Of a stretch of 64,000 nucleotides of DNA, positions 1 to 64,000 are shown piece after piece (position 1 is the stretch's first letter; every line of letters begins with the position of its first letter). The DNA is taken from the IMG/VR virus record IMGVR_UViG_3300021057_000274, positions 325,332 to 389,331 of that record. One strand, 5' to 3'. Made by a program: the position numbers and the translations under genes. The notes beneath the pieces were generated by a model, which had not been told where the DNA came from, made no database searches, and saw only the letters and a program-made list of their open reading frames with translations.

Positions 1-381
1 ATCCTCGCCGACATCCGAATCTGCCGCGTTGGCCTCGCCCGTGTGCGGGGCGCGCGTCGCACTGGCTATCGCGAGGAGCTCGAGCGGTACTTCCAGGAGC
101 TTCGCGAGCAAGCCAAGCGTGACGATTACTACCGCGTCAGGGTGTTTGGCGGGAGAACGATGCTCGGAAAGATCCGCAAGGTCACTGGCGACTTCGTTAG
201 GCTCGTTCGCGTGAACGGTGACGGTGACGAGCATGGTTCGATCGACGAGCTTCACCTCATCCTCGTGAACCGCTCAGATCTGATCGAGCCGATGGAGCTC
301 GACCAGTACTACGGAATGATCGTCCCGGCTGGCACCTCGAAGATCCACGTCGCCAACCACAACCTTGATCAAGTGAGGTAG
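1..381 (+). CDS. hypothetical protein (probably 5'-truncated by window edge)
   Basis: Frame open from base 1 to TAG at 381; phage-like codon usage; next gene starts at 384. Confidence 0.6.
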   Translation: MLADIRICRVGLARVRGARRTGYREELERYFQELREQAKRDDYYRVRVFGGRTMLGKIRKVTGDFVRLVRVNGDGDEHGSIDELHLILVNRSDLIEPMELDQYYGMIVPAGTSKIHVANHNLDQVR

Positions 382-383
382 AC

Positions 384-944
384 ATGGACGTCTCTCGCTA
401 TCCGACGCGCGTTGACACAGCCGCCGAGATGAATATCTACGAGCTGATCGTGCACGATCATGCTCCGGTGATCAAGGTCTCGGGTAAGCCCTTCAAGAGC
501 GGCGAGAAGATCGCGTTTCCTCGCTCGATCAGCGCCCACCCGAAGCTCGGTAACGCCGTCTACATGTTCGACGACGGCTCATACGTCGAGTGCTGGCGCT
601 GTTACGAGACCGAGCTCGGAACTCACTACCCGCGAGTCAAGCTCGCTATGCACTATCCGTCCCATTGGGCCCTCGGTCACTTCTTCGGGTTCATGCCCTT
701 CGACAAGTCCGAGGTGCAAACCTACTACTGCGACAGCTGGGTCAACAATATGGGTTTCTGGATGACTAACGTTAACGATCCAACCGATCGTCGCAACGTT
801 TCGGAGCGGGCTCCTGACCGGACGTACCACGGGATCAGGAATTACGACGGCCAGAGATATCTTGAGGCCAAGCGGGCGTTCGAAAAAAACGTGAAGCCAA
901 TCCTTCGTACCTTGCCACACTTTCACGTAGAGCTTGACCGTTAA
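384..944 (+). CDS. hypothetical protein
   Basis: 186 aa ORF, GAGG upstream, tightly packed. Confidence 0.7.
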   Translation: MDVSRYPTRVDTAAEMNIYELIVHDHAPVIKVSGKPFKSGEKIAFPRSISAHPKLGNAVYMFDDGSYVECWRCYETELGTHYPRVKLAMHYPSHWALGHFFGFMPFDKSEVQTYYCDSWVNNMGFWMTNVNDPTDRRNVSERAPDRTYHGIRNYDGQRYLEAKRAFEKNVKPILRTLPHFHVELDR

Positions 945-1187
945 GTGCATCACCGCTTCGTCGGTTGGCACTACGGGATACCGTCTCACGTTTCAGCGCG
1001 TGAGACACGTGCTTTCATCGAGACCGACGCGAGCGGCACGGTCATCGCGGCCTCCAAGAACTTTCGCTGGGCTCTCGGTAAGCCGCTCAGCGAAGTTCTC
1101 AACTGGACGCGCGCCACGCGTCTTCGTCACGCGCAAGCTGACACGCTAGAAGCTCTCAAGAAAAAGCGCGGGAGCATGAACTACTGA
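945..1187 (+). CDS. hypothetical protein
   Basis: 80 aa ORF abutting previous stop. Confidence 0.5.
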   Translation: MHHRFVGWHYGIPSHVSARETRAFIETDASGTVIAASKNFRWALGKPLSEVLNWTRATRLRHAQADTLEALKKKRGSMNY

Positions 1188-1195
1188 AAGCGCGA

Positions 1196-1224
1196 TTTAC
1201 TTGCGCGTAGTTTCGTGATATAAT
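1196..1224 (+). promoter_or_regulatory. sigma70-like early promoter
   Basis: TTTACT-N17-TATAAT in intergenic gap. Confidence 0.8.
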
Positions 1225-1247
1225 TCTCCATCGATCGCGGAGGCACC

Positions 1248-2348
1248 GTGAAGTTCACCAAGCTCTTTTCGCTCCAGTACGGCTCCCGCCTCTACGGCAC
1301 CTCCACCCCGGAGTCCGACCTCGATCTCAAGCACGTCGTCCTTCCGGAGCTCGGTGACCTTCTCGCTGGCAACGCGATCGGCAACGTCGTCAAGAAGACG
1401 AACAACCAGGCAAACACCCGCAACTCCAAGGACGACGTCGACGAGGAGTTCATCCCCGTCCAGGTCTTCGCGAGGGACTTCTTCCGCGGCCAGACGTACG
1501 CGCTCGAGATCGCGTACGCGCTCGAGGGCACGCACTGCGGCCAGACATTTTACTCGGACATCGAAACTCCGCTGGCGCCTTCAACGTACGACGTCAAGAA
1601 AAAGATTCTTCGGCGCGAGCTACCATACATGGATCCCGGGATTAAATTCTTGGAGTTCACCAAGGAGCTTCGTGCCAAGTTCTTGACGTCCAACCTCAAG
1701 GCGATGGTCGGTTACGCCGTCGGTCAAGCGATCAAGTACTCCGCTAAGGGCGAGCGTCTTAACGCCGCACGGCGTGTTCTCGCCGTGCTCAAGGACTACG
1801 CTGATCTCCCCCAAGGCAACAAGCCCTTCGGACCAGGACAGCAGCGGCTCGCTGAGATCGCGGGCGACAATCGCTTCGCGAGCATGGCGTCGGCCTGGTT
1901 TCAGGTCACCGAGTACGACATCGGTGACGGACGCATGCGTCCCTGCTTCAAGCTGCTCGAGAAGACGCTTCCCTTCACCTCGACCGTCGACCACACGATC
2001 GGCGTCGTCGAGGCGATCATCGACAGCTACGGCTCTCGCGCCGACGCGGCTGCATTCACGAATGCCGACTGGAAAGCGCTGATGCATGCCCTCCGCATCA
2101 CCGAGGAGGGCCTGGAGCTGCTCAACCATCACTTCATCACCTTTCCACGCCGCAACGTCGAGAAGCTGCTCGAGGTTAAGAGGGGCATGCACTCTTTCAA
2201 CGACGTCGAGGCTGAGATCAACGCCAAGGTTGATCAGCTCAAGAGTCTCGAGAGATTGTCCTCTCTGCCGAAGCACACTCCCGAGCTCCAAGCCGTGTTC
2301 AACGTCTGGCTGACGACGTGGATGAAGCGCTTCTACGGAGTGAAGTAA
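1248..2348 (+). CDS. pol-beta superfamily nucleotidyltransferase (T4 NrdC.11-like)
   Basis: YGSRLYGTSTPESDLD (GS..DxD) motif; C-terminal WKALMHALR helix; GGAGG SD. Confidence 0.75.
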   Translation: MKFTKLFSLQYGSRLYGTSTPESDLDLKHVVLPELGDLLAGNAIGNVVKKTNNQANTRNSKDDVDEEFIPVQVFARDFFRGQTYALEIAYALEGTHCGQTFYSDIETPLAPSTYDVKKKILRRELPYMDPGIKFLEFTKELRAKFLTSNLKAMVGYAVGQAIKYSAKGERLNAARRVLAVLKDYADLPQGNKPFGPGQQRLAEIAGDNRFASMASAWFQVTEYDIGDGRMRPCFKLLEKTLPFTSTVDHTIGVVEAIIDSYGSRADAAAFTNADWKALMHALRITEEGLELLNHHFITFPRRNVEKLLEVKRGMHSFNDVEAEINAKVDQLKSLERLSSLPKHTPELQAVFNVWLTTWMKRFYGVK

Positions 2349-2782
2349 TGCCGATCTATCGTCGCTTCGACAAGAATCGCCCAGAGATTGTAGACCCAAA
2401 GGACCTTCCCCTCTCTCGGGAGGAAGCCTTGGCTTGCGCCACGATCACAGACCAGTGGCCTGGTGGGCTGGGAGAGGTTCTCGTGCCCGATGCCAAGCAG
2501 AAGCGCGGCTTCAAGCGCGACCCGTCCTTCAGCGTCTTCAAGAAAGATTACTCGTGCCCGTCGGACGCACTCAAGTGCCCGGTCATGGTCATCAAGGAGA
2601 TGCGCGGGTGGCCGCACGGCGAGTACGCGAAGCACCTCTCGGCGTGGAGAAGTCTTCGCGACGCTTACGCGAAGGTTCTCGGGCTCGATCTCAAGGCCGC
2701 TCACGAGCTCTACAACGAGCACCTTCGCTCGACGCCGAGAGAGATGTCGAAGGTGCTCCGACAATATGCTGAGCTCGTATGA
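2348..2782 (+). CDS. hypothetical protein
   Basis: ATG overlaps previous TAA. Confidence 0.65.
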   Translation: MPIYRRFDKNRPEIVDPKDLPLSREEALACATITDQWPGGLGEVLVPDAKQKRGFKRDPSFSVFKKDYSCPSDALKCPVMVIKEMRGWPHGEYAKHLSAWRSLRDAYAKVLGLDLKAAHELYNEHLRSTPREMSKVLRQYAELV

Positions 2783-3162
2783 AGGTCGATCTCATCAGCG
2801 TTATGTTCGCGGTTCGGTACATCGAGCAGCGTCGCCGAGAGTTCAACACACAGATGAGAAGCTTGCGCGCGATGGGCGTGCGCAAGAAGGTACCTATCCT
2901 GGGCAGCAATTATCATCACTTCTGTGAGCGGCTGATCGAGCGAGTCGACCGGAGTGATCGCCAACGGGTGCTTGACGCGTTTTTCAACTTCATCTCGACG
3001 CAGCGCGAGCTACCGATCGGCGAGAAGGTCGTCCGCTCAGCGAGCTTGGGTTACACGCTCGCGTACGAGGTGTCACCAGGAAAACCGACGCCCATCGATG
3101 ACGAAGGGACAACGTTTCTCATCAGTCTTAAAACCGTGATGAAGAACGACAAAATTCTCTAG
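2779..3162 (+). CDS. hypothetical protein
   Basis: ATGA overlap, 127 aa. Confidence 0.65.
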   Translation: MKVDLISVMFAVRYIEQRRREFNTQMRSLRAMGVRKKVPILGSNYHHFCERLIERVDRSDRQRVLDAFFNFISTQRELPIGEKVVRSASLGYTLAYEVSPGKPTPIDDEGTTFLISLKTVMKNDKIL

Positions 3163-3167
3163 AAGTG

Positions 3168-3196
3168 TGTACTTTTTGAGAGCTTTTTGATACAAT
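3168..3196 (+). promoter_or_regulatory. sigma70-like early promoter
   Basis: TGTACT-N17-TACAAT. Confidence 0.75.
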
Positions 3197-3225
3197 TCTC
3201 ATATCGTCAATCGTTGAGGCATTAA

Positions 3226-4554
3226 ATGTCCAAACCCTTCGCCGACGCCATCCTGACAGCCGAGCAACACTCGACCCACAAGGAGAAGCACGCGGCGCTC
3301 AGCGGCATGGACAGCAACGGCGTCCGCCTCGTCGTCGAGGCCCTCAACCCGTACCGTCGCTTCCATGTCAAGAAGTTCGACAAGCCGGTCGCTTACGCGA
3401 CCGTCGACGCCGATCTCGGCGAGTTCTTCAAGCTCCTCGATCAGCTCCACGCGCGCACGATCACTGGCAACGCCGCTCGCGCCGCCGTCACCGCCGTCCT
3501 CGGCCTCTTCACCCAGCGTACCGCCGCGGTCCTCGAGCGCGTCCTGATCAAGGACCTCGACTGCGGCGCGTCGTCGACCACCTTCGAGAAGCTCTACCCC
3601 GGCCTCAAGGTGCCGTGCCACAACCTCGGCCTCGCGGTCAACCAGGACACCGTCGCCGACGTCTTCGACGTCATGCAGCCGAACGCCAAGGGCGTCTGGA
3701 AGCCGACCGGCGCGCGGAAGGACCACCTGATCGCCGAGGTCAAGTACGACGGCCATCGCGGCAACCTCCTCGTCGAGAACGGCGGCGTCACCCCGCTCTC
3801 GCGCGGCGGCCGCGTCATCGAGTCATGGGAGGGCCGCTGGGACGCCGAGCTCGCCGAGCTCGAGAAGATGCTCGGCTACCCGTTCGTCCTCGACGGCGAG
3901 GCGATGGGCGCCGACTTCCGCTCGACCAGCAAGAGCCGCGGCAAGGACAAGAGCCGCTCGAAGGACCTCAAGTTCTACGCGTTCGACCTGATCCCGCTCA
4001 CCGCGTGGAAGGCCGAGAAGTACGACCTGGTCCAGTCTGAGCGCTCCGCGCACCTCGAGAAGGTGCTCCGCCTGCTCGGCTCGAAGGACATCATCAAGTC
4101 TGAGTACCGGATCATCAAGACGATGGCCGAGCTCAACGCGTGGTACAAGGAGGTTCTGAAGCTCGGCCAGGAGGGCTTGATCCTCAAGGACCCGAACGGT
4201 GTCTACGTCTGGGACCGCTCGCCCCTGTGGATCAAGTACAAGCCGTACTACTCGTACGACCTGAAGATCACTGGCTGGTACTACGGCAATCCGGGCTCGA
4301 AGTACGAGAAGATGTTGGGCGGCTTCGAGCTCGAGGGCGTTGACGCCGCGTCGGGCAAGTACATCAAGACCCGTTGCGGCGGCGGCCTCTCCGACAAGCA
4401 ACGCGTCGAGTTCCTCGCCGCCATCCTGTCGGGCGTCGACACCCCGATCGGCAAGACCGCTGAGATCGAGGGCAAGGAGCTGTCCCTCGCCGAGAACGCG
4501 ACAGTCTGGGCGGTGCGCGAGCCGGTGTTCGTTCAGATCCGGGACGACAAGTGA
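3226..4554 (+). CDS. ATP-dependent DNA ligase
   Basis: EVKYDGHR (motif I), VLDGE, FYAFDL, EGLILK, WIKYK, C-terminal OB fold. Confidence 0.92.
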   Translation: MSKPFADAILTAEQHSTHKEKHAALSGMDSNGVRLVVEALNPYRRFHVKKFDKPVAYATVDADLGEFFKLLDQLHARTITGNAARAAVTAVLGLFTQRTAAVLERVLIKDLDCGASSTTFEKLYPGLKVPCHNLGLAVNQDTVADVFDVMQPNAKGVWKPTGARKDHLIAEVKYDGHRGNLLVENGGVTPLSRGGRVIESWEGRWDAELAELEKMLGYPFVLDGEAMGADFRSTSKSRGKDKSRSKDLKFYAFDLIPLTAWKAEKYDLVQSERSAHLEKVLRLLGSKDIIKSEYRIIKTMAELNAWYKEVLKLGQEGLILKDPNGVYVWDRSPLWIKYKPYYSYDLKITGWYYGNPGSKYEKMLGGFELEGVDAASGKYIKTRCGGGLSDKQRVEFLAAILSGVDTPIGKTAEIEGKELSLAENATVWAVREPVFVQIRDDK

Positions 4555-4814
4555 GGTACTGTCAGATCAGCGAGGCGCTCCTGGAGAGGCTCACCCAGTT
4601 TCTCGAGCGACAGCGAGTCAAGGAGTACCTCTCCTACCTGGTTCAGCTCCCGTCTGGCGAGCAGGAGCTCGTCGGCACGTACGTCCCGCTCATGGTCGGT
4701 AATCTGGTGGTTCTCCCAGACGGCACGCGTTGGAGAGTCGTGCTCGTTGACCAAAAGTTCGCGAACAATCGGATGTGCCAAAATCCAGTCGCTCACGTGG
4801 AGCCCTGGGAGTGA
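4551..4814 (+). CDS. hypothetical protein
   Basis: GTGA overlap with ligase stop. Confidence 0.55.
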   Translation: MRYCQISEALLERLTQFLERQRVKEYLSYLVQLPSGEQELVGTYVPLMVGNLVVLPDGTRWRVVLVDQKFANNRMCQNPVAHVEPWE

Positions 4815-5002
4815 GCGCCCTCGCTCAGCTTCAAGCCGCTCTCGCGCGAAAGCAGGGGAGTCATTCCCCCAAGCAAGAGGAGCAACCCCCTAACGACCAG
4901 AACGCGTTCTTCATCCCGTTCAACTTCATCGAGACGTCAGGCACTTACTACGACGCCAAGGGAGTCGCCTACACGATCACCTACGATCGGGACCTCAAGT
5001 GA
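4811..5002 (+). CDS. hypothetical protein
   Basis: GTGA overlap on both sides. Confidence 0.5.
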   Translation: MSALAQLQAALARKQGSHSPKQEEQPPNDQNAFFIPFNFIETSGTYYDAKGVAYTITYDRDLK

Positions 5003-5382
5003 TTCGCACTCCAGCTGAACAGGTCGAGAAGCAGATCGTGCACTTGATCGAGCACGCGCAGACCCCAGAGCTCGCCGAGCTAGTGCGTGAGCGCACCGCG
5101 CTCCTCGCGAGCCTCTTGAAGCTGTCTGGCTCCAAGATCCATCACACTCGCGGCGTATACAACTCGCACACCCCTGAGCATCCGCTGTACAAGGACAACG
5201 GCGTGCCGTCTAGCGCTCTTCTTGAGCACGTCGTTTACAACCTGTTCTATCGCCCAGGCCGCGCGTTCTTCATCGACGGCAAGTGCGTCGAGCCTGGCTA
5301 TCTCGGTTGGAAGCGCTGTCTCGAGCTCGAGAAGACGATGACGTGGCCGACGATGACTCGCGACACACGTCCGTACCAGTAG
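4999..5382 (+). CDS. hypothetical protein
   Basis: 127 aa, coupled start. Confidence 0.6.
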   Translation: MIRTPAEQVEKQIVHLIEHAQTPELAELVRERTALLASLLKLSGSKIHHTRGVYNSHTPEHPLYKDNGVPSSALLEHVVYNLFYRPGRAFFIDGKCVEPGYLGWKRCLELEKTMTWPTMTRDTRPYQ

Positions 5383-5425
5383 ATCTTGTTTCACCCCGAA
5401 GCTTATCTGTGATACCATTGAAAGT

Positions 5426-5686
5426 ATGAGCGGCATCGCCATGGAAGAGATTCACGGTTGGCTCGAGCGCGGAAAGCTGCGAGGCTCGACCCACGTCCTG
5501 GTGATGCAAGACACTTTTGCGAACGAGTACTACCCGATCTTCGTCTCCCCCACCGAGAACGCTCGAGAGGTCGTCGAGAAGATCGAGAGCGACAAGCGCG
5601 AGCTCGCTGATCGCGTCATTGAGGTGTACAACCTGGCCCTTCCGTTCGTCGAGCAGCTCAACGAGAAGCGAGCTCGAAACTTCTGA
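5426..5686 (+). CDS. hypothetical protein
   Basis: 86 aa, stop overlaps next ATG. Confidence 0.65.
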   Translation: MSGIAMEEIHGWLERGKLRGSTHVLVMQDTFANEYYPIFVSPTENAREVVEKIESDKRELADRVIEVYNLALPFVEQLNEKRARNF

Positions 5687-6717
5687 TGCGTCCTGTGGAC
5701 AAGCTAACGGAGGCCGAGCTCCTCTCCGCTACGAGCCCTGAGGCGATCTTCACCGATGACGCCGACACGATGAAGAGAGAGTGGCGCGCTCTCGTTAAGA
5801 TCTGGCATCCTGACCAAAATCCCAAGGCCAATCGTGACGTGATGACTCACGTCAACAAGCTCTACGACGTGGGGTGCGAGAAGCTCAAGCTCGGAATCTG
5901 GTTCAACCCGTACGCGCTGCGCATCAAGGCGACGAACGGGAAGGAGTATGACCTCAAGTTCAAGAAGCACCGCACCTTCGAGCTGGGTGACGTCTACATC
6001 GGGGTCAAGCAGGTCTCCTATCTCCTCGATAAGTCACCCGCCGCGGCCGCGCTCGTCGAGAACATGAAGCAAACGGTCGCGAGCTTTAAGTTCAAGGACG
6101 CCAAGATGGAGGAGCATGCTCGAAAATTTCTACCGAAGATCCTGGCGAGCGTCGAGACAGCCGACAAGCTAGTTGTCGTCCTGGCCAAGGAGCCGGACAT
6201 GATCCTCCTTCGCGATGTCATCGAGCACAAGGGTGGAAAGCTCGACCCGGTGCAAGCGGCGTGGATCATCACCAGGTTCTACAACGTCGGGTCTTATCTC
6301 GACATCATGAAGCTAACTCACAACGACCTGTCGCCCGACTCGATGTTCGTGTCACCCGACCACAAGTCGCTGGTGACCGGCTGGTGGTACGCGACGCCCC
6401 GCGGGCAGAAGATGAGATACGCCTCATCTCGCACGGTCCTCTACTCGCCGATCGACGTCACGACCTACAAGGACGCCAACCACCGCATCGACGGTGAGCT
6501 GATCAAGGCGACCGGCAGAGAGCTGTTCGGCGACCCTGCGGGCTCAGCTCTGAACTTCGATCCCAAGATTCCGCGCCCGCTCAAGGAGTGGGCGACCTCT
6601 CCGAGCTCCGACAACATCGTCGAGGAGTTCAAGAAGTGGCAAGAGACCATCCTCAACAGCTTCGGCAAGCGTCGCTACGTCGAGCTGGACGCAAAGTTTA
6701 GCGACATCTACCCGTAA
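5686..6717 (+). CDS. J-domain (DnaJ-like) fused to degenerate protein-kinase-like domain
   Basis: WRALVKIWHPD J-domain HPD motif; THNDLSPDSMFV resembles a kinase catalytic loop; TGWWY in place of DFG. Confidence 0.65.
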   Translation: MRPVDKLTEAELLSATSPEAIFTDDADTMKREWRALVKIWHPDQNPKANRDVMTHVNKLYDVGCEKLKLGIWFNPYALRIKATNGKEYDLKFKKHRTFELGDVYIGVKQVSYLLDKSPAAAALVENMKQTVASFKFKDAKMEEHARKFLPKILASVETADKLVVVLAKEPDMILLRDVIEHKGGKLDPVQAAWIITRFYNVGSYLDIMKLTHNDLSPDSMFVSPDHKSLVTGWWYATPRGQKMRYASSRTVLYSPIDVTTYKDANHRIDGELIKATGRELFGDPAGSALNFDPKIPRPLKEWATSPSSDNIVEEFKKWQETILNSFGKRRYVELDAKFSDIYP

Positions 6718-6729
6718 AGGAGAAGCAAC

Positions 6730-7647
6730 ATGGGTTCTGGAACCTTCAATCCGCATGAGTGGGACGCTTACCGGACCACGACGGCTCACAAGACCACCAA
6801 GGGTGTCGGCGGCATCTACAAGCGCTCGACGCTCAAGCCCGAGCTCGACCCCCGCACCTTCAAGGTGCGAGAGTCCCGCGACTCGGTCGACAACCCGCAA
6901 TCGACGCCGATCATCGTCGCCCTCGACGTCACCGGCTCGATGAACCCGATCTCCGACAAGATCGCGCGCGAGGGCCTGGGCATCCTCTTCAACGAGATCC
7001 TCAGCCGCAAGCCGGTCACGAACCCGCACCTGATGTTCATGGGCTTCGGTGACGTCGCGGCGCGAGACCCAGCGCCGCTCCAGGTCTCGCAGTTCGAGGC
7101 CGACAACCGCATCGTTGACCAGCTGACCGACATCTGGCTCGTCGGCGGCGGCGGCGGGAACGATTACGAGTCGTACCACCTTCCGCTCTACTTCGCGGCG
7201 ATGCACACCTCGATCGACAGCATCGAGAAGCGCAAGAAGAAGGGCTACCTCTTCACGCTCGGCGACGAGTCGGTGCCGAAGTCTCCGCTGACGCCCGACC
7301 ACATCGAGACGGTGTTCGGCTACAAGTCGCAAGTGTCGCTCTCCTACAAGCAGTGCCTCGAGATGGCGAGCCGGATGTACGAGTGCTTCCACCTCGTCAC
7401 CGCTCAAGGCAACCACGGCTCGCGCTTCTTTCCGCGGTGGCAGGAGGAGATCGGGCAACGCGCGCTCCTCGTCGAGGACTACACCAAGATCGCCGAGGTG
7501 ATCGTCTCGACGATCCAGGTGATGGAGGGTGACAACGTCGCCGCCGTCGTCGACAGCTGGGACCCGGACACCTCGATCGTCGTCAAGCGCGCGGTCGGTA
7601 GCCTCGTTCCGGCGGACCTGAAGAAGCTCGGCGCCGTCAAGCTGTGA
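6730..7647 (+). CDS. vWA domain protein
   Basis: IIVALDVTGSM MIDAS motif, GGGGNDYESY, LFTLGDE; AAGGAG SD. Confidence 0.8.
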   Translation: MGSGTFNPHEWDAYRTTTAHKTTKGVGGIYKRSTLKPELDPRTFKVRESRDSVDNPQSTPIIVALDVTGSMNPISDKIAREGLGILFNEILSRKPVTNPHLMFMGFGDVAARDPAPLQVSQFEADNRIVDQLTDIWLVGGGGGNDYESYHLPLYFAAMHTSIDSIEKRKKKGYLFTLGDESVPKSPLTPDHIETVFGYKSQVSLSYKQCLEMASRMYECFHLVTAQGNHGSRFFPRWQEEIGQRALLVEDYTKIAEVIVSTIQVMEGDNVAAVVDSWDPDTSIVVKRAVGSLVPADLKKLGAVKL

Positions 7648-7868
7648 GGTTCGCGCTTCTTCTCTTGCTCCCGCTTCTCGGCTGTGGGGGACCTCAGCAG
7701 GTTCACATGTCTCCTGAGGAGGTCACCCAGGTTCAATCGGCGTGCGCCGCGATGGGTCTACAGTCGGGCTCTCTTCCTAACAAGGAGATCTCGGCGGGCG
7801 TCGTCTGTTACAAGATCGCGTACCCCGAGGAGAACCAGATCATGAGATCGATAAAGAAGGGTGGCTGA
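7644..7868 (+). CDS. small lipoprotein
   Basis: MRFALLLLLPLLGC lipobox. Confidence 0.6.
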   Translation: MRFALLLLLPLLGCGGPQQVHMSPEEVTQVQSACAAMGLQSGSLPNKEISAGVVCYKIAYPEENQIMRSIKKGG

Positions 7869-8029
7869 TGGATCCAGTCACCAAGGCGATTTTCTTTCTC
7901 CTGACGATCGTCATCTGCGGACTTCCGGCGACCCTGATGGCTCTGCGCAACAAGGGCGACCCTGTCATCGCGACCGTGATCGGGCTCTTAGTCGCCTCGT
8001 CGATGGTCAGCTACATCTCCAAGCTATGA
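7868..8029 (+). CDS. small membrane protein (53 aa)
   Basis: MDPVTKAIFFLLTIVICG...; two hydrophobic stretches; coupled at both ends. Confidence 0.5.
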   Translation: MDPVTKAIFFLLTIVICGLPATLMALRNKGDPVIATVIGLLVASSMVSYISKL

Positions 8030-9177
8030 AAGCGTGCGTCGTCATCGGAGCGAACTACGGCGACGAGGGAAAGGGGCTCGTCACCGATTTTCTCACGTCG
8101 CTGACCGGCGCTGAGCTGGTCGTGCGCTTCAACGGCGGCGCGCAGGCCGGTCACACCGTCGTCACTCCTTGCGGTCGGCGGCACGTCTTTCATCACTTCG
8201 GCGCCGGGACCCTCGCAGGCGCCGCGACGTACCTGAGCCACCACTTTATCGTCAACCCTCTGCTCTTCAACAAGGAGCACGAGGAGCTGCTGACCGACTA
8301 TCGGATGCCGGTGGTCCACGTCAATCCGGAGGCCCCGGTGACGACGATCTACGACATGCTGATCAACCAGCTCGCCGAGGAGGTGCGTGGGGCCTCACGT
8401 CACGGGAGCTGCGGGATCGGGATCAACGAGACCGTTCATCGCCATGAGACGTCGGACTACAAGCTGTGCGTCGGGGACCTCTTCGTGCGTGACGAGAACG
8501 AGCGCACGACGATCCAACGCATGGTCCACATGATCGCGACCCAGTGGGTGCCCCTCCGCCTGGTTCAGCTCGGCATCACGCCGACGAGCTACTTCTCGTC
8601 GATGGTTGACTCGCTAGGAGTAATGAACAAGTGGATCCAGGAGGCTCTCGACTTCACCGACAAGGTCAACCTAGCGGGCGAGGAGGTCATCCTGAGCGCT
8701 AAGGGCGTCATCTTCGAGGGAGCACAAGGGCTGCTTCTCGACCAAAACAATCGTGACGACTTCCCCCACGTCACGAGATCTAACACTGGCCTCAAGAACG
8801 TCGTCGAGATCGCCGAGAGAGTCGGGATCTTCAAGCAGCTCGACGTTCACTACGTGACGCGACCCTACCTCACTCGTCACGGGGCAGGTCGGCTTCACAA
8901 GGAGTGGCCGACGCCGCCCTTCAAGGTCGACGATCAAACTAACGTTCACAACCAGTACCAAGGCGCGATGCGTTACGCGCCGATCAGCCCGATCTCCGTC
9001 GCCTCAAGGGTACACGGAGATGTAGCTCAGGCAGAGCAGCAGAGTGACCTCGAGATTCGCCCGTACCTCGCGATGACGTGCTCGGATCACATGCCGTTCG
9101 ACCCTGAGTTCTTCGACGTCAAGATTCCCCGCAGCCTGATGTCCACTGGCCCCGCCAGAAACCAGGTGAGGTGGTAG
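8026..9177 (+). CDS. divergent adenylosuccinate synthetase-like (PurA family) protein
   Basis: IGANYGDEGKG, RFNGGAQAGHT, FEGAQGLLLD, YLTRHGAG; aspartate-binding TTTGR loop absent; true start likely ATG 8026. Confidence 0.85.
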   Translation: MKACVVIGANYGDEGKGLVTDFLTSLTGAELVVRFNGGAQAGHTVVTPCGRRHVFHHFGAGTLAGAATYLSHHFIVNPLLFNKEHEELLTDYRMPVVHVNPEAPVTTIYDMLINQLAEEVRGASRHGSCGIGINETVHRHETSDYKLCVGDLFVRDENERTTIQRMVHMIATQWVPLRLVQLGITPTSYFSSMVDSLGVMNKWIQEALDFTDKVNLAGEEVILSAKGVIFEGAQGLLLDQNNRDDFPHVTRSNTGLKNVVEIAERVGIFKQLDVHYVTRPYLTRHGAGRLHKEWPTPPFKVDDQTNVHNQYQGAMRYAPISPISVASRVHGDVAQAEQQSDLEIRPYLAMTCSDHMPFDPEFFDVKIPRSLMSTGPARNQVRW

Positions 9178-9208
9178 TCTAGCGTCACCCGCCCTAGCGG
9201 GCGGTGCC

Positions 9209-9739
9209 GTGGAAGGTCTAGCAGTGCACATCATCAAGAACAGTGACGTCCTCTCGGACAAGGCGGTCGCCTACTTTGAGACGGTCAAGTATCCAGGCTC
9301 TAAGTTCATCCTCGACTCCTGCGTCAAGGGGGCCTGGGGGTGGACAGACTACCCAGCGGCGATCTTCTATCAGCCCAACCCACCTCGAGGTCGACCCGAG
9401 TGTACCAACTACTTCGGCATCGTCATCAAGGGTAGCCAGATGTTTATCTGCCAAGCGATCGACATCACGACGGTGCGCATCGACGCGGTTGTCGCAGATG
9501 ATGGTGACGTCATCTGGAGCCGTTATCGCCACGATTATCGTGAGTCGAATGACGGATCGGTGTGGATCGACGGCGGTCGAGACTACACTCGTAGCGGCGT
9601 CTTTGATCCGCATCCGAAAGGGTTTCCTCGCTTCGTCTCGCTGATCGTCGACAGGGACCAGCTTCGTTTCGCGACGGAGGCCGAGGTGTCTTGGCCATTT
9701 CAACTCACTCCCCCTGACACCACCTACACGGAGGCTTAG
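9209..9739 (+). CDS. conserved phage hypothetical protein
   Basis: SRYRHDY...IDGGRDY motif. Confidence 0.65.
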   Translation: MEGLAVHIIKNSDVLSDKAVAYFETVKYPGSKFILDSCVKGAWGWTDYPAAIFYQPNPPRGRPECTNYFGIVIKGSQMFICQAIDITTVRIDAVVADDGDVIWSRYRHDYRESNDGSVWIDGGRDYTRSGVFDPHPKGFPRFVSLIVDRDQLRFATEAEVSWPFQLTPPDTTYTEA

Positions 9740-9908
9740 ATGTTCTCGTATCTCACCCTCATCATCCTTGAGCTGAATGATCGTATCAACAGCGAGCTCG
9801 ACACTGGCTTGGTCATCTGCGGGCTGATCGAGCTCCTCGCAGAGATCCTCCTGCTCGGAGCATTGTTTTCTGGAAAGTGCTGAGAAGTTAGCCTCTTGAC
9901 TTGAGCCG

Positions 9909-9937
9909 TTTACAGGTGAACGGATATATGTTACCAT
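9909..9937 (+). promoter_or_regulatory. sigma70-like early promoter
   Basis: TTTACA-N17-TACCAT. Confidence 0.6.
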
Positions 9938-9986
9938 TCGCCTTCATCCTGAATTTAACGTGCGTTCTCTCAATATAGCTAGATTC

Positions 9987-10634
9987 ATGAGCTGGCGGAA
10001 ATATCCTCGTACTCCGCACTTCTCGTTCAGCCCAGGCGCGACCTCGGATGACAAGATCTTGCGTGACCTCTCCGCGTTCGAGGGAGTCGACGTCGTCGTC
10101 TCCGAAAAGCGCGACGGCGAGTGCACGTCGCTCTACACCAATTACTTCCACGCCCGGTCGATCGACTCGAAGAATCACCCGTCGAGAAACTGGCTACGCG
10201 CCTTTCACGCGCAGTTCGCATACAAGATCCCGGAGGGTTGGAGGATCTGCGGTGAGAACCTCTACGCGAGGCACTCGATCGCGTACGATGACCTGACAAG
10301 CTACTTCGAGGGGTTCTCGGTGTGGGACGACCGCAACGTCTCGCTCGCGTGGGCCGCGACTGAGCACATCTTTGTTGATCTCGGGATCACTCCCGTTCCA
10401 GTGCTCTGGCGGGGCAAGTTTAACCTTCAGCGAATCAAGGACACGATCGCGGAGCTAGATTTCAAGCGGCAAGAGGGCATCGTCGTGCGGGTGGCAGGTG
10501 AGATCCCGTACGACCAGTTCGGGTTGAAGGTGGTCAAGTACGTGCGGGTCGACCACGTTCAAACCGATGATCACTGGATGCACGGAGAGATCGTGCCCAA
10601 CCGATTGAAGTTGACGAGCGGTGGAGCAGACTAA
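9987..10634 (+). CDS. RNA ligase family protein
   Basis: KYPRTPH, SEKRDGE (KxDG), ICGEN, EGIVVR, VKYVR. Confidence 0.85.
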   Translation: MSWRKYPRTPHFSFSPGATSDDKILRDLSAFEGVDVVVSEKRDGECTSLYTNYFHARSIDSKNHPSRNWLRAFHAQFAYKIPEGWRICGENLYARHSIAYDDLTSYFEGFSVWDDRNVSLAWAATEHIFVDLGITPVPVLWRGKFNLQRIKDTIAELDFKRQEGIVVRVAGEIPYDQFGLKVVKYVRVDHVQTDDHWMHGEIVPNRLKLTSGGAD

Positions 10635-10971
10635 GAAGCCGTCGGCTCCACCACAAGTCGTCCCAGAAGCCTCGTACGATCTAGACATCGCGGCGATCGC
10701 CAAGCCGCGACAGCTCTACTTTTACTCGAGTCTCTTCGACGCTTATCTTCGGGTCTCCGAGGCCGATCTGGCGTACTTGAACGACCTCGGGCCCTTCTTG
10801 CATGAGATTCCGCCCGGCGCCAGGGTGATCAAGACGATCCAAGAGGGCATGGCCGCGCTAGTGAAGTTGAAGACGAGAGCCACGAAACCGTGGTGGGATG
10901 ATCCAGATCGAGGAGATTTGCGAAGATGGCAGCCTAACTGGGGTGAATGCGATCCGGAGCCAGAAAAGTGA
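10621..10971 (+). CDS. hypothetical protein
   Basis: 116 aa, coupled to next gene. Confidence 0.5.
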   Translation: MEQTKKPSAPPQVVPEASYDLDIAAIAKPRQLYFYSSLFDAYLRVSEADLAYLNDLGPFLHEIPPGARVIKTIQEGMAALVKLKTRATKPWWDDPDRGDLRRWQPNWGECDPEPEK

Positions 10972-11546
10972 TGCCCCACAGGGTTAACGAGCGTGACAAC
11001 TTCATCGGTGGATGGTACACCGAGAGGCTTGACATCTGCTCGAGCTTGATCGGCCTGTTCTGGGACTCTTCAGAGGAGCACAAGGCGGGGCTCATGAGCC
11101 GCGGGCTTGACCCGGCGATCAAGGAGTCTACCGAGCTGAGCTGCGATCAGCAACCCAAGGTGATCGAGTACTTCAACGAGATTCTCGTGCCGACGGTCAA
11201 GCTCTACCTCGAGAAGTACCCGATGTGCGGTTATTACTCGAGCTGGGGCCTCGCGTTACCGGCTAACCTGCAGTACTATAAGCCTGGGCAAGCGTACCAC
11301 GGCTGGCACACCGAGAGGTTCGCGGCGTCGGAGCCCGCGGGTCGACGACATCTCGCGTGGATGACGTACCTCAACACGATTCACGACGAGGGCGAGACTG
11401 AGTTCTATCACCAAGGAGTCAAGGTCAAGCCCGAGATCGGGTTGACGCTCATCTGGGGAGTCGACTGGACGTTCACTCATCGCGGCGTCCCCTCACCGAC
11501 CGCTCACAAGTACATCATCACCGGTTGGTTCAACTTTATCGATTGA
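10968..11546 (+). CDS. 2OG-Fe(II) oxygenase (prolyl hydroxylase-like)
   Basis: WHTE, MTYLN, GETEF, FTHRG, KYIITGW. Confidence 0.85.
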   Translation: MMPHRVNERDNFIGGWYTERLDICSSLIGLFWDSSEEHKAGLMSRGLDPAIKESTELSCDQQPKVIEYFNEILVPTVKLYLEKYPMCGYYSSWGLALPANLQYYKPGQAYHGWHTERFAASEPAGRRHLAWMTYLNTIHDEGETEFYHQGVKVKPEIGLTLIWGVDWTFTHRGVPSPTAHKYIITGWFNFID

Positions 11547-11603
11547 GCGAGCGCTCGATCGACGCATCACCAAGCAAAGGTAGATTTGGAAGTGAGGTAA
11601 CAC

Positions 11604-11840
11604 ATGCCGTACTGGGACGTCGAGGAGCACGAGGAGAGAACTGGTGAGAAGCTCACCGAGTCGCAGCAAGAGGCGCTGAAGCAGATCTCGGACAAGCTGG
11701 CGCAAGCCGACGCCGTGATCAAGGAAGCCGAGGAGATCGCGCGCAAAAACAACCTGCCGTTCAACAGTGGCGTGCGCGGCGTCGTCGGCCCGGACTTCTT
11801 CCACGACGAAGAGTGGTCCACCAGCTCGATCGGCTGCTGA
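11604..11840 (+). CDS. small helical protein with C-terminal W-x(1-2)-SS-xx-C-like motif (paralog 1)
   Basis: GAGG SD; EALKQISDKL..A...I.EAE.IA core; ends WSTSSIGC. Confidence 0.75.
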   Translation: MPYWDVEEHEERTGEKLTESQQEALKQISDKLAQADAVIKEAEEIARKNNLPFNSGVRGVVGPDFFHDEEWSTSSIGC

Positions 11841-11841
11841 G

Positions 11842-12021
11842 ATGACTCAACAAGAAGCCCTCGAGGAGATCTCGAAGAAGCTAAAGATGGCTCAGACCCT
11901 CGTCAGAGAAGCTGAGGACCTGGCGAGAAAGTCAGGAGTGTCCTTCTCCCCGCAGCTCGGTGACATGATCAACGAGGAAAACTTCACCGACTATTGGGTT
12001 TCCTCGGATAGCTGCTTCTAA
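11842..12021 (+). CDS. small helical protein, paralog 2
   Basis: MTQQEALEEISKKL...EAEDLA; ends WVSSDSCF. Confidence 0.7.
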   Translation: MTQQEALEEISKKLKMAQTLVREAEDLARKSGVSFSPQLGDMINEENFTDYWVSSDSCF

Positions 12022-12248
12022 TGGACGAGACCCGAGCTAGAGAAGAGATCGAGAAGAAGCTCGACGAGGCACGGAAGCTCATCGAGGAGGCTGAGGCGAT
12101 CGCGGACGAGGCGGGCGTCACCTTCAGTTTTGACCTCGCCTACGGAATGGGCGGCACGTACTATCCCGACAAGGTCGCGGAGGAGCGCGGATACGTCGAG
12201 GAGGAAGATCTTGACAACGGCTGGCGCGCCAGCTCGAGGAGCTGCTGA
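12021..12248 (+). CDS. small helical protein, paralog 3
   Basis: EEIEKKLDEARKLIEEAEAIA; ends WRASSRSC. Confidence 0.75.
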   Translation: MDETRAREEIEKKLDEARKLIEEAEAIADEAGVTFSFDLAYGMGGTYYPDKVAEERGYVEEEDLDNGWRASSRSC

Positions 12249-12346
12249 TGAGCTTCATTCTCGGATGCATCCTCGGAGCGGTCGTGGTCGCGGTGATCGT
12301 CGGCCTGATCGTGCTCAAGTTCATGATCAACGGTTGGAGAGCCTGA
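12248..12346 (+). CDS. small single-pass membrane peptide (32 aa)
   Basis: MSFILGCILGAVVVAVIVGLIVLKF...; fills the gap exactly. Confidence 0.45.
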   Translation: MSFILGCILGAVVVAVIVGLIVLKFMINGWRA

Positions 12347-12347
12347 G

Positions 12348-13289
12348 ATGATCGCGCTGCTTGGGAGTCAAGCGCTCGTCAGACGACTCGGGGGCAACGC
12401 TCTCACGATCGGACGTGTTCCGGTTGACTGGGACGTTGTCGGACCGTACTCGGAGGTGACCGAGTTCGCTAACCGCATGCTCGGCACGATCGAAGCTTGC
12501 TACCCCACCTCGAGCGGCAATAAGCTCGTCATCAAGAAGCGCAGTCTCGATGGTGTGAGGAACGGTCTTACGATCATCGACGCCGAGCTAGCGTGGCCCA
12601 AGGCGTCGACGACCTCATACGCTCTCTGGAAGCTGATCAAGAGCGACCCCGAGACGGTTCGACAAGACAAGGTCCTCATCCCGTCGATCCACGTGCTCTA
12701 CCTCTTGAAGATGACGCATCGCTACTTGAAGAACTCGCCGCACTTCCTCAAGACGATGCGAGACATCCACCTCCTACGAAGGCACGGCGCGGAGATCCAG
12801 CCGCAGCATCGAGACTTCTTCAAGGAGCGAGAGCGCGCGACGTACAGCTACCAGCACCCGAAGCTGAACGTCACCAAGGGTGACTTCTTCAAGGGCGACG
12901 GCGTCGAGTACGTCTACGACCATGACTCGATCCATGAGGCGATGAAGCACCTCGACGTCCCCGCCTACCAGCTCTACAAGGCGGAGGGAGCCGAGGTCAA
13001 CTGCGCGAGGGAAAAGTTCTTCGAGGCTCCAGAGCACGTTCGGCTCTACGGGGTGCTAGAGGAAACTTACGTGCTAGCTCTCGAGCGGTCTCAGATTCCC
13101 TTCCCTGAGACTGACCCCAAGCGAAGCTTTGAGATCGCGCTGCGGAAGGTCTGCACGAGCATCACGTCAGGCTGGTTCAGAGAGTACGCCTGGGAGAGCT
13201 ACGACAAGATCTGGGAGATGTATGATCCCGAGTACGTTGAGAAGTTCAAGAGGGGGATAGAGGCAGGCGTCGTGATGCCGCATAAATAG
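12348..13289 (+). CDS. nucleotidyltransferase-like phage protein
   Basis: N-terminal LGSQAL...DWDVV (GS/DxD); conserved-looking YDHDSIH and TSGWFR segments. Confidence 0.55.
   Translation: MIALLGSQALVRRLGGNALTIGRVPVDWDVVGPYSEVTEFANRMLGTIEACYPTSSGNKLVIKKRSLDGVRNGLTIIDAELAWPKASTTSYALWKLIKSDPETVRQDKVLIPSIHVLYLLKMTHRYLKNSPHFLKTMRDIHLLRRHGAEIQPQHRDFFKERERATYSYQHPKLNVTKGDFFKGDGVEYVYDHDSIHEAMKHLDVPAYQLYKAEGAEVNCAREKFFEAPEHVRLYGVLEETYVLALERSQIPFPETDPKRSFEIALRKVCTSITSGWFREYAWESYDKIWEMYDPEYVEKFKRGIEAGVVMPHK
13283..13288 (+). promoter_or_regulatory. T4-late-like promoter
   Basis: TAAATA 5 nt before ATG 13294. Confidence 0.6.
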
Positions 13290-13293
13290 TGGC

Positions 13294-14340
13294 ATGCCTA
13301 CTCATGACTTCGGCGACGGCCGCGGCGCCGTACCAGCTACCCAACACTCCAACGGTGGGGGCTGGGTAGAAGACACCGCTGTAGTCGCTTCAACCGTCTA
13401 CGTTTCCGCCACTGCCGAGGTCTACGGGCAAGCGAAGGTCAGCGATAACGCCAAGCTCTACGACTCGTGCGAGGTCTTCAGCACGATCGTCACCGCGTGG
13501 GCAGGAACTACCGCGAAGAGCTTGAACGCGCTCGTGCGCCCGACGGTCAAGAACGAGTTCAACTATAAGTGCACGACAGCGGGCACTACGGGCACGAGCG
13601 AGCCGACCTGGCCGACCACGCTGGGTCAGACCGTCATCGACGGCACGGTTACCTGGACCGCGGTCACGATCGAGCGACCGATCGTGTCTGGAGATGCTCA
13701 AGTCTACGGCACCGCCAAGGTCTCTGGAACTGCGCTAGTCCGTGATCGGGCTCAAGTGTATGACACCGCCGACGTCACTGGCGCCGCGATCATCGAGGGC
13801 GACGGCCAGGTCTATGATGACGCGACCGTCAACTTATCGGCTAAGGTCTCAGGCTTCGCGACGGTGCACGGCACCGCGACGATCACCGACTCTGCGGTCA
13901 TCACCGAAAATGCGGAGGTCTTAGGAGCGACGCCCGTAAGCGGCTCAGCCAAGATCGCCGGGGACGCGACCGTTAACGCCGCTGAGGTCTCGGGCACGTC
14001 ACAGATCTCGGGGAGCGCAGAGGTGATCGGCGGGCTCGCGAGAGTGCAAGGCGCGGCTAAGATCTACGGGTCAGCTCGCGTCCAGGGCAGCACGGTCATT
14101 CTCGGCGCAGCTCAAGTCTCTGACAACGCCCTCGTCGAGGGCACCGCGACGGTGGGCGGGGCGGCCAAGGTGAGCGGCTCAGCTCTGATCTCAGGCGCTT
14201 GCAAGATCCTAGGAGCCGCAGTCATCAAGAACCAAGCCAAGATCCGCGACACTGTCACCGTTCAGGGTGCAGCGTCGGTGGGTGGAAACGTCGAGCTGAC
14301 CGGGTCACAGGTCGTCGAAGGGGTTACGGTGCTCACGTGA
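13294..14340 (+). CDS. hexapeptide-repeat beta-helix protein with an inserted small beta domain; probable virion fibre/decoration
   Basis: Many A-x-V-x-G-x hexads; insertion YKCTTAGTTGTSEPTWPTT..VIDGTVTW; late promoter. Confidence 0.7.
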   Translation: MPTHDFGDGRGAVPATQHSNGGGWVEDTAVVASTVYVSATAEVYGQAKVSDNAKLYDSCEVFSTIVTAWAGTTAKSLNALVRPTVKNEFNYKCTTAGTTGTSEPTWPTTLGQTVIDGTVTWTAVTIERPIVSGDAQVYGTAKVSGTALVRDRAQVYDTADVTGAAIIEGDGQVYDDATVNLSAKVSGFATVHGTATITDSAVITENAEVLGATPVSGSAKIAGDATVNAAEVSGTSQISGSAEVIGGLARVQGAAKIYGSARVQGSTVILGAAQVSDNALVEGTATVGGAAKVSGSALISGACKILGAAVIKNQAKIRDTVTVQGAASVGGNVELTGSQVVEGVTVLT

Positions 14341-14678
14341 AGCTAAGCGAGATCACAGAGTCGGTCACCGACATCGAGCAGATCGTGCCTGACGCGAAGG
14401 ATCTAGAGCGTGCAGAGGGCTTAAGCATGCGCGGCCCCACGTTTCACGGCAACAACGCGCCCTTTCAGTCCGAAGCGGTCAAGATGTCTAAGCTCATCAA
14501 GGACAAGACCAAGCTGATCCGGCGTGCGAAGGCGGTTGCCGCGACCTGGGGAACTAAGCCGATCAGGAACGGAAAGGGAGAGTCTCAGGATGTCTGGGGA
14601 CCCTTCGCGTACGCGCTCGAGAAGGCAGGGCTGACCGCCCAAGAGATCGACGCGATCTCGAAATACAAGGCTAAATAA
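14337..14678 (+). CDS. late protein with capsid-targeting-like N-terminus
   Basis: GTG start, MKLSEITES. Confidence 0.6.
   Translation: MKLSEITESVTDIEQIVPDAKDLERAEGLSMRGPTFHGNNAPFQSEAVKMSKLIKDKTKLIRRAKAVAATWGTKPIRNGKGESQDVWGPFAYALEKAGLTAQEIDAISKYKAK
14672..14677 (+). promoter_or_regulatory. T4-late-like promoter
   Basis: TAAATA 5 nt before ATG 14683. Confidence 0.6.
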
Positions 14679-14682
14679 GCGA

Positions 14683-14919
14683 ATGGACTTTAAGAGATAC
14701 CTGGCCGAGAGCCAGAACCAGATGGCGGACAAGGTCGGTGAGATGGCCGCCGAGCTTCGGCGAGCTGAGCTCGCGATAGAAGCTAGGAGACACGATCTCG
14801 ACAAAGCTACTCGTGACGAATATTACAACGGAGATGTGAGAAAGTTACAGCGTCTCTACAATGGGGCGATTGCTGCTCTCCTCAAGCTCAGCGAGCATCT
14901 TCGTAGGAAGCCGTCTTGA
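14683..14919 (+). CDS. late protein with capsid-targeting-like N-terminus
   Basis: MDFKRYLAES. Confidence 0.65.
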   Translation: MDFKRYLAESQNQMADKVGEMAAELRRAELAIEARRHDLDKATRDEYYNGDVRKLQRLYNGAIAALLKLSEHLRRKPS

Positions 14920-15476
14920 AGCTAACCGATCTCAGCACCGAGCTCCTCATCTTCGAGGTGCGCCAGCGCACCGCCGAGATGTTAGGAGAGTCGATCTCTG
15001 ACTACCTGTCGATGACGATCGCCAAGATCAAGGCCAAGAAGCCAGAGGAGCTCTATGACGGCGAGGAGCCGCTGGTTGACCTTGATCGCTTGACCTCCGT
15101 CGTCTCCGCAATGCGCGTGCTCGGTAACGCCGACTTCAGGAAGGCGATCTCGAAGGAGGACATCGGCATCAACCCGAACAACGTCAAGGAGTTCGCCAAG
15201 TTCCTCGACAGCATCCCCCGTGACGGCAAGAAGCTTCCACAACTGACCGCGGCGGTGATCACCGCCCTGAAGGGGATCGCACCGAACGTCTTCAAGAAGC
15301 AACGCGAGCAGCTTGACCGCCTCAAGTCTCAGGACGAGACTGAGCGCAAGGACGCGCTCCAGGACCTCTCTAAGTTCGCGACGCAGGTCAACCAGATCTT
15401 CAGCAAGGTACGGTCTGGCACGTCTGGCAAGAAAGATGTCTCCAAAGAGCTCGATCGAGCGGCAAAATCCGCCTGA
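14916..15476 (+). CDS. helical late protein
   Basis: MKLTDLSTELLIFE; coupled TTG start. Confidence 0.65.
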   Translation: MKLTDLSTELLIFEVRQRTAEMLGESISDYLSMTIAKIKAKKPEELYDGEEPLVDLDRLTSVVSAMRVLGNADFRKAISKEDIGINPNNVKEFAKFLDSIPRDGKKLPQLTAAVITALKGIAPNVFKKQREQLDRLKSQDETERKDALQDLSKFATQVNQIFSKVRSGTSGKKDVSKELDRAAKSA

Positions 15477-15502
15477 AGATCGTCACTAGACGGTCATCTT
15501 AG

Positions 15503-15531
15503 TTTACTTTAGGTACCTGCTGGTATAAAAT
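15503..15531 (+). promoter_or_regulatory. sigma70-like early promoter
   Basis: TTTACT-N17-TAAAAT. Confidence 0.7.
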
Positions 15532-15569
15532 CTCCTCTCGTGTAGGTTAACCGCACAAGAGGGTGGGCA

Positions 15570-16019
15570 TTGACGAGCGTCACGCCGTCATTCTTGGACT
15601 TTTGTAGGCTCTTCCTCAGGAAGGTCTACGGCAAGGAGCCTCGGTCTAGCGCTAAGCTAGCCCTGCTTCATGCCCAATTTGTCCGGGACTCGGAGATCCA
15701 GCTCCACGGTGTCTACGACCTCTTCGTCGATTACTCTCCCTTTCGCGCCCGCTTGTTCTTCTCACGCAACGGGTTCAAGAACACCCCGTCGGTCGCCTCC
15801 TTTCCTGAGTCATCGATGGGTGACGACTCGCTCTGCTTAAGCGTCTTCCCTCTCAACGGCTGGGAGGGTGTCCAGATCGATTGGCTAAAGAAGGAATTTA
15901 AGATTGGCAAGCGTCAACGTGATGGAGCTAAAGCGCATCGCCACAGGACAGTATCGCGTGCGCGTCAAGGCGGTGATGATCTCGGATCAAACCTTCGCCG
16001 TCGGGGTGGGCGAGGATGA
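15570..16019 (+). CDS. hypothetical protein
   Basis: 149 aa after promoter; overlaps next ORF. Confidence 0.45.
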   Translation: MTSVTPSFLDFCRLFLRKVYGKEPRSSAKLALLHAQFVRDSEIQLHGVYDLFVDYSPFRARLFFSRNGFKNTPSVASFPESSMGDDSLCLSVFPLNGWEGVQIDWLKKEFKIGKRQRDGAKAHRHRTVSRARQGGDDLGSNLRRRGGRG

Positions 16020-16104
16020 GGACCCGTTCAAGGCCGCGGCTCAGGCAGGAGTCGCCGCTGGCATGGAGCTAAACAAACTTTTGACTAAGAAGGAAAGAGC
16101 ATGA
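15904..16104 (+). CDS. hypothetical protein
   Basis: 66 aa, AAGGA upstream, ATGA overlap with next gene. Confidence 0.5.
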   Translation: MASVNVMELKRIATGQYRVRVKAVMISDQTFAVGVGEDEDPFKAAAQAGVAAGMELNKLLTKKERA

Positions 16105-16865
16105 CGACGAGCACGATCATATTCATCGTGGCGGTGATCGCGATCACCGCCGTGGGCAGTCTAGTCATCTTTTGGCCTCGGAAGAAACAGCCTGAGACAG
16201 ATTGGACGAGCAACATGGATTTCATCCGAACCGAGCCGCCGAAGAGCCTCTCGAGCGACAAGGACGCCGTTCTTACCCAGGTTACGATCCCATCCGCTGC
16301 CGTGACGATCGTAAAGCCTCTCAACCACGAGTTCGTCAGCAATCGCATTCCGTCGGCGACCATGGATAACGAGATCGCCCGCACAAACGCAGAGCGAGAG
16401 CGTGAGCTGGCCAGGATCAAGAGAGTCGCTGACGAGCAACGCGCGCGTGACGCGCGCGTACGTGAGGAGGAGCGGGTGCGCCGCGAGCGCACGTTTGAAG
16501 CCGTGCGGAGAGCAGAGGAGCGTGCCCGCCTAGCAGAGGAGCGTGCTCGCCGCGCCGAAGAGCGCCAGGACGTCGTTCTCTTGAGCGGCGGCGCGGCCGC
16601 CGCGACAGCTGCTTATCTCATGAGCGCGAGCGCCGCGGCGCGTGAGAGCCCTGAGGTGATTACATCGCTGGGCGCGCCGAGCGAAGAGGTCATCACGTCT
16701 CTCGAGAGAGAAGCTCCGCGAGAGAGCACGATCACGTCATTCGATCGCCAGGAGGAAGAGCAAAGACCCTCCTTCTCAAGCTCGAGCGACGACAGCTCTA
16801 GCTCGTACAGCAGCGACTCTAGCTCTTCCTCGAGCGATAGCTCCTCATCGTTCAGCGGGGATTGA
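16101..16865 (+). CDS. membrane-anchored coiled-coil protein with Ser/Asp-rich tail
   Basis: N-terminal TM helix, R/E-rich coil, C-terminal SSSSDDSSSSYSSDSSSS. Confidence 0.75.
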   Translation: MTTSTIIFIVAVIAITAVGSLVIFWPRKKQPETDWTSNMDFIRTEPPKSLSSDKDAVLTQVTIPSAAVTIVKPLNHEFVSNRIPSATMDNEIARTNAERERELARIKRVADEQRARDARVREEERVRRERTFEAVRRAEERARLAEERARRAEERQDVVLLSGGAAAATAAYLMSASAAARESPEVITSLGAPSEEVITSLEREAPRESTITSFDRQEEEQRPSFSSSSDDSSSSYSSDSSSSSSDSSSSFSGD

Positions 16866-17407
16866 TGTACCAGCGCGTCATCTACATGTCTCGGCGAGAC
16901 GTTGAGAGAATCAACTCTGGCGACGTGCCTCTCATCTCGATCACCAGCCCTCCAGACGGTGACTGGAGCAGGCCAGCTAAGCTCGCTGCGTGCTGGGGAA
17001 AGATTCTTCGTCTCGAGTTTCACGATGACGAGCACCCGCACATCTATCCAGACGGCACCACGCTGGTGCTCATGAGCGACGAGCAGGGCTACCAAATTCT
17101 TCGCTTCTTGCGCGAGAATGAGAGTTATAATGAGCTGGTGGTCCATTGCGAGGGCGGAATTAGTCGGTCAGCAGCGATCGCGCGCTTTGTCTCTGACTAC
17201 TACGGGATTCCCTACCAAACGGTGGTGAACGGAATCTTGTACCAGAACCCGATCATGGAGAAGTACAATCGGTCGATGTACGCGAAGTTGGTGAAGCTCT
17301 ACGGCTTATGCTTGAGTGAGAAGGGAGAGATCCCTCGCGGCGAGCTGCCTGCGTTGCAAGCGTTTGAAAACTACATGAAGGAGAAGGTTGATGGCCAGGA
17401 AGGTTAA
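16865..17407 (+). CDS. tyrosine/dual-specificity phosphatase-like protein
   Basis: VHCEGGISRSAA (HCxxGxxRS) P-loop; LEFHD. Confidence 0.85.
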   Translation: MYQRVIYMSRRDVERINSGDVPLISITSPPDGDWSRPAKLAACWGKILRLEFHDDEHPHIYPDGTTLVLMSDEQGYQILRFLRENESYNELVVHCEGGISRSAAIARFVSDYYGIPYQTVVNGILYQNPIMEKYNRSMYAKLVKLYGLCLSEKGEIPRGELPALQAFENYMKEKVDGQEG

Positions 17408-17750
17408 TCACACTCCGAAGCTCACGGGCGACGCCGCGCAAGTGGCCGTCGCGAAAGCTCTCGAGGACTTGAAGTCGAACCTAAAGAAGTACAGCGACAT
17501 CGTCAGCGAGATCGACGCCCTCAACTCGGCTAACAACTTCCGGTACCTCTCGAAGAGTCGTCGAAACGAGCTGATGGCCGGCTTGATCGAGCGATCGGCG
17601 GACCTGTCTGACGCGTCGAAGGGCGCCTTCAGGGTGCTCAAGAAGGTCAAGCGCGAGCGCGCGCCAGAGAAGCTGATCGACACGGTTCTGGCGAGGATCG
17701 TCGTGCAAACCGAGCCGCTAGGCGGAGATGTCGAGATCACCGCGCCGTGA
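17391..17750 (+). CDS. hypothetical protein
   Basis: Helical ORF coupled to next gene. Confidence 0.6.
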   Translation: MARKVNHTPKLTGDAAQVAVAKALEDLKSNLKKYSDIVSEIDALNSANNFRYLSKSRRNELMAGLIERSADLSDASKGAFRVLKKVKRERAPEKLIDTVLARIVVQTEPLGGDVEITAP

Positions 17751-18169
17751 AGCTCGACGATCTGCGCTTCAAGCCCGGAACCTATCTCGCCTTCTTGCTG
17801 AGCGAGAAGAGCCGGGCTGACCTCCTCACTCGGTGGCCACCGCTCTATCCTGACGTGCGCTGTCACCACGTCACGCTCGAGTTCAACCTAACCGATGAGA
17901 AGCTCGCCTTCTTCATGAGAGCTCTCAAGGGCGGCGCTGACGTGCAGGTGGTCGGGTACGCGAAGAGCGACAAGCTCGACCTCTTCGCGGTCACCCTCAA
18001 CGGGCAAGCTGTTCGCCCCGACGGCGGCTATTACCACATCACCCACTCCCTCGTTCCGCCCACCAAGCCGAAGGAGTCCAATGACCTCTTGACGCGACTC
18101 AAGGGAGAGACGGACAAGTTCCGCGGAACTTGGAAGCTGGACGGAGAGGTCATTCTCCTCAAAAAGTAA
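17747..18169 (+). CDS. 2H phosphoesterase
   Basis: Two HxT motifs: HHVTL and YHITHS. Confidence 0.7.
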   Translation: MKLDDLRFKPGTYLAFLLSEKSRADLLTRWPPLYPDVRCHHVTLEFNLTDEKLAFFMRALKGGADVQVVGYAKSDKLDLFAVTLNGQAVRPDGGYYHITHSLVPPTKPKESNDLLTRLKGETDKFRGTWKLDGEVILLKK

Positions 18170-18178
18170 GCATCTAGT

Positions 18179-18207
18179 TTTACTCTCAGCATTTGAGGTG
18201 ATACAAT
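18179..18207 (+). promoter_or_regulatory. sigma70-like promoter with -10 box in a hairpin loop
   Basis: TTTACT-N17-TACAAT; inverted repeat 18188-18201/18208-18221. Confidence 0.8.
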
Positions 18208-18216
18208 TCACCTCAG

Positions 18217-18723
18217 ATGCTTCGAGAAATTCCGCAAGTTCTTAGGTCCCCGTTTGACGGCTTCTTCTTAGATCTCGACGGAGTATTCGCCGACTTCGAG
18301 GGTCGCTTCTTCAAGCTGACCGGCCGACAGTGCCGAGAGGTGTCGCAGAGAGAGCTGTGGAAGGTCGTCATGGCCGACCGCAACTTCTTCTACGACCTCG
18401 AGTTGATGCCGAACGCCGACGTCCTCTGGCGATATTGCAAGCAGTACAACCCTTGCTTCTTGACCGGGCTGCCGGTCAAGCAAGCTTTTCGTGACCAAAA
18501 GCTCAGGTGGGTCAGCGACAAGTTCGGCGCCGAGTGGGTTTGCCACGTCGTTCCCAAGCGAGACAAGCAGAAGCACTCAGGTCCGAACAAGGTCTTGATC
18601 GACGACTCTCTAGAGAACATCGAGCAGTGGATCTCCAAGGGAGGTCTGGGAATTCTTCACGACGGCGACGTTTGGAAGACGATCGACCAGGTCGAAGCTC
18701 TTCGCCTGGCGTATAACATCTAA
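18217..18723 (+). CDS. HAD-family 5'(3')-deoxyribonucleotidase
   Basis: LDLDGVFADF, LTG, QKLRW, VLIDDS..N..QW. Confidence 0.85.
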   Translation: MLREIPQVLRSPFDGFFLDLDGVFADFEGRFFKLTGRQCREVSQRELWKVVMADRNFFYDLELMPNADVLWRYCKQYNPCFLTGLPVKQAFRDQKLRWVSDKFGAEWVCHVVPKRDKQKHSGPNKVLIDDSLENIEQWISKGGLGILHDGDVWKTIDQVEALRLAYNI

Positions 18724-18735
18724 CACGGTGGGGTA

Positions 18736-21228
18736 ATGGGAAAGACGAAGGGAAAGGGGAAGGAGCAGTTTCCGGTTCACCTGTTGCGGTATCCGGCGGA
18801 GCTCGTCAAGGACGCCAACGCGTGCAACCTGATCATGAGCGACGAGTATCTCTTCGGGACGTACTTCACGGCGATGCTTCAGGGAGCTCAGAACGACTCG
18901 GGAATCGAGGACGTGATGGTGATCCTCGAGCGGCATCTCGGAGATCACTTCAAGGCCGACGAGCTTGAGGACATCACGTCGGTCAAGAAGCGTGACCAAG
19001 AGCGAATGATGAAGATCGTCGATCACCTTCGCTCGCAGTTTGGTGAGCAAGTGACCTCGACGTACGTTCGCGACTTCTTCATCGCTACGGCTACCTATCG
19101 TGGGATTCTCTCCATGGAGAAGGACTTCACGAGATGCATCTCGCTCTTTGGGGCCATCATCCAGAGCATGATGGAAGCGTTTCTGGCGCAAGCTCCCGTC
19201 GGCGGGGTCTCGTCGATCACTGAGAACTTGAACAGGCTCACTAAGGTGATGAGCCTGACTCAATCAGAGGGGCGTCTCCTCGAGGTTAGCCTTCTCTTCG
19301 CGATCGACACGCGGTTCATGATCTTCCGCGACTTTCTCCATCAGCTAGTGAGAAACCAAGCTAGCTACACGAACTGCATCAAGGTGATGCTAGCGCTGGG
19401 CGGTAACGTCTTCGATCGTGAGGTCGACGCGGCGCTGTTGCCTCAGACGAGCAAGCCGCTAGCTCTGGGAATGATCAGCTACGATCAGCACTTCAAGAGG
19501 ATCGGTCGCCTGAGCGAGTTTTGGTCGTTCGCGATCACCACCATGGCGAAGACCGAGAGCGAGTTCTACGCTCGGTTTGTCGAGCCCCTCAAGGATAAGA
19601 AGAAGAACTTTGCTGGCGCGCTCGCAAAGCTGAACGAGCACGACGAGGAGCTTCTCAAGGAGTTCGTCCGACACACCGTCACGGGTGAGATCGACGCCGA
19701 CTACTCCGTTCAGCGCGCGAAGGTGCGTAAGCTGATGGAGAAGATCGTCGCCGTCAGCGAGAACAGCTACGTAGATGACATTGACGCGTTCTCCCTCAAC
19801 GTCTTCCTCTACGGTAGCAAGAAGCTAGACAAGCTTGGATATCTGTCTAAGCTCTTCGAGGAGGAGGGCGTCGAGGGTTACCAGGTTCGGACTCGTGACG
19901 CGAAGGACCACGACATTCCCGCGATCTGTTACGCCGCACAGCAGATCGTCGGCAAGCGGGTCAACGTCGCCAAGGACGACAAGGTGATGCTCGTCGTCGA
20001 GAACACCGAGTCAGCCCTGTCGAAGAGCTTCAGCAAGCCCGCCTGGTTCCTGGACGCTTTCGGCGACGCCGGTCTCAAGACGAAGGAGAAGGATGAGCTG
20101 GACAGTGACGAGCTGATCTTGACGAAGAATCCTGTCCCGACCGTTTGGCTCGCCTCCTCAACCGCGTACATGGAGCAAGAGAACCTGGGTCGATTCTTGT
20201 TTCACTGCGAGCTCCGCGGAGGGTCACGCAAGGACCGTCGAGACGAGGTTGATCGCATCATCAAGGCTCTCGGCTTCTCCGAGCAGGCGGTGCAGACGCT
20301 CTCACGGTACGTCGAGCTCAGCCCCGAGCAGATCAAGAGCGCAGCGCGAATGATCGAGCTCGTGGATCAGCAGGGAGCGGCAGGAGAGTCAAACCTGCTT
20401 CATCTGATCTCGAACAGCCAGCGCGTCCTCGATCGCGAGAAGATGGAGGACCTCCGTGACTCGGTCACGAAGTACAATCTCGACTTTCTCAACATCCGGG
20501 GCAACGTCAACGTCCCGCAGCTGATCAAGGCTCTCCAGCGCACCAAGCAAGGCACGATCTGCTTCTACGGAATGCCTGGCACGGGGAAGACGCAGCTCGC
20601 CGAGTACATCGCGATGCAGTGTGACCAGCCGCTCTTGATCAAGCCGGCCTCCGAGCTCCTGAGCATGTGGCTCGGGGAGACCGAGAAGAAGATCGCCGAG
20701 GCCTTTGACGAGGCGAAGTCCGAGGGCGCGATCTTCCTCCTGGACGAGGGCGACAGCTTCCTCCAGGATCGTAGCCGCGCGCAGCACTCCTGGCAGGTGA
20801 CGCAGGTCAACGAGTTGCTTCAGAAGATGGAGCGCTTTCCGGGAATCTTCATCCTCGCGACGAACCTCTTCGAGGGGATCGACGCGGCGGCGGTGCGCCG
20901 CTTCACGTTCAAGCTCGAGTTCCTCGCGCTTCGCCAGGAGCAGCGCGTCAAGATGCTGTGCAGCGAGCTCGACTGGGACTTTGAGAAGTTGAGTGAAGCC
21001 GAGCGGGGCAAGATCGACGTCGAGGTCGGGACGATCCAGTACCTGACGCCGGGTGACTTCGCGACGGTCAAGCGCCAGGCCAACATCCTCGGCGAGAAGC
21101 TCACCTTCGAGGACTGGATCGAGCGTCTCAACTCCGAATCACGGGCCAAGCTGGCTGGTCTGCGCCGTAACGACAACTACGGCCAATCGAATAACTTCGC
21201 GGGCGTCAAGCCGCGCGAGCAAAGGTGA
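18736..21228 (+). CDS. AAA+ ATPase with long N-terminal region
   Basis: GMPGTGKT Walker A, FLLDEGD Walker B, ATN sensor 1, IDAAAVRRF Arg finger. Confidence 0.88.
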   Translation: MGKTKGKGKEQFPVHLLRYPAELVKDANACNLIMSDEYLFGTYFTAMLQGAQNDSGIEDVMVILERHLGDHFKADELEDITSVKKRDQERMMKIVDHLRSQFGEQVTSTYVRDFFIATATYRGILSMEKDFTRCISLFGAIIQSMMEAFLAQAPVGGVSSITENLNRLTKVMSLTQSEGRLLEVSLLFAIDTRFMIFRDFLHQLVRNQASYTNCIKVMLALGGNVFDREVDAALLPQTSKPLALGMISYDQHFKRIGRLSEFWSFAITTMAKTESEFYARFVEPLKDKKKNFAGALAKLNEHDEELLKEFVRHTVTGEIDADYSVQRAKVRKLMEKIVAVSENSYVDDIDAFSLNVFLYGSKKLDKLGYLSKLFEEEGVEGYQVRTRDAKDHDIPAICYAAQQIVGKRVNVAKDDKVMLVVENTESALSKSFSKPAWFLDAFGDAGLKTKEKDELDSDELILTKNPVPTVWLASSTAYMEQENLGRFLFHCELRGGSRKDRRDEVDRIIKALGFSEQAVQTLSRYVELSPEQIKSAARMIELVDQQGAAGESNLLHLISNSQRVLDREKMEDLRDSVTKYNLDFLNIRGNVNVPQLIKALQRTKQGTICFYGMPGTGKTQLAEYIAMQCDQPLLIKPASELLSMWLGETEKKIAEAFDEAKSEGAIFLLDEGDSFLQDRSRAQHSWQVTQVNELLQKMERFPGIFILATNLFEGIDAAAVRRFTFKLEFLALRQEQRVKMLCSELDWDFEKLSEAERGKIDVEVGTIQYLTPGDFATVKRQANILGEKLTFEDWIERLNSESRAKLAGLRRNDNYGQSNNFAGVKPREQR

Positions 21229-21322
21229 AAAGAGGGCACATGGACGAGATCATGTTCTGCATGGGCATGATCTTCGGAGCCGTTCTCTTCTGGGCGGCTC
21301 AAGTCATCGTGCGCCTGATCTC

Positions 21323-21871
21323 ATGATCGAGCAAAAATCTTATCGAGTAGCTGACCTTCTCTCGGCGGCCACGCTGACCGAGAGGTTCTACGGGCTCATC
21401 CACGACCTCTCGGGACGTGAGAAGGACCAGATCTACTACAATCCAGGCACCTCTCTCAAGAGCTTCATCATCGCGCACTGCGTCAAGCGAGACATCGTCT
21501 CGGTCGACGGCCAGATGCTAGACATCATCAGAGAGTGTGAGCAATTTCAGAGCAACAAGACCATCCTGATCGCGATCAACCAGTGCCTGATCAGCACCGC
21601 GGCCGCCCTGGTCAACCAGATAAACACGATGCCGAAGGACGCTCACCTCGAGCTGATCGAGAGAGTCGTCGAGCTTCACCAGATCGGCCAGGTGATCAAG
21701 GCCAGCTTCGACGCGTTGCTGTCGACTCAAGCCATTGAGGAGGCTCGTGTCGACATGTCGTCCTACCCGGCCTTGACTTACAAGCAAGCGCTCTACGACA
21801 TCCAGGACAAGATCGACGAGATCACCGATCTGGTGCGCGAAAAACTTCAACCTGAGCCGGAGGCTGCATGA
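21323..21871 (+). CDS. hypothetical protein
   Basis: Likely start ATG 21323 (MIEQKSY). Confidence 0.6.
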   Translation: MIEQKSYRVADLLSAATLTERFYGLIHDLSGREKDQIYYNPGTSLKSFIIAHCVKRDIVSVDGQMLDIIRECEQFQSNKTILIAINQCLISTAAALVNQINTMPKDAHLELIERVVELHQIGQVIKASFDALLSTQAIEEARVDMSSYPALTYKQALYDIQDKIDEITDLVREKLQPEPEAA

Positions 21872-22071
21872 GTTGGCATTCTGACATGAGCGCCACGGAC
21901 ATCGTGGTCGCTTGCTTGATCATCGCCGTGATTCTCTTCGTTCTGATCACGGTTCCGCTGATGGTCATGAGGGACAAGCGCTTGTCCGCCGAGTGCGTCG
22001 CCAAGGGCGGTGTCCCCCATCATGACCGGGGCTCGTTCTTGTGTCTCTCTCCTGGAGCGATCATCAAGTGA
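21868..22071 (+). CDS. small membrane protein
   Basis: TM helix then C..GG...C. Confidence 0.55.
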   Translation: MSWHSDMSATDIVVACLIIAVILFVLITVPLMVMRDKRLSAECVAKGGVPHHDRGSFLCLSPGAIIK

Positions 22072-22304
22072 CCGTCGAGCTCACTGGCCTCGCCGCCATC
22101 ATTGCGCTGCTAGTGTGTGCTGGAGTCGCGACGATCGTAGTCGGTGTCATGACTTACATCATCCTTCACGGCCTCAGCGGACAGATGAATGTCGAGATCT
22201 TTCTCGTAACAGCCGCCGCTGCTGTCCTCAACGTGTACACTCTCTCATTTCTCGTTGCAGCTGGTCTCGTTTGGGTGGGAACAGCGTTAGGTGCGACAAG
22301 TTGA
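22068..22304 (+). CDS. small membrane protein
   Basis: Two hydrophobic helices; GTGA overlap. Confidence 0.5.
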   Translation: MTVELTGLAAIIALLVCAGVATIVVGVMTYIILHGLSGQMNVEIFLVTAAAAVLNVYTLSFLVAAGLVWVGTALGATS

Positions 22305-22521
22305 AGAAGTGTAACTGTAGCACGGTCACGTATGACGAGCGCGCAGGATGCGTCGTGGGACGATGCATCAGCAGGAATCGTGAGATCGGAGATTGGCTCT
22401 ACGCCTCTCGGGCGAGCGGAACGCCATGGCACCCTAACATGTATCCGATCGAGGACGAGTTCACGACCACTCCATATCAAGAGCGCAAAGACGAGAGCAC
22501 CGTCGGCTTCAAGTGGTGAAA

Positions 22522-22550
22522 TGTTCAACTCTAGGTGAGGGGGATACAAT
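22522..22550 (+). promoter_or_regulatory. sigma70-like promoter with -10 box in a hairpin loop
   Basis: TGTTCA-N17-TACAAT; 16-nt inverted repeat 22529-22544/22552-22567. Confidence 0.65.
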
Positions 22551-22577
22551 GTCCTCCTCACCTAGAGAGGTCTCCCC

Positions 22578-24302
22578 TTGTTGAAGCAGCACCCCTTAGA
22601 GTTTTTCAAGCGCGAGCAGTTGGCGGCACGTGACCAGCAGACGCAGATCCTCGACCAGATCGCCGCGAGCTGGGACAAGTACAACTACTTCGCTCTCAGT
22701 CTCCCCACCGGGGTGGGCAAGACGTACATCGCTACCGCGATCGCCGACTCTGTCAAGGGGTCGGCGTACATCCTCACCTCTACCCTCCAGCTCCAGACCC
22801 AGTACGAGCACGCCTGGGACGCGATCGTCAATCTCAAGGGCCGCAGCAACTACCAGTGCAACCTCAACCACAACTTCACCGTTGACGCCGCGCCGTGCTC
22901 GGCCAACAAGGAGCTTGTCGGGTTCTGCAAGATGCGGTCGATCTGCGCTTACTACAACCAGAAGAACAAGGCTCTCCAAGCTAGGGCGATGATCACGAAC
23001 CCGGTCTACATGCTCTACAGCACGCACTGCGGGTTCGCTCAGGACGAGGACTCACCGTGGGTGAAGCGTGACGTGTTGATCATCGACGAGGCGCACAACA
23101 TCGAGAACCACCTCGTCACCTTCGCCGAGTCAGACGTCGATCCCGAGTACTACTACCTGGAGTTCGGCGTCCCGACCAACAAGATTCAATTCACTGGGGT
23201 GCCTGAGGATGACTACCTCAAGGTCGTCGAGATCCAGGACATCTTAAAGATGAAGGCGCTTGAGCTTCAGCTCAAGCTTGAGCGTGAGTTTCCTGCCGCT
23301 AGCATGCTCGGAATGGATCCTCGAGAGTGGGCGAGAGGGATCACGAAGAAGGCCGCCGAAAGGGTCGAGCGACTTAACGCCAAGATCTACCGGCTCGACA
23401 AGGCGATCCAGCCGCTCAAGATCTTCTTCAACACGCACAGCACCCCCGATGAGCTGAGCAGCCGTTGGCTCGTGTCGAAGGTGCCTGACAAGAACGTCTT
23501 GAAGCTAGCTCCGATCTACGGTGACTTTCTCTTCAAGGAGTACTTTGGCACCCTGGCCGACAAGTTCGTCTTTCTCTCGGCGACCTTGGGCTCAAAGTAC
23601 GCGTTCTGTAAGGAGATCGGTGTCAACGAAAAGGATTGCCTCTTCCTTGAGACGGGATCCCCCTTTGACCCTGCTCAATCGCCGGTCATCATCATGCCCG
23701 TGATCAGTCTGGCGAGGGACGTCAAGGACGAGAACATGCATAAGCTCGGTCCGATCATCGACGACATCCTCAAGCTCCACCCCGGCCAGCGCGGCATCAT
23801 CCACAGCGTCACCTACGACATCGGCACCAAGCTCTTTCAGCTCGTCTCGCCCGAGAACCAGCGGCGGCTCTTGTTTCGGGACATGGTCGAGCTTCGACTA
23901 GACCTGTTTGCCCGAGCTGGCAAGAACCCGGGTAGAGTTAAGCTCACCAACGAAGAACTTCTCAGAAAACATGAGATTGAGGGCGAAAAGTACGGAAGCG
24001 TCCTCGTTTCACCGTCAATGATGGAGGGTGTTGACCTCGTTGATGATCTGTCACGGTTTCAGGTGATCGTTAAGCTGCCCTGGCCCTACCTGGGGGACCT
24101 GAGAGTGCGAGCCAAGAGCAAGCTCGACGACGAGTGGTACGCTAACAAGATGTGGGTAGCGGTGATGCAGGCCGCTGGGCGGAGCACCAGGCACGTCAAC
24201 GACTCCTCCGTGACCTACATCCTTGACAAGAAGTTCGAGCACTTTTACCGCTTGTGGGAGAGAAAGCTGCCAGATTGGTTCAAGTCCCGCCTGGTCTTTT
24301 AA
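22578..24302 (+). CDS. DinG/Rad3-like SF2 helicase
   Basis: LPTGVGKT, LKGRSNYQC with Fe-S-type Cys, DEAH, LSAT, EGVD, QAAGR. Confidence 0.88.
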   Translation: MLKQHPLEFFKREQLAARDQQTQILDQIAASWDKYNYFALSLPTGVGKTYIATAIADSVKGSAYILTSTLQLQTQYEHAWDAIVNLKGRSNYQCNLNHNFTVDAAPCSANKELVGFCKMRSICAYYNQKNKALQARAMITNPVYMLYSTHCGFAQDEDSPWVKRDVLIIDEAHNIENHLVTFAESDVDPEYYYLEFGVPTNKIQFTGVPEDDYLKVVEIQDILKMKALELQLKLEREFPAASMLGMDPREWARGITKKAAERVERLNAKIYRLDKAIQPLKIFFNTHSTPDELSSRWLVSKVPDKNVLKLAPIYGDFLFKEYFGTLADKFVFLSATLGSKYAFCKEIGVNEKDCLFLETGSPFDPAQSPVIIMPVISLARDVKDENMHKLGPIIDDILKLHPGQRGIIHSVTYDIGTKLFQLVSPENQRRLLFRDMVELRLDLFARAGKNPGRVKLTNEELLRKHEIEGEKYGSVLVSPSMMEGVDLVDDLSRFQVIVKLPWPYLGDLRVRAKSKLDDEWYANKMWVAVMQAAGRSTRHVNDSSVTYILDKKFEHFYRLWERKLPDWFKSRLVF

Positions 24303-24319
24303 GAAATTTTGAGTACTAG

Positions 24320-24348
24320 TTTACTTTTTGTGACGAGCGTGATACGAT
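24320..24348 (+). promoter_or_regulatory. sigma70-like early promoter
   Basis: TTTACT-N17-TACGAT, ATG 6 nt downstream. Confidence 0.65.
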
Positions 24349-24354
24349 GGGTTC

Positions 24355-24636
24355 ATGAAGATCTTCATCGTGCTAGCCGCCTTTTTGTCGGTCATGACAG
24401 CAGCTCAGGGCCAATCTCTTCAAGAGGGGCCGGGGAACAAGATCGATTACGCGCGGGTCACTCGAGTCGCGCCGATCTACGGGATGGCCCCGCCGGGAAA
24501 GTCGCCGCCGGTCATGGGCTACGCGTACGTCGCTGAGTACAACCGGATCGTAGTACACGGACAGTCCAAGCGACCGCTCAAGGTCGGTGAGATGGTCAGG
24601 GTGAGGGTGGTCACCTCGATCGTCCCGGCAGAGTGA
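24355..24636 (+). CDS. secreted small beta protein
   Basis: Signal peptide MKIFIVLAAFLSVMTAAQG; ARVTRVAP...Y.Y..EY. Confidence 0.65.
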   Translation: MKIFIVLAAFLSVMTAAQGQSLQEGPGNKIDYARVTRVAPIYGMAPPGKSPPVMGYAYVAEYNRIVVHGQSKRPLKVGEMVRVRVVTSIVPAE

Positions 24637-24668
24637 ACAAATAGTTTACGCTCGGCTCTAACCGAGTT

Positions 24669-24703
24669 CGGGGCAGTTTACCCCCTAAACTGCCCCGCTT
24701 TTT
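24669..24703 (+). terminator. Rho-independent terminator
   Basis: CGGGGCAGTTTA/TAAACTGCCCCG 12-bp stem followed by T run. Confidence 0.8.
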
Positions 24704-24780
24704 CATCTTCTCCGCCAGAAGTACCCCTTAGGTTCGACTTTCGCCGTGTAGTACAAAGTACTACAATATGTAATTGGTTG

Positions 24781-24809
24781 TTTACAGGCGGCCTTTCCAG
24801 ATATACAAT
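24781..24809 (+). promoter_or_regulatory. sigma70-like early promoter
   Basis: TTTACA-N17-TACAAT. Confidence 0.75.
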
Positions 24810-24929
24810 TCCCTTAACCTACCTGTTACCTGGCGGTCACACCCACGTGACCGCCAGGGCGTAGGAAGTACCCCGGGTGGGGAGCCTACCCCGGGCGCAC
24901 ACAAGACGAAGTCAAGCGGTTGGTAACGG

Positions 24930-25442
24930 ATGAGGAACTTGCTTGGGGGATCCATCTTGAAGTGCTTCTCTACGTTCTACGCCGTCGGCGGCGCAGAATA
25001 CATGTCGTATGTCTTTGCGGCCTCGAGATCAGAGGCCGACCAGCTAGTTAAGGCACGCAACATCGGCGAGAGGGTCGCTGGTCTCATGGCGGGTGCACGC
25101 CCGACCCTGATGGCAAAGGACCTTCCGTCGGTGCTCTATCGGTCGCGACTCTTGCCTGATTGTGCTCACAGCATCGCATTTCTCTCCTGGATCGTAGCTA
25201 GGAGCGGGCAGATGAACAATCAGCAGGTAGCGGATTGGATCCTCGGTGACCAGGGGATTCTCCACGACGTTCTTCACGAGATTCACCACCCGAAGCAATT
25301 CGGGTTTCGTGAGGTCGTCATGGCGCGCATCGAGGAGCTCGAAGAGCGTGTGCCGGGCCTCGCTAAAAAGAATTCAAAAAGTGAAAATATGGCGTCAAGC
25401 CATGGTTTCACCGCGAAAGCTCGAGGTGTAGCGGTGCATTGA
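24930..25442 (+). CDS. hypothetical protein
   Basis: 170 aa ORF. Confidence 0.55.
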   Translation: MRNLLGGSILKCFSTFYAVGGAEYMSYVFAASRSEADQLVKARNIGERVAGLMAGARPTLMAKDLPSVLYRSRLLPDCAHSIAFLSWIVARSGQMNNQQVADWILGDQGILHDVLHEIHHPKQFGFREVVMARIEELEERVPGLAKKNSKSENMASSHGFTAKARGVAVH

Positions 25443-25516
25443 ACTAGATTCTCCGCTAAATCTGAGTATACTCTTAGTTTTGAGAGCCAGCATCGAGTTT
25501 TTGGACTCGATGCCGG

Positions 25517-25545
25517 TTTACTTTGCATTTTCAAAGGTATAAAGT
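25517..25545 (+). promoter_or_regulatory. sigma70-like early promoter
   Basis: TTTACT-N17-TAAAGT. Confidence 0.6.
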
Positions 25546-25618
25546 TATCTCAAGTTCGCCCTTCGGCGCAACCGGCCGTCCGATACGGTCTTTTTGTAAA
25601 CTGCGAGGAGAAGCAGAG

Positions 25619-26218
25619 ATGACAACCGCAACCGCAACCGCAACCCCCACCAGCGACAAGCCCGCCGGAAAGCGCGGCCGTCGCAAGTCCGCCGTGTCCC
25701 GCAAGCCCTCTGGGCGCCCCCTGAAGCGCGACTTCATGAAGGACGTGGTGATCGGCAGCAACGCCGCCGTGATCAACGACGCCGCGCTGAAGGACATCAA
25801 GGCCAAGCCCGGCAGCCGCGAGTTCCGCAAGGAGCTCAAGGCGCGCGGCATGCAGGTCGTACGGATCTTCCAGAAGGAGGACTACGACAAGGCGACCCAG
25901 GCGCACCGCGACACCGCCAAGGAGCGCATGGTCAAGGCGAAGGAAACGATGATCTCCAGCGCTTTCAAGGACGCCGGCGCCAAGCCGGAGCCCCGGATCG
26001 AGCGCGCGGTGAAGACCGTGCTGCCGCTGTTCCGCGGCGTGAACGAGAAGCGCGCGGCGCGCGCCCTCCGCAACATGGTCCGCAGCGTGGTCGCGGTCGT
26101 TCCGACTCCGTCAGGGCGGCGTCCGCGTCGGGCGAAGAAGGACGATCAGCAGGCCCAGCCGGCTCAGCCGCAGGGAGACCAGAAGGGCGGCGACCAGAAG
26201 GGCGGCACGGTTCACTAG
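25619..26218 (+). CDS. basic (K/R-rich) protein, possibly nucleic-acid binding
   Basis: GAGGAG SD before ATG 25619; strongly biased codons; KRGRRKS and RRPRRAKK patches. Confidence 0.7.
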   Translation: MTTATATATPTSDKPAGKRGRRKSAVSRKPSGRPLKRDFMKDVVIGSNAAVINDAALKDIKAKPGSREFRKELKARGMQVVRIFQKEDYDKATQAHRDTAKERMVKAKETMISSAFKDAGAKPEPRIERAVKTVLPLFRGVNEKRAARALRNMVRSVVAVVPTPSGRRPRRAKKDDQQAQPAQPQGDQKGGDQKGGTVH

Positions 26219-26242
26219 GACCGGGCGAGCTACGCGATGGTC

Positions 26243-26267
26243 ACGAGGGCGCTAAGAGCGCCCTCGT
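26243..26267. terminator. hairpin between convergent genes
   Basis: ACGAGGGCGCT-AAG-AGCGCCCTCGT perfect 11-bp stem. Confidence 0.7.
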
Positions 26268-26270
26268 CAT

Positions 26271-26951
26271 TTAGACGGCTTGCACGTCTGAAAAGCGCGA
26301 GAGCATGCCGATGTTTCGATGGAAGAGGAAGACGTAGGTTAAGTCGCTGAGCGACTCGGGGTCATTGTCGAGAAGGGAGAACATGAACGTCAGCTTGACC
26401 TTGCGCCCGCAAACGTCAGCGTCTAGCTGAAGCTCGACCTCTGGCTCGAGGGCACCCGGGAGCGCCTCCTTGAAGACTCGATTGCACTCCGTGAACTTCT
26501 TACCGTTGGTAAACTTGGAAGCTTGATCGATGATCTTTTGAGAGAGCTCGGCAAAGAAGCTGGGGCTAAAGCGAATCTCGTTCTCCCCGTCGGCCACTTG
26601 ATTGATCACGTCGCAGATCCGCTTTCCGACCGCTGCCCCCTCCTCGATGCCGAGAAGCTTCTCTCCGGTCTTGTTTAGCTGAATGACGTTGCCTTGATGA
26701 TCGACCAGGAGAACTCCCTCATGTAGCTTCTTGGTGATCGAGGTAAGTGACTTCTTGGCGACCTTCAGCTCCTTCTTGAGCTTCCCAACCAGATCGACGG
26801 ACAGTTGCTTCGTTTCAGAGACGGCGATCTCGAGCTGGGAATTGACTCTCTCAACCTCCTCAAGCTTCCTCTTGATCTCCTCACGCTTCTTGCTCATCAC
26901 CTCGAAGGTGACGTCTTTCTGAGATGGTTTAGATCCTCTGAAAGCGAACAT
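26271..26951 (-). CDS. coiled-coil + PAS domain protein
   Basis: LHEGVLLVDHQGNVIQLNKTGEKLLG...VGKRI PAS signature; AGGGAG SD before ATG 26951. Confidence 0.7.
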   Translation of the reverse strand: MFAFRGSKPSQKDVTFEVMSKKREEIKRKLEEVERVNSQLEIAVSETKQLSVDLVGKLKKELKVAKKSLTSITKKLHEGVLLVDHQGNVIQLNKTGEKLLGIEEGAAVGKRICDVINQVADGENEIRFSPSFFAELSQKIIDQASKFTNGKKFTECNRVFKEALPGALEPEVELQLDADVCGRKVKLTFMFSLLDNDPESLSDLTYVFLFHRNIGMLSRFSDVQAV

Positions 26952-26967
26952 TTTCTCTGTACTCCCT

Positions 26968-27246
26968 TTAGATCTTAGCCCCGATCGCCGCGACAAGAAC
27001 CTTGATCTCGTTGATCGCTTGAACCACGGTCAACTGCCCAGCTTGATACTTCTCGATCACTTCTAGCATGTCCTCTTGCTGTTCCATGAGCTTGTCCATC
27101 AGCTCCGTTCTCTCACGGCGATGCACATCCTCACGTTTCCAGCTTAAGTACCCTAGAGCTGCAGTGATCAAGAGCAAGATCGCTGTAACCGCAGGTCCTG
27201 CCTGCAAGATAGGCATCAGCAGGGCGCTGATTAATTCCTCTACCAT
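26968..27246 (-). CDS. single-TM coiled-coil protein (holin-like size and topology)
   Basis: GGAG SD; TM segment then coil; TAAATA upstream on - strand. Confidence 0.6.
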   Translation of the reverse strand: MVEELISALLMPILQAGPAVTAILLLITAALGYLSWKREDVHRRERTELMDKLMEQQEDMLEVIEKYQAGQLTVVQAINEIKVLVAAIGAKI

Positions 27247-27283
27247 TTTGACTCCTCTGCAGGCTATGGTGCGTTTGACATTC

Positions 27284-27289
27284 TATTTA
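27284..27289 (-). promoter_or_regulatory. T4-late-like promoter
   Basis: TAAATA on - strand upstream of 27246. Confidence 0.5.
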
Positions 27290-27320
27290 ATCTTTTCCAG
27301 CGGAGCTGGTCCAAAATGAA

Positions 27321-27349
27321 TTTACTCTATGAGAAAAGTAGGATACAAT
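27321..27349 (+). promoter_or_regulatory. sigma70-like early promoter
   Basis: TTTACT-N17-TACAAT. Confidence 0.75.
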
Positions 27350-27357
27350 CTCTCTCA

Positions 27358-27828
27358 ATGGGAATCATCAGAGACGGCGGAGTTAGCTTGCGGAGACTCC
27401 TCCATAACGGATCCAAGACGCCAAACGTCAACGGTTACACCACGCTGATCGGTGCCGGGACCATCTTCCGCGGTAACATTACCTTTCTCAAGTCGATCAG
27501 GATCGAGGGACAGATGTACGGCTCGGTGAAGAGCACCGACGGCACCGTGGTCATCGCGGGCGACGGGCTCGTCGAGGGGCCAGTTCATGCTCAGCACATC
27601 TTCCTCAAGGACAACGCAGTTGTGAAGGGTGAGGTCATCGCAGGCACCGGACTCAATCTTGAGAGCGGTGCCCGAATCAACGGGGACGTTACCTGCGCGG
27701 CGATTCAGATCGACAGAGGCGCGCAGGTCAATGGCAAGATAACGATGACAGATCCGACACAGGTCAAGTGGCCGCGTGGGCCTGTTGGCGCAGAAGGTGC
27801 AGAGGCGAAGTCGTACACTCCGCTTTGA
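27358..27828 (+). CDS. bactofilin (polymer-forming cytoskeletal protein)
   Basis: TLIGAGTIFRGNI..IRIEG..G.V...V.I...G.VEG.V.A...GARINGDV...IQI..GA.V.G.I.M beta-helix pattern. Confidence 0.85.
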   Translation: MGIIRDGGVSLRRLLHNGSKTPNVNGYTTLIGAGTIFRGNITFLKSIRIEGQMYGSVKSTDGTVVIAGDGLVEGPVHAQHIFLKDNAVVKGEVIAGTGLNLESGARINGDVTCAAIQIDRGAQVNGKITMTDPTQVKWPRGPVGAEGAEAKSYTPL

Positions 27829-27836
27829 AGCGGTAG

Positions 27837-27842
27837 TAAATA
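27837..27842 (+). promoter_or_regulatory. T4-late-like promoter in small hairpin
   Basis: GCGGTA-GTAAA-TACCGC containing TAAATA, upstream of prkA. Confidence 0.45.
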
Positions 27843-27913
27843 CCGCAAGGACAGCAGCACAGCATCCCCCTCGCTGGGGATCAATGTAGTAAAGCAGGAA
27901 AGCAACACGCAAG

Positions 27914-29839
27914 ATGGGCATTCTCGAGTCGTTCTCCAAGGAATATCAAGAGAAGTACGCAGAAAAAGAATCAATCTCGCTCGAGGAATACCTCGAGGTC
28001 TGCAAGACCGATCCGATGTCCTATGCCTCTCCCGCGCAGAGGATGCTCAAGGCGATCGGCGAGGCCGAGATGGTCGACACCCGCTCCGACCCGCGGATGT
28101 CGAAGGTCTTCAGCAACAAGGTCATCAAGATCTATCCGGCCTTTCGTGACTTTTACGGGATGGAGGAGACGATCGAGAACATCGTCTCCTACTTCAAGCA
28201 CTCCGCCCAGGGGCTTGAGGAAGCCAAGCAAGTGCTCTACCTGCTCGGTCCAGTCGGAGGCGGTAAGTCTTCCCTCGCTGAAAAGCTAAAGGAGCTGATG
28301 GAGGTCATTCCGGTCTACGTCTTGGACGGATCCCCGGTCTTTGAAAATCCCCTCGGCCTCTTCGCGCAAAAGGAAGATTACATCCGCGCGCTCGAGCGCG
28401 ACTTCAAGATTCCGCGCACTGCGATCCGCACGATTCCCTCCCCGTGGGCGCTCGAGAAGCTGAAGGAGCACGGCGGTGACATCTCGAAGTTTCGCGTGCG
28501 CAAGATGTATCCGTCGCGTCTTCGTCAGGAGTGCATCTCGCGCGTTGAGGCTGGCGATCGCAACAATCAAGACATCTCGGCCCTGGTGGGGGAGGTCGAC
28601 ATGCGGATGGTCGGGAAGTTAGCCCAGAACCATCCATACGCCTACTCTTACTCTGGCGGACTCTGCCGCGGCAACGGCGGCATCATGGAGTTCATGGAGA
28701 TGTTCAAGGCGGACCTTGAGATTCTCAATCCGATTCTCGCGGCGACTCAGGATCGCTACTACGCTGGCACTAAGCCGATCGGTAGCATCCCCTTCGACGG
28801 CATCATCCTCGCCCACTCGAACGAGTCGGAGTGGAAGGCCTTCAAGGAGGACAAGACCAACGAGGCGTTTCTCGATCGGGTCTACATCGTCAAGGTGCCG
28901 TATTGCAAGCGCCGCACCGAGGAGATCAAGATCTACGAGAAGCTCCTCAACAACTCGGAGCTCTCTCGCGCACCCTGCGCGCCCGGAACTCTTCGCCTCT
29001 TGGCTGAGTTCTGCGTGATGAGTCGCCTGGCCGATCCGGAGAACTCGGCGCTCTACTCGAAGATGCGGGTCTATGACGGCGAGAACATCAAGAACGATGA
29101 CCCGAAGGCGAAGCCTCTTCAAGAATATAAGGATGACGCCGGAGTGAACGAGGGCATGAACGGGCTGTCGACGCGCTTCGCGTTCAAGGTTCTCTCCAAA
29201 GCCTTCAACTACCCGACGGAGGAGGTCGCGGCTGACCCGATTCACCTGATGTACATCCTCAAGCAGAGCATCGCTGAGGAGGAGTTCGAGAACGAGGGTG
29301 AGCTCTTGGAGGTGCTTGACGGCGTCCTTCACGACAAGTACCTCGAGTCGCTCGAGAAGGACATCAGGGCGTCATTTTTGGACAGCTTCCCGGAGCTCTG
29401 CCAGAACGTCTTCGACACGTACTTCTACTACGCCGACGCGTGGGTTCAGGAGCAAGACTACCGCGACCCGTCGACCGGGACGATGATGGACCGCGAGGTG
29501 CTCAACGCTGAGCTGTCGAAGATCGAGAAGCCAGCCGACATCGCGAACCCGAAGGACTTTCGTCAAGACATCACAAACTTCGTGATTCGCTACCGTGCGG
29601 CGAACAAGGGCAAGCTGCCGCGCTGGAACGAGTACGAGAAGATGCGCCAGGTGATCGAGAAGAAGGTCCTCCTCTCGACCGACGAGATCCTGCCGGTCAT
29701 CTCCTTCGGCCCGAAGCGCTCCGACAAGGAGAAGAAGGAGCACGATCAGTTCGTCGGCAAGATGAAGGCCCGCGGTTACACCGAGCGGCAGACGCGCTTC
29801 CTGTGCGACTGGTTCATGCGGAATCGCAAGGCCTCGTGA
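27914..29839 (+). CDS. prkA: PrkA/YeaG family AAA+ serine protein kinase
   Basis: FYGMEE, LLGPVGGGKSSLAE, NNQDISALVG, YSYSGGLCRGN, AHSNESEW, NEAFLDR; 641 aa. Confidence 0.93.
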   Translation: MGILESFSKEYQEKYAEKESISLEEYLEVCKTDPMSYASPAQRMLKAIGEAEMVDTRSDPRMSKVFSNKVIKIYPAFRDFYGMEETIENIVSYFKHSAQGLEEAKQVLYLLGPVGGGKSSLAEKLKELMEVIPVYVLDGSPVFENPLGLFAQKEDYIRALERDFKIPRTAIRTIPSPWALEKLKEHGGDISKFRVRKMYPSRLRQECISRVEAGDRNNQDISALVGEVDMRMVGKLAQNHPYAYSYSGGLCRGNGGIMEFMEMFKADLEILNPILAATQDRYYAGTKPIGSIPFDGIILAHSNESEWKAFKEDKTNEAFLDRVYIVKVPYCKRRTEEIKIYEKLLNNSELSRAPCAPGTLRLLAEFCVMSRLADPENSALYSKMRVYDGENIKNDDPKAKPLQEYKDDAGVNEGMNGLSTRFAFKVLSKAFNYPTEEVAADPIHLMYILKQSIAEEEFENEGELLEVLDGVLHDKYLESLEKDIRASFLDSFPELCQNVFDTYFYYADAWVQEQDYRDPSTGTMMDREVLNAELSKIEKPADIANPKDFRQDITNFVIRYRAANKGKLPRWNEYEKMRQVIEKKVLLSTDEILPVISFGPKRSDKEKKEHDQFVGKMKARGYTERQTRFLCDWFMRNRKAS

Positions 29840-30231
29840 ACGATGAAGCTCTCTCCTCTGAGGTCACTGATCTAGAGGACAGTGACCTCAGAGAATTTGA
29901 GATGCTTCTAGGCTCGAACATCCAACCGTCGCACGTCGACGTCGGCGGCGAGCATCCGGTGCAACTCGGTGAGATCGTTTGCGGCGCGCAAAAACAGAGC
30001 GGGCTCTCTGTCAAGCAGTGGAACGCGCTCCCCTCGGATGAGCGAGAGGCCTACATTCAAGATGAGATCTTCAGGCGAGTCCTCAAGAATTTTCACGATG
30101 CTCTGCAGCTAGATCCGGCACCTCGTGAGGTGTCCCCAGATCTTCTCAAGTTGATCACGATCGAGACCCGCCAAGCTTCACCTCCAGATCTTCACGGAGA
30201 AGCTCTCGAGAAGCTCAAGGCCCAGACGTGA
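29836..30231 (+). CDS. hypothetical protein
   Basis: GTGA overlap with prkA stop. Confidence 0.55.
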   Translation: MNDEALSSEVTDLEDSDLREFEMLLGSNIQPSHVDVGGEHPVQLGEIVCGAQKQSGLSVKQWNALPSDEREAYIQDEIFRRVLKNFHDALQLDPAPREVSPDLLKLITIETRQASPPDLHGEALEKLKAQT

Positions 30232-30235
30232 CGAT

Positions 30236-30264
30236 TTTACTTGAGCTCAGTTTCCTGATAAAAT
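30236..30264 (+). promoter_or_regulatory. sigma70-like early promoter
   Basis: TTTACT-N17-TAAAAT; ATG 6 nt downstream; TTGAGCT/AGCTCAA flanks. Confidence 0.75.
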
Positions 30265-30270
30265 AGCTCA

Positions 30271-30918
30271 ATGAACTTTCGCGTCATCTCTGGCGGACAG
30301 ACCGGCGCGGACCTAGCAGGGCTCTGGGTCGGTAAGCTTCTCGGTCTCGAGACCGGCGGCACTGCCCCGGGAGAGTTCATGACCCTCGACGGCCCCAAGC
30401 CTGAGTTAGGGAGAAACTTTGGCCTGGTTGAGGGACCAGCTGGCTACCGTGATCGAACCCGCACCAACGTTAACGACGCGGACGTCACCCTCATCTTCTC
30501 GAGGAACATGGCGTCGCCCGGCACCGTTCTCACCGTCAATTCAGCCATCAAGGCGCACAAACCTTATTTTGCGATCAAGGATACGAGGTCGCCCGGAGAG
30601 TCGTTGAAGAGCTTCTGGTGCGCCGACAATTGCCCTATCACCGCGCAGGCCGCGGCCCAATTCATCACTAACCTCTGTGACGTCAAGAAGCTGACTAGCG
30701 AGCTAGTGACGATCAACGTCGCTGGCAACGCTACCAAGAACGCGCAAGAAGCTTACGAGTTTGCGTTCATGGGTCTCATTCACGTCTTCATGATGCTCCG
30801 CCATGACTTGATGCCGTGGCGTGTCGGCGAGATCTCGATTTCAGACTGGCTCGTCATCGCTCGGGCGACGAAGGACCAGTACGAGCTCGCCGGGGAAGTC
30901 GCTGAGGTACTAGCATGA
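30271..30918 (+). CDS. SLOG-superfamily protein (putative MoCo-carrier/YpsA-like)
   Basis: ISGGQTGADLAG, RTRTNVNDADVTL, INVAGN. Confidence 0.78.
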   Translation: MNFRVISGGQTGADLAGLWVGKLLGLETGGTAPGEFMTLDGPKPELGRNFGLVEGPAGYRDRTRTNVNDADVTLIFSRNMASPGTVLTVNSAIKAHKPYFAIKDTRSPGESLKSFWCADNCPITAQAAAQFITNLCDVKKLTSELVTINVAGNATKNAQEAYEFAFMGLIHVFMMLRHDLMPWRVGEISISDWLVIARATKDQYELAGEVAEVLA

Positions 30919-31649
30919 ACGAGGAGATGGAAGCTGAGATCCAGGGCTCTCTTACCACCTTCCAGGTGCTGAAGGAGATGCGCACCATGACGCTCGGGCG
31001 TCTTGGAGCCCTCAGGGCGTGTCAGGTAGCCGGGCTCGAGCCGTTCTTTCACTTTTTCGACGAGTACAATCCCTCTCTCCTCGCGCCCTACCATAACGCG
31101 TACCACACGTATTGCCTGGTGCTGAATTGCTTTGAAGGAGCTTTTTACGAGAGGCTCTTCGACGACAATCGACGCATCCTCATCCTCGCGGGGCTCTTTC
31201 ACGACTTTGACCACACCGAGGGCCGCGAGGAGGACAAGGTCAACATCAGAAAGGCGATCTTCGGGTTGTCGACGGCGAAGAAGTACGCGCGAAACAATCA
31301 TTGCTTCATCACCGATGAAGAGTTTGAAGTAGCATGCGAGCTCATTCGGGTGACTAAATACCCGTATGACAGAGAGCCGGAAACTCCTCTAGAGCGCATC
31401 ATCCGCGACGCGGATCTGATGCAACCCTATGAGGAAGATCCGACGGTACTCCGGAAGCAGTTTCTGGGGCTGAAGGCTGAGATCGAGGTGCGGCGTCCCG
31501 TCATGACCAACGAGGAGTTCGGCAACGGCCTCCACGCTTGGTACATCGAGCACGCTCACTTTTACTCCCTCTGGGGTAAAGAGAAACAGCACAAGCTTCA
31601 CTACGGAGTCCGTCTGGACAACTTGAAGGAGCTTTTGGTTAGGGCGTAG
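30915..31649 (+). CDS. HD-domain phosphohydrolase
   Basis: YHNAYH...LFHDFDH...IIRDADL. Confidence 0.82.
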   Translation: MNEEMEAEIQGSLTTFQVLKEMRTMTLGRLGALRACQVAGLEPFFHFFDEYNPSLLAPYHNAYHTYCLVLNCFEGAFYERLFDDNRRILILAGLFHDFDHTEGREEDKVNIRKAIFGLSTAKKYARNNHCFITDEEFEVACELIRVTKYPYDREPETPLERIIRDADLMQPYEEDPTVLRKQFLGLKAEIEVRRPVMTNEEFGNGLHAWYIEHAHFYSLWGKEKQHKLHYGVRLDNLKELLVRA

Positions 31650-31651
31650 AC

Positions 31652-33034
31652 TTGGGCTTGACCATCGTTGATCGGCGGACTGTCACTAGTGACAAGACCA
31701 CCGAAAACCGGGCGCGGTTTCTACGCAGAATCAAGGGCTCCGTCAAGGAGCAAGTTCGGAAGCTGATCGCAAGCAGGTCGATCAAGACGCTTGACGGGGC
31801 TGGAGGCGTCATCAACATTGATCGCAAGTCGATCCATGAACCGACGATTCACCACGCTCCCGGCGGCAACGTCGACTGGGTGCTGCCCGGCAACGTTAAG
31901 TGGGTCGAGGGAGACACCATCCCGAAGGAGGAGATCTACGGCGACGGGGACGGTGACGGAGACGACGATCAGGCGGGTGACGGCGACGAGACGATCGACG
32001 AGAGCCTCGAGGTCGAGCTCACGCGCGAGGAGTTCTTGCAGTACCTCTTCGAGGATCTCGAGCTCCCTGACCTTGACGTCACCGAGGTTTCGAAGCTGAC
32101 TGAGACGATCGTCGAAAACAAGGGCTACTCCAAGGACGGCGCCCCAAATCGGCTGCACCTCTTGAGGTCGTACAAGGAGTCGCTCACTCGGCGTCTCCCC
32201 CTCATCAACTTCATTCAGGACCTCGAAAAGTTCATCGGCGCATTGAAGAGCGCGACAAATCTTGTCGACGTTCCCTCGGAGCTGATCAACGACGCCGAGA
32301 ACTTTGACGTTAAGACGGAGATGCTCGCCGTCGTTGCAGCCACCTCCCTCTCCCGCGAGCTTGAGCTCACGTCAGCGGTCCACGTGCTTCTCACGGCGCG
32401 CGTCCTCGAGGAGCCGATCTTCGACCAGATGGATCTCAGGTACCGCGCCTCACTGAGGCATGACATCCCGATCTCCCACGCGACGATGTTCATGATCATG
32501 GACGTCTCGGGAAGCATGGGTGAGGAGGAGCGCCAGGTTGCTCGCGCCTTCTTCTGGATCCTGTACAACTTCCTCAAGAAGCAATACGGTGAAGATAAGG
32601 TCGTCGACCGCTACATCATTCACACCACCGAGGCTCGTGAGGTCGAGGAGGATGAGTTCTTCGACACTCGCGCGTCAGGCGGCACGACGGTGTCGACCGC
32701 GCTCGACCTGATCTCCGAGATCATCCAGAGCGAGGGGCTTGAGGCCCAGACTAACATCTACATCGCGCAGATCTCGGACGGAGACAACGCCGAGGAGGAC
32801 AACGGTACCTGCACCGAGATTCTCGAGGACGACCTCCTGCCTAAGATCCGTTATTTTGCGTACATCCAGGTCGACGACCACAACTCGGTACCGTCCTCGT
32901 ACACCGACAAGATGTGGCGCTCGTACGAGATCGTGTCACAGAAAAATCCCAAGCTCCAGATGAAGCGCGTGTTTAGCCAGAAGGACATCTGGCACGTGTT
33001 TCGGGAGCTCTTTCAGAAGAGAGGTAGCAAGTGA
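31652..33034 (+). CDS. yeaH: YeaH/YhbH (DUF444) vWA-like protein
   Basis: IVDRR...NRARFLRR, IHEP, PGN...GD.I, LFEDLELP, MDVSGSM, SGGT.VS, QISDGDN. Confidence 0.88.
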   Translation: MGLTIVDRRTVTSDKTTENRARFLRRIKGSVKEQVRKLIASRSIKTLDGAGGVINIDRKSIHEPTIHHAPGGNVDWVLPGNVKWVEGDTIPKEEIYGDGDGDGDDDQAGDGDETIDESLEVELTREEFLQYLFEDLELPDLDVTEVSKLTETIVENKGYSKDGAPNRLHLLRSYKESLTRRLPLINFIQDLEKFIGALKSATNLVDVPSELINDAENFDVKTEMLAVVAATSLSRELELTSAVHVLLTARVLEEPIFDQMDLRYRASLRHDIPISHATMFMIMDVSGSMGEEERQVARAFFWILYNFLKKQYGEDKVVDRYIIHTTEAREVEEDEFFDTRASGGTTVSTALDLISEIIQSEGLEAQTNIYIAQISDGDNAEEDNGTCTEILEDDLLPKIRYFAYIQVDDHNSVPSSYTDKMWRSYEIVSQKNPKLQMKRVFSQKDIWHVFRELFQKRGSK

Positions 33035-33258
33035 GAGTTGAGATCAGATACTTGAAGTTCGTGTCACACGTCAATCGCCCGGTCGCGGTGGGGCAGCTCT
33101 GGTCCGTCGAGCAGAACACCGCAGGCGGCAACCAGGAGCTGATCATGGACGATCGGGTAGCGATCCTCCTCTCGATCATCAAGGAGCGCAACTACGTTCT
33201 GGTGAACTCGCAAGAGATCCTCGACCTGATCGTCAGGGTGAACGGATTCGCGGCGTGA
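33031..33258 (+). CDS. hypothetical protein
   Basis: Coupled GTGA. Confidence 0.55.
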   Translation: MRVEIRYLKFVSHVNRPVAVGQLWSVEQNTAGGNQELIMDDRVAILLSIIKERNYVLVNSQEILDLIVRVNGFAA

Positions 33259-33446
33259 AGCTTAGATTGGTGCGAGAAGAAGGCCCGACCGATGAGCCGT
33301 TCAAGTACCCAGCTTCTAAGATGTACTACTATCTCGAGATCATGAACGGAGATAAGGTGGCGGTGACTTGTGAGCTAGGAGCGGCCCAGTTTCAAAAGTT
33401 GAAGAGGCTAGGAGTCAACGTCGTCAAGGAGATCAAGTTCAGATGA
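33255..33446 (+). CDS. hypothetical protein
   Basis: Coupled on both sides. Confidence 0.55.
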   Translation: MKLRLVREEGPTDEPFKYPASKMYYYLEIMNGDKVAVTCELGAAQFQKLKRLGVNVVKEIKFR

Positions 33447-34972
33447 GCAAGCTTCTCTTCAAGTGTGACGACAACTGGACTGAAGCCATCCTCAAGCGAG
33501 CCTGGGAGGAGATCGAAAGGGTCGCGCGAGAGGAGCTCAAGGCCGACTACTACGAGCCTGAGATCCAGATCGTCAGCGCGAAGCAGATGCTGAACTCTTA
33601 CACGTCGGTCGGCATGCCGATCTACTACAACCACTGGTCGTTCGGCAAGGAGTTCGTCAACAGCGAGAAGGCCTACAAGAAGGGTCACATGAACCTCGCC
33701 TACGAGCTAGTGATCAACTCCGACCCCTGCGTCGCCTACCTGATGGAGGAGAACGACGCCCTGATCCAGACGCTGGTGATGGCGCATGCCTCGGTCGGCC
33801 ACTCCGCGGTCTTCAAGAACAACTTTCTCTTCAAGGACAAGACCGACGCGACGGCGATCGTCGATTACCTCTCGTTCGCGAAGAAGTACGTCAAGATGTG
33901 TGAGGAGAAGTACGGGGCTGCGGAGGTCGAGGTGGTGATCGACGCGTGCCACGCGATCATGCGTTACGGAGTCGACAAGTACAAGAAGCCCCGCAAGCTC
34001 AGTCCCGCGCAAGAGGAGACGCGCGCGCTCCAAAAGTTCGAGCAAGAGCTCCAGGACTACGATCACGTTTGGGAGAAGATCGGCAAGCGTCGCAAGCCAG
34101 AGCAGGCGAAGAGAGACGAGTCCTACATGCTCTCGGATCCGGAGGAAAACCTCCTCTACTTTCTCGAGAAGCAAGCTCCCCATCTCGCTGGCTGGAAGCG
34201 TGAGATCATCAGGATCGTCAGGACGATCGCTCAGTACTTCTCGCCTCAGCGCCCGACCCAAGTTGTCAACGAGGGTTACGCGACCTTCTGCCACTACTAC
34301 ATCATCAATCGACTCCACGACAAGGGACTGATCGACGGTGGCTCGATGATCGAGTTCTTCTCTGTTCACAACAACGTCGTGGCTCAGCGACGCTTGTCGT
34401 GGTTCAACCCGTACAAGCTCGGCTTCTCGATCTTTATGGACATCAAGCGGATGTGCGAAAGCCCGACGGATGAGGATCGCTTGTACTTTCCTGATCTCGT
34501 CGGCCAAAACTGGATCGAGCAGGTCAACTACGCCATGGCTAACTTCAAGGATGAAACCTTCATCCTTCAGTACCTCTCTCCTAAGGTTGCGCGTGACCTA
34601 CGGATGTTCGCTTTCAATGACCCGTCGCTCTACTCCCCCGTCTTGACGGTGACCGAGATCAGCAATGAGCGGAGCTTTCGCGAGCTTCGTGCCAAGCTAG
34701 CTGCTCAATATGCGGTCGAGAACCAAACTCCTGACATCCAGATCACGGGCGTCGACTCGAAGGGGTCACGCAAGCTGCTCCTCGAGCACTTCGTCAAGAG
34801 GAACGCGCGTCCGCTCAATCTTCAAGACGCTAAGAAGGTGGTGAAGTACGTCGCCGATCTCTGGGAGTACTCGGTCAGTCTCAAGACGATCAACTACACC
34901 GATGAGGGTGATCTCGAGACGGTTAACATCTCTGAGCTCGGAAAGTACTCAAGAAGCCTAGCTGGCGCTTAA
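33443..34972 (+). CDS. spoVR: SpoVR/YcgB family protein
   Basis: GMPIYYNHWSFGK, LAYELVINSDPC, MAHASVGH..FKNN, NEGYATFCH, NPYKLG. Confidence 0.92.
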   Translation: MSKLLFKCDDNWTEAILKRAWEEIERVAREELKADYYEPEIQIVSAKQMLNSYTSVGMPIYYNHWSFGKEFVNSEKAYKKGHMNLAYELVINSDPCVAYLMEENDALIQTLVMAHASVGHSAVFKNNFLFKDKTDATAIVDYLSFAKKYVKMCEEKYGAAEVEVVIDACHAIMRYGVDKYKKPRKLSPAQEETRALQKFEQELQDYDHVWEKIGKRRKPEQAKRDESYMLSDPEENLLYFLEKQAPHLAGWKREIIRIVRTIAQYFSPQRPTQVVNEGYATFCHYYIINRLHDKGLIDGGSMIEFFSVHNNVVAQRRLSWFNPYKLGFSIFMDIKRMCESPTDEDRLYFPDLVGQNWIEQVNYAMANFKDETFILQYLSPKVARDLRMFAFNDPSLYSPVLTVTEISNERSFRELRAKLAAQYAVENQTPDIQITGVDSKGSRKLLLEHFVKRNARPLNLQDAKKVVKYVADLWEYSVSLKTINYTDEGDLETVNISELGKYSRSLAGA

Positions 34973-34978
34973 CTTTCA

Positions 34979-35007
34979 TTTACTTTTGCCCCCAGTGATG
35001 ATATAAT
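34979..35007 (+). promoter_or_regulatory. sigma70-like early promoter
   Basis: TTTACT-N17-TATAAT. Confidence 0.85.
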
Positions 35008-35039
35008 TCTCTATCGTCAATTTACCTGGAGGCGGGTAA

Positions 35040-37703
35040 ATGTTGCTTCGCGAGACCAACGACTCACAGTTTGACAGCAATCTCGACGGATCGGCTAGCA
35101 CCACGACGGTAGCCACCGTCGACGTCAGCTCAAAGATCTTCTCGATCCTCTCGGACGGCATCTACAAGGACAAGATCCTCGCCGTTGTCCGTGAGGTCTG
35201 CTGCAACGCCTACGACGCCCACGTCGCGGCTGGCAAGAAGTCCGTTCCGATCCACATCAAGATGCCGACGTGGAACGACCCGTCGTTCGCGGTCGACGAC
35301 GAGGGTACCGGGATCGATCCGTCCCAGATCACCAGCATCTACCTCTCGTACGGCAAGTCGACGAAGACGAGCTCCAACGACCAGATCGGCGCGCTCGGCC
35401 TCGGTTGCAAGTCACCTCTCGCTTACACCAAGAACTCGTTCATCATCAAGAATCGCTGGAACGGGACAGAATACACCTACTTCATTTACCTCAACGAACG
35501 CGGCATCCCGGCGATGTCGAAGACGAGCGAGATGCCCGTCTCCGAGGCGAACCGCCTCCGTGACGAGAAGGGGCAGCGTGCGGTCAAGGACTTCGGCCTG
35601 ACGGTCGAGTTCGCGGTGCGCAAGGATGACACCCACGTCTTCCGCAGTCGGGTTCAGCGCTTCTTCCGCTACTGGGGCGGAGCGCTCCCAGAGGTTTCGG
35701 GCGTCAACGACGACCTCTTCTCCTCGACCAAGGTCAAGAAGGTTCTCAACGGGAGCGACTGGTTTCTCGAGGCTAAAGAGGACGACGACCGCGACTTCCG
35801 CGGCGCCGTCGCGATCCAGGGCAACGTGCCCTACCCGATCGAGTTCGACTCCCTGCCGAAGCTCCCGAAGGAGCTGCAGGTCATCGTTCGCAATCCGTTC
35901 GTCATCGTCTACGACATGGGCTCCCTCGCGTTTCAAGCCTCCCGCGAAGCCCTCTCGTACGATGACATCACGGTCAAGAACCTGGTCGAGCGCTTCGAGG
36001 ACGTCAAGGCGGACCTCGTCAAGACGTTCAACGCGACGGTCTTCAAGAAGGGGCGTTCGCACCTCCAGTTCATCCACGACCTGGTCGAGAAGTTCCGCAC
36101 CTTCCAGAAGAGCGTGTCGCACATCACGACGAATTCGACCGACGTTGACGACCAGTACTGCCAGTTCCTCTTCGGGCAGCCCCTCGAGACGGCGACGGTC
36201 AAGTACGACGGCGCGACCTTCTCGATCAAGGATCTCCTGCAGGGTAAGATCGTTACCCGGCACACGACCGGGCACCAGAACTTCACGCTGATGTGTCTCG
36301 AGCCGAAGGGCCGCAGCGGTCGCCGCACTGTGCTGACGCACAAGACGACGGTCAACTACGTGCTAAACAAGGAGATGCGCGAAGAGGAGCTCTTTCCGGA
36401 GACTGACCATCGCGTCATCCCGACGAAGGACAAGAAGATCGCTAAGGGACAGTGCTTCTCGATGCCGTGGCGCACCGACCGTGTCAACAAGAAGGACGAC
36501 TCCGACTTCGCGAACGTCATCCGACACGCAAAGAACTTCAGCATCACGACCGTCAATCGCATCCCGGTGCAAGGGCGCTTCGGCGTCGCGAAGGTCAAGA
36601 TCGTCCTGAACGACTGTGTCAGCACCGGCGACGCTCGAATGAAGGCCCTTCTCACCCACATCGAGTACGCGAGCAAGGCCGTGTCGCCGCACTTCATCTA
36701 CGTCACCTTCGACCCAAAGGTGACTGACGTCGCCGAGGTCAAGAAGCAGATCGAGGTGCTGATCCAGACTGGCTTGAAGGGCGCCGAGATCGAGCTGCTC
36801 TCGTCATACCCCGACCATCGCGCGATCGTCGATCGCGAGGCGAAGGAGCGTGGGAAGTTCAAGCTATCGACCCGCGAGATCGCTATCTCGAGAGAGTCAA
36901 CGACGATCTCCCTCGGCTACAACCAGTCGGCCGATCTCAACGACGTCACCTTTACTGACAAGCAAGAGGTCTTTTCCCTCGACGCCATGCAGGCGATGCC
37001 GATGGTCGTCTATTGCTACAAGGGGCGCGGTGCTGGCCAGTTCTTCGATCGGAGCGTTAACCCGGACGATCGTACTCTCTCACTGGCGAACAACAGCGAC
37101 GCTCTCAGCCTCGCCCATCATCTCGGCGTGCTGACCAGGGTCTTTGACGAGGCGAAGAGCTGCAAGGTCTTTACTCTCGCTGAGAGCCAGAAGAACTGGT
37201 TGGGGGCTCGGGGCGTCAACCTCGTTCCGTTCGAGGACCTGATGATCAAGTACACCGCTGAGATGAGCAAAGCGGCTGGGGACTACCGGAATCGAATCGC
37301 GAAGACGATCTGTATCCGAAACATCGGCCAGATCAACAGCTTCTATAGCAACTACGAGCGACTGTGCGCCAAGAACAAAACGCGCTTCGAGGGCTGGGCG
37401 AACCCGAGCCCTTTCATCGACACGGTTCTCACGATCATGAACCAGTCGAACGACAAGCGCGACTTCATGGTCGAGGCCCTCAACCAACGCCTCAACGGAA
37501 GCTCGATCCAGATCAGCGCCAGAGAGACGGCTGCGATCACGAAGGTGATCGAGAGCCGATACCCGCTGCTTCATCGCGTTTACCTGTCGACGCACGACAA
37601 GTCGATCTTCGAGGCGATCCTCGATTACATTGATCTGGTAGATCAGCGCGCGGCGAGCGCTCCAGCGGCGCAAGTTGGCTCAGACGACACGGCGAGCGCT
37701 TAG
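35040..37703 (+). CDS. rIIA: rIIA-like protein (N-terminal GHKL/HSP90-like ATPase)
   Basis: KIFSILSDGIYKDKILAVVREVCCNAYDAH, D.GTG, YGKSTK..SN..IGALGLGCKSP; directly upstream of rIIB-like gene. Confidence 0.8.
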   Translation: MLLRETNDSQFDSNLDGSASTTTVATVDVSSKIFSILSDGIYKDKILAVVREVCCNAYDAHVAAGKKSVPIHIKMPTWNDPSFAVDDEGTGIDPSQITSIYLSYGKSTKTSSNDQIGALGLGCKSPLAYTKNSFIIKNRWNGTEYTYFIYLNERGIPAMSKTSEMPVSEANRLRDEKGQRAVKDFGLTVEFAVRKDDTHVFRSRVQRFFRYWGGALPEVSGVNDDLFSSTKVKKVLNGSDWFLEAKEDDDRDFRGAVAIQGNVPYPIEFDSLPKLPKELQVIVRNPFVIVYDMGSLAFQASREALSYDDITVKNLVERFEDVKADLVKTFNATVFKKGRSHLQFIHDLVEKFRTFQKSVSHITTNSTDVDDQYCQFLFGQPLETATVKYDGATFSIKDLLQGKIVTRHTTGHQNFTLMCLEPKGRSGRRTVLTHKTTVNYVLNKEMREEELFPETDHRVIPTKDKKIAKGQCFSMPWRTDRVNKKDDSDFANVIRHAKNFSITTVNRIPVQGRFGVAKVKIVLNDCVSTGDARMKALLTHIEYASKAVSPHFIYVTFDPKVTDVAEVKKQIEVLIQTGLKGAEIELLSSYPDHRAIVDREAKERGKFKLSTREIAISRESTTISLGYNQSADLNDVTFTDKQEVFSLDAMQAMPMVVYCYKGRGAGQFFDRSVNPDDRTLSLANNSDALSLAHHLGVLTRVFDEAKSCKVFTLAESQKNWLGARGVNLVPFEDLMIKYTAEMSKAAGDYRNRIAKTICIRNIGQINSFYSNYERLCAKNKTRFEGWANPSPFIDTVLTIMNQSNDKRDFMVEALNQRLNGSSIQISARETAAITKVIESRYPLLHRVYLSTHDKSIFEAILDYIDLVDQRAASAPAAQVGSDDTASA

Positions 37704-37708
37704 AGTTG

Positions 37709-37737
37709 TTTACTTTGAGGCGTTCCTAAGTTATAAT
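37709..37737 (+). promoter_or_regulatory. sigma70-like early promoter
   Basis: TTTACT-N17-TATAAT. Confidence 0.85.
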
Positions 37738-37762
37738 CGCACCATCAAATGGAGGCTACCAC

Positions 37763-38914
37763 TTGACCGACTTTCACTTCGTGACCCACACCACCGGTGT
37801 GGCGATGGTCCGCAACGGACGGCACGCTGTCGTGATGAACGACCAGCCGAACTTTTCGTACGTCATGGACGTTCTCCGTAGTCTGAAGGGACTACGCGGC
37901 GAGGCCCTCGAAGCCAAGCTCAAGGACCTGGACAAGGTCATGACGGTCGGCGGATTGGTCGAGAGCTTCGGCCAGCCGAAGGACCACAAGCTCAAGGACT
38001 GCCGGGTCTTCGTGGAGAAGGGCAAGCTCTTTTACTCGGAGTACCGCGGCCACAAGCAGGAGCTGCACGGCGCCCTCGCGGAGAGGATCCTCCAAGACCT
38101 CGGGAAGCCGTCCAAGGCGTTCGCGCGGTACGGCGACGCCCTGATGCGGTTCATGCAGAACATCCGCAAGAACAAGGTCAAGGACATCCGCAACGAGCTG
38201 TACGAGTGGCTGATGTCCGGCAAGGCGCCGATCACGTATGACGGTTGCTTCCTGGCGTACAAGAAGGTGCGGAGCAACTTCATGGACGGCCACACCGGGA
38301 CGATCGACAACTCGCCCGGCAACGTCGTCAGGATGCAGCAGTCGGAGGTCGACACGAACCGAGAGAACCACTGCTCGGTCGGCTTGCACTTTTGCTCGAA
38401 GGGGTACCTGGATCACTTCGGCGCCGGCGGCGCCAGCAAGATCGTGATCGTCAAGGTGAACCCGCGGCACGTGTTCGCGATCCCGACGGACTACAAGTTC
38501 CAGAAGGGTCGGGCCAGCGAGTACTTCGTGGTCGGGGAGTACACCGGCGCGCGAAACACCGATGACGGCCCGGTCGCGGAGGCATTTAAGGACGCCTTCA
38601 TCGACGAGGACACGAAGCAAGACGCGATGCCGGACGTCAAGCTGGTCGGGTGGCTCCGGCCAAGCTTGGAGAACCTGGCCAAGAGCTACGGGCTCCTGAC
38701 CGATGACGGCAAGGTGCTGATCCTCGAACGTCGCGGTAGGATGGTGCCGGTGAAGCAGGCGGCAAACGGCAAGTTCGAGGACATCGTCGGAATGCATCAA
38801 GCAACCGACGACGGCTTGGATGCGCCAAAGTCGATGTCGCTCCAGACCAAGTCGGTCCGGCAAGCGGTGCGAGCCGCGATCAACAAGGTGGAGAAGGGGC
38901 TCACCACGCGTTAG
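37763..38914 (+). CDS. rIIB: rIIB-like protein
   Basis: PITYDGCFLAYKKV...DGHTG.IDNSPG..V.M....VD......CSVGLHFCS..Y...VKVNP..V..IP.DY...KGR. Confidence 0.82.
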   Translation: MTDFHFVTHTTGVAMVRNGRHAVVMNDQPNFSYVMDVLRSLKGLRGEALEAKLKDLDKVMTVGGLVESFGQPKDHKLKDCRVFVEKGKLFYSEYRGHKQELHGALAERILQDLGKPSKAFARYGDALMRFMQNIRKNKVKDIRNELYEWLMSGKAPITYDGCFLAYKKVRSNFMDGHTGTIDNSPGNVVRMQQSEVDTNRENHCSVGLHFCSKGYLDHFGAGGASKIVIVKVNPRHVFAIPTDYKFQKGRASEYFVVGEYTGARNTDDGPVAEAFKDAFIDEDTKQDAMPDVKLVGWLRPSLENLAKSYGLLTDDGKVLILERRGRMVPVKQAANGKFEDIVGMHQATDDGLDAPKSMSLQTKSVRQAVRAAINKVEKGLTTR

Positions 38915-38966
38915 GTTGAAATCGCCTCCCAACCTGACGTGATCCGGGAAGAAGGTTCCCGGGTCG

Positions 38967-39003
38967 GTGAGGGCGATCGGGCGACCGGTCGCCCTTACTT
39001 TTT
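38967..39003 (+). terminator. Rho-independent terminator (third of three consecutive hairpins)
   Basis: GTGAGGGCGATCGG-GCGA-CCGGTCGCCCTTAC plus T run. Confidence 0.8.
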
Positions 39004-39007
39004 GCAA

Positions 39008-39013
39008 TAAATA
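39008..39013 (+). promoter_or_regulatory. T4-late-like promoter
   Basis: TAAATA just after terminator. Confidence 0.5.
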
Positions 39014-39037
39014 AGAGAGGCATAAGGAAGAAGACAC

Positions 39038-39679
39038 ATGAGCACGCACATCCTGGCAGTTGACAAGTACTACCAGCCGCACCGGTGGATCGGCGTCGAG
39101 GAAGCTATGGTCCTCGAGGCGAAAGAGCTCGTCCTGGAGCGCAAGGGCGAAGCGATCTACGTCTACCGCGGCGGCATCAACGGTAAGACAGGCGAGCAGT
39201 CTCGCCTGGAGACCAGCTCGATCATCGTCGTCGACGGAGCTCCGTCAGCGCGCAAGCGCAAGGACCCGGCGCTGACGAACGCGTCGCTGTTCCAGCGCGA
39301 CCGCCACATGTGCGCGTACTGCGGTGGCCTCTTCCGCGCGGGTGACCTGACCCGCGACCACATCGTGCCGACGTCGAAGGGCGGCCGGGACGTGTGGATG
39401 AACGTGGTCACGGCATGCCGCGGCTGCAACATGCTCAAGGGAGACTTGATGCCGGGCCAGAAGCTGCACGGTTTCAAGGAGGGCAACGTCGGCCCGCAGG
39501 GTACCGGCCGCATGGACCCGCTCTACGTCCCGTACGTGCCGTGCCGCGCCGAGCACATGATCTTGAAGAATCGCTCGATCAAGGCCGACCAGATGCAGTT
39601 CTTGCTGGGCCTGGTCTTGAACGAGAAGTCTAGGATCTTCAAGTACGCGGAGGAGCTGATGAAGGGCATGCGTGCGTAA
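39038..39679 (+). CDS. HNH endonuclease (McrA-like, Zn-binding)
   Basis: LF.RD...CAYCG...LTRDHIVP.SKGG.D.W.NVVTAC..CN..KG. Confidence 0.9.
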   Translation: MSTHILAVDKYYQPHRWIGVEEAMVLEAKELVLERKGEAIYVYRGGINGKTGEQSRLETSSIIVVDGAPSARKRKDPALTNASLFQRDRHMCAYCGGLFRAGDLTRDHIVPTSKGGRDVWMNVVTACRGCNMLKGDLMPGQKLHGFKEGNVGPQGTGRMDPLYVPYVPCRAEHMILKNRSIKADQMQFLLGLVLNEKSRIFKYAEELMKGMRA

Positions 39680-39897
39680 GATCCCCGCTAGTCGGGCTTG
39701 GAGGCCGTGGGCGCGAGCTCACGGCCTCGCTTCATTGGTAAGCCACTTCGTGACCTCCCTGACGTATACGTCAGGGAGCCGGAGTTGCGACCAGCAAAAG
39801 CGAAGTTCAAGAGGTTCAAGCTTGACACGAGGTACGCTCATCACCGCAGTGAGGGACTGACTCACCGCAGAAACAAGGGCACCAAACTCCAAATTGG

Positions 39898-39926
39898 TGT
39901 ACAATCGCGTGAATCTGTGTTAAGAT
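39898..39926 (+). promoter_or_regulatory. sigma70-like early promoter
   Basis: TGTACA-N17-TAAGAT. Confidence 0.65.
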
Positions 39927-39998
39927 TCTCTAACTTCAACGAATCTTGAGCGAAAGGAGCAGAGAATGAAGCATTAGATACCTTAACGAGGAGATCTA

Positions 39999-40292
39999 AT
40001 GTCTCGCACTCTGCACCACGGCCTCAAGGCCAAGATCCGCCGCTTCGGGTTCGGCTACCGTCCGACCGGCTGGTATGACATCGGCGGCGAAGAGTTCCCC
40101 GCCCCGCCCAAGCGCCCTCGCCGCGGCCCTCGCGCCGTCAGCATCAAGGGCGGCGGCAACTTCCACTACCGTCTCCACCTCCCCGAGGCGACCGCTCGCG
40201 CCCTCTCTCGCGAGTTCTGCACTAAAATTCTCAAGGCCGTCGACCTCGACGACCTCCCGCTCTTCCCCGAGCTCCGCAAGCCGATGGACTGA
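39999..40292 (+). CDS. small basic protein
   Basis: GAGGAG SD; MSRTLHHGLKAK; R-rich. Confidence 0.7.
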   Translation: MSRTLHHGLKAKIRRFGFGYRPTGWYDIGGEEFPAPPKRPRRGPRAVSIKGGGNFHYRLHLPEATARALSREFCTKILKAVDLDDLPLFPELRKPMD

Positions 40293-40309
40293 CTACAAGG
40301 GAGGCAAGG

Positions 40310-40519
40310 ATGGCCTTTGACAACTACTACCCGAAGCGCAAGGACTTCAAGCGCGTTTTCAATCGTGCTCGCCGCGCCGATCGCATCAAGGCGACCGTTC
40401 GCGGTTGTCGCAACGGCGGGAGCTGCGATCACTGCCGTCGTAACCGGATGATCGGAGCTCTGCGGCTCAAGGCCCTCCTGCTTACCCACGATGAGGTGCA
40501 CGATCTCAAGATCAAGTAG
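40310..40519 (+). CDS. small basic Cys-containing protein
   Basis: CRNGGSCDHC..NR motif; GGAGG SD. Confidence 0.65.
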   Translation: MAFDNYYPKRKDFKRVFNRARRADRIKATVRGCRNGGSCDHCRRNRMIGALRLKALLLTHDEVHDLKIK

Positions 40520-40539
40520 AGGTAGGTAACCTTGGACCT

Positions 40540-40560
40540 CATGGAGCTAAATACTCCATG
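40540..40560 (+). promoter_or_regulatory. T4-late-like promoter in the loop of a start-codon-sequestering hairpin
   Basis: CATGGAG-CTAAATA-CTCCATG; ATG 40558 in 3' arm. Confidence 0.7.
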
Positions 40561-41610
40561 CTTCTCAGTGAACTCTTAGACTCCGAGGCCGAGTGGAAAT
40601 GGCTCAAGCAGAACAACGACGTCTGGAAAGCCGCATTTAAGGTTGATGGACGAGAGTTCGAGCTAGCGATCCACGCTTGGCCAGACATCTTTTCAGATCC
40701 TAAAAACGAGAATAACCGGTGGGACTTTGAGTTTGTTGACCGAACAGATGACGTCGGAAAAGCCTTCGGTAACACAGGAAAGATGGATCGTAGCGCGATC
40801 ACCGTCTTCGCGACGGTGATGAAGATCGTGCGAGAGTTCATCGAGGAGAAGCGTCCAAACCGGATCTCGTTCACGGGGAATAAGGCAAAGAAGCGCGACA
40901 AGCTCTATCTCACTCTGATCAGAGCGATCGGTAATGACATCAAAAAGCTCGGATACAAGATCGAGCATCGCCCAGATGATCTTGAGAAGAACGGCTTTAT
41001 GGCCGCTGACGTTTTCACTCTTGTTCGCGAAGGTCATCTTGATGAGGGAGTCAAGGAGCTCATCACGGCGTTGATCATCGGAGCAGCAGCGATCGGTGGA
41101 GTCGACAACGTTGAGGCCGCCAAGAAGAAGCCAGTCGCGGCGAAGACCAAGATCGTCAAGCTGATCCCTGACCAGAAGCGGCTTCAGAAGCTCTCCGCGG
41201 CCGCCGCTCAAAAGTACCAGAAGGCTGATCCTAAGATGATCGTCAAGATCGTCAAGCTCGCCAAGAAGCATGAGGATCCGGTCTTCCCGAGAGCCGAGGA
41301 CATCCTCGCGACGATCGGGGTCGAGAGCAGCTTCAACCCGAAGGCCAAGTCAAACCTTCCAAAAGACCCCGCGATCGGTCTCATGCAGGTGCGTCCAGAG
41401 ATCTGGGGGATCTCACCGTCTGAGCTGAGTGACGTTGAGAGCCAGATCAAGCACGGAGTCGTCATTCTCAAGAAAAAGTACAATCGCTTCAAGGGTGATA
41501 AGATCAAGACCATCCACGCTTACAATGTGGGGATCACCGGCGTGCTTCAGGGGCGTCGAAACGAGAACTACGTTCAAAAGTGGAATCGAGAGCGGGAGCT
41601 TTACACGTGA
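40558..41610 (+). CDS. two-domain late protein: N-terminal domain paralogous to 42087 plus SLT lytic transglycosylase
   Basis: GVESSFNPKA, AIGLMQV, AYNVG SLT motifs. Confidence 0.8.
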   Translation: MLLSELLDSEAEWKWLKQNNDVWKAAFKVDGREFELAIHAWPDIFSDPKNENNRWDFEFVDRTDDVGKAFGNTGKMDRSAITVFATVMKIVREFIEEKRPNRISFTGNKAKKRDKLYLTLIRAIGNDIKKLGYKIEHRPDDLEKNGFMAADVFTLVREGHLDEGVKELITALIIGAAAIGGVDNVEAAKKKPVAAKTKIVKLIPDQKRLQKLSAAAAQKYQKADPKMIVKIVKLAKKHEDPVFPRAEDILATIGVESSFNPKAKSNLPKDPAIGLMQVRPEIWGISPSELSDVESQIKHGVVILKKKYNRFKGDKIKTIHAYNVGITGVLQGRRNENYVQKWNRERELYT

Positions 41611-42086
41611 AGTTGACGGAGTTTTGCCAGGAGATCGGTGAAGAGGTAGTTGAGGTCGTCGAGGCGGTTGAGGACATCGTCGGTGACATCTGTGAGGAGC
41701 AGCTCGACGAGAAGAGCATCATGCAGGTGATCGCCGCGCTGCTGATCGGCACGGCGTCATTCACGATCAGGGCGGAGGAACAAGAGAAGGCCGAGGCCGT
41801 CATCCAGCAGCTTAACCTCTCGAAGGCTGACCTCGAGTGGATCCGTGAGATGAACAAGAAGGCCAACGAGAAGATCCTCCCGACCAATGACTCGGCCGAG
41901 GAGCTTGCTCGTAAGATAAAGGAGCTCTACAAGATCGGCGGGTTCTCCTTCAAGAGCCGAGGGCTTAGCATGCCCCTGGTGAAGGACAAGGACGAGGAGG
42001 TCAGCGTGCGCATCGGCAAGAATCCCGTGCAAGGACTTCCTAACGCTGGCAAGGGCATCGGCATCAACTACAAGAAGACGTTTTAG
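41607..42086 (+). CDS. late protein, acidic N-terminus
   Basis: GTG MKLTEFCQE; internal QLDEKSIMQVIAALLIG similar to HLDEGVKELITALIIG of upstream gene. Confidence 0.65.
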   Translation: MKLTEFCQEIGEEVVEVVEAVEDIVGDICEEQLDEKSIMQVIAALLIGTASFTIRAEEQEKAEAVIQQLNLSKADLEWIREMNKKANEKILPTNDSAEELARKIKELYKIGGFSFKSRGLSMPLVKDKDEEVSVRIGKNPVQGLPNAGKGIGINYKKTF

Positions 42087-42560
42087 ATGCATCTGCATGA
42101 GCTACTCGACTCTAAGGTGCCCTGGCGCTGGACCCACAAGGGGCACGTCTTGCGCGGTGCCGAGTTTGAGATCGGCGGCAAAAAGTTCATCGTAGATCTA
42201 GTTCGTGTCGTGGGGCTTAACACCGATCGCTGGAAGGTCTCCTTTGCACAGATCATCAAGATGATGACTGGCAAAGATGAGCCGTTCTACTTAAACATGC
42301 ACAACATGAAGAGAGAAGCGATACAAGTTTTCGCGACGGTCATCAAGGTCATCGAGGACTTCATTCATGAGGTGAAACCAGATGAGATTAGCTTCGTCGG
42401 TTATAAGCATGACAAGAGGGACAAGCTCTACTCCCTCTTTCTAGAGAAGTTCAAGCCCAAGCTCCAGCAAGCTGGATACAAGGTCTCCTCCAACGCTCCA
42501 GAGAACTGGGATGACGAAGTCACTTTTTCTATAGTGAAGGACAAGGATCCAGCTAAATAG
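42087..42560 (+). CDS. late protein paralogous to N-domain of 40558
   Basis: AIQVFATVIKV..FI.E.KP..ISF.G.K..KRDKLY shared. Confidence 0.75.
   Translation: MHLHELLDSKVPWRWTHKGHVLRGAEFEIGGKKFIVDLVRVVGLNTDRWKVSFAQIIKMMTGKDEPFYLNMHNMKREAIQVFATVIKVIEDFIHEVKPDEISFVGYKHDKRDKLYSLFLEKFKPKLQQAGYKVSSNAPENWDDEVTFSIVKDKDPAK
42554..42559 (+). promoter_or_regulatory. T4-late-like promoter
   Basis: TAAATA 5 nt before ATG 42565. Confidence 0.6.
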
Positions 42561-42564
42561 GTTC

Positions 42565-43155
42565 ATGCCGGACCTACTTACCGCTGACATCCTCTTGAAG
42601 GTGATGCCGAACGTCAAGACGCGGATCGACTCCAAGAACCCGAAGTCGAAGACGCGCCTCGAGGTTTTTCTTGAGCCGCTCAACATCACGCTTGAGGCCT
42701 TCGAGATCAACACTCCGCGGCGCGCCGCGATGTTCCTCGCCCAGGTCGCCCACGAGTCGGGAGAGTTTCGCTACCTGGCCGAGCTCGCCGACGGCGTCGC
42801 GTACGACACCGGAAAGCTGGCTGAGAACCTAGGCAACACTCCTGGAGCGGACGGTGACGGTCAAAAGTATCGTGGGCGCGGCTTGATCCAGATCACCGGC
42901 GCGGCGAACTACAAGGAGTGCTCGATCGCGCTCTTCAGAGATCCTGACTTTCTCCTCACGAACCCCGAGGTGCTCGAGAAGCCCCTCCACGCGTGCCGCT
43001 CGGCGGGTTGGTTCTGGAAGTGGAAGAAGCTCAACGCTTGCGCTGACGCCGATGACTTTCTCAAGTGCACGAAGATCATCAACGGCGGGACGAACGGTCT
43101 TGACGATCGTAAGATGTACTGGGAGCGCGCCAAGCGGGAGCTGAAGGTCACTTAA
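42565..43155 (+). CDS. GH19 chitinase-like endolysin
   Basis: FLAQVAHESG, DGQKYRGRGLIQITG..NY, SAGWFW, INGGTNGL.DR. Confidence 0.9.
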   Translation: MPDLLTADILLKVMPNVKTRIDSKNPKSKTRLEVFLEPLNITLEAFEINTPRRAAMFLAQVAHESGEFRYLAELADGVAYDTGKLAENLGNTPGADGDGQKYRGRGLIQITGAANYKECSIALFRDPDFLLTNPEVLEKPLHACRSAGWFWKWKKLNACADADDFLKCTKIINGGTNGLDDRKMYWERAKRELKVT

Positions 43156-43391
43156 TGGACTTCAAAGCCTTCGTCATCCAAGAAGCAAGGGATCCGCTCG
43201 TCATCACCGACTTCGGCGTAGCCACCGACGTGGAGCACCAGGGCAAAGTGATCACCACGATCCCCCGTTACGGCGTGTGGACCGTGGCCAGCAACGAGCT
43301 TCAGCGAGTGATCGACACCGGTGACGACCTCGAGGCTCTCAAGGTGAAGCACGGGATCACGTCTGATCCTATCAAGCTAGGAAAGAGGTGA
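43155..43391 (+). CDS. small late protein with capsid-targeting-like N-terminus
   Basis: MDFKAFVIQEA. Confidence 0.65.
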   Translation: MDFKAFVIQEARDPLVITDFGVATDVEHQGKVITTIPRYGVWTVASNELQRVIDTGDDLEALKVKHGITSDPIKLGKR

Positions 43392-43393
43392 CC

Positions 43394-43660
43394 ATGGACT
43401 TACTTCGAGAGCTGATCAATCTCCGCGAGGTAGAGGAGAAGAAGCCAGATAAGCCCGCCGAGAAGCTTAGAGCTCGCCCTGACGCGGTCAACTTCAAGGA
43501 GCTCGAGGGTGAGACGATCACGAATGTCAAGTATGGTTCGCCCCACTATCCTCGTGCTGGAAGTTATGGCGCCGTCACGATCACCACGAAGTCGGGGAAG
43601 GAGTTCGTGCTCACCCAGGGCTTCGGTGAGGTTAACCTTTCGAAACTCATTCCGCTATGA
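43394..43660 (+). CDS. small late protein
   Basis: MDLLRELINLRE. Confidence 0.6.
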   Translation: MDLLRELINLREVEEKKPDKPAEKLRARPDAVNFKELEGETITNVKYGSPHYPRAGSYGAVTITTKSGKEFVLTQGFGEVNLSKLIPL

Positions 43661-43851
43661 TCTTCAAGAGCTTTCTAGCAGAGACGTTCGGCGAGACCGT
43701 CCTGAAGCAGATCCCGCAGCAAAAGCAGCGGCAAGACGCGCTGAACGACCAGCTCAAGGATCTCTACGGCGTCGCGAATCGTCTCGGGATGTATGACGCG
43801 GCCGACTACTTGAGGACGATCTTGGTCAAGGCCGGGGAGATGGCGCGATGA
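43657..43851 (+). CDS. small late protein with capsid-targeting-like N-terminus
   Basis: MIFKSFLAET. Confidence 0.65.
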   Translation: MIFKSFLAETFGETVLKQIPQQKQRQDALNDQLKDLYGVANRLGMYDAADYLRTILVKAGEMAR

Positions 43852-44147
43852 AGCTCTTGCAAGAGTTGCTCGAGATTCTCTCAGAGGCGATCGTCGAGCC
43901 AGAGCTCACCCGTAAGGCTGAGCTTCACCACGGCACGCAAGACTACTTCATCGGCGTAGACGCGTTCAAGAACGCCCTCGAGAAGAGCGACCTGCCCGAG
44001 GATGTCAAGGCTGACGTGATCGACGAGATCTACAAGCATGACTTGCGTCAGCTGAACTACACGATCATCTATCAGCTCTGTCAAGACGCCGGGCATGAGG
44101 AGCATCTCGGCAAGATCATCAAGTTAGCAGGCTTTCGCAAGCACTAA
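43848..44147 (+). CDS. small late protein
   Basis: MKLLQELLEILSEA. Confidence 0.65.
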   Translation: MKLLQELLEILSEAIVEPELTRKAELHHGTQDYFIGVDAFKNALEKSDLPEDVKADVIDEIYKHDLRQLNYTIIYQLCQDAGHEEHLGKIIKLAGFRKH

Positions 44148-44158
44148 CTCAAAAGCAG

Positions 44159-44187
44159 TGTACTTCTGAGAGAGTTTGAGTTAAAAT
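44159..44187 (+). promoter_or_regulatory. sigma70-like early promoter
   Basis: TGTACT-N17-TAAAAT. Confidence 0.7.
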
Positions 44188-44222
44188 TCTCTTATCCCAT
44201 CCAGCAAGGTCATCTCCCAAGC

Positions 44223-44600
44223 ATGTTCTTTGTTGAGGCCCGGTACCCGTACGAGAGCAACGCCGTTTTGGGCGGTCGCTCTACCCTCGAGGCCGCCGTC
44301 GCTCTGGCGGAGAAGTGTGCCCGTGACCAGCGCTTCATGCACTATGACCAGATCGCGGTCATCGAGATTCCGTCCGAGGACTTCGACACCGGCTACTTGA
44401 CCGGAGCCTGGGGCATGGACGAGTACGTCGGCCCGCGGACGGTGCACTGCATCGACGTCGAGCAGTACCTGCGCCTCGTTGACCACGAGGCCTTCGAGGC
44501 CGAGGAGGCGTCGGGCCGTGAGTACGACGCGCTCGCAGTGTTCGGCTGCTTCGGCGGGAAGGCCGACTACCGGAAGACCACCGGAAAGAGGGCAAGCTGA
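44223..44600 (+). CDS. hypothetical protein
   Basis: 125 aa after promoter. Confidence 0.65.
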   Translation: MFFVEARYPYESNAVLGGRSTLEAAVALAEKCARDQRFMHYDQIAVIEIPSEDFDTGYLTGAWGMDEYVGPRTVHCIDVEQYLRLVDHEAFEAEEASGREYDALAVFGCFGGKADYRKTTGKRAS

Positions 44601-44917
44601 GAGAGCAGACAGGTTGGTTAGTCTGTGACAAGCATGTTTGCTTGTATGACGAGCGCACGAAGCTACATCGCTGCGTGAAGCACGGGGCGATCTTGGGATA
44701 CCGTCACTGGTTGACGGGACTGACCCGTCAAGAAGCTCGCAAGAGATTGAACGAGGATCGAGATGCTCAAGGGCGTTGAACGTACCCGAGGTTGTTGGTT
44801 CGGCTCTGGTAACTCTGGGCGCCGTGGGCGTCGGCAGCTAGAGCGTAAGCTCCGCCGTGCAGGTAAGCGGCATCTCCGTCGATCGGATCTGGCTCGTGAG
44901 CTGAGCGTTAGTCTAGC

Positions 44918-45268
44918 ATGAACCTCAAGCCCTGCCCCTTCTGCGAGTCAGTCGCCGAATTTGTTCCGGCCGATAGCGTCGACGGAGCTATGATCGGTTG
45001 CTCAAATCGGAAGTGTCCCGCGTTTCTGCTTCTCCTCGTTGAGCCCGGTGACACGGTCGAGCGCAACGTTGAGCTCTGGAACAATCGGACAGAGAAGAAG
45101 CTGAAGGCCGCTGAGAAGATCTGTCGTGACGCCGCTGAGCGACTAGGGAAGGCGGCCTCGGAAGAATGGGCGAGCCATGACGTTGAGGCGGCTAACATCA
45201 GGCAAGCTCAGAGCAGTCTCGCGTCACAGCTCGCTGATGGAATTCGAGCCCTCATTCGCGATGGCTAA
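44918..45268 (+). CDS. Lar-like (restriction alleviation) Zn-ribbon protein
   Basis: LKPCPFC...C....C...WNNR. Confidence 0.65.
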   Translation: MNLKPCPFCESVAEFVPADSVDGAMIGCSNRKCPAFLLLLVEPGDTVERNVELWNNRTEKKLKAAEKICRDAAERLGKAASEEWASHDVEAANIRQAQSSLASQLADGIRALIRDG

Positions 45269-45509
45269 GTGTCCCACCTGCGGAGCACCTGTCGCTAGGC
45301 CGGGCGGCGGCCCAGATGCCCAGTTCATATTCAAGAAGAAGCCGGTGCGCCGGCGCGCCGCGGCGCCGAAATTCGAAACTCTAGAACGCACTCGTGAACG
45401 CTTCGAGCAGTGGTTCAAGATGGACCTGTTCGGAGGCGAGCGCGACATGACGTTGAAGCATCAGCTTTGGACGGCGTGGCAGGTGGCTCACCTTGGTAGG
45501 TCTGGCTAG
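45261..45509 (+). CDS. hypothetical protein
   Basis: MAKCPTCG; FEQWF...W.AWQ. Confidence 0.55.
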   Translation: MAKCPTCGAPVARPGGGPDAQFIFKKKPVRRRAAAPKFETLERTRERFEQWFKMDLFGGERDMTLKHQLWTAWQVAHLGRSG

Positions 45510-45514
45510 GCTTC

Positions 45515-46060
45515 ATGACTTGGCGTAAGCCGCTGAAGCTTAGGCTCGTTGAGACGAGCGACGGCGAGTCTTTCAAGATCTTCTCAAAGGACACGACTGG
45601 CGTTCCGGTCGGGAGTCATCCAGGAGCGTTCGGAGTCGTCCGAAAGCACCACGTCCACGAGGGCGTCGACCTCTACGCGCCAGTGGGCACGCCTGTTTAC
45701 GCGGTAGAGTCAGGTGCGGTCGTCAGAGTGCTGCCGATGACCGGTCCAGCCGCAGGGTCACCGTGGTGGTTCGACACGAAGGCGGTGATGGTCGAGGGGC
45801 GGTCTGGAGTCGTCGTCTACGGAGAGATCTCTCCTGCGGTACAAGAAGGGCGAGTGATCTTCGCAGGTGACGTCGTCGGACACGTCATCCGTGTCCTTCG
45901 CCATGACAAGGGGCGCCCGACCAGCATGCTTCACCTCGAGCTCCATCGCATGGGCTCGCGCAGCTGTCTGGACTGGAATCTGCCCCCGGCGAAGCCGCCC
46001 GAGCAGCTGCTCGATCCTACGCCGCACCTGTTGCAGATCTGCCGCAGGCATCGTAAATAG
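45515..46060 (+). CDS. M23 family peptidase
   Basis: HEGVDLYAPVGTPVYAV..G.V; MLHLELH. Confidence 0.85.
   Translation: MTWRKPLKLRLVETSDGESFKIFSKDTTGVPVGSHPGAFGVVRKHHVHEGVDLYAPVGTPVYAVESGAVVRVLPMTGPAAGSPWWFDTKAVMVEGRSGVVVYGEISPAVQEGRVIFAGDVVGHVIRVLRHDKGRPTSMLHLELHRMGSRSCLDWNLPPAKPPEQLLDPTPHLLQICRRHRK
46054..46059 (+). promoter_or_regulatory. T4-late-like promoter
   Basis: TAAATA upstream of 46082. Confidence 0.55.
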
Positions 46061-46081
46061 CTCTTTATCGGAGATCACCAC

Positions 46082-46417
46082 GTGGAATTCAAGAACTTTC
46101 TGAGAGAGGCTAAGATCGACCACGACGAGCTGATCAAGAAGGGCGTCGAGGCCTTTAGAGCCGTCGCGAAGTACCTCACAAAAAAGTTCCCCAAATCAGA
46201 AGACGGATGGACCGACGAGGCCTTCTTCGACCCGAAGACCGAGTGCTGGTACACTTACGAGTACGTCAGCATGAAGTCTGGAGATGAGGTTTTCCTCTAC
46301 CTCAAGACCGACCCTAGCGGAAAGGTTGAAGAGGTTAACGAGTTCACAGACGCTCAAGTTAAGTCTTGGGTGACCGATGATGATCTGATCGCAGAGATCA
46401 CCGAGCAACTGCCGTGA
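46082..46417 (+). CDS. late protein with capsid-targeting-like N-terminus
   Basis: MEFKNFLREA. Confidence 0.7.
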   Translation: MEFKNFLREAKIDHDELIKKGVEAFRAVAKYLTKKFPKSEDGWTDEAFFDPKTECWYTYEYVSMKSGDEVFLYLKTDPSGKVEEVNEFTDAQVKSWVTDDDLIAEITEQLP

Positions 46418-46839
46418 ACTTCAAGAACTTTCTCGCGGAGGCTGCGGCCGACGCTTACTACCACGCGACCCTCACCAAGAACGCTGACCAGATCAAGGAG
46501 AAGGGTCTCACCAAGTTCAACGCCTCGAACTGGGTCAAGGCCGCGAGCAAGGAGCGCTACGGCGACGGCGCGATCTTCGCCTTCGAGAACGAGCTCGACG
46601 CGCTTCGCTGGGCAGGCAAGATGGACTGGGAGTTCAACAAGGGTTTCGGCACCGGAAAGGTCTCGATCGTCAAGCTTCGCGTTTCAGATCCTGAGGCTTG
46701 GAAGGTGGATGACGCTGACCCGCTAGGTCAAGCAGGATCCAAGGGGCGCTGGATGAAGAGCCAGGACGCGGTCAAGGCGACCGACATCATCTCGATCACT
46801 CCCGTCAACGCAGCCGATATCAAGCGCGCGACCAAATGA
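46414..46839 (+). CDS. ADP-ribosyltransferase-fold-like late protein
   Basis: MNFKNFLAEA; YYHAT....I.EKGL...IFAF...A..W...IVKL pattern. Confidence 0.55.
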   Translation: MNFKNFLAEAAADAYYHATLTKNADQIKEKGLTKFNASNWVKAASKERYGDGAIFAFENELDALRWAGKMDWEFNKGFGTGKVSIVKLRVSDPEAWKVDDADPLGQAGSKGRWMKSQDAVKATDIISITPVNAADIKRATK

Positions 46840-47195
46840 GAATTGATGAGATCGTAGGCGAGCTCCCGGTCGGTGCTCGAGTAAAGGGTACCATCCTCGA
46901 GACGTCCGAGGAGGGCGACAAGGAGTACTTTGGCACGGTGATCGATCCCAAGCTAGCCGATAGCGGCGAAGTTGACGTGGAGGGCGATCATGGAGAGGTA
47001 GGTCTCTTCATCAAGCCAGATCATGATGACATCGTCATGGCTTTCACGCGAGAAGGTGATCACTGGAGGCATGACGCCTACGGCGGTTACTACGAGGTGA
47101 CGAAGTTCCAGGTCGTCAAGACCGAGCAGTCGAAGAGGGGTCGTTGCCCGCACGGGGTGGCTGCTGGTAACCGCTGCGAGAAGTGCGACGGATAG
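46836..47195 (+). CDS. late protein
   Basis: MRIDEIVGE; C-terminal CPHG...C..C. Confidence 0.6.
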   Translation: MRIDEIVGELPVGARVKGTILETSEEGDKEYFGTVIDPKLADSGEVDVEGDHGEVGLFIKPDHDDIVMAFTREGDHWRHDAYGGYYEVTKFQVVKTEQSKRGRCPHGVAAGNRCEKCDG

Positions 47196-47234
47196 GCTCA
47201 GGCTGGTGGTAGTCCATCCGGATACACAAAGTTG

Positions 47235-47263
47235 TTTACTTCCGTCGAGAACTAATATATAGT
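47235..47263 (+). promoter_or_regulatory. sigma70-like promoter of the tRNA operon
   Basis: TTTACT-N17-TATAGT; leader ATG 8 nt downstream. Confidence 0.8.
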
Positions 47264-47271
47264 ATCATACC

Positions 47272-47337
47272 ATGACGAACGTCCTATCACTTAGCTTGAG
47301 CTGGTCCCTGTCCTCGTATCTCGGGGAGAGGCCCTAG
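47272..47337 (+). CDS. attenuator leader peptide MTNVLSLSLSWSLSSYLGERP
   Basis: Codons 5-18 CTA TCA CTT AGC TTG AGC TGG TCC CTG TCC TCG TAT CTC GGG match downstream tRNA anticodons; stop lies in the antiterminator strand. Confidence 0.85.
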   Translation: MTNVLSLSLSWSLSSYLGERP

Positions 47338-47386
47338 TCTCTATGTGATCTGACGAAAAGTCGACAGATTCTAGACCTAGGGCCTC
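47328..47386 (+). promoter_or_regulatory. antiterminator helix
   Basis: GAGGCCCTAGTCT (47328-40) pairs with AGA(C)CTAGGGCCTC (47373-86); inner ATCTG/CAGAT hairpin. Confidence 0.8.
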
Positions 47387-47409
47387 CAAGTGAGGCCCTA
47401 GTCGTTTTT
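47377..47409 (+). terminator. attenuator terminator
   Basis: CTAGGGCCTC-CAAGT-GAGGCCCTAG 10-bp stem plus TCGTTTTT. Confidence 0.82.
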
Positions 47410-47445
47410 GCAACGCGCTCTTTTACAATTCGGAAGCAGTACCTT

Positions 47446-47532
47446 GCCAGACTGGCGGAATCGGCAGACGCGCTAGTCTCAAAAATTAGTACCCGTGAGG
47501 GTGTCCCGGTTCGAGCCCGGGGTCTGGCACCA
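47446..47532 (+). tRNA. tRNA-Leu(CAA)
   Basis: GCCAGAC/GTCTGGC acceptor, CT-CAA-AA loop, long V arm, TTCGAG, CCA. Confidence 0.92.
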
Positions 47533-47533
47533 A

Positions 47534-47621
47534 GGATGGTTGGCAGAGTGGCCAATTGCACCTGGCTGTAAACCAGGCGCCCTGACGGGCTTCGGTGGTT
47601 CAAATCCATCACCATCCACCA
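47534..47621 (+). tRNA. tRNA-Tyr(GTA)
   Basis: CCTGG-CTGTAAA-CCAGG, long V arm, TTCAAAT, CCA. Confidence 0.93.
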
Positions 47622-47626
47622 ACATT

Positions 47627-47718
47627 GGGTCTGGTCATAAGGACGGGTGGTCCTGTCAGGAGCCTGTAAAGCTCTTCCTCAGCGAGGCACGGAGTTCGAT
47701 TCTACCCCAGACCCACCA
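47627..47718 (+). tRNA. atypical tRNA-Tyr(GTA), 8-bp acceptor
   Basis: GGGTCTGG/CCAGACCC, GGAGC-CTGTAAA-GCTCT, enlarged D arm, short bulged T stem, CCA. Confidence 0.7.
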
Positions 47719-47722
47719 AATT

Positions 47723-47812
47723 GGAGAGTGAACCGCACGGGGTGTGGCACTGCCTGGAAAGCAGTCGGGCTGGCGTAAGCTGGTCGCGGGTCGGGACCGC
47801 CGCTCTCCTCCA
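47723..47812 (+). tRNA. tRNA-Ser(GGA), 8/4 fold
   Basis: GGAGAGTG/CGCTCTCC, 6-bp D stem, ACTGC-CTGGAAA-GCAGT, GCGG/CCGC T stem, CCA. Confidence 0.85.
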
Positions 47813-47830
47813 AGTTGTAGAAGTAACGCT

Positions 47831-47919
47831 GCCCTCGTGGACAAATTGGTAAAGTTGCCAGGCTCAGAACCTGGAGCCGCGAAAGCGTATTGTCGGTTCG
47901 ACTCCGACCGAGGGCACCA
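47831..47919 (+). tRNA. tRNA-Leu(CAG)
   Basis: CCAGG-CTCAGAA-CCTGG, long V arm, TTCGACT, CCA. Confidence 0.92.
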
Positions 47920-47927
47920 ACACGAGA

Positions 47928-48010
47928 CCCCTCGTGGCAAATGGAAATTGGTACACCTACTAGATCGAGAGTCTAGGCTTTTCTCGGTTCGAATCCGAGC
48001 GAGGGGACCA
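47928..48010 (+). tRNA. atypical tRNA-Leu(GAG): short V arm, C33
   Basis: CCCCTCG/CGAGGGG, CTAGA-TCGAGAG-TCTAG, TTCGAAT, CCA. Confidence 0.65.
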
Positions 48011-48014
48011 GCAT

Positions 48015-48107
48015 GGAAGACGAACCGAGAAGGTCTCGGACTCGCCTTGAAAGCGATGGGATCGCGGCCAACCCGTGATTGGGGATCATCTCCTCCGTCT
48101 TCCGCCA
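48015..48107 (+). tRNA. tRNA-Ser(TGA), 8/4 fold
   Basis: GGAAGACG/CGTCTTCC, CCGAGA-AGG-TCTCGG D arm, CT-TGA-AA loop, T loop ATCATCT, GCCA. Confidence 0.82.
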
Positions 48108-48111
48108 GTAT

Positions 48112-48195
48112 GCGAGCGTGGTGGAATGGTATACACACGTGCCTTAGGAGCACGTGCCGCAAGGTATGTGGGTTCGACTCCCACCGCTCGCACCA
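48112..48195 (+). tRNA. tRNA-Leu(TAG)
   Basis: CGTGC-CTTAGGA-GCACG, TTCGACT, CCA. Confidence 0.93.
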
Positions 48196-48206
48196 AAGGA
48201 GACGAC

Positions 48207-48404
48207 ATGAACCTCAAGTCTAGAGAAGCAGGTGAGCTGATCCAGGGCATCCAGGTAAACGAGTCTCGCAGGGTGAAGTACTCGTCCTGGTACCACGCGA
48301 TCGCTCGAAACAGAGGAATCACGATCAGGACGAGGAGGGTGAGCGATGACGAGATCATCGTCACCCGGATCGAACCCAAGGATGACGAACTAGTCAGGGA
48401 CTAG
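48207..48404 (+). CDS. small protein inside tRNA cluster
   Basis: AAAGGAG SD; 65 aa; 3' end overlaps tRNA-Ser(CGA). Confidence 0.6.
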   Translation: MNLKSREAGELIQGIQVNESRRVKYSSWYHAIARNRGITIRTRRVSDDEIIVTRIEPKDDELVRD

Positions 48405-48467
48405 CGCTGCCTCGAAAGCAGATGGACTCGGAAACGGGCTGGGGGTCGGGACCTCCGTCATCCGCCA
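48380..48467 (+). tRNA. tRNA-Ser(CGA), 8/4 fold
   Basis: GGATGACG/CGTCATCC, CTAGTC-AGG-GACTAG, CT-CGA-AA loop, GCCA. Confidence 0.85.
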
Positions 48468-48573
48468 AGGAAGCAAGCAGGCGCTGGCAACGGCGTTTGG
48501 AGACTCATGACCTTTTTGACGTAGCTTTTGCATGCTGCATCAGACGAGCGACCTCTACTTAGGAGCCTTTATC

Positions 48574-48847
48574 ATGAACGACACCGAGCTGCTGAACGCG
48601 ATCAACAAGTACAGGTTGCATCCGCTCCCCTCAAGCTTTCTGGGTGGGGAGTACTGGAGGTGTCTTTGGACACCCTCGAGTTCCAGCACCAGCTGAGGGA
48701 TTTCCGAACAAAACGAGAAGCGTCGAGGTAGTCGGGTTCGGACGAACGGTCAGAGCAGCCGTTCGTGACTGTGTCGAGAAGATGAGAGCGACGATCGCCG
48801 ACGGAGGTAGGATGGCGATGTTCGACGGCACTGACGATGGAGAGTGA
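48574..48847 (+). pseudogene. split small gene (+1 frameshift at CCC-T 48673-76); pseudogene or programmed frameshift
   Basis: AGGAG SD; MNDTELLNAINKY... stops at 48696; the +1 frame continues ...GRTVRAAVRDCVEKM to 48847. Confidence 0.45.
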
Positions 48848-48934
48848 ACCGGGGAGGCCCTGGGACCGCCTGCTAAGCGGATCGTCTGGGAGCGCGAGCT
48901 CTTGGATGCGGATCGAGACCGCCGCTCTCCGCCA
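48839..48934 (+). tRNA. tRNA-Ser(GCT), 8/4 fold
   Basis: GGAGAGTG/CGCTCTCC, CCGGGG-AGG-CCCTGG, CT-GCT-AA loop, GCGG-ATCGAGA-CCGC, GCCA. Confidence 0.85.
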
Positions 48935-49046
48935 GAGCAAGGTGAAATTTCGCGGCGAGAACCAAAGAGCGTGACCGGCTGCTACCGGGCTACGCATCGA
49001 ATCGCGGTAACGAGGATCCTAGCAGGGAATTCCCTCACCTTGCTCT
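48934..49046 (+). ncRNA. unidentified structured RNA
   Basis: 12-bp terminal stem AGAGCAAGGTGA/TCACCTTGCTCT filling the gap between two tRNAs. Confidence 0.5.
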
Positions 49047-49051
49047 ACCTT

Positions 49052-49138
49052 GCCTGCGTGGCGGAACTGGTATACGCGCAACGTTGAGAGCGTTGTTCCC
49101 TAACGGGATTGAGGGTTCGAGTCCCTCCGTAGGCACCA
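49052..49138 (+). tRNA. tRNA-Leu(GAG)
   Basis: CAACG-TTGAGAG-CGTTG, long V arm, TTCGAGT, CCA. Confidence 0.93.
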
Positions 49139-49145
49139 AGACGGA

Positions 49146-49241
49146 TGAGTGGGGGAATGGGCAATCCCTGGGTTAATCCCTGTGCGAGTCATGTCGCGCT
49201 GCCTGCCAGTAGGTGGAATTGTAGGTTCGAGTCCTATCTCA
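49146..49241 (+). ncRNA. degenerate or multi-arm tRNA-like element
   Basis: Canonical T arm GTAGG-TTCGAGT-CCTAT, D-like arm, three internal hairpins, weak acceptor, no CCA. Confidence 0.4.
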
Positions 49242-49269
49242 GAAAGTACTGGCCGCATCGTCTTATCTC

Positions 49270-49343
49270 GGGTCGTTGGTGTAGTGGCAGCACAGGAGCC
49301 TCCAAAACTCTTAGTCAGGGTTCGATTCCTTGACGACCCGCCA
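49270..49343 (+). tRNA. tRNA-Trp(CCA)
   Basis: GGGTCGT/ACGACCC, CT-CCA-AA loop, TTCGATT, GCCA. Confidence 0.88.
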
Positions 49344-49405
49344 GCTGTGTCCAGTGCTAAAATACATCGGTACCGCAACGGGCGAAGGGTACCGAGCAGT
49401 TCAGT

Positions 49406-49480
49406 AGGGGATTGGTGTAGTGGTAACTACGCGGAGCTCCAAACTCCGAGTCGGGGGTTCGATTCCCTCATCCCTTGCCA
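49406..49480 (+). tRNA. tRNA-Trp(CCA), second copy
   Basis: AGGGGAT/ATCCCTT, CGGAG-CTCCAAA-CTCCG, GCCA. Confidence 0.9.
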
Positions 49481-49481
49481 A

Positions 49482-49599
49482 GCACATCACGATGGTGGCG
49501 AGTCGTCCCAGCTCGTCTGGGCGCAGCCGAGGTGAGATTCCTCGGTGGCATTTCCGGTTGTAGCCCACCCGCTCGCGCCAAACCGGCTAGGTGATGTGT
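49482..49599 (+). ncRNA. unidentified structured RNA
   Basis: CACATCAC/GTGATGTG closing stem; internal CCCAG/CTGGG and CCGAGG/CCTCGG hairpins. Confidence 0.45.
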
Positions 49600-49605
49600 G
49601 GTTCT

Positions 49606-49684
49606 GGGTCGGCAGCTCTTGGCAACTGCGTGGGACCCTTCCCAAGGGAAACGCGACGAGGGTTCGATTCCCTTCCGATCCACC
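49606..49684 (+). tRNA. atypical tRNA-Gly(CCC)
   Basis: GGGTCGG/CCGATCC acceptor, CCC-TTCCCAA-GGG anticodon arm on an extended GCGT/ACGC stem, GAGGG-TTCGATT-CCCTT. Confidence 0.55.
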
Positions 49685-49903
49685 GGGGCAGAAGGCCGAA
49701 GGAAGGCCACTTGTAAAACACGGACGAGCTCCAGTAAAATGGGCGTCTCCATCAAGAACGTCGTCGAGTACGGTTAACAGATTGCACCGGGCGAAGCTCC
49801 TGCCAAGGGGTTAGCAGGGAAGCAGGTTTCCAACGGCGGCGTTGCCTGAAGTAATGACTCAGGTCGGAGGCGTTTGCGGGTTCGACTCCCGCCTGCCCTA
49901 CCA
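49685..49903 (+). ncRNA. 219-nt tRNA-like RNA (acceptor + T arm + CCA with a large structured insert)
   Basis: GGGGCAG/CTGCCCT-ACCA; GCGGG-TTCGACT-CCCGC; 49741-50 pairs with 49866-75; 49757-66 pairs with 49834-43. Confidence 0.6.
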
Positions 49904-49924
49904 GAGGTACTGCTTTCGAATCAC

Positions 49925-50007
49925 GCCGGCGTGGCTAGGACAAATTGGGACAGTCACTGGGCTTAAACCCCAGGCTCGTGAGGGTTCGAATCCCTCCGTC
50001 GGCACCA
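49925..50007 (+). tRNA. atypical tRNA-Leu(TAA): short V arm
   Basis: GCCGGCG/CGTCGGC, CTGGG-CTTAAAC-CCCAG, TTCGAAT, ACCA. Confidence 0.8.
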
Positions 50008-50014
50008 CAAAAGT

Positions 50015-50020
50015 TAAATA
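50015..50020 (+). promoter_or_regulatory. T4-late-like promoter
   Basis: TAAATA 4 nt before GTG 50025. Confidence 0.6.
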
Positions 50021-50024
50021 GGCG

Positions 50025-50939
50025 GTGAGCTCCTTCCGCCAATTTCTTCTTGAAGCCAAGTCCGTCAAGGACTATCGGCACGAGGATCGCTTCGACGACC
50101 TCGCCTACTGGCCCCGCAGAGAAGATCCTCAATTCATGGCGCCCTCCGAGGGATTTCATTTTACCTATCACAAGGGTGATCTCATCCTCCACAGCACCGA
50201 CAATGCGGTCTATTCGAGCGTCGTCGCGACCGGTCAGATCGAGGCTAAGCGGGCCGGCAAGATCAAGGACTACAAGATGGACTCCAGCCTCTGGAATCAC
50301 TTCGGCGGCAAGGTCGACCTCAAGAACAAGGTCATCACCGTGAGCAAGGAGTCTGTTGGTGACAAGATGCGCCAGCGCTCGATCAACGACGTCAAGGACA
50401 TCCAGGCCGCGTTCAAGAACCTCCGCAAGTATGGCGTCACGGACGACTTCAAGCTCAAGGGTGTCCCGTCTCCATACAATGGAATGAAGATGGGCGACTT
50501 CCTCAAGCACCCCGACCCCGTTCAAACGATGATGGGAGGCGGCGGCCAAATCATGTATCACGGAACCTCGAAGAAGCGCTGGAACGAGAAGATCTCTCGA
50601 GAGGGTCTGCGTCCAGGAAACACGGGCGAGATCTACGTCGATCTTGTCAAGGGCTATTCTGAGGAGAACGTTTACCTCGCAACGACCGCCAAGGTCGCCG
50701 AGTTCTACGGCAAGCGTCAGGCCGAGAAGGATAACGATGATGGTTACGTCATCCTCAAGGTAGAGGTACCTGACTCCGCCAAGCTCCGCCCCGACGATCA
50801 CTTCGCGGTCTTTCTAACGAAGAACAAGGACAAGGAGCACGAGATGCAGAAGAGATCGGTTCAGGAGCTCGGCTCGCTAGCTTATAGAGGTAGGATCCCG
50901 GCGAGGTTCATCAAGATGCTCAGCGCCCGGAGAGCTTAG
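50025..50939 (+). CDS. late protein with capsid-targeting-like N-terminus and C-terminal ART/Tpt1-like domain
   Basis: MSSFRQFLLEA; MYHGTS....I..EGLRP...VYLATT...A..Y...VILKV...YRGRIP. Confidence 0.65.
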   Translation: MSSFRQFLLEAKSVKDYRHEDRFDDLAYWPRREDPQFMAPSEGFHFTYHKGDLILHSTDNAVYSSVVATGQIEAKRAGKIKDYKMDSSLWNHFGGKVDLKNKVITVSKESVGDKMRQRSINDVKDIQAAFKNLRKYGVTDDFKLKGVPSPYNGMKMGDFLKHPDPVQTMMGGGGQIMYHGTSKKRWNEKISREGLRPGNTGEIYVDLVKGYSEENVYLATTAKVAEFYGKRQAEKDNDDGYVILKVEVPDSAKLRPDDHFAVFLTKNKDKEHEMQKRSVQELGSLAYRGRIPARFIKMLSARRA

Positions 50940-51260
50940 AGCTTTTTCTCGCAGCTCTTGAACTTTAGCTACTCTAGCTGCGATGTTGTCGCCCTCCCGC
51001 TTCCAACCTAGAGCTCTCCGATAAGCTCCTAGCTTTCCGTTTCTCGCGAGCTGCTGTTCATCCACCTCGATCTCATGCGTAAATGGGGCTACGTAGATCG
51101 CGTCGACAGGACAATAGACCTCGCAGATGAAGCACGTTTGGCAATCTTCCTTCCTAGCGATGATCGGAATGGTCTTAGTCGTGTCGAAGACGTTGGTGGG
51201 GCACACCTTGACGCACTTGTCGCACGAGATGCACCGATCGGCGCTAAGTAATTCGATCAC
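50877..51260 (-). CDS. 2x[4Fe-4S] ferredoxin (AsfB/AprB-like)
   Basis: CISCDKCVKVCP and CQTCFICEVYCP. Confidence 0.9.
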   Translation of the reverse strand: MIELLSADRCISCDKCVKVCPTNVFDTTKTIPIIARKEDCQTCFICEVYCPVDAIYVAPFTHEIEVDEQQLARNGKLGAYRRALGWKREGDNIAARVAKVQELREKALSSPGAEHLDEPRRDPTSIS

Positions 51261-52707
51261 GACGTACCCAGATAGAATCTAACCCCCCGATGTTGATGTA
51301 GTCATGTTGGGCAGGATCCTGGTGCGGATGGTCGAGCCTGATGTGATATCCGCGCGTCTCCGTTCGCTCTAACGCGGCGGTGGCTCCCCAACGGGCCGCG
51401 ATGATCATCGCGGCGGCTTCACGAGATTTTACCGGAGCAGAGTGATCTGACCCGTTCCTTATCTGCTCCCAGAGGCCGTCAAAAATCCTCAGAGAGCTTA
51501 AGAGCTTTTCTCGGGTCCTGAACATGGTTTTATCTAGGGGAAGGATTTCAGCTTGTGTTGCTTTGATCACTCGGCGAGCGTCGAAGCTCGCGGATCCTAA
51601 CCCTGCCGCTGCGCGAGACGTAGCGTTGATGATCTGGCTGCGTTCACGAGCAAAGGATGCTGCTCCCCTCCCAGCTATGTTTCCGCTCCCGACGACCCAG
51701 GTCATGTAAGCCTCTGGAATCAGCCACGCGCCGACGACAGGCGTCCTGCACGCGACATCTCCTGCGGCGTAGAGCCCGATCGCTGTGGTCATGCACTCGT
51801 CGGTGACGTGGATACCTCCGCTCCCTCTCATGGTGCCCTCTAGGACGCAATCGATCTCCCACCACTCCGTGAAGGGGTCAATTCCGAGCTTCTCGAACAC
51901 GAGAAAGAGGTTAGGTTGCATGACCTTCATCACGCTGCGGAGGTGCGTCGGTGCCTTGTTGAGCTTACACCTCACTGGACCGCGTCTCAGCGCTTCTGCA
52001 ACTTCAAACTTCTCGGTTCTGGAGATCTCGCGCCCGTCGGCGTCAACGAAGGTGGCGTATTTGTAGTACAAGCCCTTCGTCATCGACGTTCCCTTCGGAG
52101 CGTAGCTGTAGAAGTTTCCAAACTCCATCCCCGACAGCTCAGCTCCGACCTCACTGGCCATCAAGAGCCCGTCGCCGGTGTTAGTGTTTCCCCCGAGGGT
52201 CGAGCTTAGCCAAGAGCATCCGCCTGTCGCTAGAACGGTCGCCTTCGCCTCCACCTCCCACGGCGTGAACTCTCGTTGAGATTGACGTCCGCGCGCGCCT
52301 GAAACTATTCCTGATTCATCGACGAGCAGCTCTAGAGCTGGCGAGTGATCTAAGATCTTGACACCCGACTTTAAGAGCTGACGTCGAAAGATCCGCATGA
52401 CCTCTAAGCTCTGGAGGTAACGATAGTGCTTGGTCCAGCTCTCTAGCTTATGCTCATTTTTAGCTACTTCGAGGATGATCTTGAATTGACGGTACTTTCG
52501 GGCGAGATATCCTCCGGCGGCGTCATACGGGGTGAATGACGAGATGCTTCTAGCGGTACCGCAAGACGCGGCAGCCATTGATCCGCTGGTGCTGACGAAG
52601 CCCTTATCAGCGATGACGACCTTGGCCCCGTGACTCAAGGCGGACAGGGCGGCCCAACATCCAGCAGGTCCTCCTCCCAGAATCAACACATCTGCTTGCA
52701 GCTTCAT
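51244..52707 (-). CDS. FAD-dependent oxidoreductase (AsfA/SdhA/AprA family)
   Basis: DVLILGGGPAG, VLATGG, NTGDG, GLYAAGD, RTETRG.H.R.D.P. Confidence 0.88.
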   Translation of the reverse strand: MKLQADVLILGGGPAGCWAALSALSHGAKVVIADKGFVSTSGSMAAASCGTARSISSFTPYDAAGGYLARKYRQFKIILEVAKNEHKLESWTKHYRYLQSLEVMRIFRRQLLKSGVKILDHSPALELLVDESGIVSGARGRQSQREFTPWEVEAKATVLATGGCSWLSSTLGGNTNTGDGLLMASEVGAELSGMEFGNFYSYAPKGTSMTKGLYYKYATFVDADGREISRTEKFEVAEALRRGPVRCKLNKAPTHLRSVMKVMQPNLFLVFEKLGIDPFTEWWEIDCVLEGTMRGSGGIHVTDECMTTAIGLYAAGDVACRTPVVGAWLIPEAYMTWVVGSGNIAGRGAASFARERSQIINATSRAAAGLGSASFDARRVIKATQAEILPLDKTMFRTREKLLSSLRIFDGLWEQIRNGSDHSAPVKSREAAAMIIAARWGATAALERTETRGYHIRLDHPHQDPAQHDYINIGGLDSIWVRRDRIT

Positions 52708-52712
52708 CACAA

Positions 52713-52718
52713 TATTTA
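52713..52718 (-). promoter_or_regulatory. T4-late-like promoter
   Basis: TAAATA on - strand 5 nt before ATG 52707. Confidence 0.6.
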
Positions 52719-52746
52719 TTTGGCCAAGGGAGGCACGTCCTGACTC

Positions 52747-52754
52747 TATAAATA
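52747..52754 (+). promoter_or_regulatory. T4 late promoter consensus
   Basis: Exact TATAAATA. Confidence 0.7.
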
Positions 52755-52803
52755 CCGAGAAGTTCTGGTGTGCACATACGCATATCTAGTCTCGGAGATC
52801 AGA

Positions 52804-53721
52804 GTGAAACTTGTTCTCGCAGCACTCCTAGCAGCCTTTTCCCTCCTCGCAGCCCCCGCACAAGCGCAATCCGGTAGACCAGACATCCTCGAGGTGATCA
52901 AGATCGAGGGCGGCATCGGTGATCACACGACTCGAACCGTCAAGGATCAGGTCGAGAAGATCAACGACAATCAGCGCATCAAGGCCGTGCTCATGATCGT
53001 CGACTCCCCGGGAGGCTCCGCGGTTTCAGCCGCGGCCGTTCACGAGGAGCTCGGCAAGATCAAGGTCCCGGTCGTCGCGTGGTGCAACAACATCTGTGCG
53101 TCGGGCGGAGTGTACGTGATGATGGCGACCTCGGTCAAGTACATCGGGGTTCGCACCGAAGCGATCGGCGGAAGCGTCGGCGTGATCGTGTCGGCGACTA
53201 GATATCACCGCTTGCTCGAGTGGGCGAAGATCGACAGCGAGACTTACAAGAGCGGATCTCTCAAGGACGTGTGGAACCCAACTCGGGCACCTGACGACGA
53301 GGAGAAGAAGTACATTCAGGGCCTCGTGGACGAGCTCGCCCAGACCTTCTACGGCGTGGTCAAGGCCGCTCGGGGCAGCAAGATCAACGAGGAAGCGTGG
53401 CGCGAGATCAAGCGCGCGAAGATCTTCTTCGGTAAAAACGTGGTGAAGATGGGATTGGCCGACTCCGTCATGACGCTTGAGCAAGCCGCGGCGAAGGCGA
53501 AGGAGCTCAGCGAGTCGAAGGCGATCTACACCAGAGACGAGCTGAAGAAGATGTCACAAGCCGCCGAGGACAAGCCTGGGCACGGTCCGTACATGCAACC
53601 GTCGCCTCATCCGATCATGGGTGGCCTCCCACAGAACGTCGGTGACCTGATCGACATGGTCAAGGAGATCCGAGAGGGAGAGTCGGTGAAGTTCGAGTAC
53701 AGGATGCCGTACAAGTTCTAG
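52804..53721 (+). CDS. sppA: S49 peptidase (SppA-like) with signal peptide
   Basis: VDSPGGS, CASGGVY, GSVGV, KSGSLKD; GTG 52804 followed by a signal peptide. Confidence 0.82.
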   Translation: MKLVLAALLAAFSLLAAPAQAQSGRPDILEVIKIEGGIGDHTTRTVKDQVEKINDNQRIKAVLMIVDSPGGSAVSAAAVHEELGKIKVPVVAWCNNICASGGVYVMMATSVKYIGVRTEAIGGSVGVIVSATRYHRLLEWAKIDSETYKSGSLKDVWNPTRAPDDEEKKYIQGLVDELAQTFYGVVKAARGSKINEEAWREIKRAKIFFGKNVVKMGLADSVMTLEQAAAKAKELSESKAIYTRDELKKMSQAAEDKPGHGPYMQPSPHPIMGGLPQNVGDLIDMVKEIREGESVKFEYRMPYKF

Positions 53722-53740
53722 CAGCATTGACGGCTTGGTG

Positions 53741-53770
53741 ACGGAGAGCGATCGCTCTCCGTTTTCATTT
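53741..53770 (+). terminator. Rho-independent terminator
   Basis: Palindrome ACGGAGAGCGATCGCTCTCCGT plus TTTCATTT. Confidence 0.75.
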
Positions 53771-53796
53771 ACAAGACTCGCAACACTTGATATAAT
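53768..53796 (+). promoter_or_regulatory. sigma70-like early promoter
   Basis: TTTACA-N17-TATAAT. Confidence 0.85.
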
Positions 53797-53820
53797 CATC
53801 CTCTAGACATCGGAGGCGAT

Positions 53821-53994
53821 GTGACTACCGAAGAGCTTTACGCGTTTCTCAGGGAGAACCTGAGCATCGAGATCACGGAAGGGCCGGGCGGTTTCACCGA
53901 CCCGAACGGGAGAACTGTCAATCTCAAGCTCGGTGACGACGTCATCTCGACGGCGTACTTCAACGTGCGCCAGACTAGGGAATACGACGGATGA
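53821..53994 (+). CDS. hypothetical protein (57 aa)
   Basis: GGAGG SD, GTG start, ATGA overlap with next gene. Confidence 0.6.
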   Translation: MTTEELYAFLRENLSIEITEGPGGFTDPNGRTVNLKLGDDVISTAYFNVRQTREYDG

Positions 53995-54449
53995 GTGACC
54001 AAGATCTGATTCGCTCAGTCAAGCGAAGCTCACGCGTCACGCCGCTCGCATACCGCGGTGACGAGGTCGAGGGCGGAGAGTACAAGTCCGTTCCTCTCGG
54101 CGTAAACGGTCCCCACGCACCGATGAAGAGGGAGTCCGAAGCGATCCGACGCGCCATGGCAGAGACCGGTCGTACGGAGGAGGACCTCAGGCAAGATCCT
54201 CACTACCGAAAGCTCTTTTCAGAGGCCGCGAAGGCCAAGGGCACCAAGACGCCTCGTGAGCGAAAGATCCGCGAGATGCTCAAGGCGGTGCTTCGAGAGG
54301 TGAAGCTTCCGAAGGAGCACCCGAAAACCCTGGAGACGTTGGCCGAGATGTATCGGGCAAAGAGAGGACCGTTTCGGGCCTGGGGTTGGTCATCCGCGAC
54401 GACGATCACTCTCGACGAGCTAGTCTCCTACCTCAAGCATAGCTACTGA
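53991..54449 (+). CDS. hypothetical protein
   Basis: 152 aa. Confidence 0.65.
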   Translation: MSDQDLIRSVKRSSRVTPLAYRGDEVEGGEYKSVPLGVNGPHAPMKRESEAIRRAMAETGRTEEDLRQDPHYRKLFSEAAKAKGTKTPRERKIREMLKAVLREVKLPKEHPKTLETLAEMYRAKRGPFRAWGWSSATTITLDELVSYLKHSY

Positions 54450-54498
54450 CGATTCCACCGAAACTCTACGCTCAGATCTGGAGAGTCTAAAGCAAGAG

Positions 54499-54527
54499 TT
54501 TACATCTCTCTCCTGAGGTGTTAAGAT
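54499..54527 (+). promoter_or_regulatory. sigma70-like early promoter
   Basis: TTTACA-N17-TAAGAT. Confidence 0.65.
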
Positions 54528-54690
54528 TTCACGGTGTCGTGGTTTCTCTTCGCGGTCGGCGTCGTCGGTTCGGTGCTGACCTCTCTCATGATCTGGGCAA
54601 TTCTCGGACCTGTGCCCGCGGCGCTGTGGTCAGGGGCTTGCTTCGGCTTCGGAGCAATGTTCGCAATAGGCAAACAAGAGCTAGACAAAG

Positions 54691-54927
54691 ATGGCTGACG
54701 CAAAGGTTGGATCAAAGAAGAAGGGCACGCAGCGCGTGCGGATGCTAGACGGCAAGGTTGTACGTCCTTGCCTCTACAATGGTCGCGCCTTGGGTCACGG
54801 GCTCTATTACGCTGGCTACGTCGAGCAAGCCGACAAGAAGGGCAGCTGGCCATCAGATCTCTTCGTCTATGACGAGAACGGAAAGCCGCGTCCGTACAAC
54901 GAGATCGGCGAGCTAGTTTTGGAGTGA
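54691..54927 (+). CDS. hypothetical protein
   Basis: 78 aa, coupled downstream. Confidence 0.6.
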   Translation: MADAKVGSKKKGTQRVRMLDGKVVRPCLYNGRALGHGLYYAGYVEQADKKGSWPSDLFVYDENGKPRPYNEIGELVLE

Positions 54928-55127
54928 GCTTGCCCACCGTCCTCCCCAACGGCAAGGTTTTCGACCTCCCCTGCGAGAAGCCTGAAGATCTGACGGGGTT
55001 CATGACAATTCACGTAGTCGGTCGGGGAGAGCTTGCGCTCGAATTTCACGTCAACCCTGAGTCGACTCCTCTGGCAGCCAACGACCCGAGGATCAACCCG
55101 TGTGACGCCGAGCAGAGGCGCAGGTGA
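54924..55127 (+). CDS. hypothetical protein
   Basis: GTGA overlaps on both sides. Confidence 0.5.
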   Translation: MSLPTVLPNGKVFDLPCEKPEDLTGFMTIHVVGRGELALEFHVNPESTPLAANDPRINPCDAEQRRR

Positions 55128-55570
55128 GCGAACCTAAGCAGGTCATCGTGATGCGCAAAGATCTCAACATGCGCAAGGGCAAGATGGTCGCTCAAGGGGC
55201 TCACGCGTCGATGGCGGCGATTCTCGCGATCGGACAATACATTCCTGCGACGCAGTCTCACACCAGTGAAGCTCGCTTTGAGATCCCCCTCACTGACGAG
55301 GGAGTGCGTCGATGGCTCGTCGGCGGGGCCGACGTTCCGCCTACAGGCTTCAAGAAGATCTGTGTCGGAGTCGACAGCGAGCAAGAGCTGCTCGACGTCT
55401 GGAAGGCGGCTCAGCCGATGCTCTTGTCCGGGAGGTTGCCTGGCGCTCTCATCAAGGACAACGGGCTCACCGAGTTCAACGGCGTCCCTACCTACACGTG
55501 TCTCGCTCTCGGCCCTTCCGAGAAGCTTGACCTCTTTGACCTTCTCACGGGACATCTCAAGCTTCTATGA
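55124..55570 (+). CDS. pth2: peptidyl-tRNA hydrolase, Pth2 family
   Basis: KQVIVMRKDLNMRKGKMVAQGAHAS, KKICV, DNGLTEF, TCLALGP. Confidence 0.92.
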   Translation: MSEPKQVIVMRKDLNMRKGKMVAQGAHASMAAILAIGQYIPATQSHTSEARFEIPLTDEGVRRWLVGGADVPPTGFKKICVGVDSEQELLDVWKAAQPMLLSGRLPGALIKDNGLTEFNGVPTYTCLALGPSEKLDLFDLLTGHLKLL

Positions 55571-56133
55571 ATCGACTTGACCGCACTCGCGTCTTGACCG
55601 CTCCCTACTACTCCGAGGACCTCTCGCCGAGCGACCCCGCGATCTTTCTCGCTGGTCCGATCACCGACGCGCCGAACTGGCAGCTCGACGCGGTGCGCAT
55701 CCTCCGAGAGAGGGCGAGGTCGCCGATCTTTATCTTCAACCCGCGGCAAGAAAAGTCTCCGACGGTAGTCGAGTTCACCGACGAGATGTACTACGAGCAA
55801 GTCAATTGGGAGCTCAACCACCTCAAGCACTGCACCGGTTACGGCGTCATCCTCTTCTGGATGGCGTGCCCGGTCATCGCGCGCAAGGCCCCTGAGCGGG
55901 CATACGCCCAGACGACGCGCCTCGAGTTCGGCAAGTACTCCGCGCTGAGCAACTTCGGCGCGAAGGTCGTGCTCGGAATCGACGAGAGCAGCCCACGTTA
56001 CCCCTTCGGCAACGAGCGGTACATCCGTCACTACGTGGCGACCGAGTGCCCGCACATCCCGCCGATCCAGACGACGCTCGAGCACACGTGCGAGACGGCT
56101 CTCGTCGCTCTCGAGAGCATGGGGCGGGCATGA
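55567..56133 (+). CDS. nucleoside 2-deoxyribosyltransferase-like protein
   Basis: IFLAGPI..APNWQ, FNPR, QV.WE..HL, ILFW, TTRLEFG. Confidence 0.8.
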   Translation: MNRLDRTRVLTAPYYSEDLSPSDPAIFLAGPITDAPNWQLDAVRILRERARSPIFIFNPRQEKSPTVVEFTDEMYYEQVNWELNHLKHCTGYGVILFWMACPVIARKAPERAYAQTTRLEFGKYSALSNFGAKVVLGIDESSPRYPFGNERYIRHYVATECPHIPPIQTTLEHTCETALVALESMGRA

Positions 56134-56519
56134 TCGTTCAGCTCTGGGGAAACCTGATCAGCCTCAGCGAGATCGTCATGGTCAACAAGCTAACCATCTC
56201 GATCATGGGTTATCCGCAGCACTCGTCCGTCGCATTCACCGTCATCTTCAAGGGCGGGAAAGAGCTTCCTCTTCACCGGTACATTAGAGACGACGAGCTC
56301 ATCAAGCAAACGGATAAGTCTCGCGTGATGATCTTCAAAAAGACGGATGCCCTCTCGAAGGATGAGAGGTTAAAGGTTTACCCTCTTGAGGATGGTCAAC
56401 GTCCGTCTGACGATGAGATGTCTCTCCTTGAGGCTAACGCGACGCATGAGCGCCAAAAGCTCATCGATCTCTGGCAAATAACTATCCAGTCGGATCGCCC
56501 GATCGAGGTGATCGCGTGA
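56130..56519 (+). CDS. hypothetical protein
   Basis: ATGA overlap. Confidence 0.6.
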   Translation: MIVQLWGNLISLSEIVMVNKLTISIMGYPQHSSVAFTVIFKGGKELPLHRYIRDDELIKQTDKSRVMIFKKTDALSKDERLKVYPLEDGQRPSDDEMSLLEANATHERQKLIDLWQITIQSDRPIEVIA

Positions 56520-57172
56520 AGGAATTTCCCTCCGTCCCGAGCTGGAGGGAAAAGTCAAAGGTGCCCTTCGGCGAGCCGTGCTACGGCTTCTACAAGTACG
56601 ACGGCTCGAATCTTAGGTGGGAGTGGCGGCGCAAGAAGGGCTTTTACAAGCACGGCACTCGCAATCGGCTCTTCGGCGCTGACGAGTCACCGTGGAACCA
56701 GGCGATCCCGCTCTTCCTCGGATCGATGGCCGAGCAGATCGAGCGAGTCGTCACTAGGGAGCACAAGGGCATCCAAGAGTTCACGGTCTACACCGAGTTC
56801 CTCGGGCCGAGCTCGTTCGCGGGAAACCACGTTCTTGACGAGCCGAAGGAGCTCAAGCTCATCGACGTGTGGATTCACCAGAAGGGTTTCATCCCACCCA
56901 ATCGCATGGTTAGGATCTTTGACGGCATGGGCGAGGGCGCCGAACCGTGGATGCCAGTTTGCCTCTATTACGGAAACCTCAATCGCGAGCTGATCGAGCA
57001 AGTCGCGCAGGGACACGTGATCAGCGGGGGCAAGGCCTTTAAGCTGGATGAGGGTTTGATGTGCAAGGGCGTCGATCGACGCGACCAGCAGTGGATGGTC
57101 AAGATCAAGACGATCGCTTGGATCGAGCGACTCAAGCAGCGCTACGGCCAAGACTGGGAGAAGTACGCGTAA
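56516..57172 (+). CDS. RNA-ligase-like nucleotidyltransferase
   Basis: YKYDGSNLR (KxDG), YTEF, LIDV, EGLMCK, VKIK. Confidence 0.65.
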   Translation: MKEFPSVPSWREKSKVPFGEPCYGFYKYDGSNLRWEWRRKKGFYKHGTRNRLFGADESPWNQAIPLFLGSMAEQIERVVTREHKGIQEFTVYTEFLGPSSFAGNHVLDEPKELKLIDVWIHQKGFIPPNRMVRIFDGMGEGAEPWMPVCLYYGNLNRELIEQVAQGHVISGGKAFKLDEGLMCKGVDRRDQQWMVKIKTIAWIERLKQRYGQDWEKYA

Positions 57173-57189
57173 CTAAAGGAGAATGAACG

Positions 57190-58233
57190 ATGGGGACGAC
57201 GATGGGGTTGGCGATGACGCGAGCGATGGAGAACGTGGCGCGGGCACCCGGCGGAAGAGCTTCTCTGTCTCGAAAGCCTCGCGTCACTTGGGTGCCCTCC
57301 GAGGTTCAGAAGATCCAGGACGAGATGTTTAACATGCTCGCTCGGGAGAACGCGTTTCCGCTAGATCACTTCTCCCACGTGATCTTTCGCAAGGCACAAG
57401 AGTCGCTCGTCTCGAAGCGCATGCTCGACGGCAACCGCACCCGCGAGCACTTGAGCGAGCAAGATGTCGGCGCCTGGAGGAAGATCCTCAACGAGCGCGG
57501 CCACAAGTACAACATGGAGATCTACGACGGGACACGCACCCCAAAGGGAGTCCTCATTGAGCAGACGAAGCCCGCAGAGACCAAACAGCCAGAGCAGCAG
57601 CAACCTGTAGAGAGAAAAGATGCTGCACCTCTACAAGGCACCGCATCTCCGCTCGAGCTGATCGAGTCGGGAATCAAGATGATGATGGCTAACTACCTGC
57701 GCGGCCTCGGTAACGTCTTTCAAGAGACCCTCAACGAGCAAGAGCGCATCCTTCGGGACACCCTCATCATCGTTGACGAGCTCCGCGAGGACGTCACCAA
57801 ACTGCGCGCCGAGGTCGAGGCGTTGCGACCCAAGCCGTCTGAGCCGTCAACCTACCAGGTGAACACTGGCCCGCTCACGACCGCGATCGATACCTTCTTG
57901 AAGGCCGAGAAGGTACCCCAGCTCCAGTTCACCCGGAAACCTCGGATCGCGGTCGTCGGCCTGTTCGACAAGTGGCGGCGCGAGCTTGAGGGCTACGAGC
58001 AGTTCTTCGACATCAGGTACTTTCGAGGTGACGAGCGCCCTCTCGTTTTCGACGGCTTTCAGAGGGTTTATTGCATGATCCGCTACATGGGTCATACTCA
58101 CACCGACACCGTCAAGGCCGTCGCGCGGAAGCAAGGCCAGGATGTCTACGTGCAGGTTCCGGGCCGCTCGCCCTCCTCGCTCAAGCGAGAGATCGACAAG
58201 CACCTAAGTGCGGTGGAGATCAAGGTGAAGTAG
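57190..58233 (+). CDS. hypothetical protein with coiled coil and C-terminal alpha/beta domain
   Basis: AAAGGAG SD; 347 aa. Confidence 0.7.
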   Translation: MGTTMGLAMTRAMENVARAPGGRASLSRKPRVTWVPSEVQKIQDEMFNMLARENAFPLDHFSHVIFRKAQESLVSKRMLDGNRTREHLSEQDVGAWRKILNERGHKYNMEIYDGTRTPKGVLIEQTKPAETKQPEQQQPVERKDAAPLQGTASPLELIESGIKMMMANYLRGLGNVFQETLNEQERILRDTLIIVDELREDVTKLRAEVEALRPKPSEPSTYQVNTGPLTTAIDTFLKAEKVPQLQFTRKPRIAVVGLFDKWRRELEGYEQFFDIRYFRGDERPLVFDGFQRVYCMIRYMGHTHTDTVKAVARKQGQDVYVQVPGRSPSSLKREIDKHLSAVEIKVK

Positions 58234-58243
58234 GTTAAATCCG

Positions 58244-58272
58244 TGTACTTTTCGCGAGAGATGAGTTAAAAT
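58244..58272 (+). promoter_or_regulatory. sigma70-like promoter, -10 in imperfect hairpin
   Basis: TGTACT-N17-TAAAAT; CGCGAGAGATGAG/CTCTATCTCTACGCG flanks. Confidence 0.7.
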
Positions 58273-58299
58273 GCTCTATCTCTACGCGGAGGCGCGTAC

Positions 58300-58659
58300 A
58301 TGGAAGCGACGACGAGGTCAGGACGCAGGGAGCTTCTCGAGGACATCGCGGCCAAGCTGACCGAGGCTCGGCTTTGCAATCCTTACGGCGGTGACGTCAC
58401 CAAGGTGCCGAGAGGTCGGGGTGGGGCTTTTTACCAGACGCTCTTCTCGTACCCGCGCAACCTGGACGGGTACATCGCCGTCTATAACGTCAACCACATC
58501 GTGGTCGAGTTCCAGACGCGCTATCATCACCTTCCGCACCGAGGGCGGTTCGTCTTCAAGAGCGCGGATGACGTCAAGGAGTTCATCGACGCGGCGTTCG
58601 TCAAGCTGAGCCAAGACGCGACAGACGCCGTGCTCGCGAGAGCCGTGAGGGAAGGATGA
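58300..58659 (+). CDS. hypothetical protein
   Basis: GGAGG SD. Confidence 0.7.
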   Translation: MEATTRSGRRELLEDIAAKLTEARLCNPYGGDVTKVPRGRGGAFYQTLFSYPRNLDGYIAVYNVNHIVVEFQTRYHHLPHRGRFVFKSADDVKEFIDAAFVKLSQDATDAVLARAVREG

Positions 58660-58895
58660 TGTACGTTCTCGGGGTCGGATCTTGGGTCATCGCGTGGCTG
58701 AAGCGCCGCGCAGATCGCAAGATGCACAGGCTGACGATCGAGATTCTCGAGGATCACATCAATGACCTCGAGGGGGAGATCGACGCGGCGCAATCCGAGC
58801 TTCCCTGGTCGGCCAACCACATCAACGTCTGCGAGGTTGAGATCAGAGAGCTTCGCCGAGAGATTCAAGCTCGTCGAAACCTCGCGCAGCTATGA
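58656..58895 (+). CDS. hypothetical coiled-coil protein
   Basis: Coupled. Confidence 0.55.
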   Translation: MMYVLGVGSWVIAWLKRRADRKMHRLTIEILEDHINDLEGEIDAAQSELPWSANHINVCEVEIRELRREIQARRNLAQL

Positions 58896-59209
58896 ACACT
58901 AACCTCGTCGAGGTCATCTTTCAGGTGCTCGACTCCCAGTCCAAGCCTCTCACGAGAGCGCGCAGAACCCCGACGCGCACCGAGGCGAGAGAGTTTCTGC
59001 GAGAGCTCGTCTCTCAGGTACACTCGCAGGGCGGAGCGGAGATCATCGCCGATCTGCTCGGCCTCGACTCACTTAAACGATCCGATCTCAGCTTGGATGA
59101 TATAATGTCCGAGCTTGAGGAAGTCAAGTGCCCGATCACCGTGTACGGTGTCGCTCTCGCTGGAGCGATGTTCTTGAAGCAGGGCTACCTCAAGTGCCTA
59201 ACCCACTAG
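58892..59209 (+). CDS. hypothetical protein
   Basis: Coupled. Confidence 0.55.
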   Translation: MNTNLVEVIFQVLDSQSKPLTRARRTPTRTEAREFLRELVSQVHSQGGAEIIADLLGLDSLKRSDLSLDDIMSELEEVKCPITVYGVALAGAMFLKQGYLKCLTH

Positions 59210-59219
59210 AGGAGCTCTC

Positions 59220-60227
59220 ATGCACTTGATCGGATTCATCCTTTGCTTCATGGCGGCGTTGCTTGCGCCAGTCTTCGCGCTCGCCGCTGGCGATCCCAAC
59301 TGTCCGCCCCTCACCGGGCTTCAGAAGGTCGCTGGCTTCATCGACTTTCTCTCGATCCTCAAGATCTCGGCGATCATCGGCGGAGTCGCTTGCGCAGGTT
59401 ACCTCCTCTTCAGCTGGGTCAAGTGGCTTCGCCAGCTCTTCATGGCGGTCCCCCTCGCCGCTTACGAGGCGCTAGGCTGGATCGCGTCGATCGGAGCGAT
59501 CCTCATTGCAGGCGAGGTCGGTGAGACTAACCGTCTCTGGCCCCTGCTCGGCGGTTGCCTAGGCATCGCGGCGATGATCCCGATCACCTCCTTCATCCAC
59601 AACATCAAGGGTCACCCGCGAAACTACTTCATCACCCTCACGCTCGTCTGGAGTGCGGCCGCGGTGATGTACATGGATCCGGTCGTCGCCTTCTTCGCTG
59701 TCGGCGCGCTGATCTCGGCTCTCGGCTTTGCCTTCCACGTCTTTCCCGGCTTCGGCTGGGGCATCGGGTTTCACGGCGACGAGGAGCTCTTCTCGGGTAC
59801 GGCAGCAGCGGCCGTCCTCACCATCTGCGGTGCTGCGCTGCGCATCAACGGCGGTCCAGATGTCTTGAAGCTCTTCGAGACGGGCCTCCTCTGGATCGGA
59901 CCGTTCGTTCTCTACCTCGGCCTCTTCATCATGGCGTCGCGTTGGACCACCGACGGGTTGAACGGCACCTACGTCATCCGCAACCTCTACATGCTCGTCG
60001 CGACGCTCCTCGGCATCTACCTCGGCACGGTCTACGACGTCGGCCCGCTGCGCGGAATGGCCGCGACCTGGTTCGTGCTCTGGGTGCTCGAGAAGCCGTT
60101 CGAGCTGCCGGTACAGAGCCGCTCGGCGTTCGCCGCAATCGGCCTGTGCGTCGCCGTTGCGGTCGGGGCCGGTGTCTACTGGGCCCAGAACCACATGGAT
60201 CTGGTTCGTCCCTATCTGCTCTTTTGA
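59220..60227 (+). CDS. polytopic membrane protein
   Basis: About 10 hydrophobic helices; GAGGAG SD. Confidence 0.8.
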   Translation: MHLIGFILCFMAALLAPVFALAAGDPNCPPLTGLQKVAGFIDFLSILKISAIIGGVACAGYLLFSWVKWLRQLFMAVPLAAYEALGWIASIGAILIAGEVGETNRLWPLLGGCLGIAAMIPITSFIHNIKGHPRNYFITLTLVWSAAAVMYMDPVVAFFAVGALISALGFAFHVFPGFGWGIGFHGDEELFSGTAAAAVLTICGAALRINGGPDVLKLFETGLLWIGPFVLYLGLFIMASRWTTDGLNGTYVIRNLYMLVATLLGIYLGTVYDVGPLRGMAATWFVLWVLEKPFELPVQSRSAFAAIGLCVAVAVGAGVYWAQNHMDLVRPYLLF

Positions 60228-60544
60228 TGAAGAGGGTCTACTTCAAGTTCGCGGGTGACACGCTCGCTCAACACAGCCAGTCACTATGGTTCTACGTCAA
60301 GGACAACTTCAAGGCCGCGGTCGGCAACCACGTCGCCACGTATCTCCAGGAGGCGGAGAGGGCGGGCTACGTGATCAAGATCGAGACGATCGACGACGCG
60401 GAGACGGGCGAACCGTGCGAGCTCCGCATCGTCCTCAAGGGGAGCCAAGCGCAAGCGATCTCGGTGTTCAAGCAACTCATGAACCTGCTCATGCCGATGA
60501 TCGTCATGCCGAGCGGCCCCCAAGAGTACGACCAGGCGGCTTGA
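60227..60544 (+). CDS. hypothetical protein
   Basis: TGATG overlap; MKRVYFKF. Confidence 0.6.
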   Translation: MKRVYFKFAGDTLAQHSQSLWFYVKDNFKAAVGNHVATYLQEAERAGYVIKIETIDDAETGEPCELRIVLKGSQAQAISVFKQLMNLLMPMIVMPSGPQEYDQAA

Positions 60545-61119
60545 GCCACGACCGGCACACGTACGGCAAGACGCCCGCGGCGATGTATCTCGCGGCGAGG
60601 CTCAACGAGCTCAACGATCCGGTCCTGGCGCGTAAGGTTGGCAAGCAGATCACGACGCTCCAGGAGCGCGTCGCCGAGCTCTATCGCTCAAACGTCGTCG
60701 GCACGCTGACGGCTCACACGATCGGGTTTCTAGTGACGATCCTTCGGGGTGACGTCAAGCGCGCCCACGACGAGATGATCAGAGCGAGGTGCGACAAGCT
60801 GGCGATCAACCTGATGGCGAACGTCATGATGGGCGAGCTCAAGCGACTGAGCCGACAGGTGATGGAGGCGCGCCACTCCGAGCAGCATCGCCAGCGAGTG
60901 CTCGGACGTCCGACCCAGTTCTTCGACCCGAGCGAGAAGCGACCGCAGCGCATCTTCACCGCCGAGGAGAACGTCGTCGTCGCGGAGTACGTCAACGGAC
61001 AAGCGCGCGGCGCGAGGATCAGGATCGACCAGATGAGCGACCCGATCACCCCAGAGGTCTTGATCAAGCGCTCGAGGGCTAAGTTAGCCAGACGAGGCAA
61101 GCCCAGCGATTTTTATTGA
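60541..61119 (+). CDS. hypothetical protein
   Basis: TTGA overlap. Confidence 0.55.
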   Translation: MSHDRHTYGKTPAAMYLAARLNELNDPVLARKVGKQITTLQERVAELYRSNVVGTLTAHTIGFLVTILRGDVKRAHDEMIRARCDKLAINLMANVMMGELKRLSRQVMEARHSEQHRQRVLGRPTQFFDPSEKRPQRIFTAEENVVVAEYVNGQARGARIRIDQMSDPITPEVLIKRSRAKLARRGKPSDFY

Positions 61120-61167
61120 CCGTAGATACCCATTAACCCAAAAGCCTAGGTTAGCTCAGGAAAGCAC

Positions 61168-62106
61168 ATGACCGCACCATCGAAGGTGGCGTACAAGTCT
61201 GGTAACATCGTACGCGTCGAGATCATCAAGCGCGAGGAGTACGAGTTCAAGGTCGCTGGACCGCGCGGCAAGCCAGTCGTCCCCAACTGCTCTGAGGGTT
61301 GCGGATCAATTCTTCGGCAGAAGTGCGCGTGGGATCTGGGAGGCTCTTGCCCGCGCCACGAGCTTACGCAGGCTTACGAGGAAGCGCTGCGGATCTGGCG
61401 CTCCCAACACGTCGCTGCCAACGTCCTCGACTTCTATCGCGAGGAGTTTCCGGTCGTGTATCGTGAGTCGGAGTCGCATTCGCCGGGAAGCGTTTCGTCG
61501 CCGTTTCGAACGTTCGACATCAACTCGGTTCAGAGAGCCAAGTTCGACTGGCTCGAGACGGTGCACTGCTACATCCAGTGGATGTTTCCGACCGACGAGG
61601 TCAGTCAGTTCAACCCCGACGCGCCCCTGGTCACGACGTATGTCCGTCGAGTGTTTCGTGAAAACGGCGAGCTTCGCCGAAAACTCATCCGCTCCCTTGA
61701 GCGCATCCTCCGCTTCTACGGCCTAGAGGTGATCCGCCCGTTTGGCGGACCCAAGTGGAGAGTGTCCGAGCCTTGGAAGGGCGAGATCAAGGATCGCCCG
61801 GAGGTGGTGCTTGTCACTGACAAGTGGCTGATCCCGAACCAGATCGCGAACATCAATGCCGGCCACGTCGAGAACTACCGCTTCGAGGCACGTGCCTCGA
61901 ACTGGTTGCGACCAGGCAACCACAACTTGTTGCGACTGACGCGCATCCTGCGCTCTCTGACGCTCCTCGGCCTTCCGGTACATGCGCTGGCGCTGCTTAA
62001 CACCCTGGAGAAGATCGCAACTGAGCGACTCGACGTCATCACCGACACGACCCTCGAGTTTTGGCGCGCCGCGGTGAACGAGCCGGTCGGCGCACGAAGA
62101 GATTAG
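61168..62106 (+). CDS. OGFr-like (opioid growth factor receptor conserved region) domain protein
   Basis: LE..H.YIQWMFP..E.S.FNPDAP; FYGL; NHNLLRLTRILRSL..LG. Confidence 0.78.
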   Translation: MTAPSKVAYKSGNIVRVEIIKREEYEFKVAGPRGKPVVPNCSEGCGSILRQKCAWDLGGSCPRHELTQAYEEALRIWRSQHVAANVLDFYREEFPVVYRESESHSPGSVSSPFRTFDINSVQRAKFDWLETVHCYIQWMFPTDEVSQFNPDAPLVTTYVRRVFRENGELRRKLIRSLERILRFYGLEVIRPFGGPKWRVSEPWKGEIKDRPEVVLVTDKWLIPNQIANINAGHVENYRFEARASNWLRPGNHNLLRLTRILRSLTLLGLPVHALALLNTLEKIATERLDVITDTTLEFWRAAVNEPVGARRD

Positions 62107-62113
62107 GAGACCG

Positions 62114-62626
62114 ATGACCTTTCGCAAGCGTGAGCCGCTCACCGAGAAGCGCCGGCGAAGCGACGAGAGGTACCGCGAGTGGATGAACTCGTCGGAGTAC
62201 AAGGCGATCATCAAGAAGCTTGAGGAGCTTCCCCCGATCGCCGCTTGCTTGCGCGAATACGCTGGCTCAAACATCAAGTCGCAGCTCCGCGTCAAGCTCT
62301 GGCAACAGGTCGAGGGGACATGCAAGTGGTGCGGCAAGCTAACATTTCTGCTCAAGCCCTCCGAGAAGTTTCACCACGGCAAGGTCGAGCGCGGCGGCCG
62401 CGACCCGAACTTGATCGCGACCGTTGACCACCTCTTCTCCAAGTATCACCCGGAGAAGGACTCGGCCGCGCAAGACTTCGTCCTGGCTTGCGCGCTCTGT
62501 AACAACACCCGGCAGCACGAGGAGGCGATGAGGTACGTCGGACTTGACGAGCTGAGGAAGCGGTCAGGTCGTCTCCCTCTAGATCCAAGCTGGCCATTTC
62601 CGCAACCGAGGAGGCCGCGTGCCTGA
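62114..62626 (+). CDS. HNH-like endonuclease
   Basis: CKWCG...ATVDHL...VLACALCN..R. Confidence 0.7.
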   Translation: MTFRKREPLTEKRRRSDERYREWMNSSEYKAIIKKLEELPPIAACLREYAGSNIKSQLRVKLWQQVEGTCKWCGKLTFLLKPSEKFHHGKVERGGRDPNLIATVDHLFSKYHPEKDSAAQDFVLACALCNNTRQHEEAMRYVGLDELRKRSGRLPLDPSWPFPQPRRPRA

Positions 62627-63554
62627 GGGTCCCGAGGTCAAGCGCTGCGGAGACGTTCTCCGCGGCATCCTCAAGGACAAGGTCGTCGTCAAGGCGTCAG
62701 CGCTGTCGGGAAAGCTTCAACGGCTGGGGGTCCTCGGGCTCAACGAGCTCAAGCTCCCGCTCAAGATCAACAACGTCTACACGATCGGGAAGGTGATCTT
62801 CATCCAGACGCTCAACGACAAGATGATCTTGTCGACCCTCGGGATGTCAGGATGGTGGTATCCGCCCGCGAGCCAGCTCTCTCCAACCGACACCAACGGT
62901 GTCGCGTACTACCAGGGAAAGATGCTCAGGGTCGGTGACGTCGTCAAGCGAGCCGAGAGCTACGCCAGGTTCGCGCTCGAGACCGAGGACGGTTCTCTAG
63001 CTCTCTACACCGACCCGAGAAACTTCGGCAATCTCAAGGTCTTGCCTGACGTCGAGGGGATGCGCGTCGCGCAAGGGTTAGGAGTAGACTTCTTCAACGA
63101 GCCTTGCGCGTACGGCAGCGCGGTCATGGCTCTCAAGAGGAAGCCTAACAAGGCGATCGGTGAAGTGCTCTTAGACCAGTCACTCATCGCGGGCATCGGC
63201 AACATCTATCGCGCGGAGGTGCTCTACGCGGCAGGCATCTCTCCGTTTAGGCTAGTGAGTGACCTCTCGAGCCACGAGCTTGACCTGTTGGTAAAGGCCG
63301 TCGAGACGGTCCTCAAGGTCTCGTATCACCAGGAGGGTACGATGACCTACACGACCGAGTTTCTCGCGATAACGCTCGGGAGGCACCCTGGCCTGATCGA
63401 CAAGCTTCGCTCCCTCGGTCGGCGAGCAGGCGGGCTCTCGTACATCGAGCGGATGCTCTGCTACGGTTACAAGATCGACATCTTTGGTTATAATGTCCAG
63501 ACCGCAAAGCTGGGCGGGAGAACGATCTGGTACGTGCCGGAGGTTCAACGGTGA
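62619..63554 (+). CDS. Fpg/Nei DNA glycosylase/AP lyase (zincless finger type)
   Basis: MPEGPEV, GK, LGMSG, D.RNFG, LLDQ..IAGIGNIYRAE, GRTIWYVPEVQ. Confidence 0.9.
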   Translation: MPEGPEVKRCGDVLRGILKDKVVVKASALSGKLQRLGVLGLNELKLPLKINNVYTIGKVIFIQTLNDKMILSTLGMSGWWYPPASQLSPTDTNGVAYYQGKMLRVGDVVKRAESYARFALETEDGSLALYTDPRNFGNLKVLPDVEGMRVAQGLGVDFFNEPCAYGSAVMALKRKPNKAIGEVLLDQSLIAGIGNIYRAEVLYAAGISPFRLVSDLSSHELDLLVKAVETVLKVSYHQEGTMTYTTEFLAITLGRHPGLIDKLRSLGRRAGGLSYIERMLCYGYKIDIFGYNVQTAKLGGRTIWYVPEVQR

Positions 63555-64000
63555 CTCAGAGGTATGAGCGGCTGAGGGTGATCGATCTGAATCGAGCGCT
63601 TGGCTTGATTCGTGAGAGCTACGAGAGCACGGGAGAGCCACACAAGCGGCGACGCGGGCGTGACAAGGGACCCAAGGTAGACATCGACGGGGTCTCGGTG
63701 CGCATCGGCTCTCTCAGGCTCTTGACCTTCGCTCTGAAGGGAACGGTCTGCGTCGAGTGCGGAAAGAGGGCTACCCACTTTGCGCTCGAGAGACCGCCCG
63801 GACAAGATGGTTCTTATCATCTCAACCTCTGGGCAGCCAACCCAGACGGCACCGAGACGCTCTTCACCCACGATCACATCCACCAGCGAAGCACCGGTGG
63901 CCGAGACGAGCTTGACAACTGCCAGCCGATGTGTCAACCGTGCAATCAAGCGAAGGCAGCCGAAGAGCAGAAGCTCTTCAACGCGCTCTCGAAGCGCTGA
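63551..64000 (+). CDS. HNH endonuclease
   Basis: CVECG...FTHDHI...GG.D...N.QPMC..CN..K. Confidence 0.8.
   Translation: MTQRYERLRVIDLNRALGLIRESYESTGEPHKRRRGRDKGPKVDIDGVSVRIGSLRLLTFALKGTVCVECGKRATHFALERPPGQDGSYHLNLWAANPDGTETLFTHDHIHQRSTGGRDELDNCQPMCQPCNQAKAAEEQKLFNALSKR

What the first reader, a model, noticed from the sequence alone, without database searches (positions are those of the whole stretch)
5686..9177. J-domain/pseudo-kinase + vWA + substrate-altered PurA module
Seen: the PurA-like protein keeps the GTP/catalytic GDEGKG and AGHT motifs. However, the IMP-contacting GTT..GIGP segment reads HGSCGIGINET, and the aspartate-binding GTTTGR loop is replaced by DQTNVHNQYQGAMR. It is co-transcribed with an HPD J-domain/kinase-like fusion and a MIDAS vWA protein. 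Inference: a GTP-dependent ligase with a different nucleotide and/or amine (possibly a protein) substrate, acting in an uncharacterised three-gene system rather than AMP synthesis.
Basis: partly seen in the sequence, partly recalled or inferred. Interest (0 to 1): 0.62.

Follow-up and report, generated by a model that had tools for sequence, protein, structure and literature searches.

The report
Altered PurA enzyme, vWA partner, J-pseudokinase
A giant phage carries a widespread but undescribed gene module, in which an adenylosuccinate-synthetase relative with a rebuilt substrate pocket is always paired with a vWA protein and usually with a chaperone-recruiting pseudokinase, so it is very unlikely to make AMP.

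Summary
Window 5686-9177 (+) encodes three proteins:
- a J-domain (HPD) plus kinase-fold protein;
- a MIDAS vWA protein;
- a PurA-like enzyme, whose true start is ATG 8026, not 7861.
Two small ORFs lie between the vWA and PurA-like genes.

The PurA-like protein keeps the GTP and catalytic residues. It replaces the IMP-phosphate threonines and two of the three aspartate-loop arginines with other residues. These replacements are just as invariant across 318 relatives. It scores far below the curated PurA and PurZ cut-offs.

The vWA and PurA-like genes are adjacent in about 97-99% of 235 loci from bacteria and viruses. The J-pseudokinase joins them in about 50-75% of loci. An NrtR-type regulator is present in 30 of 80 bacterial loci. 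Bacterial hosts that were checked keep a normal purA.

The vWA protein has an invariant N-terminal Met-Gly. It also has a C-terminal tail whose form tracks the presence of the J-pseudokinase.

My best reading is an active GTP-dependent purine-C6 ligase that uses an amine other than aspartate. It would work with a vWA adaptor that the J-domain protein couples to host DnaK. The substrates and the biological role remain unknown. I found no published description of the module.

The parts
5686..6717 (+). J-domain + kinase-fold protein (343 aa), called JK here. The J domain spans about residues 1-69 (5686-5892) and the kinase-like domain spans residues 70-343.
   Evidence: AF2 model has pLDDT 95. 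Top PDB matches are DnaJB1-PKAc chimeras and protein kinases. Weak Pfam DnaJ hit and a PHROG 'kinase' hit. It is 34% identical over its full length to the bacterial homologue in L010.
5806..5814 (+). HPD tripeptide of the J domain
   Evidence: H41 is invariant, and P42 and D43 are conserved in at least 90% of 35 homologues. The translation was verified.
6307..6393 (+). Degenerate kinase catalytic loop (MKLTHNDLSPDSM) and the GWW segment in the DFG position
   Evidence: Across the family the HRD Asp, the catalytic-loop Asn and the DFG Asp are not conserved. G232-W233 is invariant. This marks a pseudokinase.
6730..7647 (+). vWA (MIDAS) protein, 305 aa. It is the obligate partner of the PurA-like gene.
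   Evidence: AF2 model has pLDDT 84 and Foldseek gives a vWA fold at probability 1.0. It matches phrog_2971 and no Pfam family. An AAGGAG Shine-Dalgarno sequence lies upstream.
6730..6789 (+). Conserved N-terminal arm, MG-x-x-x-[WF]-x-x-x-D-[WY]-x-x-[YF]. The protein begins exactly with Met-Gly.
   Evidence: M1 is present in 202 of 207 and G2 in 205 of 207 homologues. All 80 viral homologues begin with MG.
6925..6939 (+). MIDAS motif D-V-T-G-S (D66, T68, S70)
   Evidence: These residues are invariant in the 24-sequence alignment, together with D179 of LFTLGDE.
7630..7644 (+). Extreme C-terminal tail G-A-V-K-L-COOH, of the type G-[VIL]-[VI]-[RK]-[FL]
   Evidence: The tail is present in 55 of 63 loci with the JK gene and 2 of 20 without it (Fisher p = 3e-10). 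Phylogenetically independent pairs are too few for significance.
7644..7868 (+). Small inserted ORF (74 aa) with a lipoprotein-like signal peptide and an LLGC lipobox. It is not part of the conserved module.
   Evidence: Translation. No family hit. Inserts of 0.3-1.6 kb between the vWA and PurA-like genes are common in viral loci.
7868..8029 (+). Small inserted ORF (53 aa). Its stop overlaps the PurA-like start (ATGA).
   Evidence: phrog_32463 at E 4.6e-4. The overlap was verified.
8026..9177 (+). PurA-like enzyme (383 aa) of a distinct adenylosuccinate-synthetase subfamily
   Evidence: PF00709 at 1.7e-37, over the N-terminal 275 of 416 profile positions only. hhalign aligns the full length to PurA. 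It scores below the PurA and PurZ cut-offs. Subfamily residues are invariant in 318 members.
8059..8076 (+). P-loop GDEGKG (equivalents of E. coli Asp13 and Lys16)
   Evidence: D and K are present in 315 of 315 aligned members.
8146..8157 (+). AGHT (equivalent of catalytic His41). The preceding Gln replaces E. coli Asn38.
   Evidence: H in 316 of 318 and Q in 314 of 318 members.
8398..8433 (+). RHGSCGIGINET, replacing the IMP 5'-phosphate loop IGTTGRGIGPAYED
   Evidence: S128 in 315 of 318, C129 in 295 of 318, H126 in 305 of 318 and R139 in 317 of 318 members.
8932..8973 (+). DQTNVHNQYQGAMR, replacing the aspartate-binding loop GNEFGATTGRRRR
   Evidence: N306 in 318 of 318, Q312 in 317 of 318 and R316 in 315 of 318 members. 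The E. coli R303 position is S/T/A and the R305 position is L/I/F.
9076..9090 (+). T-C-S-D-H, the counterpart of the guanine-specificity motif TKLD (Lys331 changed to Cys/His, Asp333 kept)
   Evidence: D354 in 283 of 318 members. Position 352 is C in 230 and H in 81 members.

Best explanation
The region holds a conserved, mobile module whose obligate core is a MIDAS-vWA protein plus a divergent adenylosuccinate-synthetase-family enzyme. A J-domain/pseudokinase protein is a frequent third member.

Shown by sequence and comparative evidence:
- The enzyme retains everything needed to bind GTP and phosphorylate the C6 oxygen of a purine nucleotide: the P-loop Asp and Lys, the catalytic His, Gln224, Thr239 and the guanine-specificity Asp.
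- Its aspartate loop and 5'-phosphate loop have been rebuilt into a different pocket that is conserved just as strictly.

Inferred:
- It is an active GTP-dependent ligase that makes an N6-substituted purine nucleotide from an amine other than L-aspartate. The nucleotide may also be altered.
- The vWA protein acts as its peptide-binding adaptor or co-chaperone, as vWA proteins do for MoxR ATPases. Here the ATPase would be the host Hsp70 (DnaK).
- DnaK would be recruited through the HPD J-domain of the pseudokinase, which docks on the conserved C-terminal tail of the vWA protein.

The module is not AMP synthesis and not the PurZ (2-aminoadenine) pathway. Three features fit a nucleotide-centred stress or conflict function that phages also deploy: patchy occurrence in many bacterial phyla, NrtR-type (Nudix-wHTH) regulators beside it, and hundreds of large phages that carry it. 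The product and the target are unknown.
For: Enzyme:
- In 318 non-identical members D13 is 315/315, K16 315/315, H43 316/318 and Q234 318/318.
- Subfamily-specific H285 is 318/318, N306 318/318, Q312 317/318, R139 317/318 and R316 315/318.
- The E. coli R303 position is S/T/A and the R305 position is L/I/F.
- Curated models reject it: PurA 112 bits against 402, TIGR00184 90 against 396, PurZ 45.5 against 300.
- Canonical purA is present in 5 of 5 host genomes.

Pairing:
- The vWA gene is followed by the PurA-like gene in 77 of 80 GTDB-species loci; the other three are cut by contig ends. The same holds in 79 of 80 IMG/VR loci.
- Starting from the PurA-like side, the vWA gene lies upstream in 73 of 75 loci.
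- The same pair occurs in cluster C mycobacteriophages, Vibrio phages and Rhizobium phages.

J-domain/kinase protein:
- It is present in 60 of 80 bacterial and 40 of 75 viral loci.
- HPD is invariant and the kinase catalytic Asp, Asn and Asp are not conserved. The fold is J domain plus kinase.
- The vWA C-terminal tail tracks its presence (55/63 against 2/20).
- The 389-kb phage record has no Hsp70 gene, so a J domain there would have to use host DnaK.

Context:
- An NrtR-like regulator sits beside 30 of 80 bacterial loci.
- The module was found in 3 of 201 genomes of one bacterial family, so it is patchy.
- The vWA-plus-chaperone logic is established for MoxR-vWA systems (PMC7159879).
Against: - No biochemical data exist for any member.
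- The one complex prediction (PurA-like + GTP + vWA) gave no verdict, so physical binding of the pair is unproven.
- The tail-JK association rests on about 5 independent evolutionary events and is not significant after phylogenetic control.
- A quarter to a half of modules lack the JK gene, so DnaK coupling cannot be essential to the core reaction.
- Bacterial flanks are not typical defence islands, and PADLOC models do not hit any of the three proteins.
- Retention of one arginine in the remodelled loop, and of most nucleotide contacts, leaves open that an acidic amino acid is still used.
Confidence: 0.5

Rival explanations
1. Protein-directed ligase. The amine that attacks the 6-phosphoryl-purine intermediate is the free alpha-amino group of the vWA protein's N-terminal glycine, exposed after Met removal. 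The vWA protein would then be N-terminally 'purinylated' (linked to N6 of AMP). The J-pseudokinase and DnaK would handle the modified or unmodified protein.
For: - The vWA protein begins exactly with Met-Gly in 205 of 207 homologues and in all 80 viral ones. The Gly sits on a flexible arm with conserved aromatic residues (pLDDT 49-73).
- The enzyme never occurs without this protein.
- The aspartate loop is replaced by an Asn/Gln/Thr-rich loop that could read a peptide backbone.
Against: - There is no direct evidence, and the complex prediction gave no verdict.
- An invariant Met-Gly can have other causes, such as stability, an intramolecular MIDAS ligand or a regulatory pseudo-substrate.
- No precedent exists for this chemistry on proteins.
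Confidence: 0.15
2. Ordinary auxiliary metabolic PurA. The phage boosts AMP synthesis, and the neighbouring genes are unrelated.
For: It hits Pfam PF00709, and databases annotate it 'adenylosuccinate synthase'. The catalytic core is intact.
Against: - It scores 3-4 times below the curated PurA cut-offs.
- Two of the three conserved arginines of the aspartate loop (R303, R305) and both IMP-phosphate threonines are replaced in the whole subfamily.
- It is strictly linked to the vWA gene.
- Host genomes already have purA.
Confidence: 0.03
3. PurZ-like or other DNA-base pathway. The enzyme makes a precursor for a modified adenine (2-aminoadenine or an N6-substituted dA) that goes into phage DNA.
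For: - PHROG and RefSeq label the family '2-aminooxy adenylosuccinate synthetase'.
- It occurs in many large phages.
- It lies in a nucleic-acid metabolism region of this phage.
Against: - Asp13 is kept, whereas phage PurZ proteins have Ser there (PMC12884076).
- The PurZ model scores 45.5 bits against a cut-off of 300.
- No DatZ-like gene is in the 389-kb record.
- The same module sits in hundreds of bacterial chromosomes under NrtR-type regulators, which makes a DNA-replacement pathway unlikely.
Confidence: 0.07
4. Non-catalytic GTP switch. The PurA-like protein has become a regulatory GTPase-like subunit of a vWA/Hsp70 assembly and ligates nothing.
For: It has the SIMIBI-type P-loop fold. 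It is paired with proteins typical of chaperone or signalling assemblies.
Against: Residues used only for chemistry on the purine and the amine (His41 equivalent, Gln224 equivalent, the remodelled loop) are invariant. That is not expected for a mere switch.
Confidence: 0.07

Closest known systems
Adenylosuccinate synthetase PurA (E. coli type; PF00709, TIGR00184)
   Same: It is homologous over the full length (hhalign probability 100, 370 columns). It keeps the P-loop GDEGKG, catalytic His, Gln224, Thr239 and guanine-specificity Asp. It is therefore very likely to use the same two-step chemistry: GTP phosphorylates the purine O6, then an amine displaces the phosphate.
   Different: - Thr128/Thr129 are Ser/Cys, and Asn38 is Gln.
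- Val273 is His, and Lys331 is Cys or His.
- There is no Arg143 equivalent.
- Only one of the three conserved arginines of the aspartate loop (R303, R305, R306) remains.
- It is about 50 residues shorter.
- It scores 112 bits against a cut-off of 402.
- It is always encoded next to a vWA protein, and it coexists with a true purA.
PurZ / PurZ0 (2-aminoadenine pathway of Z-genome phages)
   Same: It is a phage-borne PurA paralogue with changed substrate specificity. Databases lump the two under one label.
   Different: - PurZ has Ser in place of Asp13, keeps aspartate as its substrate, and comes with DatZ, MazZ and DpoZ.
- This protein keeps Asp13 and changes the aspartate loop.
- It scores 45.5 bits against a cut-off of 300.
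- It has no DatZ-like partner, and it is common in bacterial chromosomes.
MoxR-vWA chaperone/co-chaperone pairs (CbbQ-CbbO, NorQ-NorD, RavA-ViaA; the 'ternary systems' of Kaur et al. 2020)
   Same: A MIDAS-vWA adaptor is encoded next to a client enzyme and is linked to an ATP-driven chaperone. The likely logic is the same: the vWA domain captures a peptide and the chaperone remodels the client.
   Different: No MoxR AAA+ gene is present. The proposed ATPase is host Hsp70, recruited by a J-domain/pseudokinase protein. The client or effector is an AdSS-family enzyme, which has not been reported in those systems.
TerY-P triad (vWA + Ser/Thr kinase + PP2C phosphatase)
   Same: It is a three-gene cassette that combines a vWA protein with a kinase-fold protein. 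It is found sporadically in bacteria.
   Different: There is no PP2C phosphatase. The kinase fold here lacks the catalytic residues and carries a J domain. PADLOC models do not match. The third gene is a PurA-like enzyme.
Phage-encoded J-domain proteins (e.g. Rki of phage RB43; DnaJ-domain proteins of jumbo phages)
   Same: It is a phage protein with an HPD J domain that would have to act through host DnaK.
   Different: The J domain is fused to a pseudokinase domain. The protein belongs to a three-gene module that is shared with bacteria.

Membership tests
Canonical adenylosuccinate synthetase (PurA) | P-loop GDEGKG with catalytic Asp13 and Lys16, and His41 in AGHT | tested here: met
   Present in the window protein. 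D and K are in 315 of 315 and H in 316 of 318 subfamily members.
Canonical adenylosuccinate synthetase (PurA) | IMP 5'-phosphate contacts Thr128/Thr129 (GTTGRGIGP) and Arg143 from the partner subunit | tested here: not met
   The segment reads HGSCGIGINET. No Arg aligns with Arg143, though an invariant Arg139 lies nearby.
Canonical adenylosuccinate synthetase (PurA) | Aspartate-binding loop GATTGRxRR (Arg303, Arg305) | tested here: not met
   The loop is replaced by D-x-T-N-x-x-N-x-x-Q-G-x-L-R. The Arg303 position is S/T/A and the Arg305 position is L/I/F in 318 members.
Canonical adenylosuccinate synthetase (PurA) | Score above the curated equivalog cut-off | tested here: not met
   NF002223 scores 111.8 against 402 and TIGR00184 scores 89.7 against 395.55.
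Canonical adenylosuccinate synthetase (PurA) | Catalyses IMP + L-Asp + GTP to adenylosuccinate, and complements a purA mutant | not testable with these tools
   This needs enzymology or genetics. Indirect evidence: 5 of 5 carrier genomes keep a separate canonical purA.
PurZ (2-amino-adenylosuccinate synthetase) | Ser replaces catalytic Asp13 | tested here: not met
   Asp is retained in 315 of 315 members. The criterion comes from PMC12884076.
PurZ (2-amino-adenylosuccinate synthetase) | Score above the NCBIfam NF038379 cut-off | tested here: not met
   45.5 bits against 300, and the match covers only the first 60 residues.
PurZ (2-amino-adenylosuccinate synthetase) | Z-cluster partners (DatZ, MazZ) in the same genome | tested here: not met
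   No PF12917 (YfbR/DatZ-like) match in the 389-kb record. The neighbours are the vWA and J-kinase genes instead. MazZ and DpoZ were not searched.
vWA / MIDAS domain proteins | vWA alpha/beta fold | tested here: met
   AF2 model has pLDDT 84 and pTM 0.86. Foldseek gives probability 1.0 to integrin I-like, ANTXR2 and Ku80 vWA domains.
vWA / MIDAS domain proteins | MIDAS residues DxSxS ... T ... D | tested here: inconclusive
   DxTxS (D66, T68, S70) and D179 are invariant. The middle Thr position falls in the invariant GGGGGNxxES loop and cannot be assigned without coordinates. Metal binding is untested.
vWA / MIDAS domain proteins | Recognised by a Pfam vWA model | tested here: not met
   No Pfam hit at E <= 0.1. 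It matches only phrog_2971, of unknown function.
J-domain proteins (Hsp70 co-chaperones) | HPD tripeptide in the loop between helices II and III | tested here: met
   HPD lies at residues 41-43, between H26-40 and H50-69. It is conserved in 35 homologues.
J-domain proteins (Hsp70 co-chaperones) | Pfam DnaJ gathering score | tested here: not met
   18.2 bits against 27.8. The fold match to DnaJB1-PKA chimeras supports the assignment.
J-domain proteins (Hsp70 co-chaperones) | Stimulates the DnaK ATPase | not testable with these tools
   This needs biochemistry. No Hsp70 gene is in the phage record.
Active eukaryotic-like protein kinases | Bilobal kinase fold | tested here: met
   Foldseek gives probability 1.0 to PKA, EGFR, Aurora and VRK kinases.
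Active eukaryotic-like protein kinases | Catalytic HRD Asp, catalytic-loop Asn and DFG Asp | tested here: not met
   The window protein reads H-N-D-L-S-P-D-S, with G-W-W in the DFG position. Across 35 homologues the Asp and Asn positions are not conserved (HNAI, HNSI, HQDI and others) and GW is invariant.
MoxR-vWA chaperone systems | Adjacent MoxR-type AAA+ ATPase gene | tested here: not met
   No such gene is among the conserved neighbours in 80 bacterial or 80 viral loci.
TerY-P triad (defence) | TerY-type vWA + active kinase + PP2C phosphatase, matching PADLOC models | tested here: not met
   No PADLOC hit for any of the three proteins. No phosphatase is among the conserved neighbours.

The most novel reading that the evidence does not exclude
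The PurA-like enzyme is a protein ligase. It activates a purine nucleotide at C6 with GTP and joins it to the free alpha-amine of the invariant N-terminal glycine of its vWA partner. This would create a new kind of post-translational mark, a protein linked to N6 of AMP. The J-pseudokinase and DnaK would read or reset the mark. Bacteria and large phages would use it as a nucleotide-charged switch in stress or virus-host conflict.
Probability: 0.12. Interest if true: 0.9.

Novelty: new variant of a known kind. Interest (0 to 1): 0.66.

Why it matters
- Hundreds of phage and bacterial genes now labelled 'adenylosuccinate synthetase', 'PurA-like' or '2-aminooxy adenylosuccinate synthetase' belong to a separate subfamily. 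That subfamily almost certainly does neither job. The labels should not be used to infer purine auxiliary metabolism or Z-genomes.
- The subfamily's pocket is conserved as strictly as PurA's own. A defined but unknown reaction therefore awaits discovery, as PurZ did before 2021.
- The pairing with a vWA adaptor and an Hsp70-recruiting pseudokinase would extend the MoxR-vWA 'activase' logic to the Hsp70 system.
- Cultured, genetically tractable carriers exist, so the question can be tested directly. They include cluster C mycobacteriophages, Vibrio phage Va1, Rhizobium phages, Clostridium carboxidivorans and Acetobacter malorum.

Tried and rejected
- Complex prediction (PurA-like + GTP + vWA, with my own alignments) scored 0.13 and 0.08 against a mark of 0.32. 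It gave no verdict and counts neither for nor against binding.
- tblastn of the JK protein against 50,697 phage records found nothing. A pairwise comparison and Pfam show that the Tonenili 'kinase' shares the kinase core and a weak J domain. The word-based protein search found only two JK relatives. Most JK homologues had to be recovered from loci.
- PADLOC gave no hit. NCBIfam gave only sub-threshold PurA and PurZ hits.
- Eight literature searches and six papers read in part yielded no description of the module.
- The tail-JK correlation was tested with phylogenetically independent pairs. Only 5 pairs were available. The direction was consistent (about 3.8 the same way, 0 opposite) but not significant.
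- I looked for further universal partners by clustering flank ORFs. Only clade-specific neighbours appeared, apart from the NrtR-like regulator in bacteria.
- Apparent fusions or extensions of the PurA-like protein (P0107, L028, L022) gave no informative extra domain.
- The PurZ pathway and a plain PurA auxiliary gene were considered and rejected, as set out under the rival explanations.

Full report
**Where the window lies.** The window is the last 64 kb of a 389-kb IMG/VR virus record. The surrounding genes are plainly phage genes. They include:
- RIIA and RIIB homologues, a helicase and a seven-gene tRNA cluster;
- an ATP-dependent DNA ligase, an RNA ligase and a nucleotidyltransferase.

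**The genes in 5686-9177.** The + strand carries five tightly packed ORFs.

| Coordinates | Size | Product |
|---|---|---|
| 5686-6717 | 343 aa | J-domain/kinase-like protein (JK) |
| 6730-7647 | 305 aa | vWA protein |
| 7644-7868 | 74 aa | small ORF, lipoprotein-like |
| 7868-8029 | 53 aa | small ORF, phrog_32463 |
| 8026-9177 | 383 aa | PurA-like enzyme |

- The long GTG-7861 version of the last ORF is unlikely. All homologues begin 3-6 residues before the P-loop.
- Adjacent ORFs overlap by 1-4 nt. The junction at 8026 reads ATGA.
- No terminator-like site occurs before 9906.
- Co-transcription is therefore a reasonable inference, but it has not been shown.

**The PurA-like enzyme.**
- Pfam PF00709 matches at 1.7e-37, but only over the first 275 of 416 profile positions.
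- A profile-profile alignment with canonical PurA (E. coli plus five genomes that carry the module) shows homology over the full length: probability 100, 370 columns.

Retained:
- GDEGKG (E. coli Asp13, Lys16) and AGHT (His41);
- FEGAQG (Gln224) and the Thr239 equivalent;
- TRxGAGP;
- the Asp of the guanine-specificity motif (TKLD becomes TCSD) and S-x-G-P-x-R.

Changed:
- Asn38 is Gln, Thr128/Thr129 are Ser/Cys, and Val273 is His;
- Lys331 is Cys or His, and there is no Arg143 equivalent;
- the aspartate loop GNEFGATTGRRRR is replaced by DQTNVHNQYQGAMR.

I aligned 318 non-identical members: 77 from GTDB genomes, 121 from viral contigs, 119 from metagenomes, and the window protein itself. The retained catalytic residues are essentially invariant. 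The replacement residues are just as invariant:

| Window residue | E. coli equivalent | Conservation (of 318 unless shown) |
|---|---|---|
| D13 | Asp13 | 315/315 aligned |
| K16 | Lys16 | 315/315 aligned |
| H43 | His41 | 316 |
| Q234 | Gln224 | 318 |
| H285 | Val273 | 318 |
| N306 | (new loop) | 318 |
| Q312 | Thr301 | 317 |
| R139 | (near Arg143) | 317 |
| R316 | Arg306 (or Arg305) | 315 |
| position 314 | Arg303 | S/T/A |
| position 315 | Arg305 | L/I/F |

This is the signature of an active enzyme with a different but defined substrate pocket. It is not the signature of a decaying PurA.

The curated models agree:

| Model | Score (bits) | Cut-off (bits) |
|---|---|---|
| NF002223 (PurA) | 112 | 402 |
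| TIGR00184 (purA) | 90 | 396 |
| NF038379 (PurZ) | 45.5 | 300 |

- Phage PurZ proteins carry Ser in place of Asp13 (PMC12884076). This subfamily keeps Asp.
- No DatZ-like gene is in the phage record.
- The roles I give to the E. coli residues come from my recollection of the AdSS structural literature. I did not re-derive them here.

**The vWA protein.**
- No Pfam family matches. The only hit is phrog_2971, of unknown function.
- An AlphaFold model built on 24 homologues has pLDDT 84. It matches integrin I-like domains, ANTXR2, Ku80 and other vWA domains at Foldseek probability 1.0.
- D66-x-T68-x-S70 and D179 are invariant. This is consistent with a MIDAS site.
- The N-terminus stands out. 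The protein starts exactly with Met-Gly in 205 of 207 homologues and in all 80 viral ones. The Gly heads a low-confidence arm with conserved aromatic residues, MG-x-x-x-[WF]-x-x-x-D-[WY]-x-x-[YF].
- The C-terminus also stands out. After a variable linker the chain ends in a conserved pentapeptide, G-[VIL]-[VI]-[RK]-[FL]-COOH. In the window protein it is GAVKL.

**The J-domain/kinase protein.**
- The model has pLDDT 95. Its best PDB matches are the DnaJB1-PKA catalytic-subunit chimeras, followed by ordinary protein kinases.
- HPD sits between helices II and III and is conserved in 35 homologues.
- The HRD Asp, the catalytic-loop Asn and the DFG Asp are not conserved. The DFG position is an invariant G-W.
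- The label 'J-domain plus pseudokinase' is therefore supported.
- The phage encodes no Hsp70, so any J-domain activity would use host DnaK.

**Conservation of the module.**

Isolated phages:
- The same order (kinase, hypothetical protein, 'PurA-like') occurs in cluster C mycobacteriophages such as Tonenili. Identity is 31-32% for the vWA and PurA-like proteins.
- The vWA + PurA-like pair is adjacent in Vibrio phage Va1 and Rhizobium phage TM30.
- Counts by host match almost exactly for the two genes: 201 and 200 Mycobacterium records, 10 and 10 Rhizobium, 6 and 6 Vibrio.

GTDB species genomes:
- In the best 80 loci, which span many phyla, the PurA-like gene follows immediately in 77. The other three loci are cut by contig ends.
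- The phyla include Bacillota, Pseudomonadota, Acidobacteriota, Cyanobacteria/Melainabacteria, Myxococcota and Nitrospirota, plus a Thermoplasmatales MAG.
- The JK gene precedes the pair in 60 of the 80 loci.
- A Nudix-wHTH regulator of the NrtR family lies just upstream, usually divergent, in 30 of the 80 loci.

IMG/VR viral contigs:
- 403 viral stretches encode the vWA protein.
- In the best 80 loci the PurA-like gene follows in 79. The JK gene is present in 40 of the 75 loci with enough upstream sequence.
- Starting from the enzyme side, 73 of 75 viral loci have the vWA gene upstream.
It holds only for the JK gene.

Other points:
- Five of five bacterial genomes with the module also have a canonical purA at 424-582 bits.
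- Within the family of Clostridium carboxidivorans the module was found in 3 of 201 genomes searched. It is a patchy, mobile accessory.
- Bacterial flanks are heterogeneous and do not look like defence islands.
- PADLOC models do not match any of the three proteins.

**A link between the JK protein and the vWA tail.**
- The hydrophobic-hydrophobic-[RKE]-[FLWY] C-terminal tail is present in 55 of 63 loci that have the JK gene. It is present in 2 of 20 loci without it (odds ratio 62, Fisher p = 3e-10).
- On a tree of the vWA proteins there are only about five independent pairs. The tail changes in the same direction in about 3.8 of them and never in the opposite direction. That cannot reach significance.
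- JK-less viral modules often carry a different conserved tail, P-[KR]-[LM]-[LIA]-G/L. From memory, this resembles classical DnaK-binding peptides. I treat it only as a lead.

**Mechanism.**
- Shown: the gene content, the folds, the residue patterns and the co-occurrence described above.
- Inferred: the enzyme binds GTP, phosphorylates the C6 oxygen of a purine nucleotide and couples it to an amine that is not L-aspartate.
- Inferred: the vWA protein is its adaptor or co-chaperone. vWA proteins play this role for MoxR ATPases in CbbQO, NorQD, RavA-ViaA and the 'ternary' conflict systems (PMC7159879).
- Inferred: in place of MoxR, the module recruits Hsp70 through the J-pseudokinase, which docks on the vWA tail.
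- Context: NrtR-type regulators are known sensors of ADP-ribose and appear beside other conflict systems (PMC9503650). This fits a nucleotide-centred stress or conflict role, but it proves nothing about the product.
- Most novel reading not excluded: the invariant N-terminal glycine of the vWA protein is itself the amine acceptor. The single complex prediction allowed gave no verdict, so this remains speculation.

**Literature.**
- Eight full-text searches and targeted reading found no description of this module.
- The reading covered the 2026 PurZ phylogeny paper and the Aravind-lab surveys of vWA systems, jumbo phages and NAD/ADPr systems.
- The PurZ paper sorts 767 sequences into a PurA group (251) and a PurZ group (151) and does not discuss the rest.

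**Verdict.**
- The enzyme is a new variant of a known kind: an AdSS-superfamily ligase with new specificity, set in a chaperone-adaptor arrangement.
- The module is widespread, mis-annotated and experimentally tractable.

Noticed in passing
window 7644-7868 and 7868-8029: Two small ORFs are wedged between the vWA and PurA-like genes. One is a 74-aa protein with a lipoprotein-type signal and an LLGC lipobox. The other is a 53-aa protein matching phrog_32463. Many viral loci likewise carry inserts of 0.3-1.6 kb at this junction, whereas bacterial loci usually have none.
   Followed up: partly
Cluster C mycobacteriophages, e.g. Yassified OR613471.1 151339-151908 (hit H143): In a subset of cluster C phages the match to the vWA protein stops at residue 176 (58% coverage). 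In one record the feature under the match is annotated as an HNH endonuclease. This suggests that a homing-endonuclease or intein-type insertion splits the vWA gene.
   Followed up: no
L012-L091 (bacterial loci), e.g. L022 4132-4788 (-) and L010 5157-5819 (-): A Nudix-like + winged-helix regulator of the NrtR family (PF21906, E 1e-18) lies just upstream of the module, usually divergent, in 30 of 80 bacterial loci. It is absent from the phage versions.
   Followed up: partly
viral loci L100-L133 (JK-less modules): vWA proteins of modules that lack the J-pseudokinase often end in a different conserved tail, such as APKMLGAP, SPRLIGGPA or TPRLALTA. This is a basic residue followed by Leu-rich residues, reminiscent of DnaK-binding peptides.
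   Followed up: no
window 1248-2348, 3226-4554, 9960-10634, 10947-11546: The module sits in a nucleic-acid repair and metabolism block. The block holds a nucleotidyltransferase (phrog_388), an ATP-dependent DNA ligase, an RNA ligase and a 2OG-Fe(II) oxygenase. Tonenili has a polynucleotide kinase two genes upstream of its module.
   Followed up: partly
window 47446-49480: A tRNA cluster holds four tRNA-Leu (CAA, CAG, TAG, GAG), one tRNA-Tyr and two tRNA-Trp genes.
   Followed up: no
window 35040-38914: RIIA-like (887 aa) and RIIB-like (383 aa) genes lie side by side. This places the phage among T4-like or jumbo myoviruses.
   Followed up: no
G000:C1:148204-148317 (outside the window): A second, weak J-domain match (23 bits, profile positions 29-66) lies in a 285-aa open frame elsewhere in the same phage genome.
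   Followed up: no
PHROG phrog_1211; RefSeq phage records (e.g. NC_031080.1 157315-158643): The family label '2-aminooxy adenylosuccinate synthetase' is applied to this subfamily, although it fails the PurZ criteria. It is probably an annotation error that has propagated.
   Followed up: yes
L003 3203-3859 (Vibrio phage Va1) and L004 603-2269 (Rhizobium phage TM30): In the two isolate phages that lack the JK gene, NAD/ADP-ribose-related genes lie within a few kb upstream. TM30 has an annotated phosphoribosyltransferase and an NMN adenylyltransferase/Nudix protein. In Va1, a protein that I judged by eye to be YbiA/NADAR-like was not scanned.
   Followed up: no

Follow-up and report, generated by a model that had tools for sequence, protein, structure and literature searches.

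Results

Genes with a shared N-terminal leader

The window analysed here is the last 64 kb of the 389-kb genome of a T4-superfamily jumbo phage, whose closest named relatives are the Ralstonia phage RsoM2USA and the Xanthomonas phage XacN1. Fourteen genes of the window encode proteins that begin with a short leader of one of two flavours, class 1 (M-x(1-2)-F-K-x-F-L-x-E) or class 2 (M-K-L-x-E-L-x-x-E) and their relatives, and the fourteen N-termini listed by a sequence-only reading of this DNA all translate as given there. The genes are listed below with a leaderless neighbour and one weak candidate, and are referred to by their start positions.

14337 to 14678, plus strand: 113-aa basic protein; class-2 leader MKLSEITE (LSE-5, ITE-8); GTG overlaps the upstream stop
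14683 to 14919, plus strand: 78-aa basic protein; class-1 leader MDFKRYLAE (LAE-9)
14916 to 15476, plus strand: 186-aa protein; leader MKLTDLSTELLIFE
17747 to 18169, plus strand: 140-aa protein, possible extra member (weak); MKLDDLRFKPG, first [LIVFM]-x-E at residue 20
40558 to 41610, plus strand: 350-aa protein; MLLSELLDSE; DUF6934-like N-domain and C-terminal SLT lytic transglycosylase domain (predicted)
41607 to 42086, plus strand: 159-aa very acidic protein, pI 4.9; MKLTEFCQE and several more [LIV]-x-E sites
42087 to 42560, plus strand: 157-aa DUF6934-like protein, paralogue of the 40558 N-domain; MHLHELLD (LHE-5)
42565 to 43155, plus strand: GH19 chitinase-like protein (Pfam) without leader; homologue of XacN1 ORF272 (blastp 35% identity, E 2e-28)
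43155 to 43391, plus strand: 78-aa protein; class-1 leader MDFKAFVIQE (IQE-10)
43394 to 43660, plus strand: 88-aa protein; leader MDLLRELINLRE (LRE-6, LRE-12)
43657 to 43851, plus strand: 64-aa protein; class-1 leader MIFKSFLAE (LAE-9)
43848 to 44147, plus strand: 99-aa acidic protein; MKLLQELLE (LQE-6, LLE-9)
46082 to 46417, plus strand: 111-aa acidic protein; class-1 leader MEFKNFLRE (LRE-9)
46414 to 46839, plus strand: 141-aa protein; class-1 leader MNFKNFLAE, putative minimal ART-superfamily domain with conserved YH[AV]T
46836 to 47195, plus strand: 119-aa acidic protein; MRIDEIVGE (IDE-5, VGE-9)
50025 to 50939, plus strand: 304-aa two-domain protein; MSSFRQFLLE, putative C-terminal ART-fold domain with invariant HGTS

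The span from 14337 to 50939 proposed earlier has leader genes at both ends, but its interior from 15.5 to 40.5 kb is free of them and holds an AAA ATPase, a helicase, PrkA/DUF444/SpoVR, rIIA/rIIB and an HNH endonuclease. The number of about 14 proteins is correct for the window and too low for the phage, where about 50 of the 519 called proteins have the leader, in addition to the possible member 17747; the gene calls are home-made, and these counts could be wrong by a few. Behind the leader, the bodies are mostly unrelated, as had been claimed, since all-against-all blastp gave just three small paralogue groups. The leader MDLLRELINLRE of 43394, for example, recurs at genome position 307744, on a 188-aa protein with an unrelated body. 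Not every class-2 leader keeps to the pattern: in several, position 5 is Asp or non-acidic, or Glu is missing near positions 9-10 (14916, 42087 and 17747).

Enrichment of the leader at protein starts

The strict class-2 motif M-[KR]-[LI]-x-[ED]-[LIF] begins 25 of the 519 called proteins, where 0.35 would be expected from its internal frequency (a 70-fold excess), and it follows none of 1982 internal Met residues. With the same gene caller, it was found at the protein starts of control genomes only once in T4 (1/257) and once in XacN1 (1/469), while RsoM2USA has 32 in 445. A six-frame translation of the complete 389-kb genome has 14 matches to the class-1 core F-[KRQ]-x-[FYW]-[LIVM]-x(1-2)-E, and seven of them sit 2-3 residues past the start codon of a real ORF, six of these seven in the window. 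In a mixture model, the leader accounts for about 10% of the proteome.

These numbers bear on the possibility that the leader is a product of chance, composition or annotation, with common MKL... starts and wrong start codons mimicking a shared peptide. High-GC genomes do yield many spurious ORFs, our gene caller is crude, and only seven of the 14 window genes start with ATG, the others with GTG (six, including 14337, 41607, 46082, 46414 and 50025) or TTG (14916). On the other hand, the 70-fold excess, the near absence of the motif from T4 and XacN1, and the same leaders in independently called metagenomic orthologues and in GenBank-annotated CDSs of RsoM2USA all speak against it. Between them, the controls and the alignments of orthologues leave this explanation close to refuted.

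Two leader classes and their conservation

Both motifs of the sequence-only reading are real, but they are not separate classes. In the 50025 family (40 homologues), the alignment shows alternation of the leader classes at the same position, with E10 at least 90% conserved; the classes also alternate among the orthologues of 46414 and among the RsoM2USA paralogues ORF403-405. In these class-swapping families the Glu is conserved and lies immediately ahead of the conserved fold. AlphaFold2 models place the leader outside the fold, with pLDDT below 50 at residues 1-8 of 50025 and 1-11 of 46414. The alignments indicate a single leader, of which the two classes are variant forms. For 14916, M1, K2, L3, L6 and E14 are invariant across four metagenomic orthologues. 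Class-2 leaders form short amphipathic helices. The codons for the leader vary synonymously, both within the genome and between 58%-GC and 41%-GC genomes; therefore selection acts on the peptide and not on the DNA.

The same leaders are carried by RsoM2USA, in which ORF257 sits in an operon of leader genes. In one metagenomic relative, seven consecutive leader genes follow a TAAATA box, in the neighbourhood of baseplate and portal genes.

TAAATA-headed units

Six TAAATA boxes in the window resemble late promoters.

13283 to 13288, plus strand: TAAATA box, 5 nt ahead of ATG 13294; unit 13294-14678
14672 to 14677, plus strand: TAAATA box, 5 nt ahead of ATG 14683
40548 to 40553, plus strand: TAAATA box, 4 nt ahead of ATG 40558
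42554 to 42559, plus strand: TAAATA box, 5 nt ahead of ATG 42565; unit 42565-44147
46054 to 46059, plus strand: TAAATA box, 22 nt ahead of GTG 46082, with GGAG in between
50015 to 50020, plus strand: TAAATA box, 4 nt ahead of GTG 50025

Each box heads a run of genes with overlaps or gaps of at most 5 nt, and all 14 leader genes of the window lie in these six tightly packed units, which bears out the earlier claim; for 17747, a TAAATA unit was looked for and not found. Genome-wide, 36 of 50 leader genes (72%) belong to TAAATA-headed units versus 85 of 469 other genes (18%; odds ratio 11.6, p 1e-14). The box also precedes protease, portal-region and tail genes, and the phage has a homologue of an XacN1 gene annotated as a late sigma factor. 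At the sequence level, this arrangement points to late expression of the leader genes with the head genes.

The promoter arrangement also allows a reading unrelated to the capsid, in which the N-terminal helix is an initiation or mRNA feature of late messages, a tag for a phage chaperonin or for turnover controlled by a protease, or a signal that directs the protein to some other place in the cell. Many leader genes begin 4-8 nt past a TAAATA box, so that their first codons would be at the very 5' end of a partly leaderless mRNA, and Leu-3 is slightly enriched for the CTA codon. Moreover, some carriers appear metabolic: two outside the window resemble nucleotide-metabolism enzymes (CTP_transf_like and Pribosyltran), which are unexpected as capsid cargo. 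Against this, most leader genes are internal in their unit and translationally coupled, not first, and the leader is conserved at the amino acid level across genomes of 35-58% GC while synonymous sites vary freely. The conserved Glu and the [LI]-x-E site also match the encoded protease's specificity and the site within the capsid protein itself (see below), and virions of RsoM2USA contain leader-bearing proteins. We regard a role outside the capsid as quite unlikely.

Prohead protease and capsid protein

A prohead protease of the gp21 type and a capsid protein of the gp23 type are both encoded by the phage. The protease is a Peptidase_S77 (PF03420 at 101 bits) with 36% identity to T4 gp21, in which the aligned His-85 (GELNHP) and Ser-140 (GVSSRG) are kept; its N-terminus has LIE-9, and so has that of T4 gp21. 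The capsid protein has a YLTE propeptide site of the [LI]-x-E type, followed by T-A and conserved in all three jumbo phages. A candidate gp22-type scaffold is the acidic, coiled-coil-like ORF of 305 aa that lies directly upstream of the capsid gene. It begins with a leader-like helix, and its sole match in PHROG was the function-unknown family PHROG 10922.

Domains of the leader-bearing proteins

The payload was previously said to include a transglycosylase and two ART-fold proteins, and both assignments are supported by our searches and models. In 40558, the Pfam SLT domain scores 52.3 bits (cut-off 21.3) at residues 249-342 and DUF6934 28.6 bits, and the PHROG matches are transglycosylase families and PHROG 342, 'internal virion protein with endolysin domain'; this protein is predicted to be an SLT lytic transglycosylase. 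The AlphaFold2 model of 50025 (pLDDT 88.8) matched pertussis S1, KptA and DarT in Foldseek, and that of 46414 matched Tpt1/KptA, DUF952 and DarT. These ART-fold matches, which include the cholera A subunit, have E values of about 1e-4 and modest TM scores (0.28-0.54), an ESM Atlas search agrees with the fold, and one homologue of 50025 carries PF01885. In the alignments, an invariant His in HGTS (50025) or YH[AV]T (46414) is followed downstream by an invariant Tyr and Asp; for comparison, the superfamily's catalytic motif is H-Y-E/D or R-S-E. The models suggest that both proteins have an ART-superfamily fold. Many further leader carriers are small basic or acidic proteins of unassigned function, among them 14337, which has no match in Pfam or PHROG.

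Some likely virion enzymes lie in leader-gene units without having the leader themselves, for example the GH19 protein 42565, whose XacN1 homologue, the chitinase ORF272, is present in virions (PMC5852040). Although XacN1 shares the protease and the capsid site, leaders are nearly absent from it, and its virion-borne chitinase and lipase have none. The leader is therefore neither universal nor needed by every virion enzyme.

Discussion

Mullaney and Black (1996) reportedly defined a capsid targeting sequence (CTS) on T4's internal proteins (IPI, IPII, IPIII). The CTS both targets the protein and is removed by cleavage; targeting needs residues 4 and 7, processing residues 8 and 10 (PMC9026906; PMC5694885). 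The T4 N-termini that we read are MAKINELLRE (gp24), MELITE (Alt), MEGLIE (gp67), MKTYQEFIAE (ipII/ipIII) and MLKEQLIAE (gp22). Class 1 of our phage mirrors IPII/IPIII, and class 2 fits the short gp24/Alt propeptides, not IPIII. As in the T4 internal proteins, unrelated, late, dispensable-looking proteins share a leader of about 10 residues, of which positions 4 and 7 are aromatic or hydrophobic and positions 8-10 read [L/I]-x-E, and a gp21-type protease is encoded. MSSFRQFLLE of 50025 and MKTFKQFLSE of RsoM2USA ORF89 align in register with the T4 sequence, although most class-1 leaders here are shorter by one residue, i.e. shifted by one. The likeness to the T4 leader noticed earlier is thus non-random and accompanied by the expected protease and capsid site.

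There are further differences from the T4 internal proteins. Here the carriers number about 50 (about 10% of the proteome), not a handful, they are spread over many late units and not in one or two loci, many have enzyme domains, and the second, commoner flavour MKLxEL..E is used interchangeably; packaging and cleavage here are predicted. About 50 loaded species would far exceed T4's handful.

T4 Alt, a packaged and injected ADP-ribosyltransferase, starts with MELITE and is cut at ITE-6 (PMC5694885). Like the propeptides of Alt, gp24, gp67 and gp21, class-2 leaders such as MKLSEITE and MKLLQELLE have [LI]-x-E at 3-6 and again at 8-10, and ART-fold cargo appears to be encoded here as in T4. Unlike Alt, the ART-like proteins of our phage are small (141 and 304 aa), resemble Tpt1/KptA, DarT and DUF952, and have no sequence homology to Alt. 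The giant heads of SPN3US and phiKZ contain dozens of packaged proteins, and their gp21-related protease cuts after Glu of a three-residue motif (PMC5694885; PMC10052503). The many cargo species, the gp21-related protease and the predicted cut after Glu are similar, but the propeptides of phiKZ-like phages are long, often more than 100 residues, and their motif is [S/A/G]-x-E, whereas our phage, a true T4-superfamily member, has leaders of 5-14 residues with [L/I]-x-E in T4 style. Finally, 40558 joins a predicted virion-targeting element to an SLT domain like the internal virion proteins of the T7 gp16 type, but at 350 aa it is much smaller, its N-domain is a different one (DUF6934-like), and it would use a cleavable T4-type leader.

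Presence of leader-bearing proteins in purified virions has been shown only for RsoM2USA, where mass spectrometry identified ten virion bands, ORF89 and ORF132 among them; the listed masses are predicted ones (PMC8504454). ORF89 starts with MKTFKQFLSE and ORF132 with MKTFKQFLN..LME, both close to MKTYQEFIAE of T4 IPII/IPIII. This recovery from mature virions, at the level of bands, argues against a reading in which the leaders mark protease substrates of a transient prohead core (scaffold-like or size-determining, cf. T4 gp22, gp67 and gp68), which would be chopped and expelled at maturation, so that most would be neither retained, injected nor effectors. T4 core proteins have similar N-termini (MEGLIE of gp67, MLKEQLIAE of gp22), the candidate scaffold begins with a similar helix, and 41607 (pI 4.9), 43848, 46082 and 46836 are small, very acidic and rich in extra [LIV]-x-E sites; some members, such as 41607, may be prohead-core-like components and not effectors. 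Many members, on the other hand, are basic, have folded enzyme domains (SLT, ART) and the site at the N-terminus only. A transient core is unlikely for the set as a whole and probably fits a subset only.

We rate the leader set as a variant of T4 capsid targeting on a large scale. That T4-type capsid-targeting propeptides are the whole explanation of the shared N-termini, including packaging, cleavage and injection, has in our estimate a probability of roughly 65%. The short and irregular class-2 leaders, the two carriers that resemble nucleotide-metabolism enzymes, the near absence of leaders from XacN1 and the large number of cargo species count against it. In this scheme, leader genes would be transcribed late from TAAATA promoters alongside head and tail genes, and the amphipathic leader of 5-14 residues would dock the newly made protein to the scaffolding core while the prohead assembles. 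The gp21-type protease would then cut off the leader after the Glu of the [L/I]-x-E site, and the mature protein would be retained within the DNA-filled head. It would be expelled into the host together with the DNA and therefore, we propose, act ahead of any phage gene expression. The anti-defence or takeover roles suggested earlier for these proteins are hypothetical. The transglycosylase 40558 would be an internal-virion wall-cutting enzyme, and at least two ADP-ribosyltransferase-fold cargo proteins would correspond to T4 Alt. In this way, sequence alone could reveal which proteins are packaged and probably injected.

Distribution of the leader in the window and the genome

The virus record (389,331 bp, 58% GC; the window is its final 64 kb) carries a Peptidase_S77 prohead protease of the T4 gp21 type and a gp23-type major capsid protein. 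By capsid-protein identity, the nearest named phages are the jumbo phages RsoM2USA of Ralstonia (55%) and XacN1 of Xanthomonas (52%), followed by Xoo-sp13 and Stenotrophomonas jumbo phages, with Rak2/GAP32-like phages more distant. Megablast of a 4.3-kb stretch gave no match among GenBank phages. The record is labelled 'provirus' in IMG/VR and has the appearance of a lytic-type jumbo phage of the T4 superfamily, nearly complete (98%); there is no sign of flanking host DNA within the window.

Translation of the window gave exactly the 14 N-termini listed in the sequence-only reading, which belong to a class 1 (MxFKxFLxE type) and a class 2 (MKLxEL type). Their genes start with ATG (7), GTG (6) or TTG (1), and the majority overlap the upstream stop by 1-4 nt. 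As had been claimed, all 14 lie behind TAAATA boxes, in six co-oriented tight units headed by the following boxes.

TAAATA boxes heading leader units (window coordinates)
13283, box heading a leader unit
14672, box heading a leader unit
40548, box heading a leader unit
42554, box heading a leader unit
46054, box heading a leader unit
50015, box heading a leader unit

The span first proposed for them, 14337-50939, has leader genes at both ends but none in 15.5-40.5 kb, which encodes an AAA ATPase, a helicase, PrkA/DUF444/SpoVR, rIIA/rIIB and an HNH endonuclease. PrkA, DUF444 (YeaH) and SpoVR form a complete triad at 27914-34972, a bacterial stress or sporulation-associated kinase module on a phage, with a cpYpsA-SLOG protein and an HD phosphohydrolase between its genes. 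The rIIA- and rIIB-like genes (35040-38914) and a Lar restriction-alleviation homologue (44918-45268) are placed among the late units, and a tRNA cluster (47446-49480; four tRNA-Leu with CAA, CAG, TAG and GAG, one tRNA-Tyr and two tRNA-Trp) lies between two of them.

One home-made gene caller was applied to four whole genomes (the record, RsoM2USA, XacN1 and T4). The strict class-2 motif, M-[KR]-[LI]-x-[ED]-[LIF], starts 25 of 519 called proteins, against 0.35 expected from its internal frequency, and is absent after all 1982 internal Met residues. The class-1 core, F-[KRQ]-x-[FYW]-[LIVM]-x(1-2)-E, matches 14 times when the whole genome is translated in six frames; seven of these matches come directly after a start codon, and six of those seven are in the window. 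An N-terminally anchored mixture model of two components places about 10% of proteins in a leader class with the consensus M-K-L-[STKND]-E-L-L-x-E. The caller behind these gene calls and counts is simple, and class-2 membership is fuzzy at its edges; that the leader is an artefact seems to us scarcely credible. With the same caller, strict class-2 starts number 1/257 in T4, 1/469 in XacN1 and 32/445 in RsoM2USA, which also has about 10 class-1 leaders. Besides the window, leader genes cluster at genome 75-79, 86-90, 251-267, 298-300 and 307-313 kb, and the 251-267 kb cluster sits just downstream of the head module. In RsoM2USA (MG752970.1), about 35 mostly tandem genes at ~171-214 kb encode proteins of ~190-210 aa starting with MKL(N/S/H/Q)EI, apparently forming a very large multigene family of leader carriers.

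The bodies behind the leaders are mostly unrelated, as the sequence-only reading had noticed: all-against-all blastp finds three small paralogue groups only, so whole-protein paralogy was ruled out as the source of the common leader. Signal peptides were also ruled out, because the leaders are amphipathic and acidic rather than hydrophobic.

Linkage to presumed late expression

Of the called genes, 51 have a TAAATA box in the 60 nt ahead of them, among them the protease, portal-region and many tail genes. Units headed by this box hold 36 of 50 leader genes against 85 of 469 others (odds ratio 11.6, p 1e-14), and there is a homologue (43% identity) of the gene that is annotated in XacN1 as late transcription sigma factor. 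From this arrangement we infer that the leader genes are late-expressed. The spacing from box to start falls into two sets, 18-37 nt with GGAG in between and 4-8 nt, where a Shine-Dalgarno sequence cannot fit. The short spacing, seen at window 13283, 14672, 40548, 42554 and 50015 and at about 16 further genome sites, thus suggests leaderless or near-leaderless late mRNAs. RsoM2USA boxes lie 16-45 nt upstream.

One leader family conserved as a peptide

Direct orthologues of the window leader proteins were not found in RsoM2USA or XacN1 (genome-wide, only 3 of about 50 have one), so conservation was assessed on metagenomic homologues. The protein at 50025 has 40 of them (40-57% identity), in which either leader flavour occupies one alignment position: MLLEELLQE, MKINELLNE and MRLSELLLE of class 2, MITFKDFLTE and MISFKEYLTE of class 1. 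Conservation of the leader Glu is 90% or more, and a few residues after it the conserved body starts. Orthologues of 46414 likewise bear both flavours, and the 14916 family has invariant M1, K2, L3, L6 and E14, the last within I-F-E. Moreover, three paralogues in the structural module of RsoM2USA start with MTFKAFLQE, MTTFKEYLTE and MKLEDLFE. Thus the two classes of the earlier reading are both present, but they are interchangeable and make up one family.

Leader codons track each genome's own usage, differing between 58%-GC and 41%-GC genomes, while identical leader peptides occur in relatives at 35% and 44% GC. DNA-level recombination cassettes were ruled out because the leader codons are not conserved. 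We take the leaders to be one family under selection at the peptide level. AlphaFold models place the leader outside the fold, with pLDDT below 50 at residues 1-8 (50025) and 1-11 (46414). The helix may serve a role outside the capsid; we consider this rather improbable.

A metagenomic relative (ENA contig dsDNA_phage_37, 143.6 kb, 44% GC) has seven consecutive leader genes at 8138-11698 with one TAAATA box ahead and T4-type baseplate and portal genes a few kb away; they start with MKLSELLFE, MKLHEITLAE, MKLHEIKLFE, MKLSEIINE, MKVSELLQE, MKVNELLNE and MLLTELFDSK.

Correspondence to T4 head maturation

For capsid targeting, the N-terminal 10 residues of T4 IPIII are enough; in this capsid targeting sequence (CTS), targeting depends on residues 4 and 7 and processing on residues 8 and 10, six residues are removed from Alt at ITE-6, and T-even relatives have other proteins with CTS-like leaders (PMC9026906, PMC5694885). 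The prohead protease of our phage shares 36% identity with T4 gp21, including the aligned His and Ser, and like gp21 it has LIE at residue 9 in its N-terminus. In the capsid protein, Y-L-T-E precedes T-A (I-A-E, T-A in RsoM2USA; L-A-E, T-A in XacN1), a site paralleled by L-T-E-65 of T4 gp23. The 50025 leader MSSFRQFLLE and MKTFKQFLSE of RsoM2USA align in register with the CTS of ipII and ipIII (MKTYQEFIAE). Class-2 leaders resemble those of Alt (MELITE) and gp24 (MAKINELLRE): they have [LI]-x-E at residues 3-5 or 3-6, in many cases with a second one at 7-10; gp67 starts with MEGLIE and gp22 with MLKEQLIAE. The class-1 pattern, run on T4 (NC_000866) as a control, also hit a 54-aa ORF at ~18966 (-) with the CTS-like start MKTFKEFIKE besides ipII and ipIII. 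When the prohead protease was modelled in complex with 14683, a leader protein of 78 aa, the score was 0.01, which carries no weight either way.

The reading we favour, with a confidence of about 0.65, is a T4-type capsid-targeting and processing leader on a scale far above that of T4.

Virion proteins of relatives

Ten virion bands of RsoM2USA were identified by mass spectrometry; the masses listed for them are predicted values, which do not bear on cleavage (PMC8504454). ORF89 is a 253-aa protein starting with MKTFKQFLSE and ORF132 a 674-aa protein starting with MKTFKQFLN..LME, while ORF257, with I-T-E at residue 15, lies within a class-1 leader-gene operon. A 461-aa protein, matched by mass and position alone, is a candidate for ORF438; its homologue here is directly downstream of two leader genes. 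Part of the set may consist of transient core proteins instead of retained cargo, which we consider rather unlikely.

XacN1 was dropped as positive support and used as a negative control, because its virion chitinase and lipase have no leader and its genome is nearly leader-free. The chitinase is present in virions (PMC5852040), and the GH19 protein of our phage (42565-43155), in one of the six leader units, is homologous to it (ORF272; 35% identity, E 2e-28). The leader is absent from GH19 and from Lar (44918) and M23 (45515), which lie between two units. Since GH19 has a virion homologue and no leader, proteins probably enter the particle by a second route as well.

Candidate cargo

The sequence-only reading had named a transglycosylase and two ADP-ribosyltransferase (ART)-fold enzymes. 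The former was confirmed by a lytic transglycosylase (SLT) domain above the Pfam threshold in 40558, whose DUF6934-like N-domain is shared with 42087; a search for related loci in IMG/VR found none. For 50025 and 46414, sequence search against PDB chains gave no match and fold searches were needed. The C-terminal half of 50025 and 46414 both model as ART-superfamily folds; the nearest solved structures are Tpt1/KptA, DarT, DUF952 and toxin A subunits (E ~1e-4, modest TM scores). A third small ART-like leader carrier is encoded outside the window. The remaining ten window members match no family above threshold and are either basic (pI >9) or acidic (pI <5.5), and almost all of 30 leader proteins outside the window lack a Pfam match.

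Two leader proteins outside the window have a cytidylyltransferase-like (NMNAT-like) domain (genome C1:217493-218269, -) and a phosphoribosyltransferase domain (C1:244875-245708, +). Should these two be packaged, they might act as pre-loaded enzymes of nucleotide or NAD salvage. Injection with anti-defence or takeover roles, as for IPI* and Alt, is plausible by analogy.

Implications

Precedents for the mechanism exist in T4 and, with long propeptides, in phiKZ-like phages. Within the literature searched, what appears new is the size of the repertoire, about 10% of the proteome; a tag whose two flavours are interchangeable; the contrast between the RsoM2USA-type jumbo clade, which has it, and XacN1, which almost lacks it; and the prospect of reading a packaged proteome from sequence. 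The literature searched held no earlier description of the leader repertoire of the XacN1/RsoM2USA group. More tentatively, and with the odds somewhat against it, a clade of T4-related jumbo phages may have made the T4 CTS a general loader of more than 50 head proteins, a tag-predictable injected first-wave arsenal including several enzymes of ART fold, one that cuts the wall and possibly others that salvage NAD, pre-loaded against NAD-depleting defences. This clade would comprise our phage, RsoM2USA and several metagenomic contigs of 35-58% GC, with a tag of 5-10 residues on about a tenth of the proteome.

Phage proteins entering the cell with the DNA are known for very few phages, and proteomics is usually required. 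If the leader does address proteins to the capsid, sequence alone supplies about 50 candidates for injection here, comparable lists would follow for the cultivable RsoM2USA and uncultured relatives, and the T4 CTS mechanism would scale with capsid size. The minimal tag is also a possible means of loading foreign proteins into jumbo-phage heads in the laboratory. Because most leader proteins are functionally obscure, they are a natural search ground for early host-takeover and counter-defence activities.
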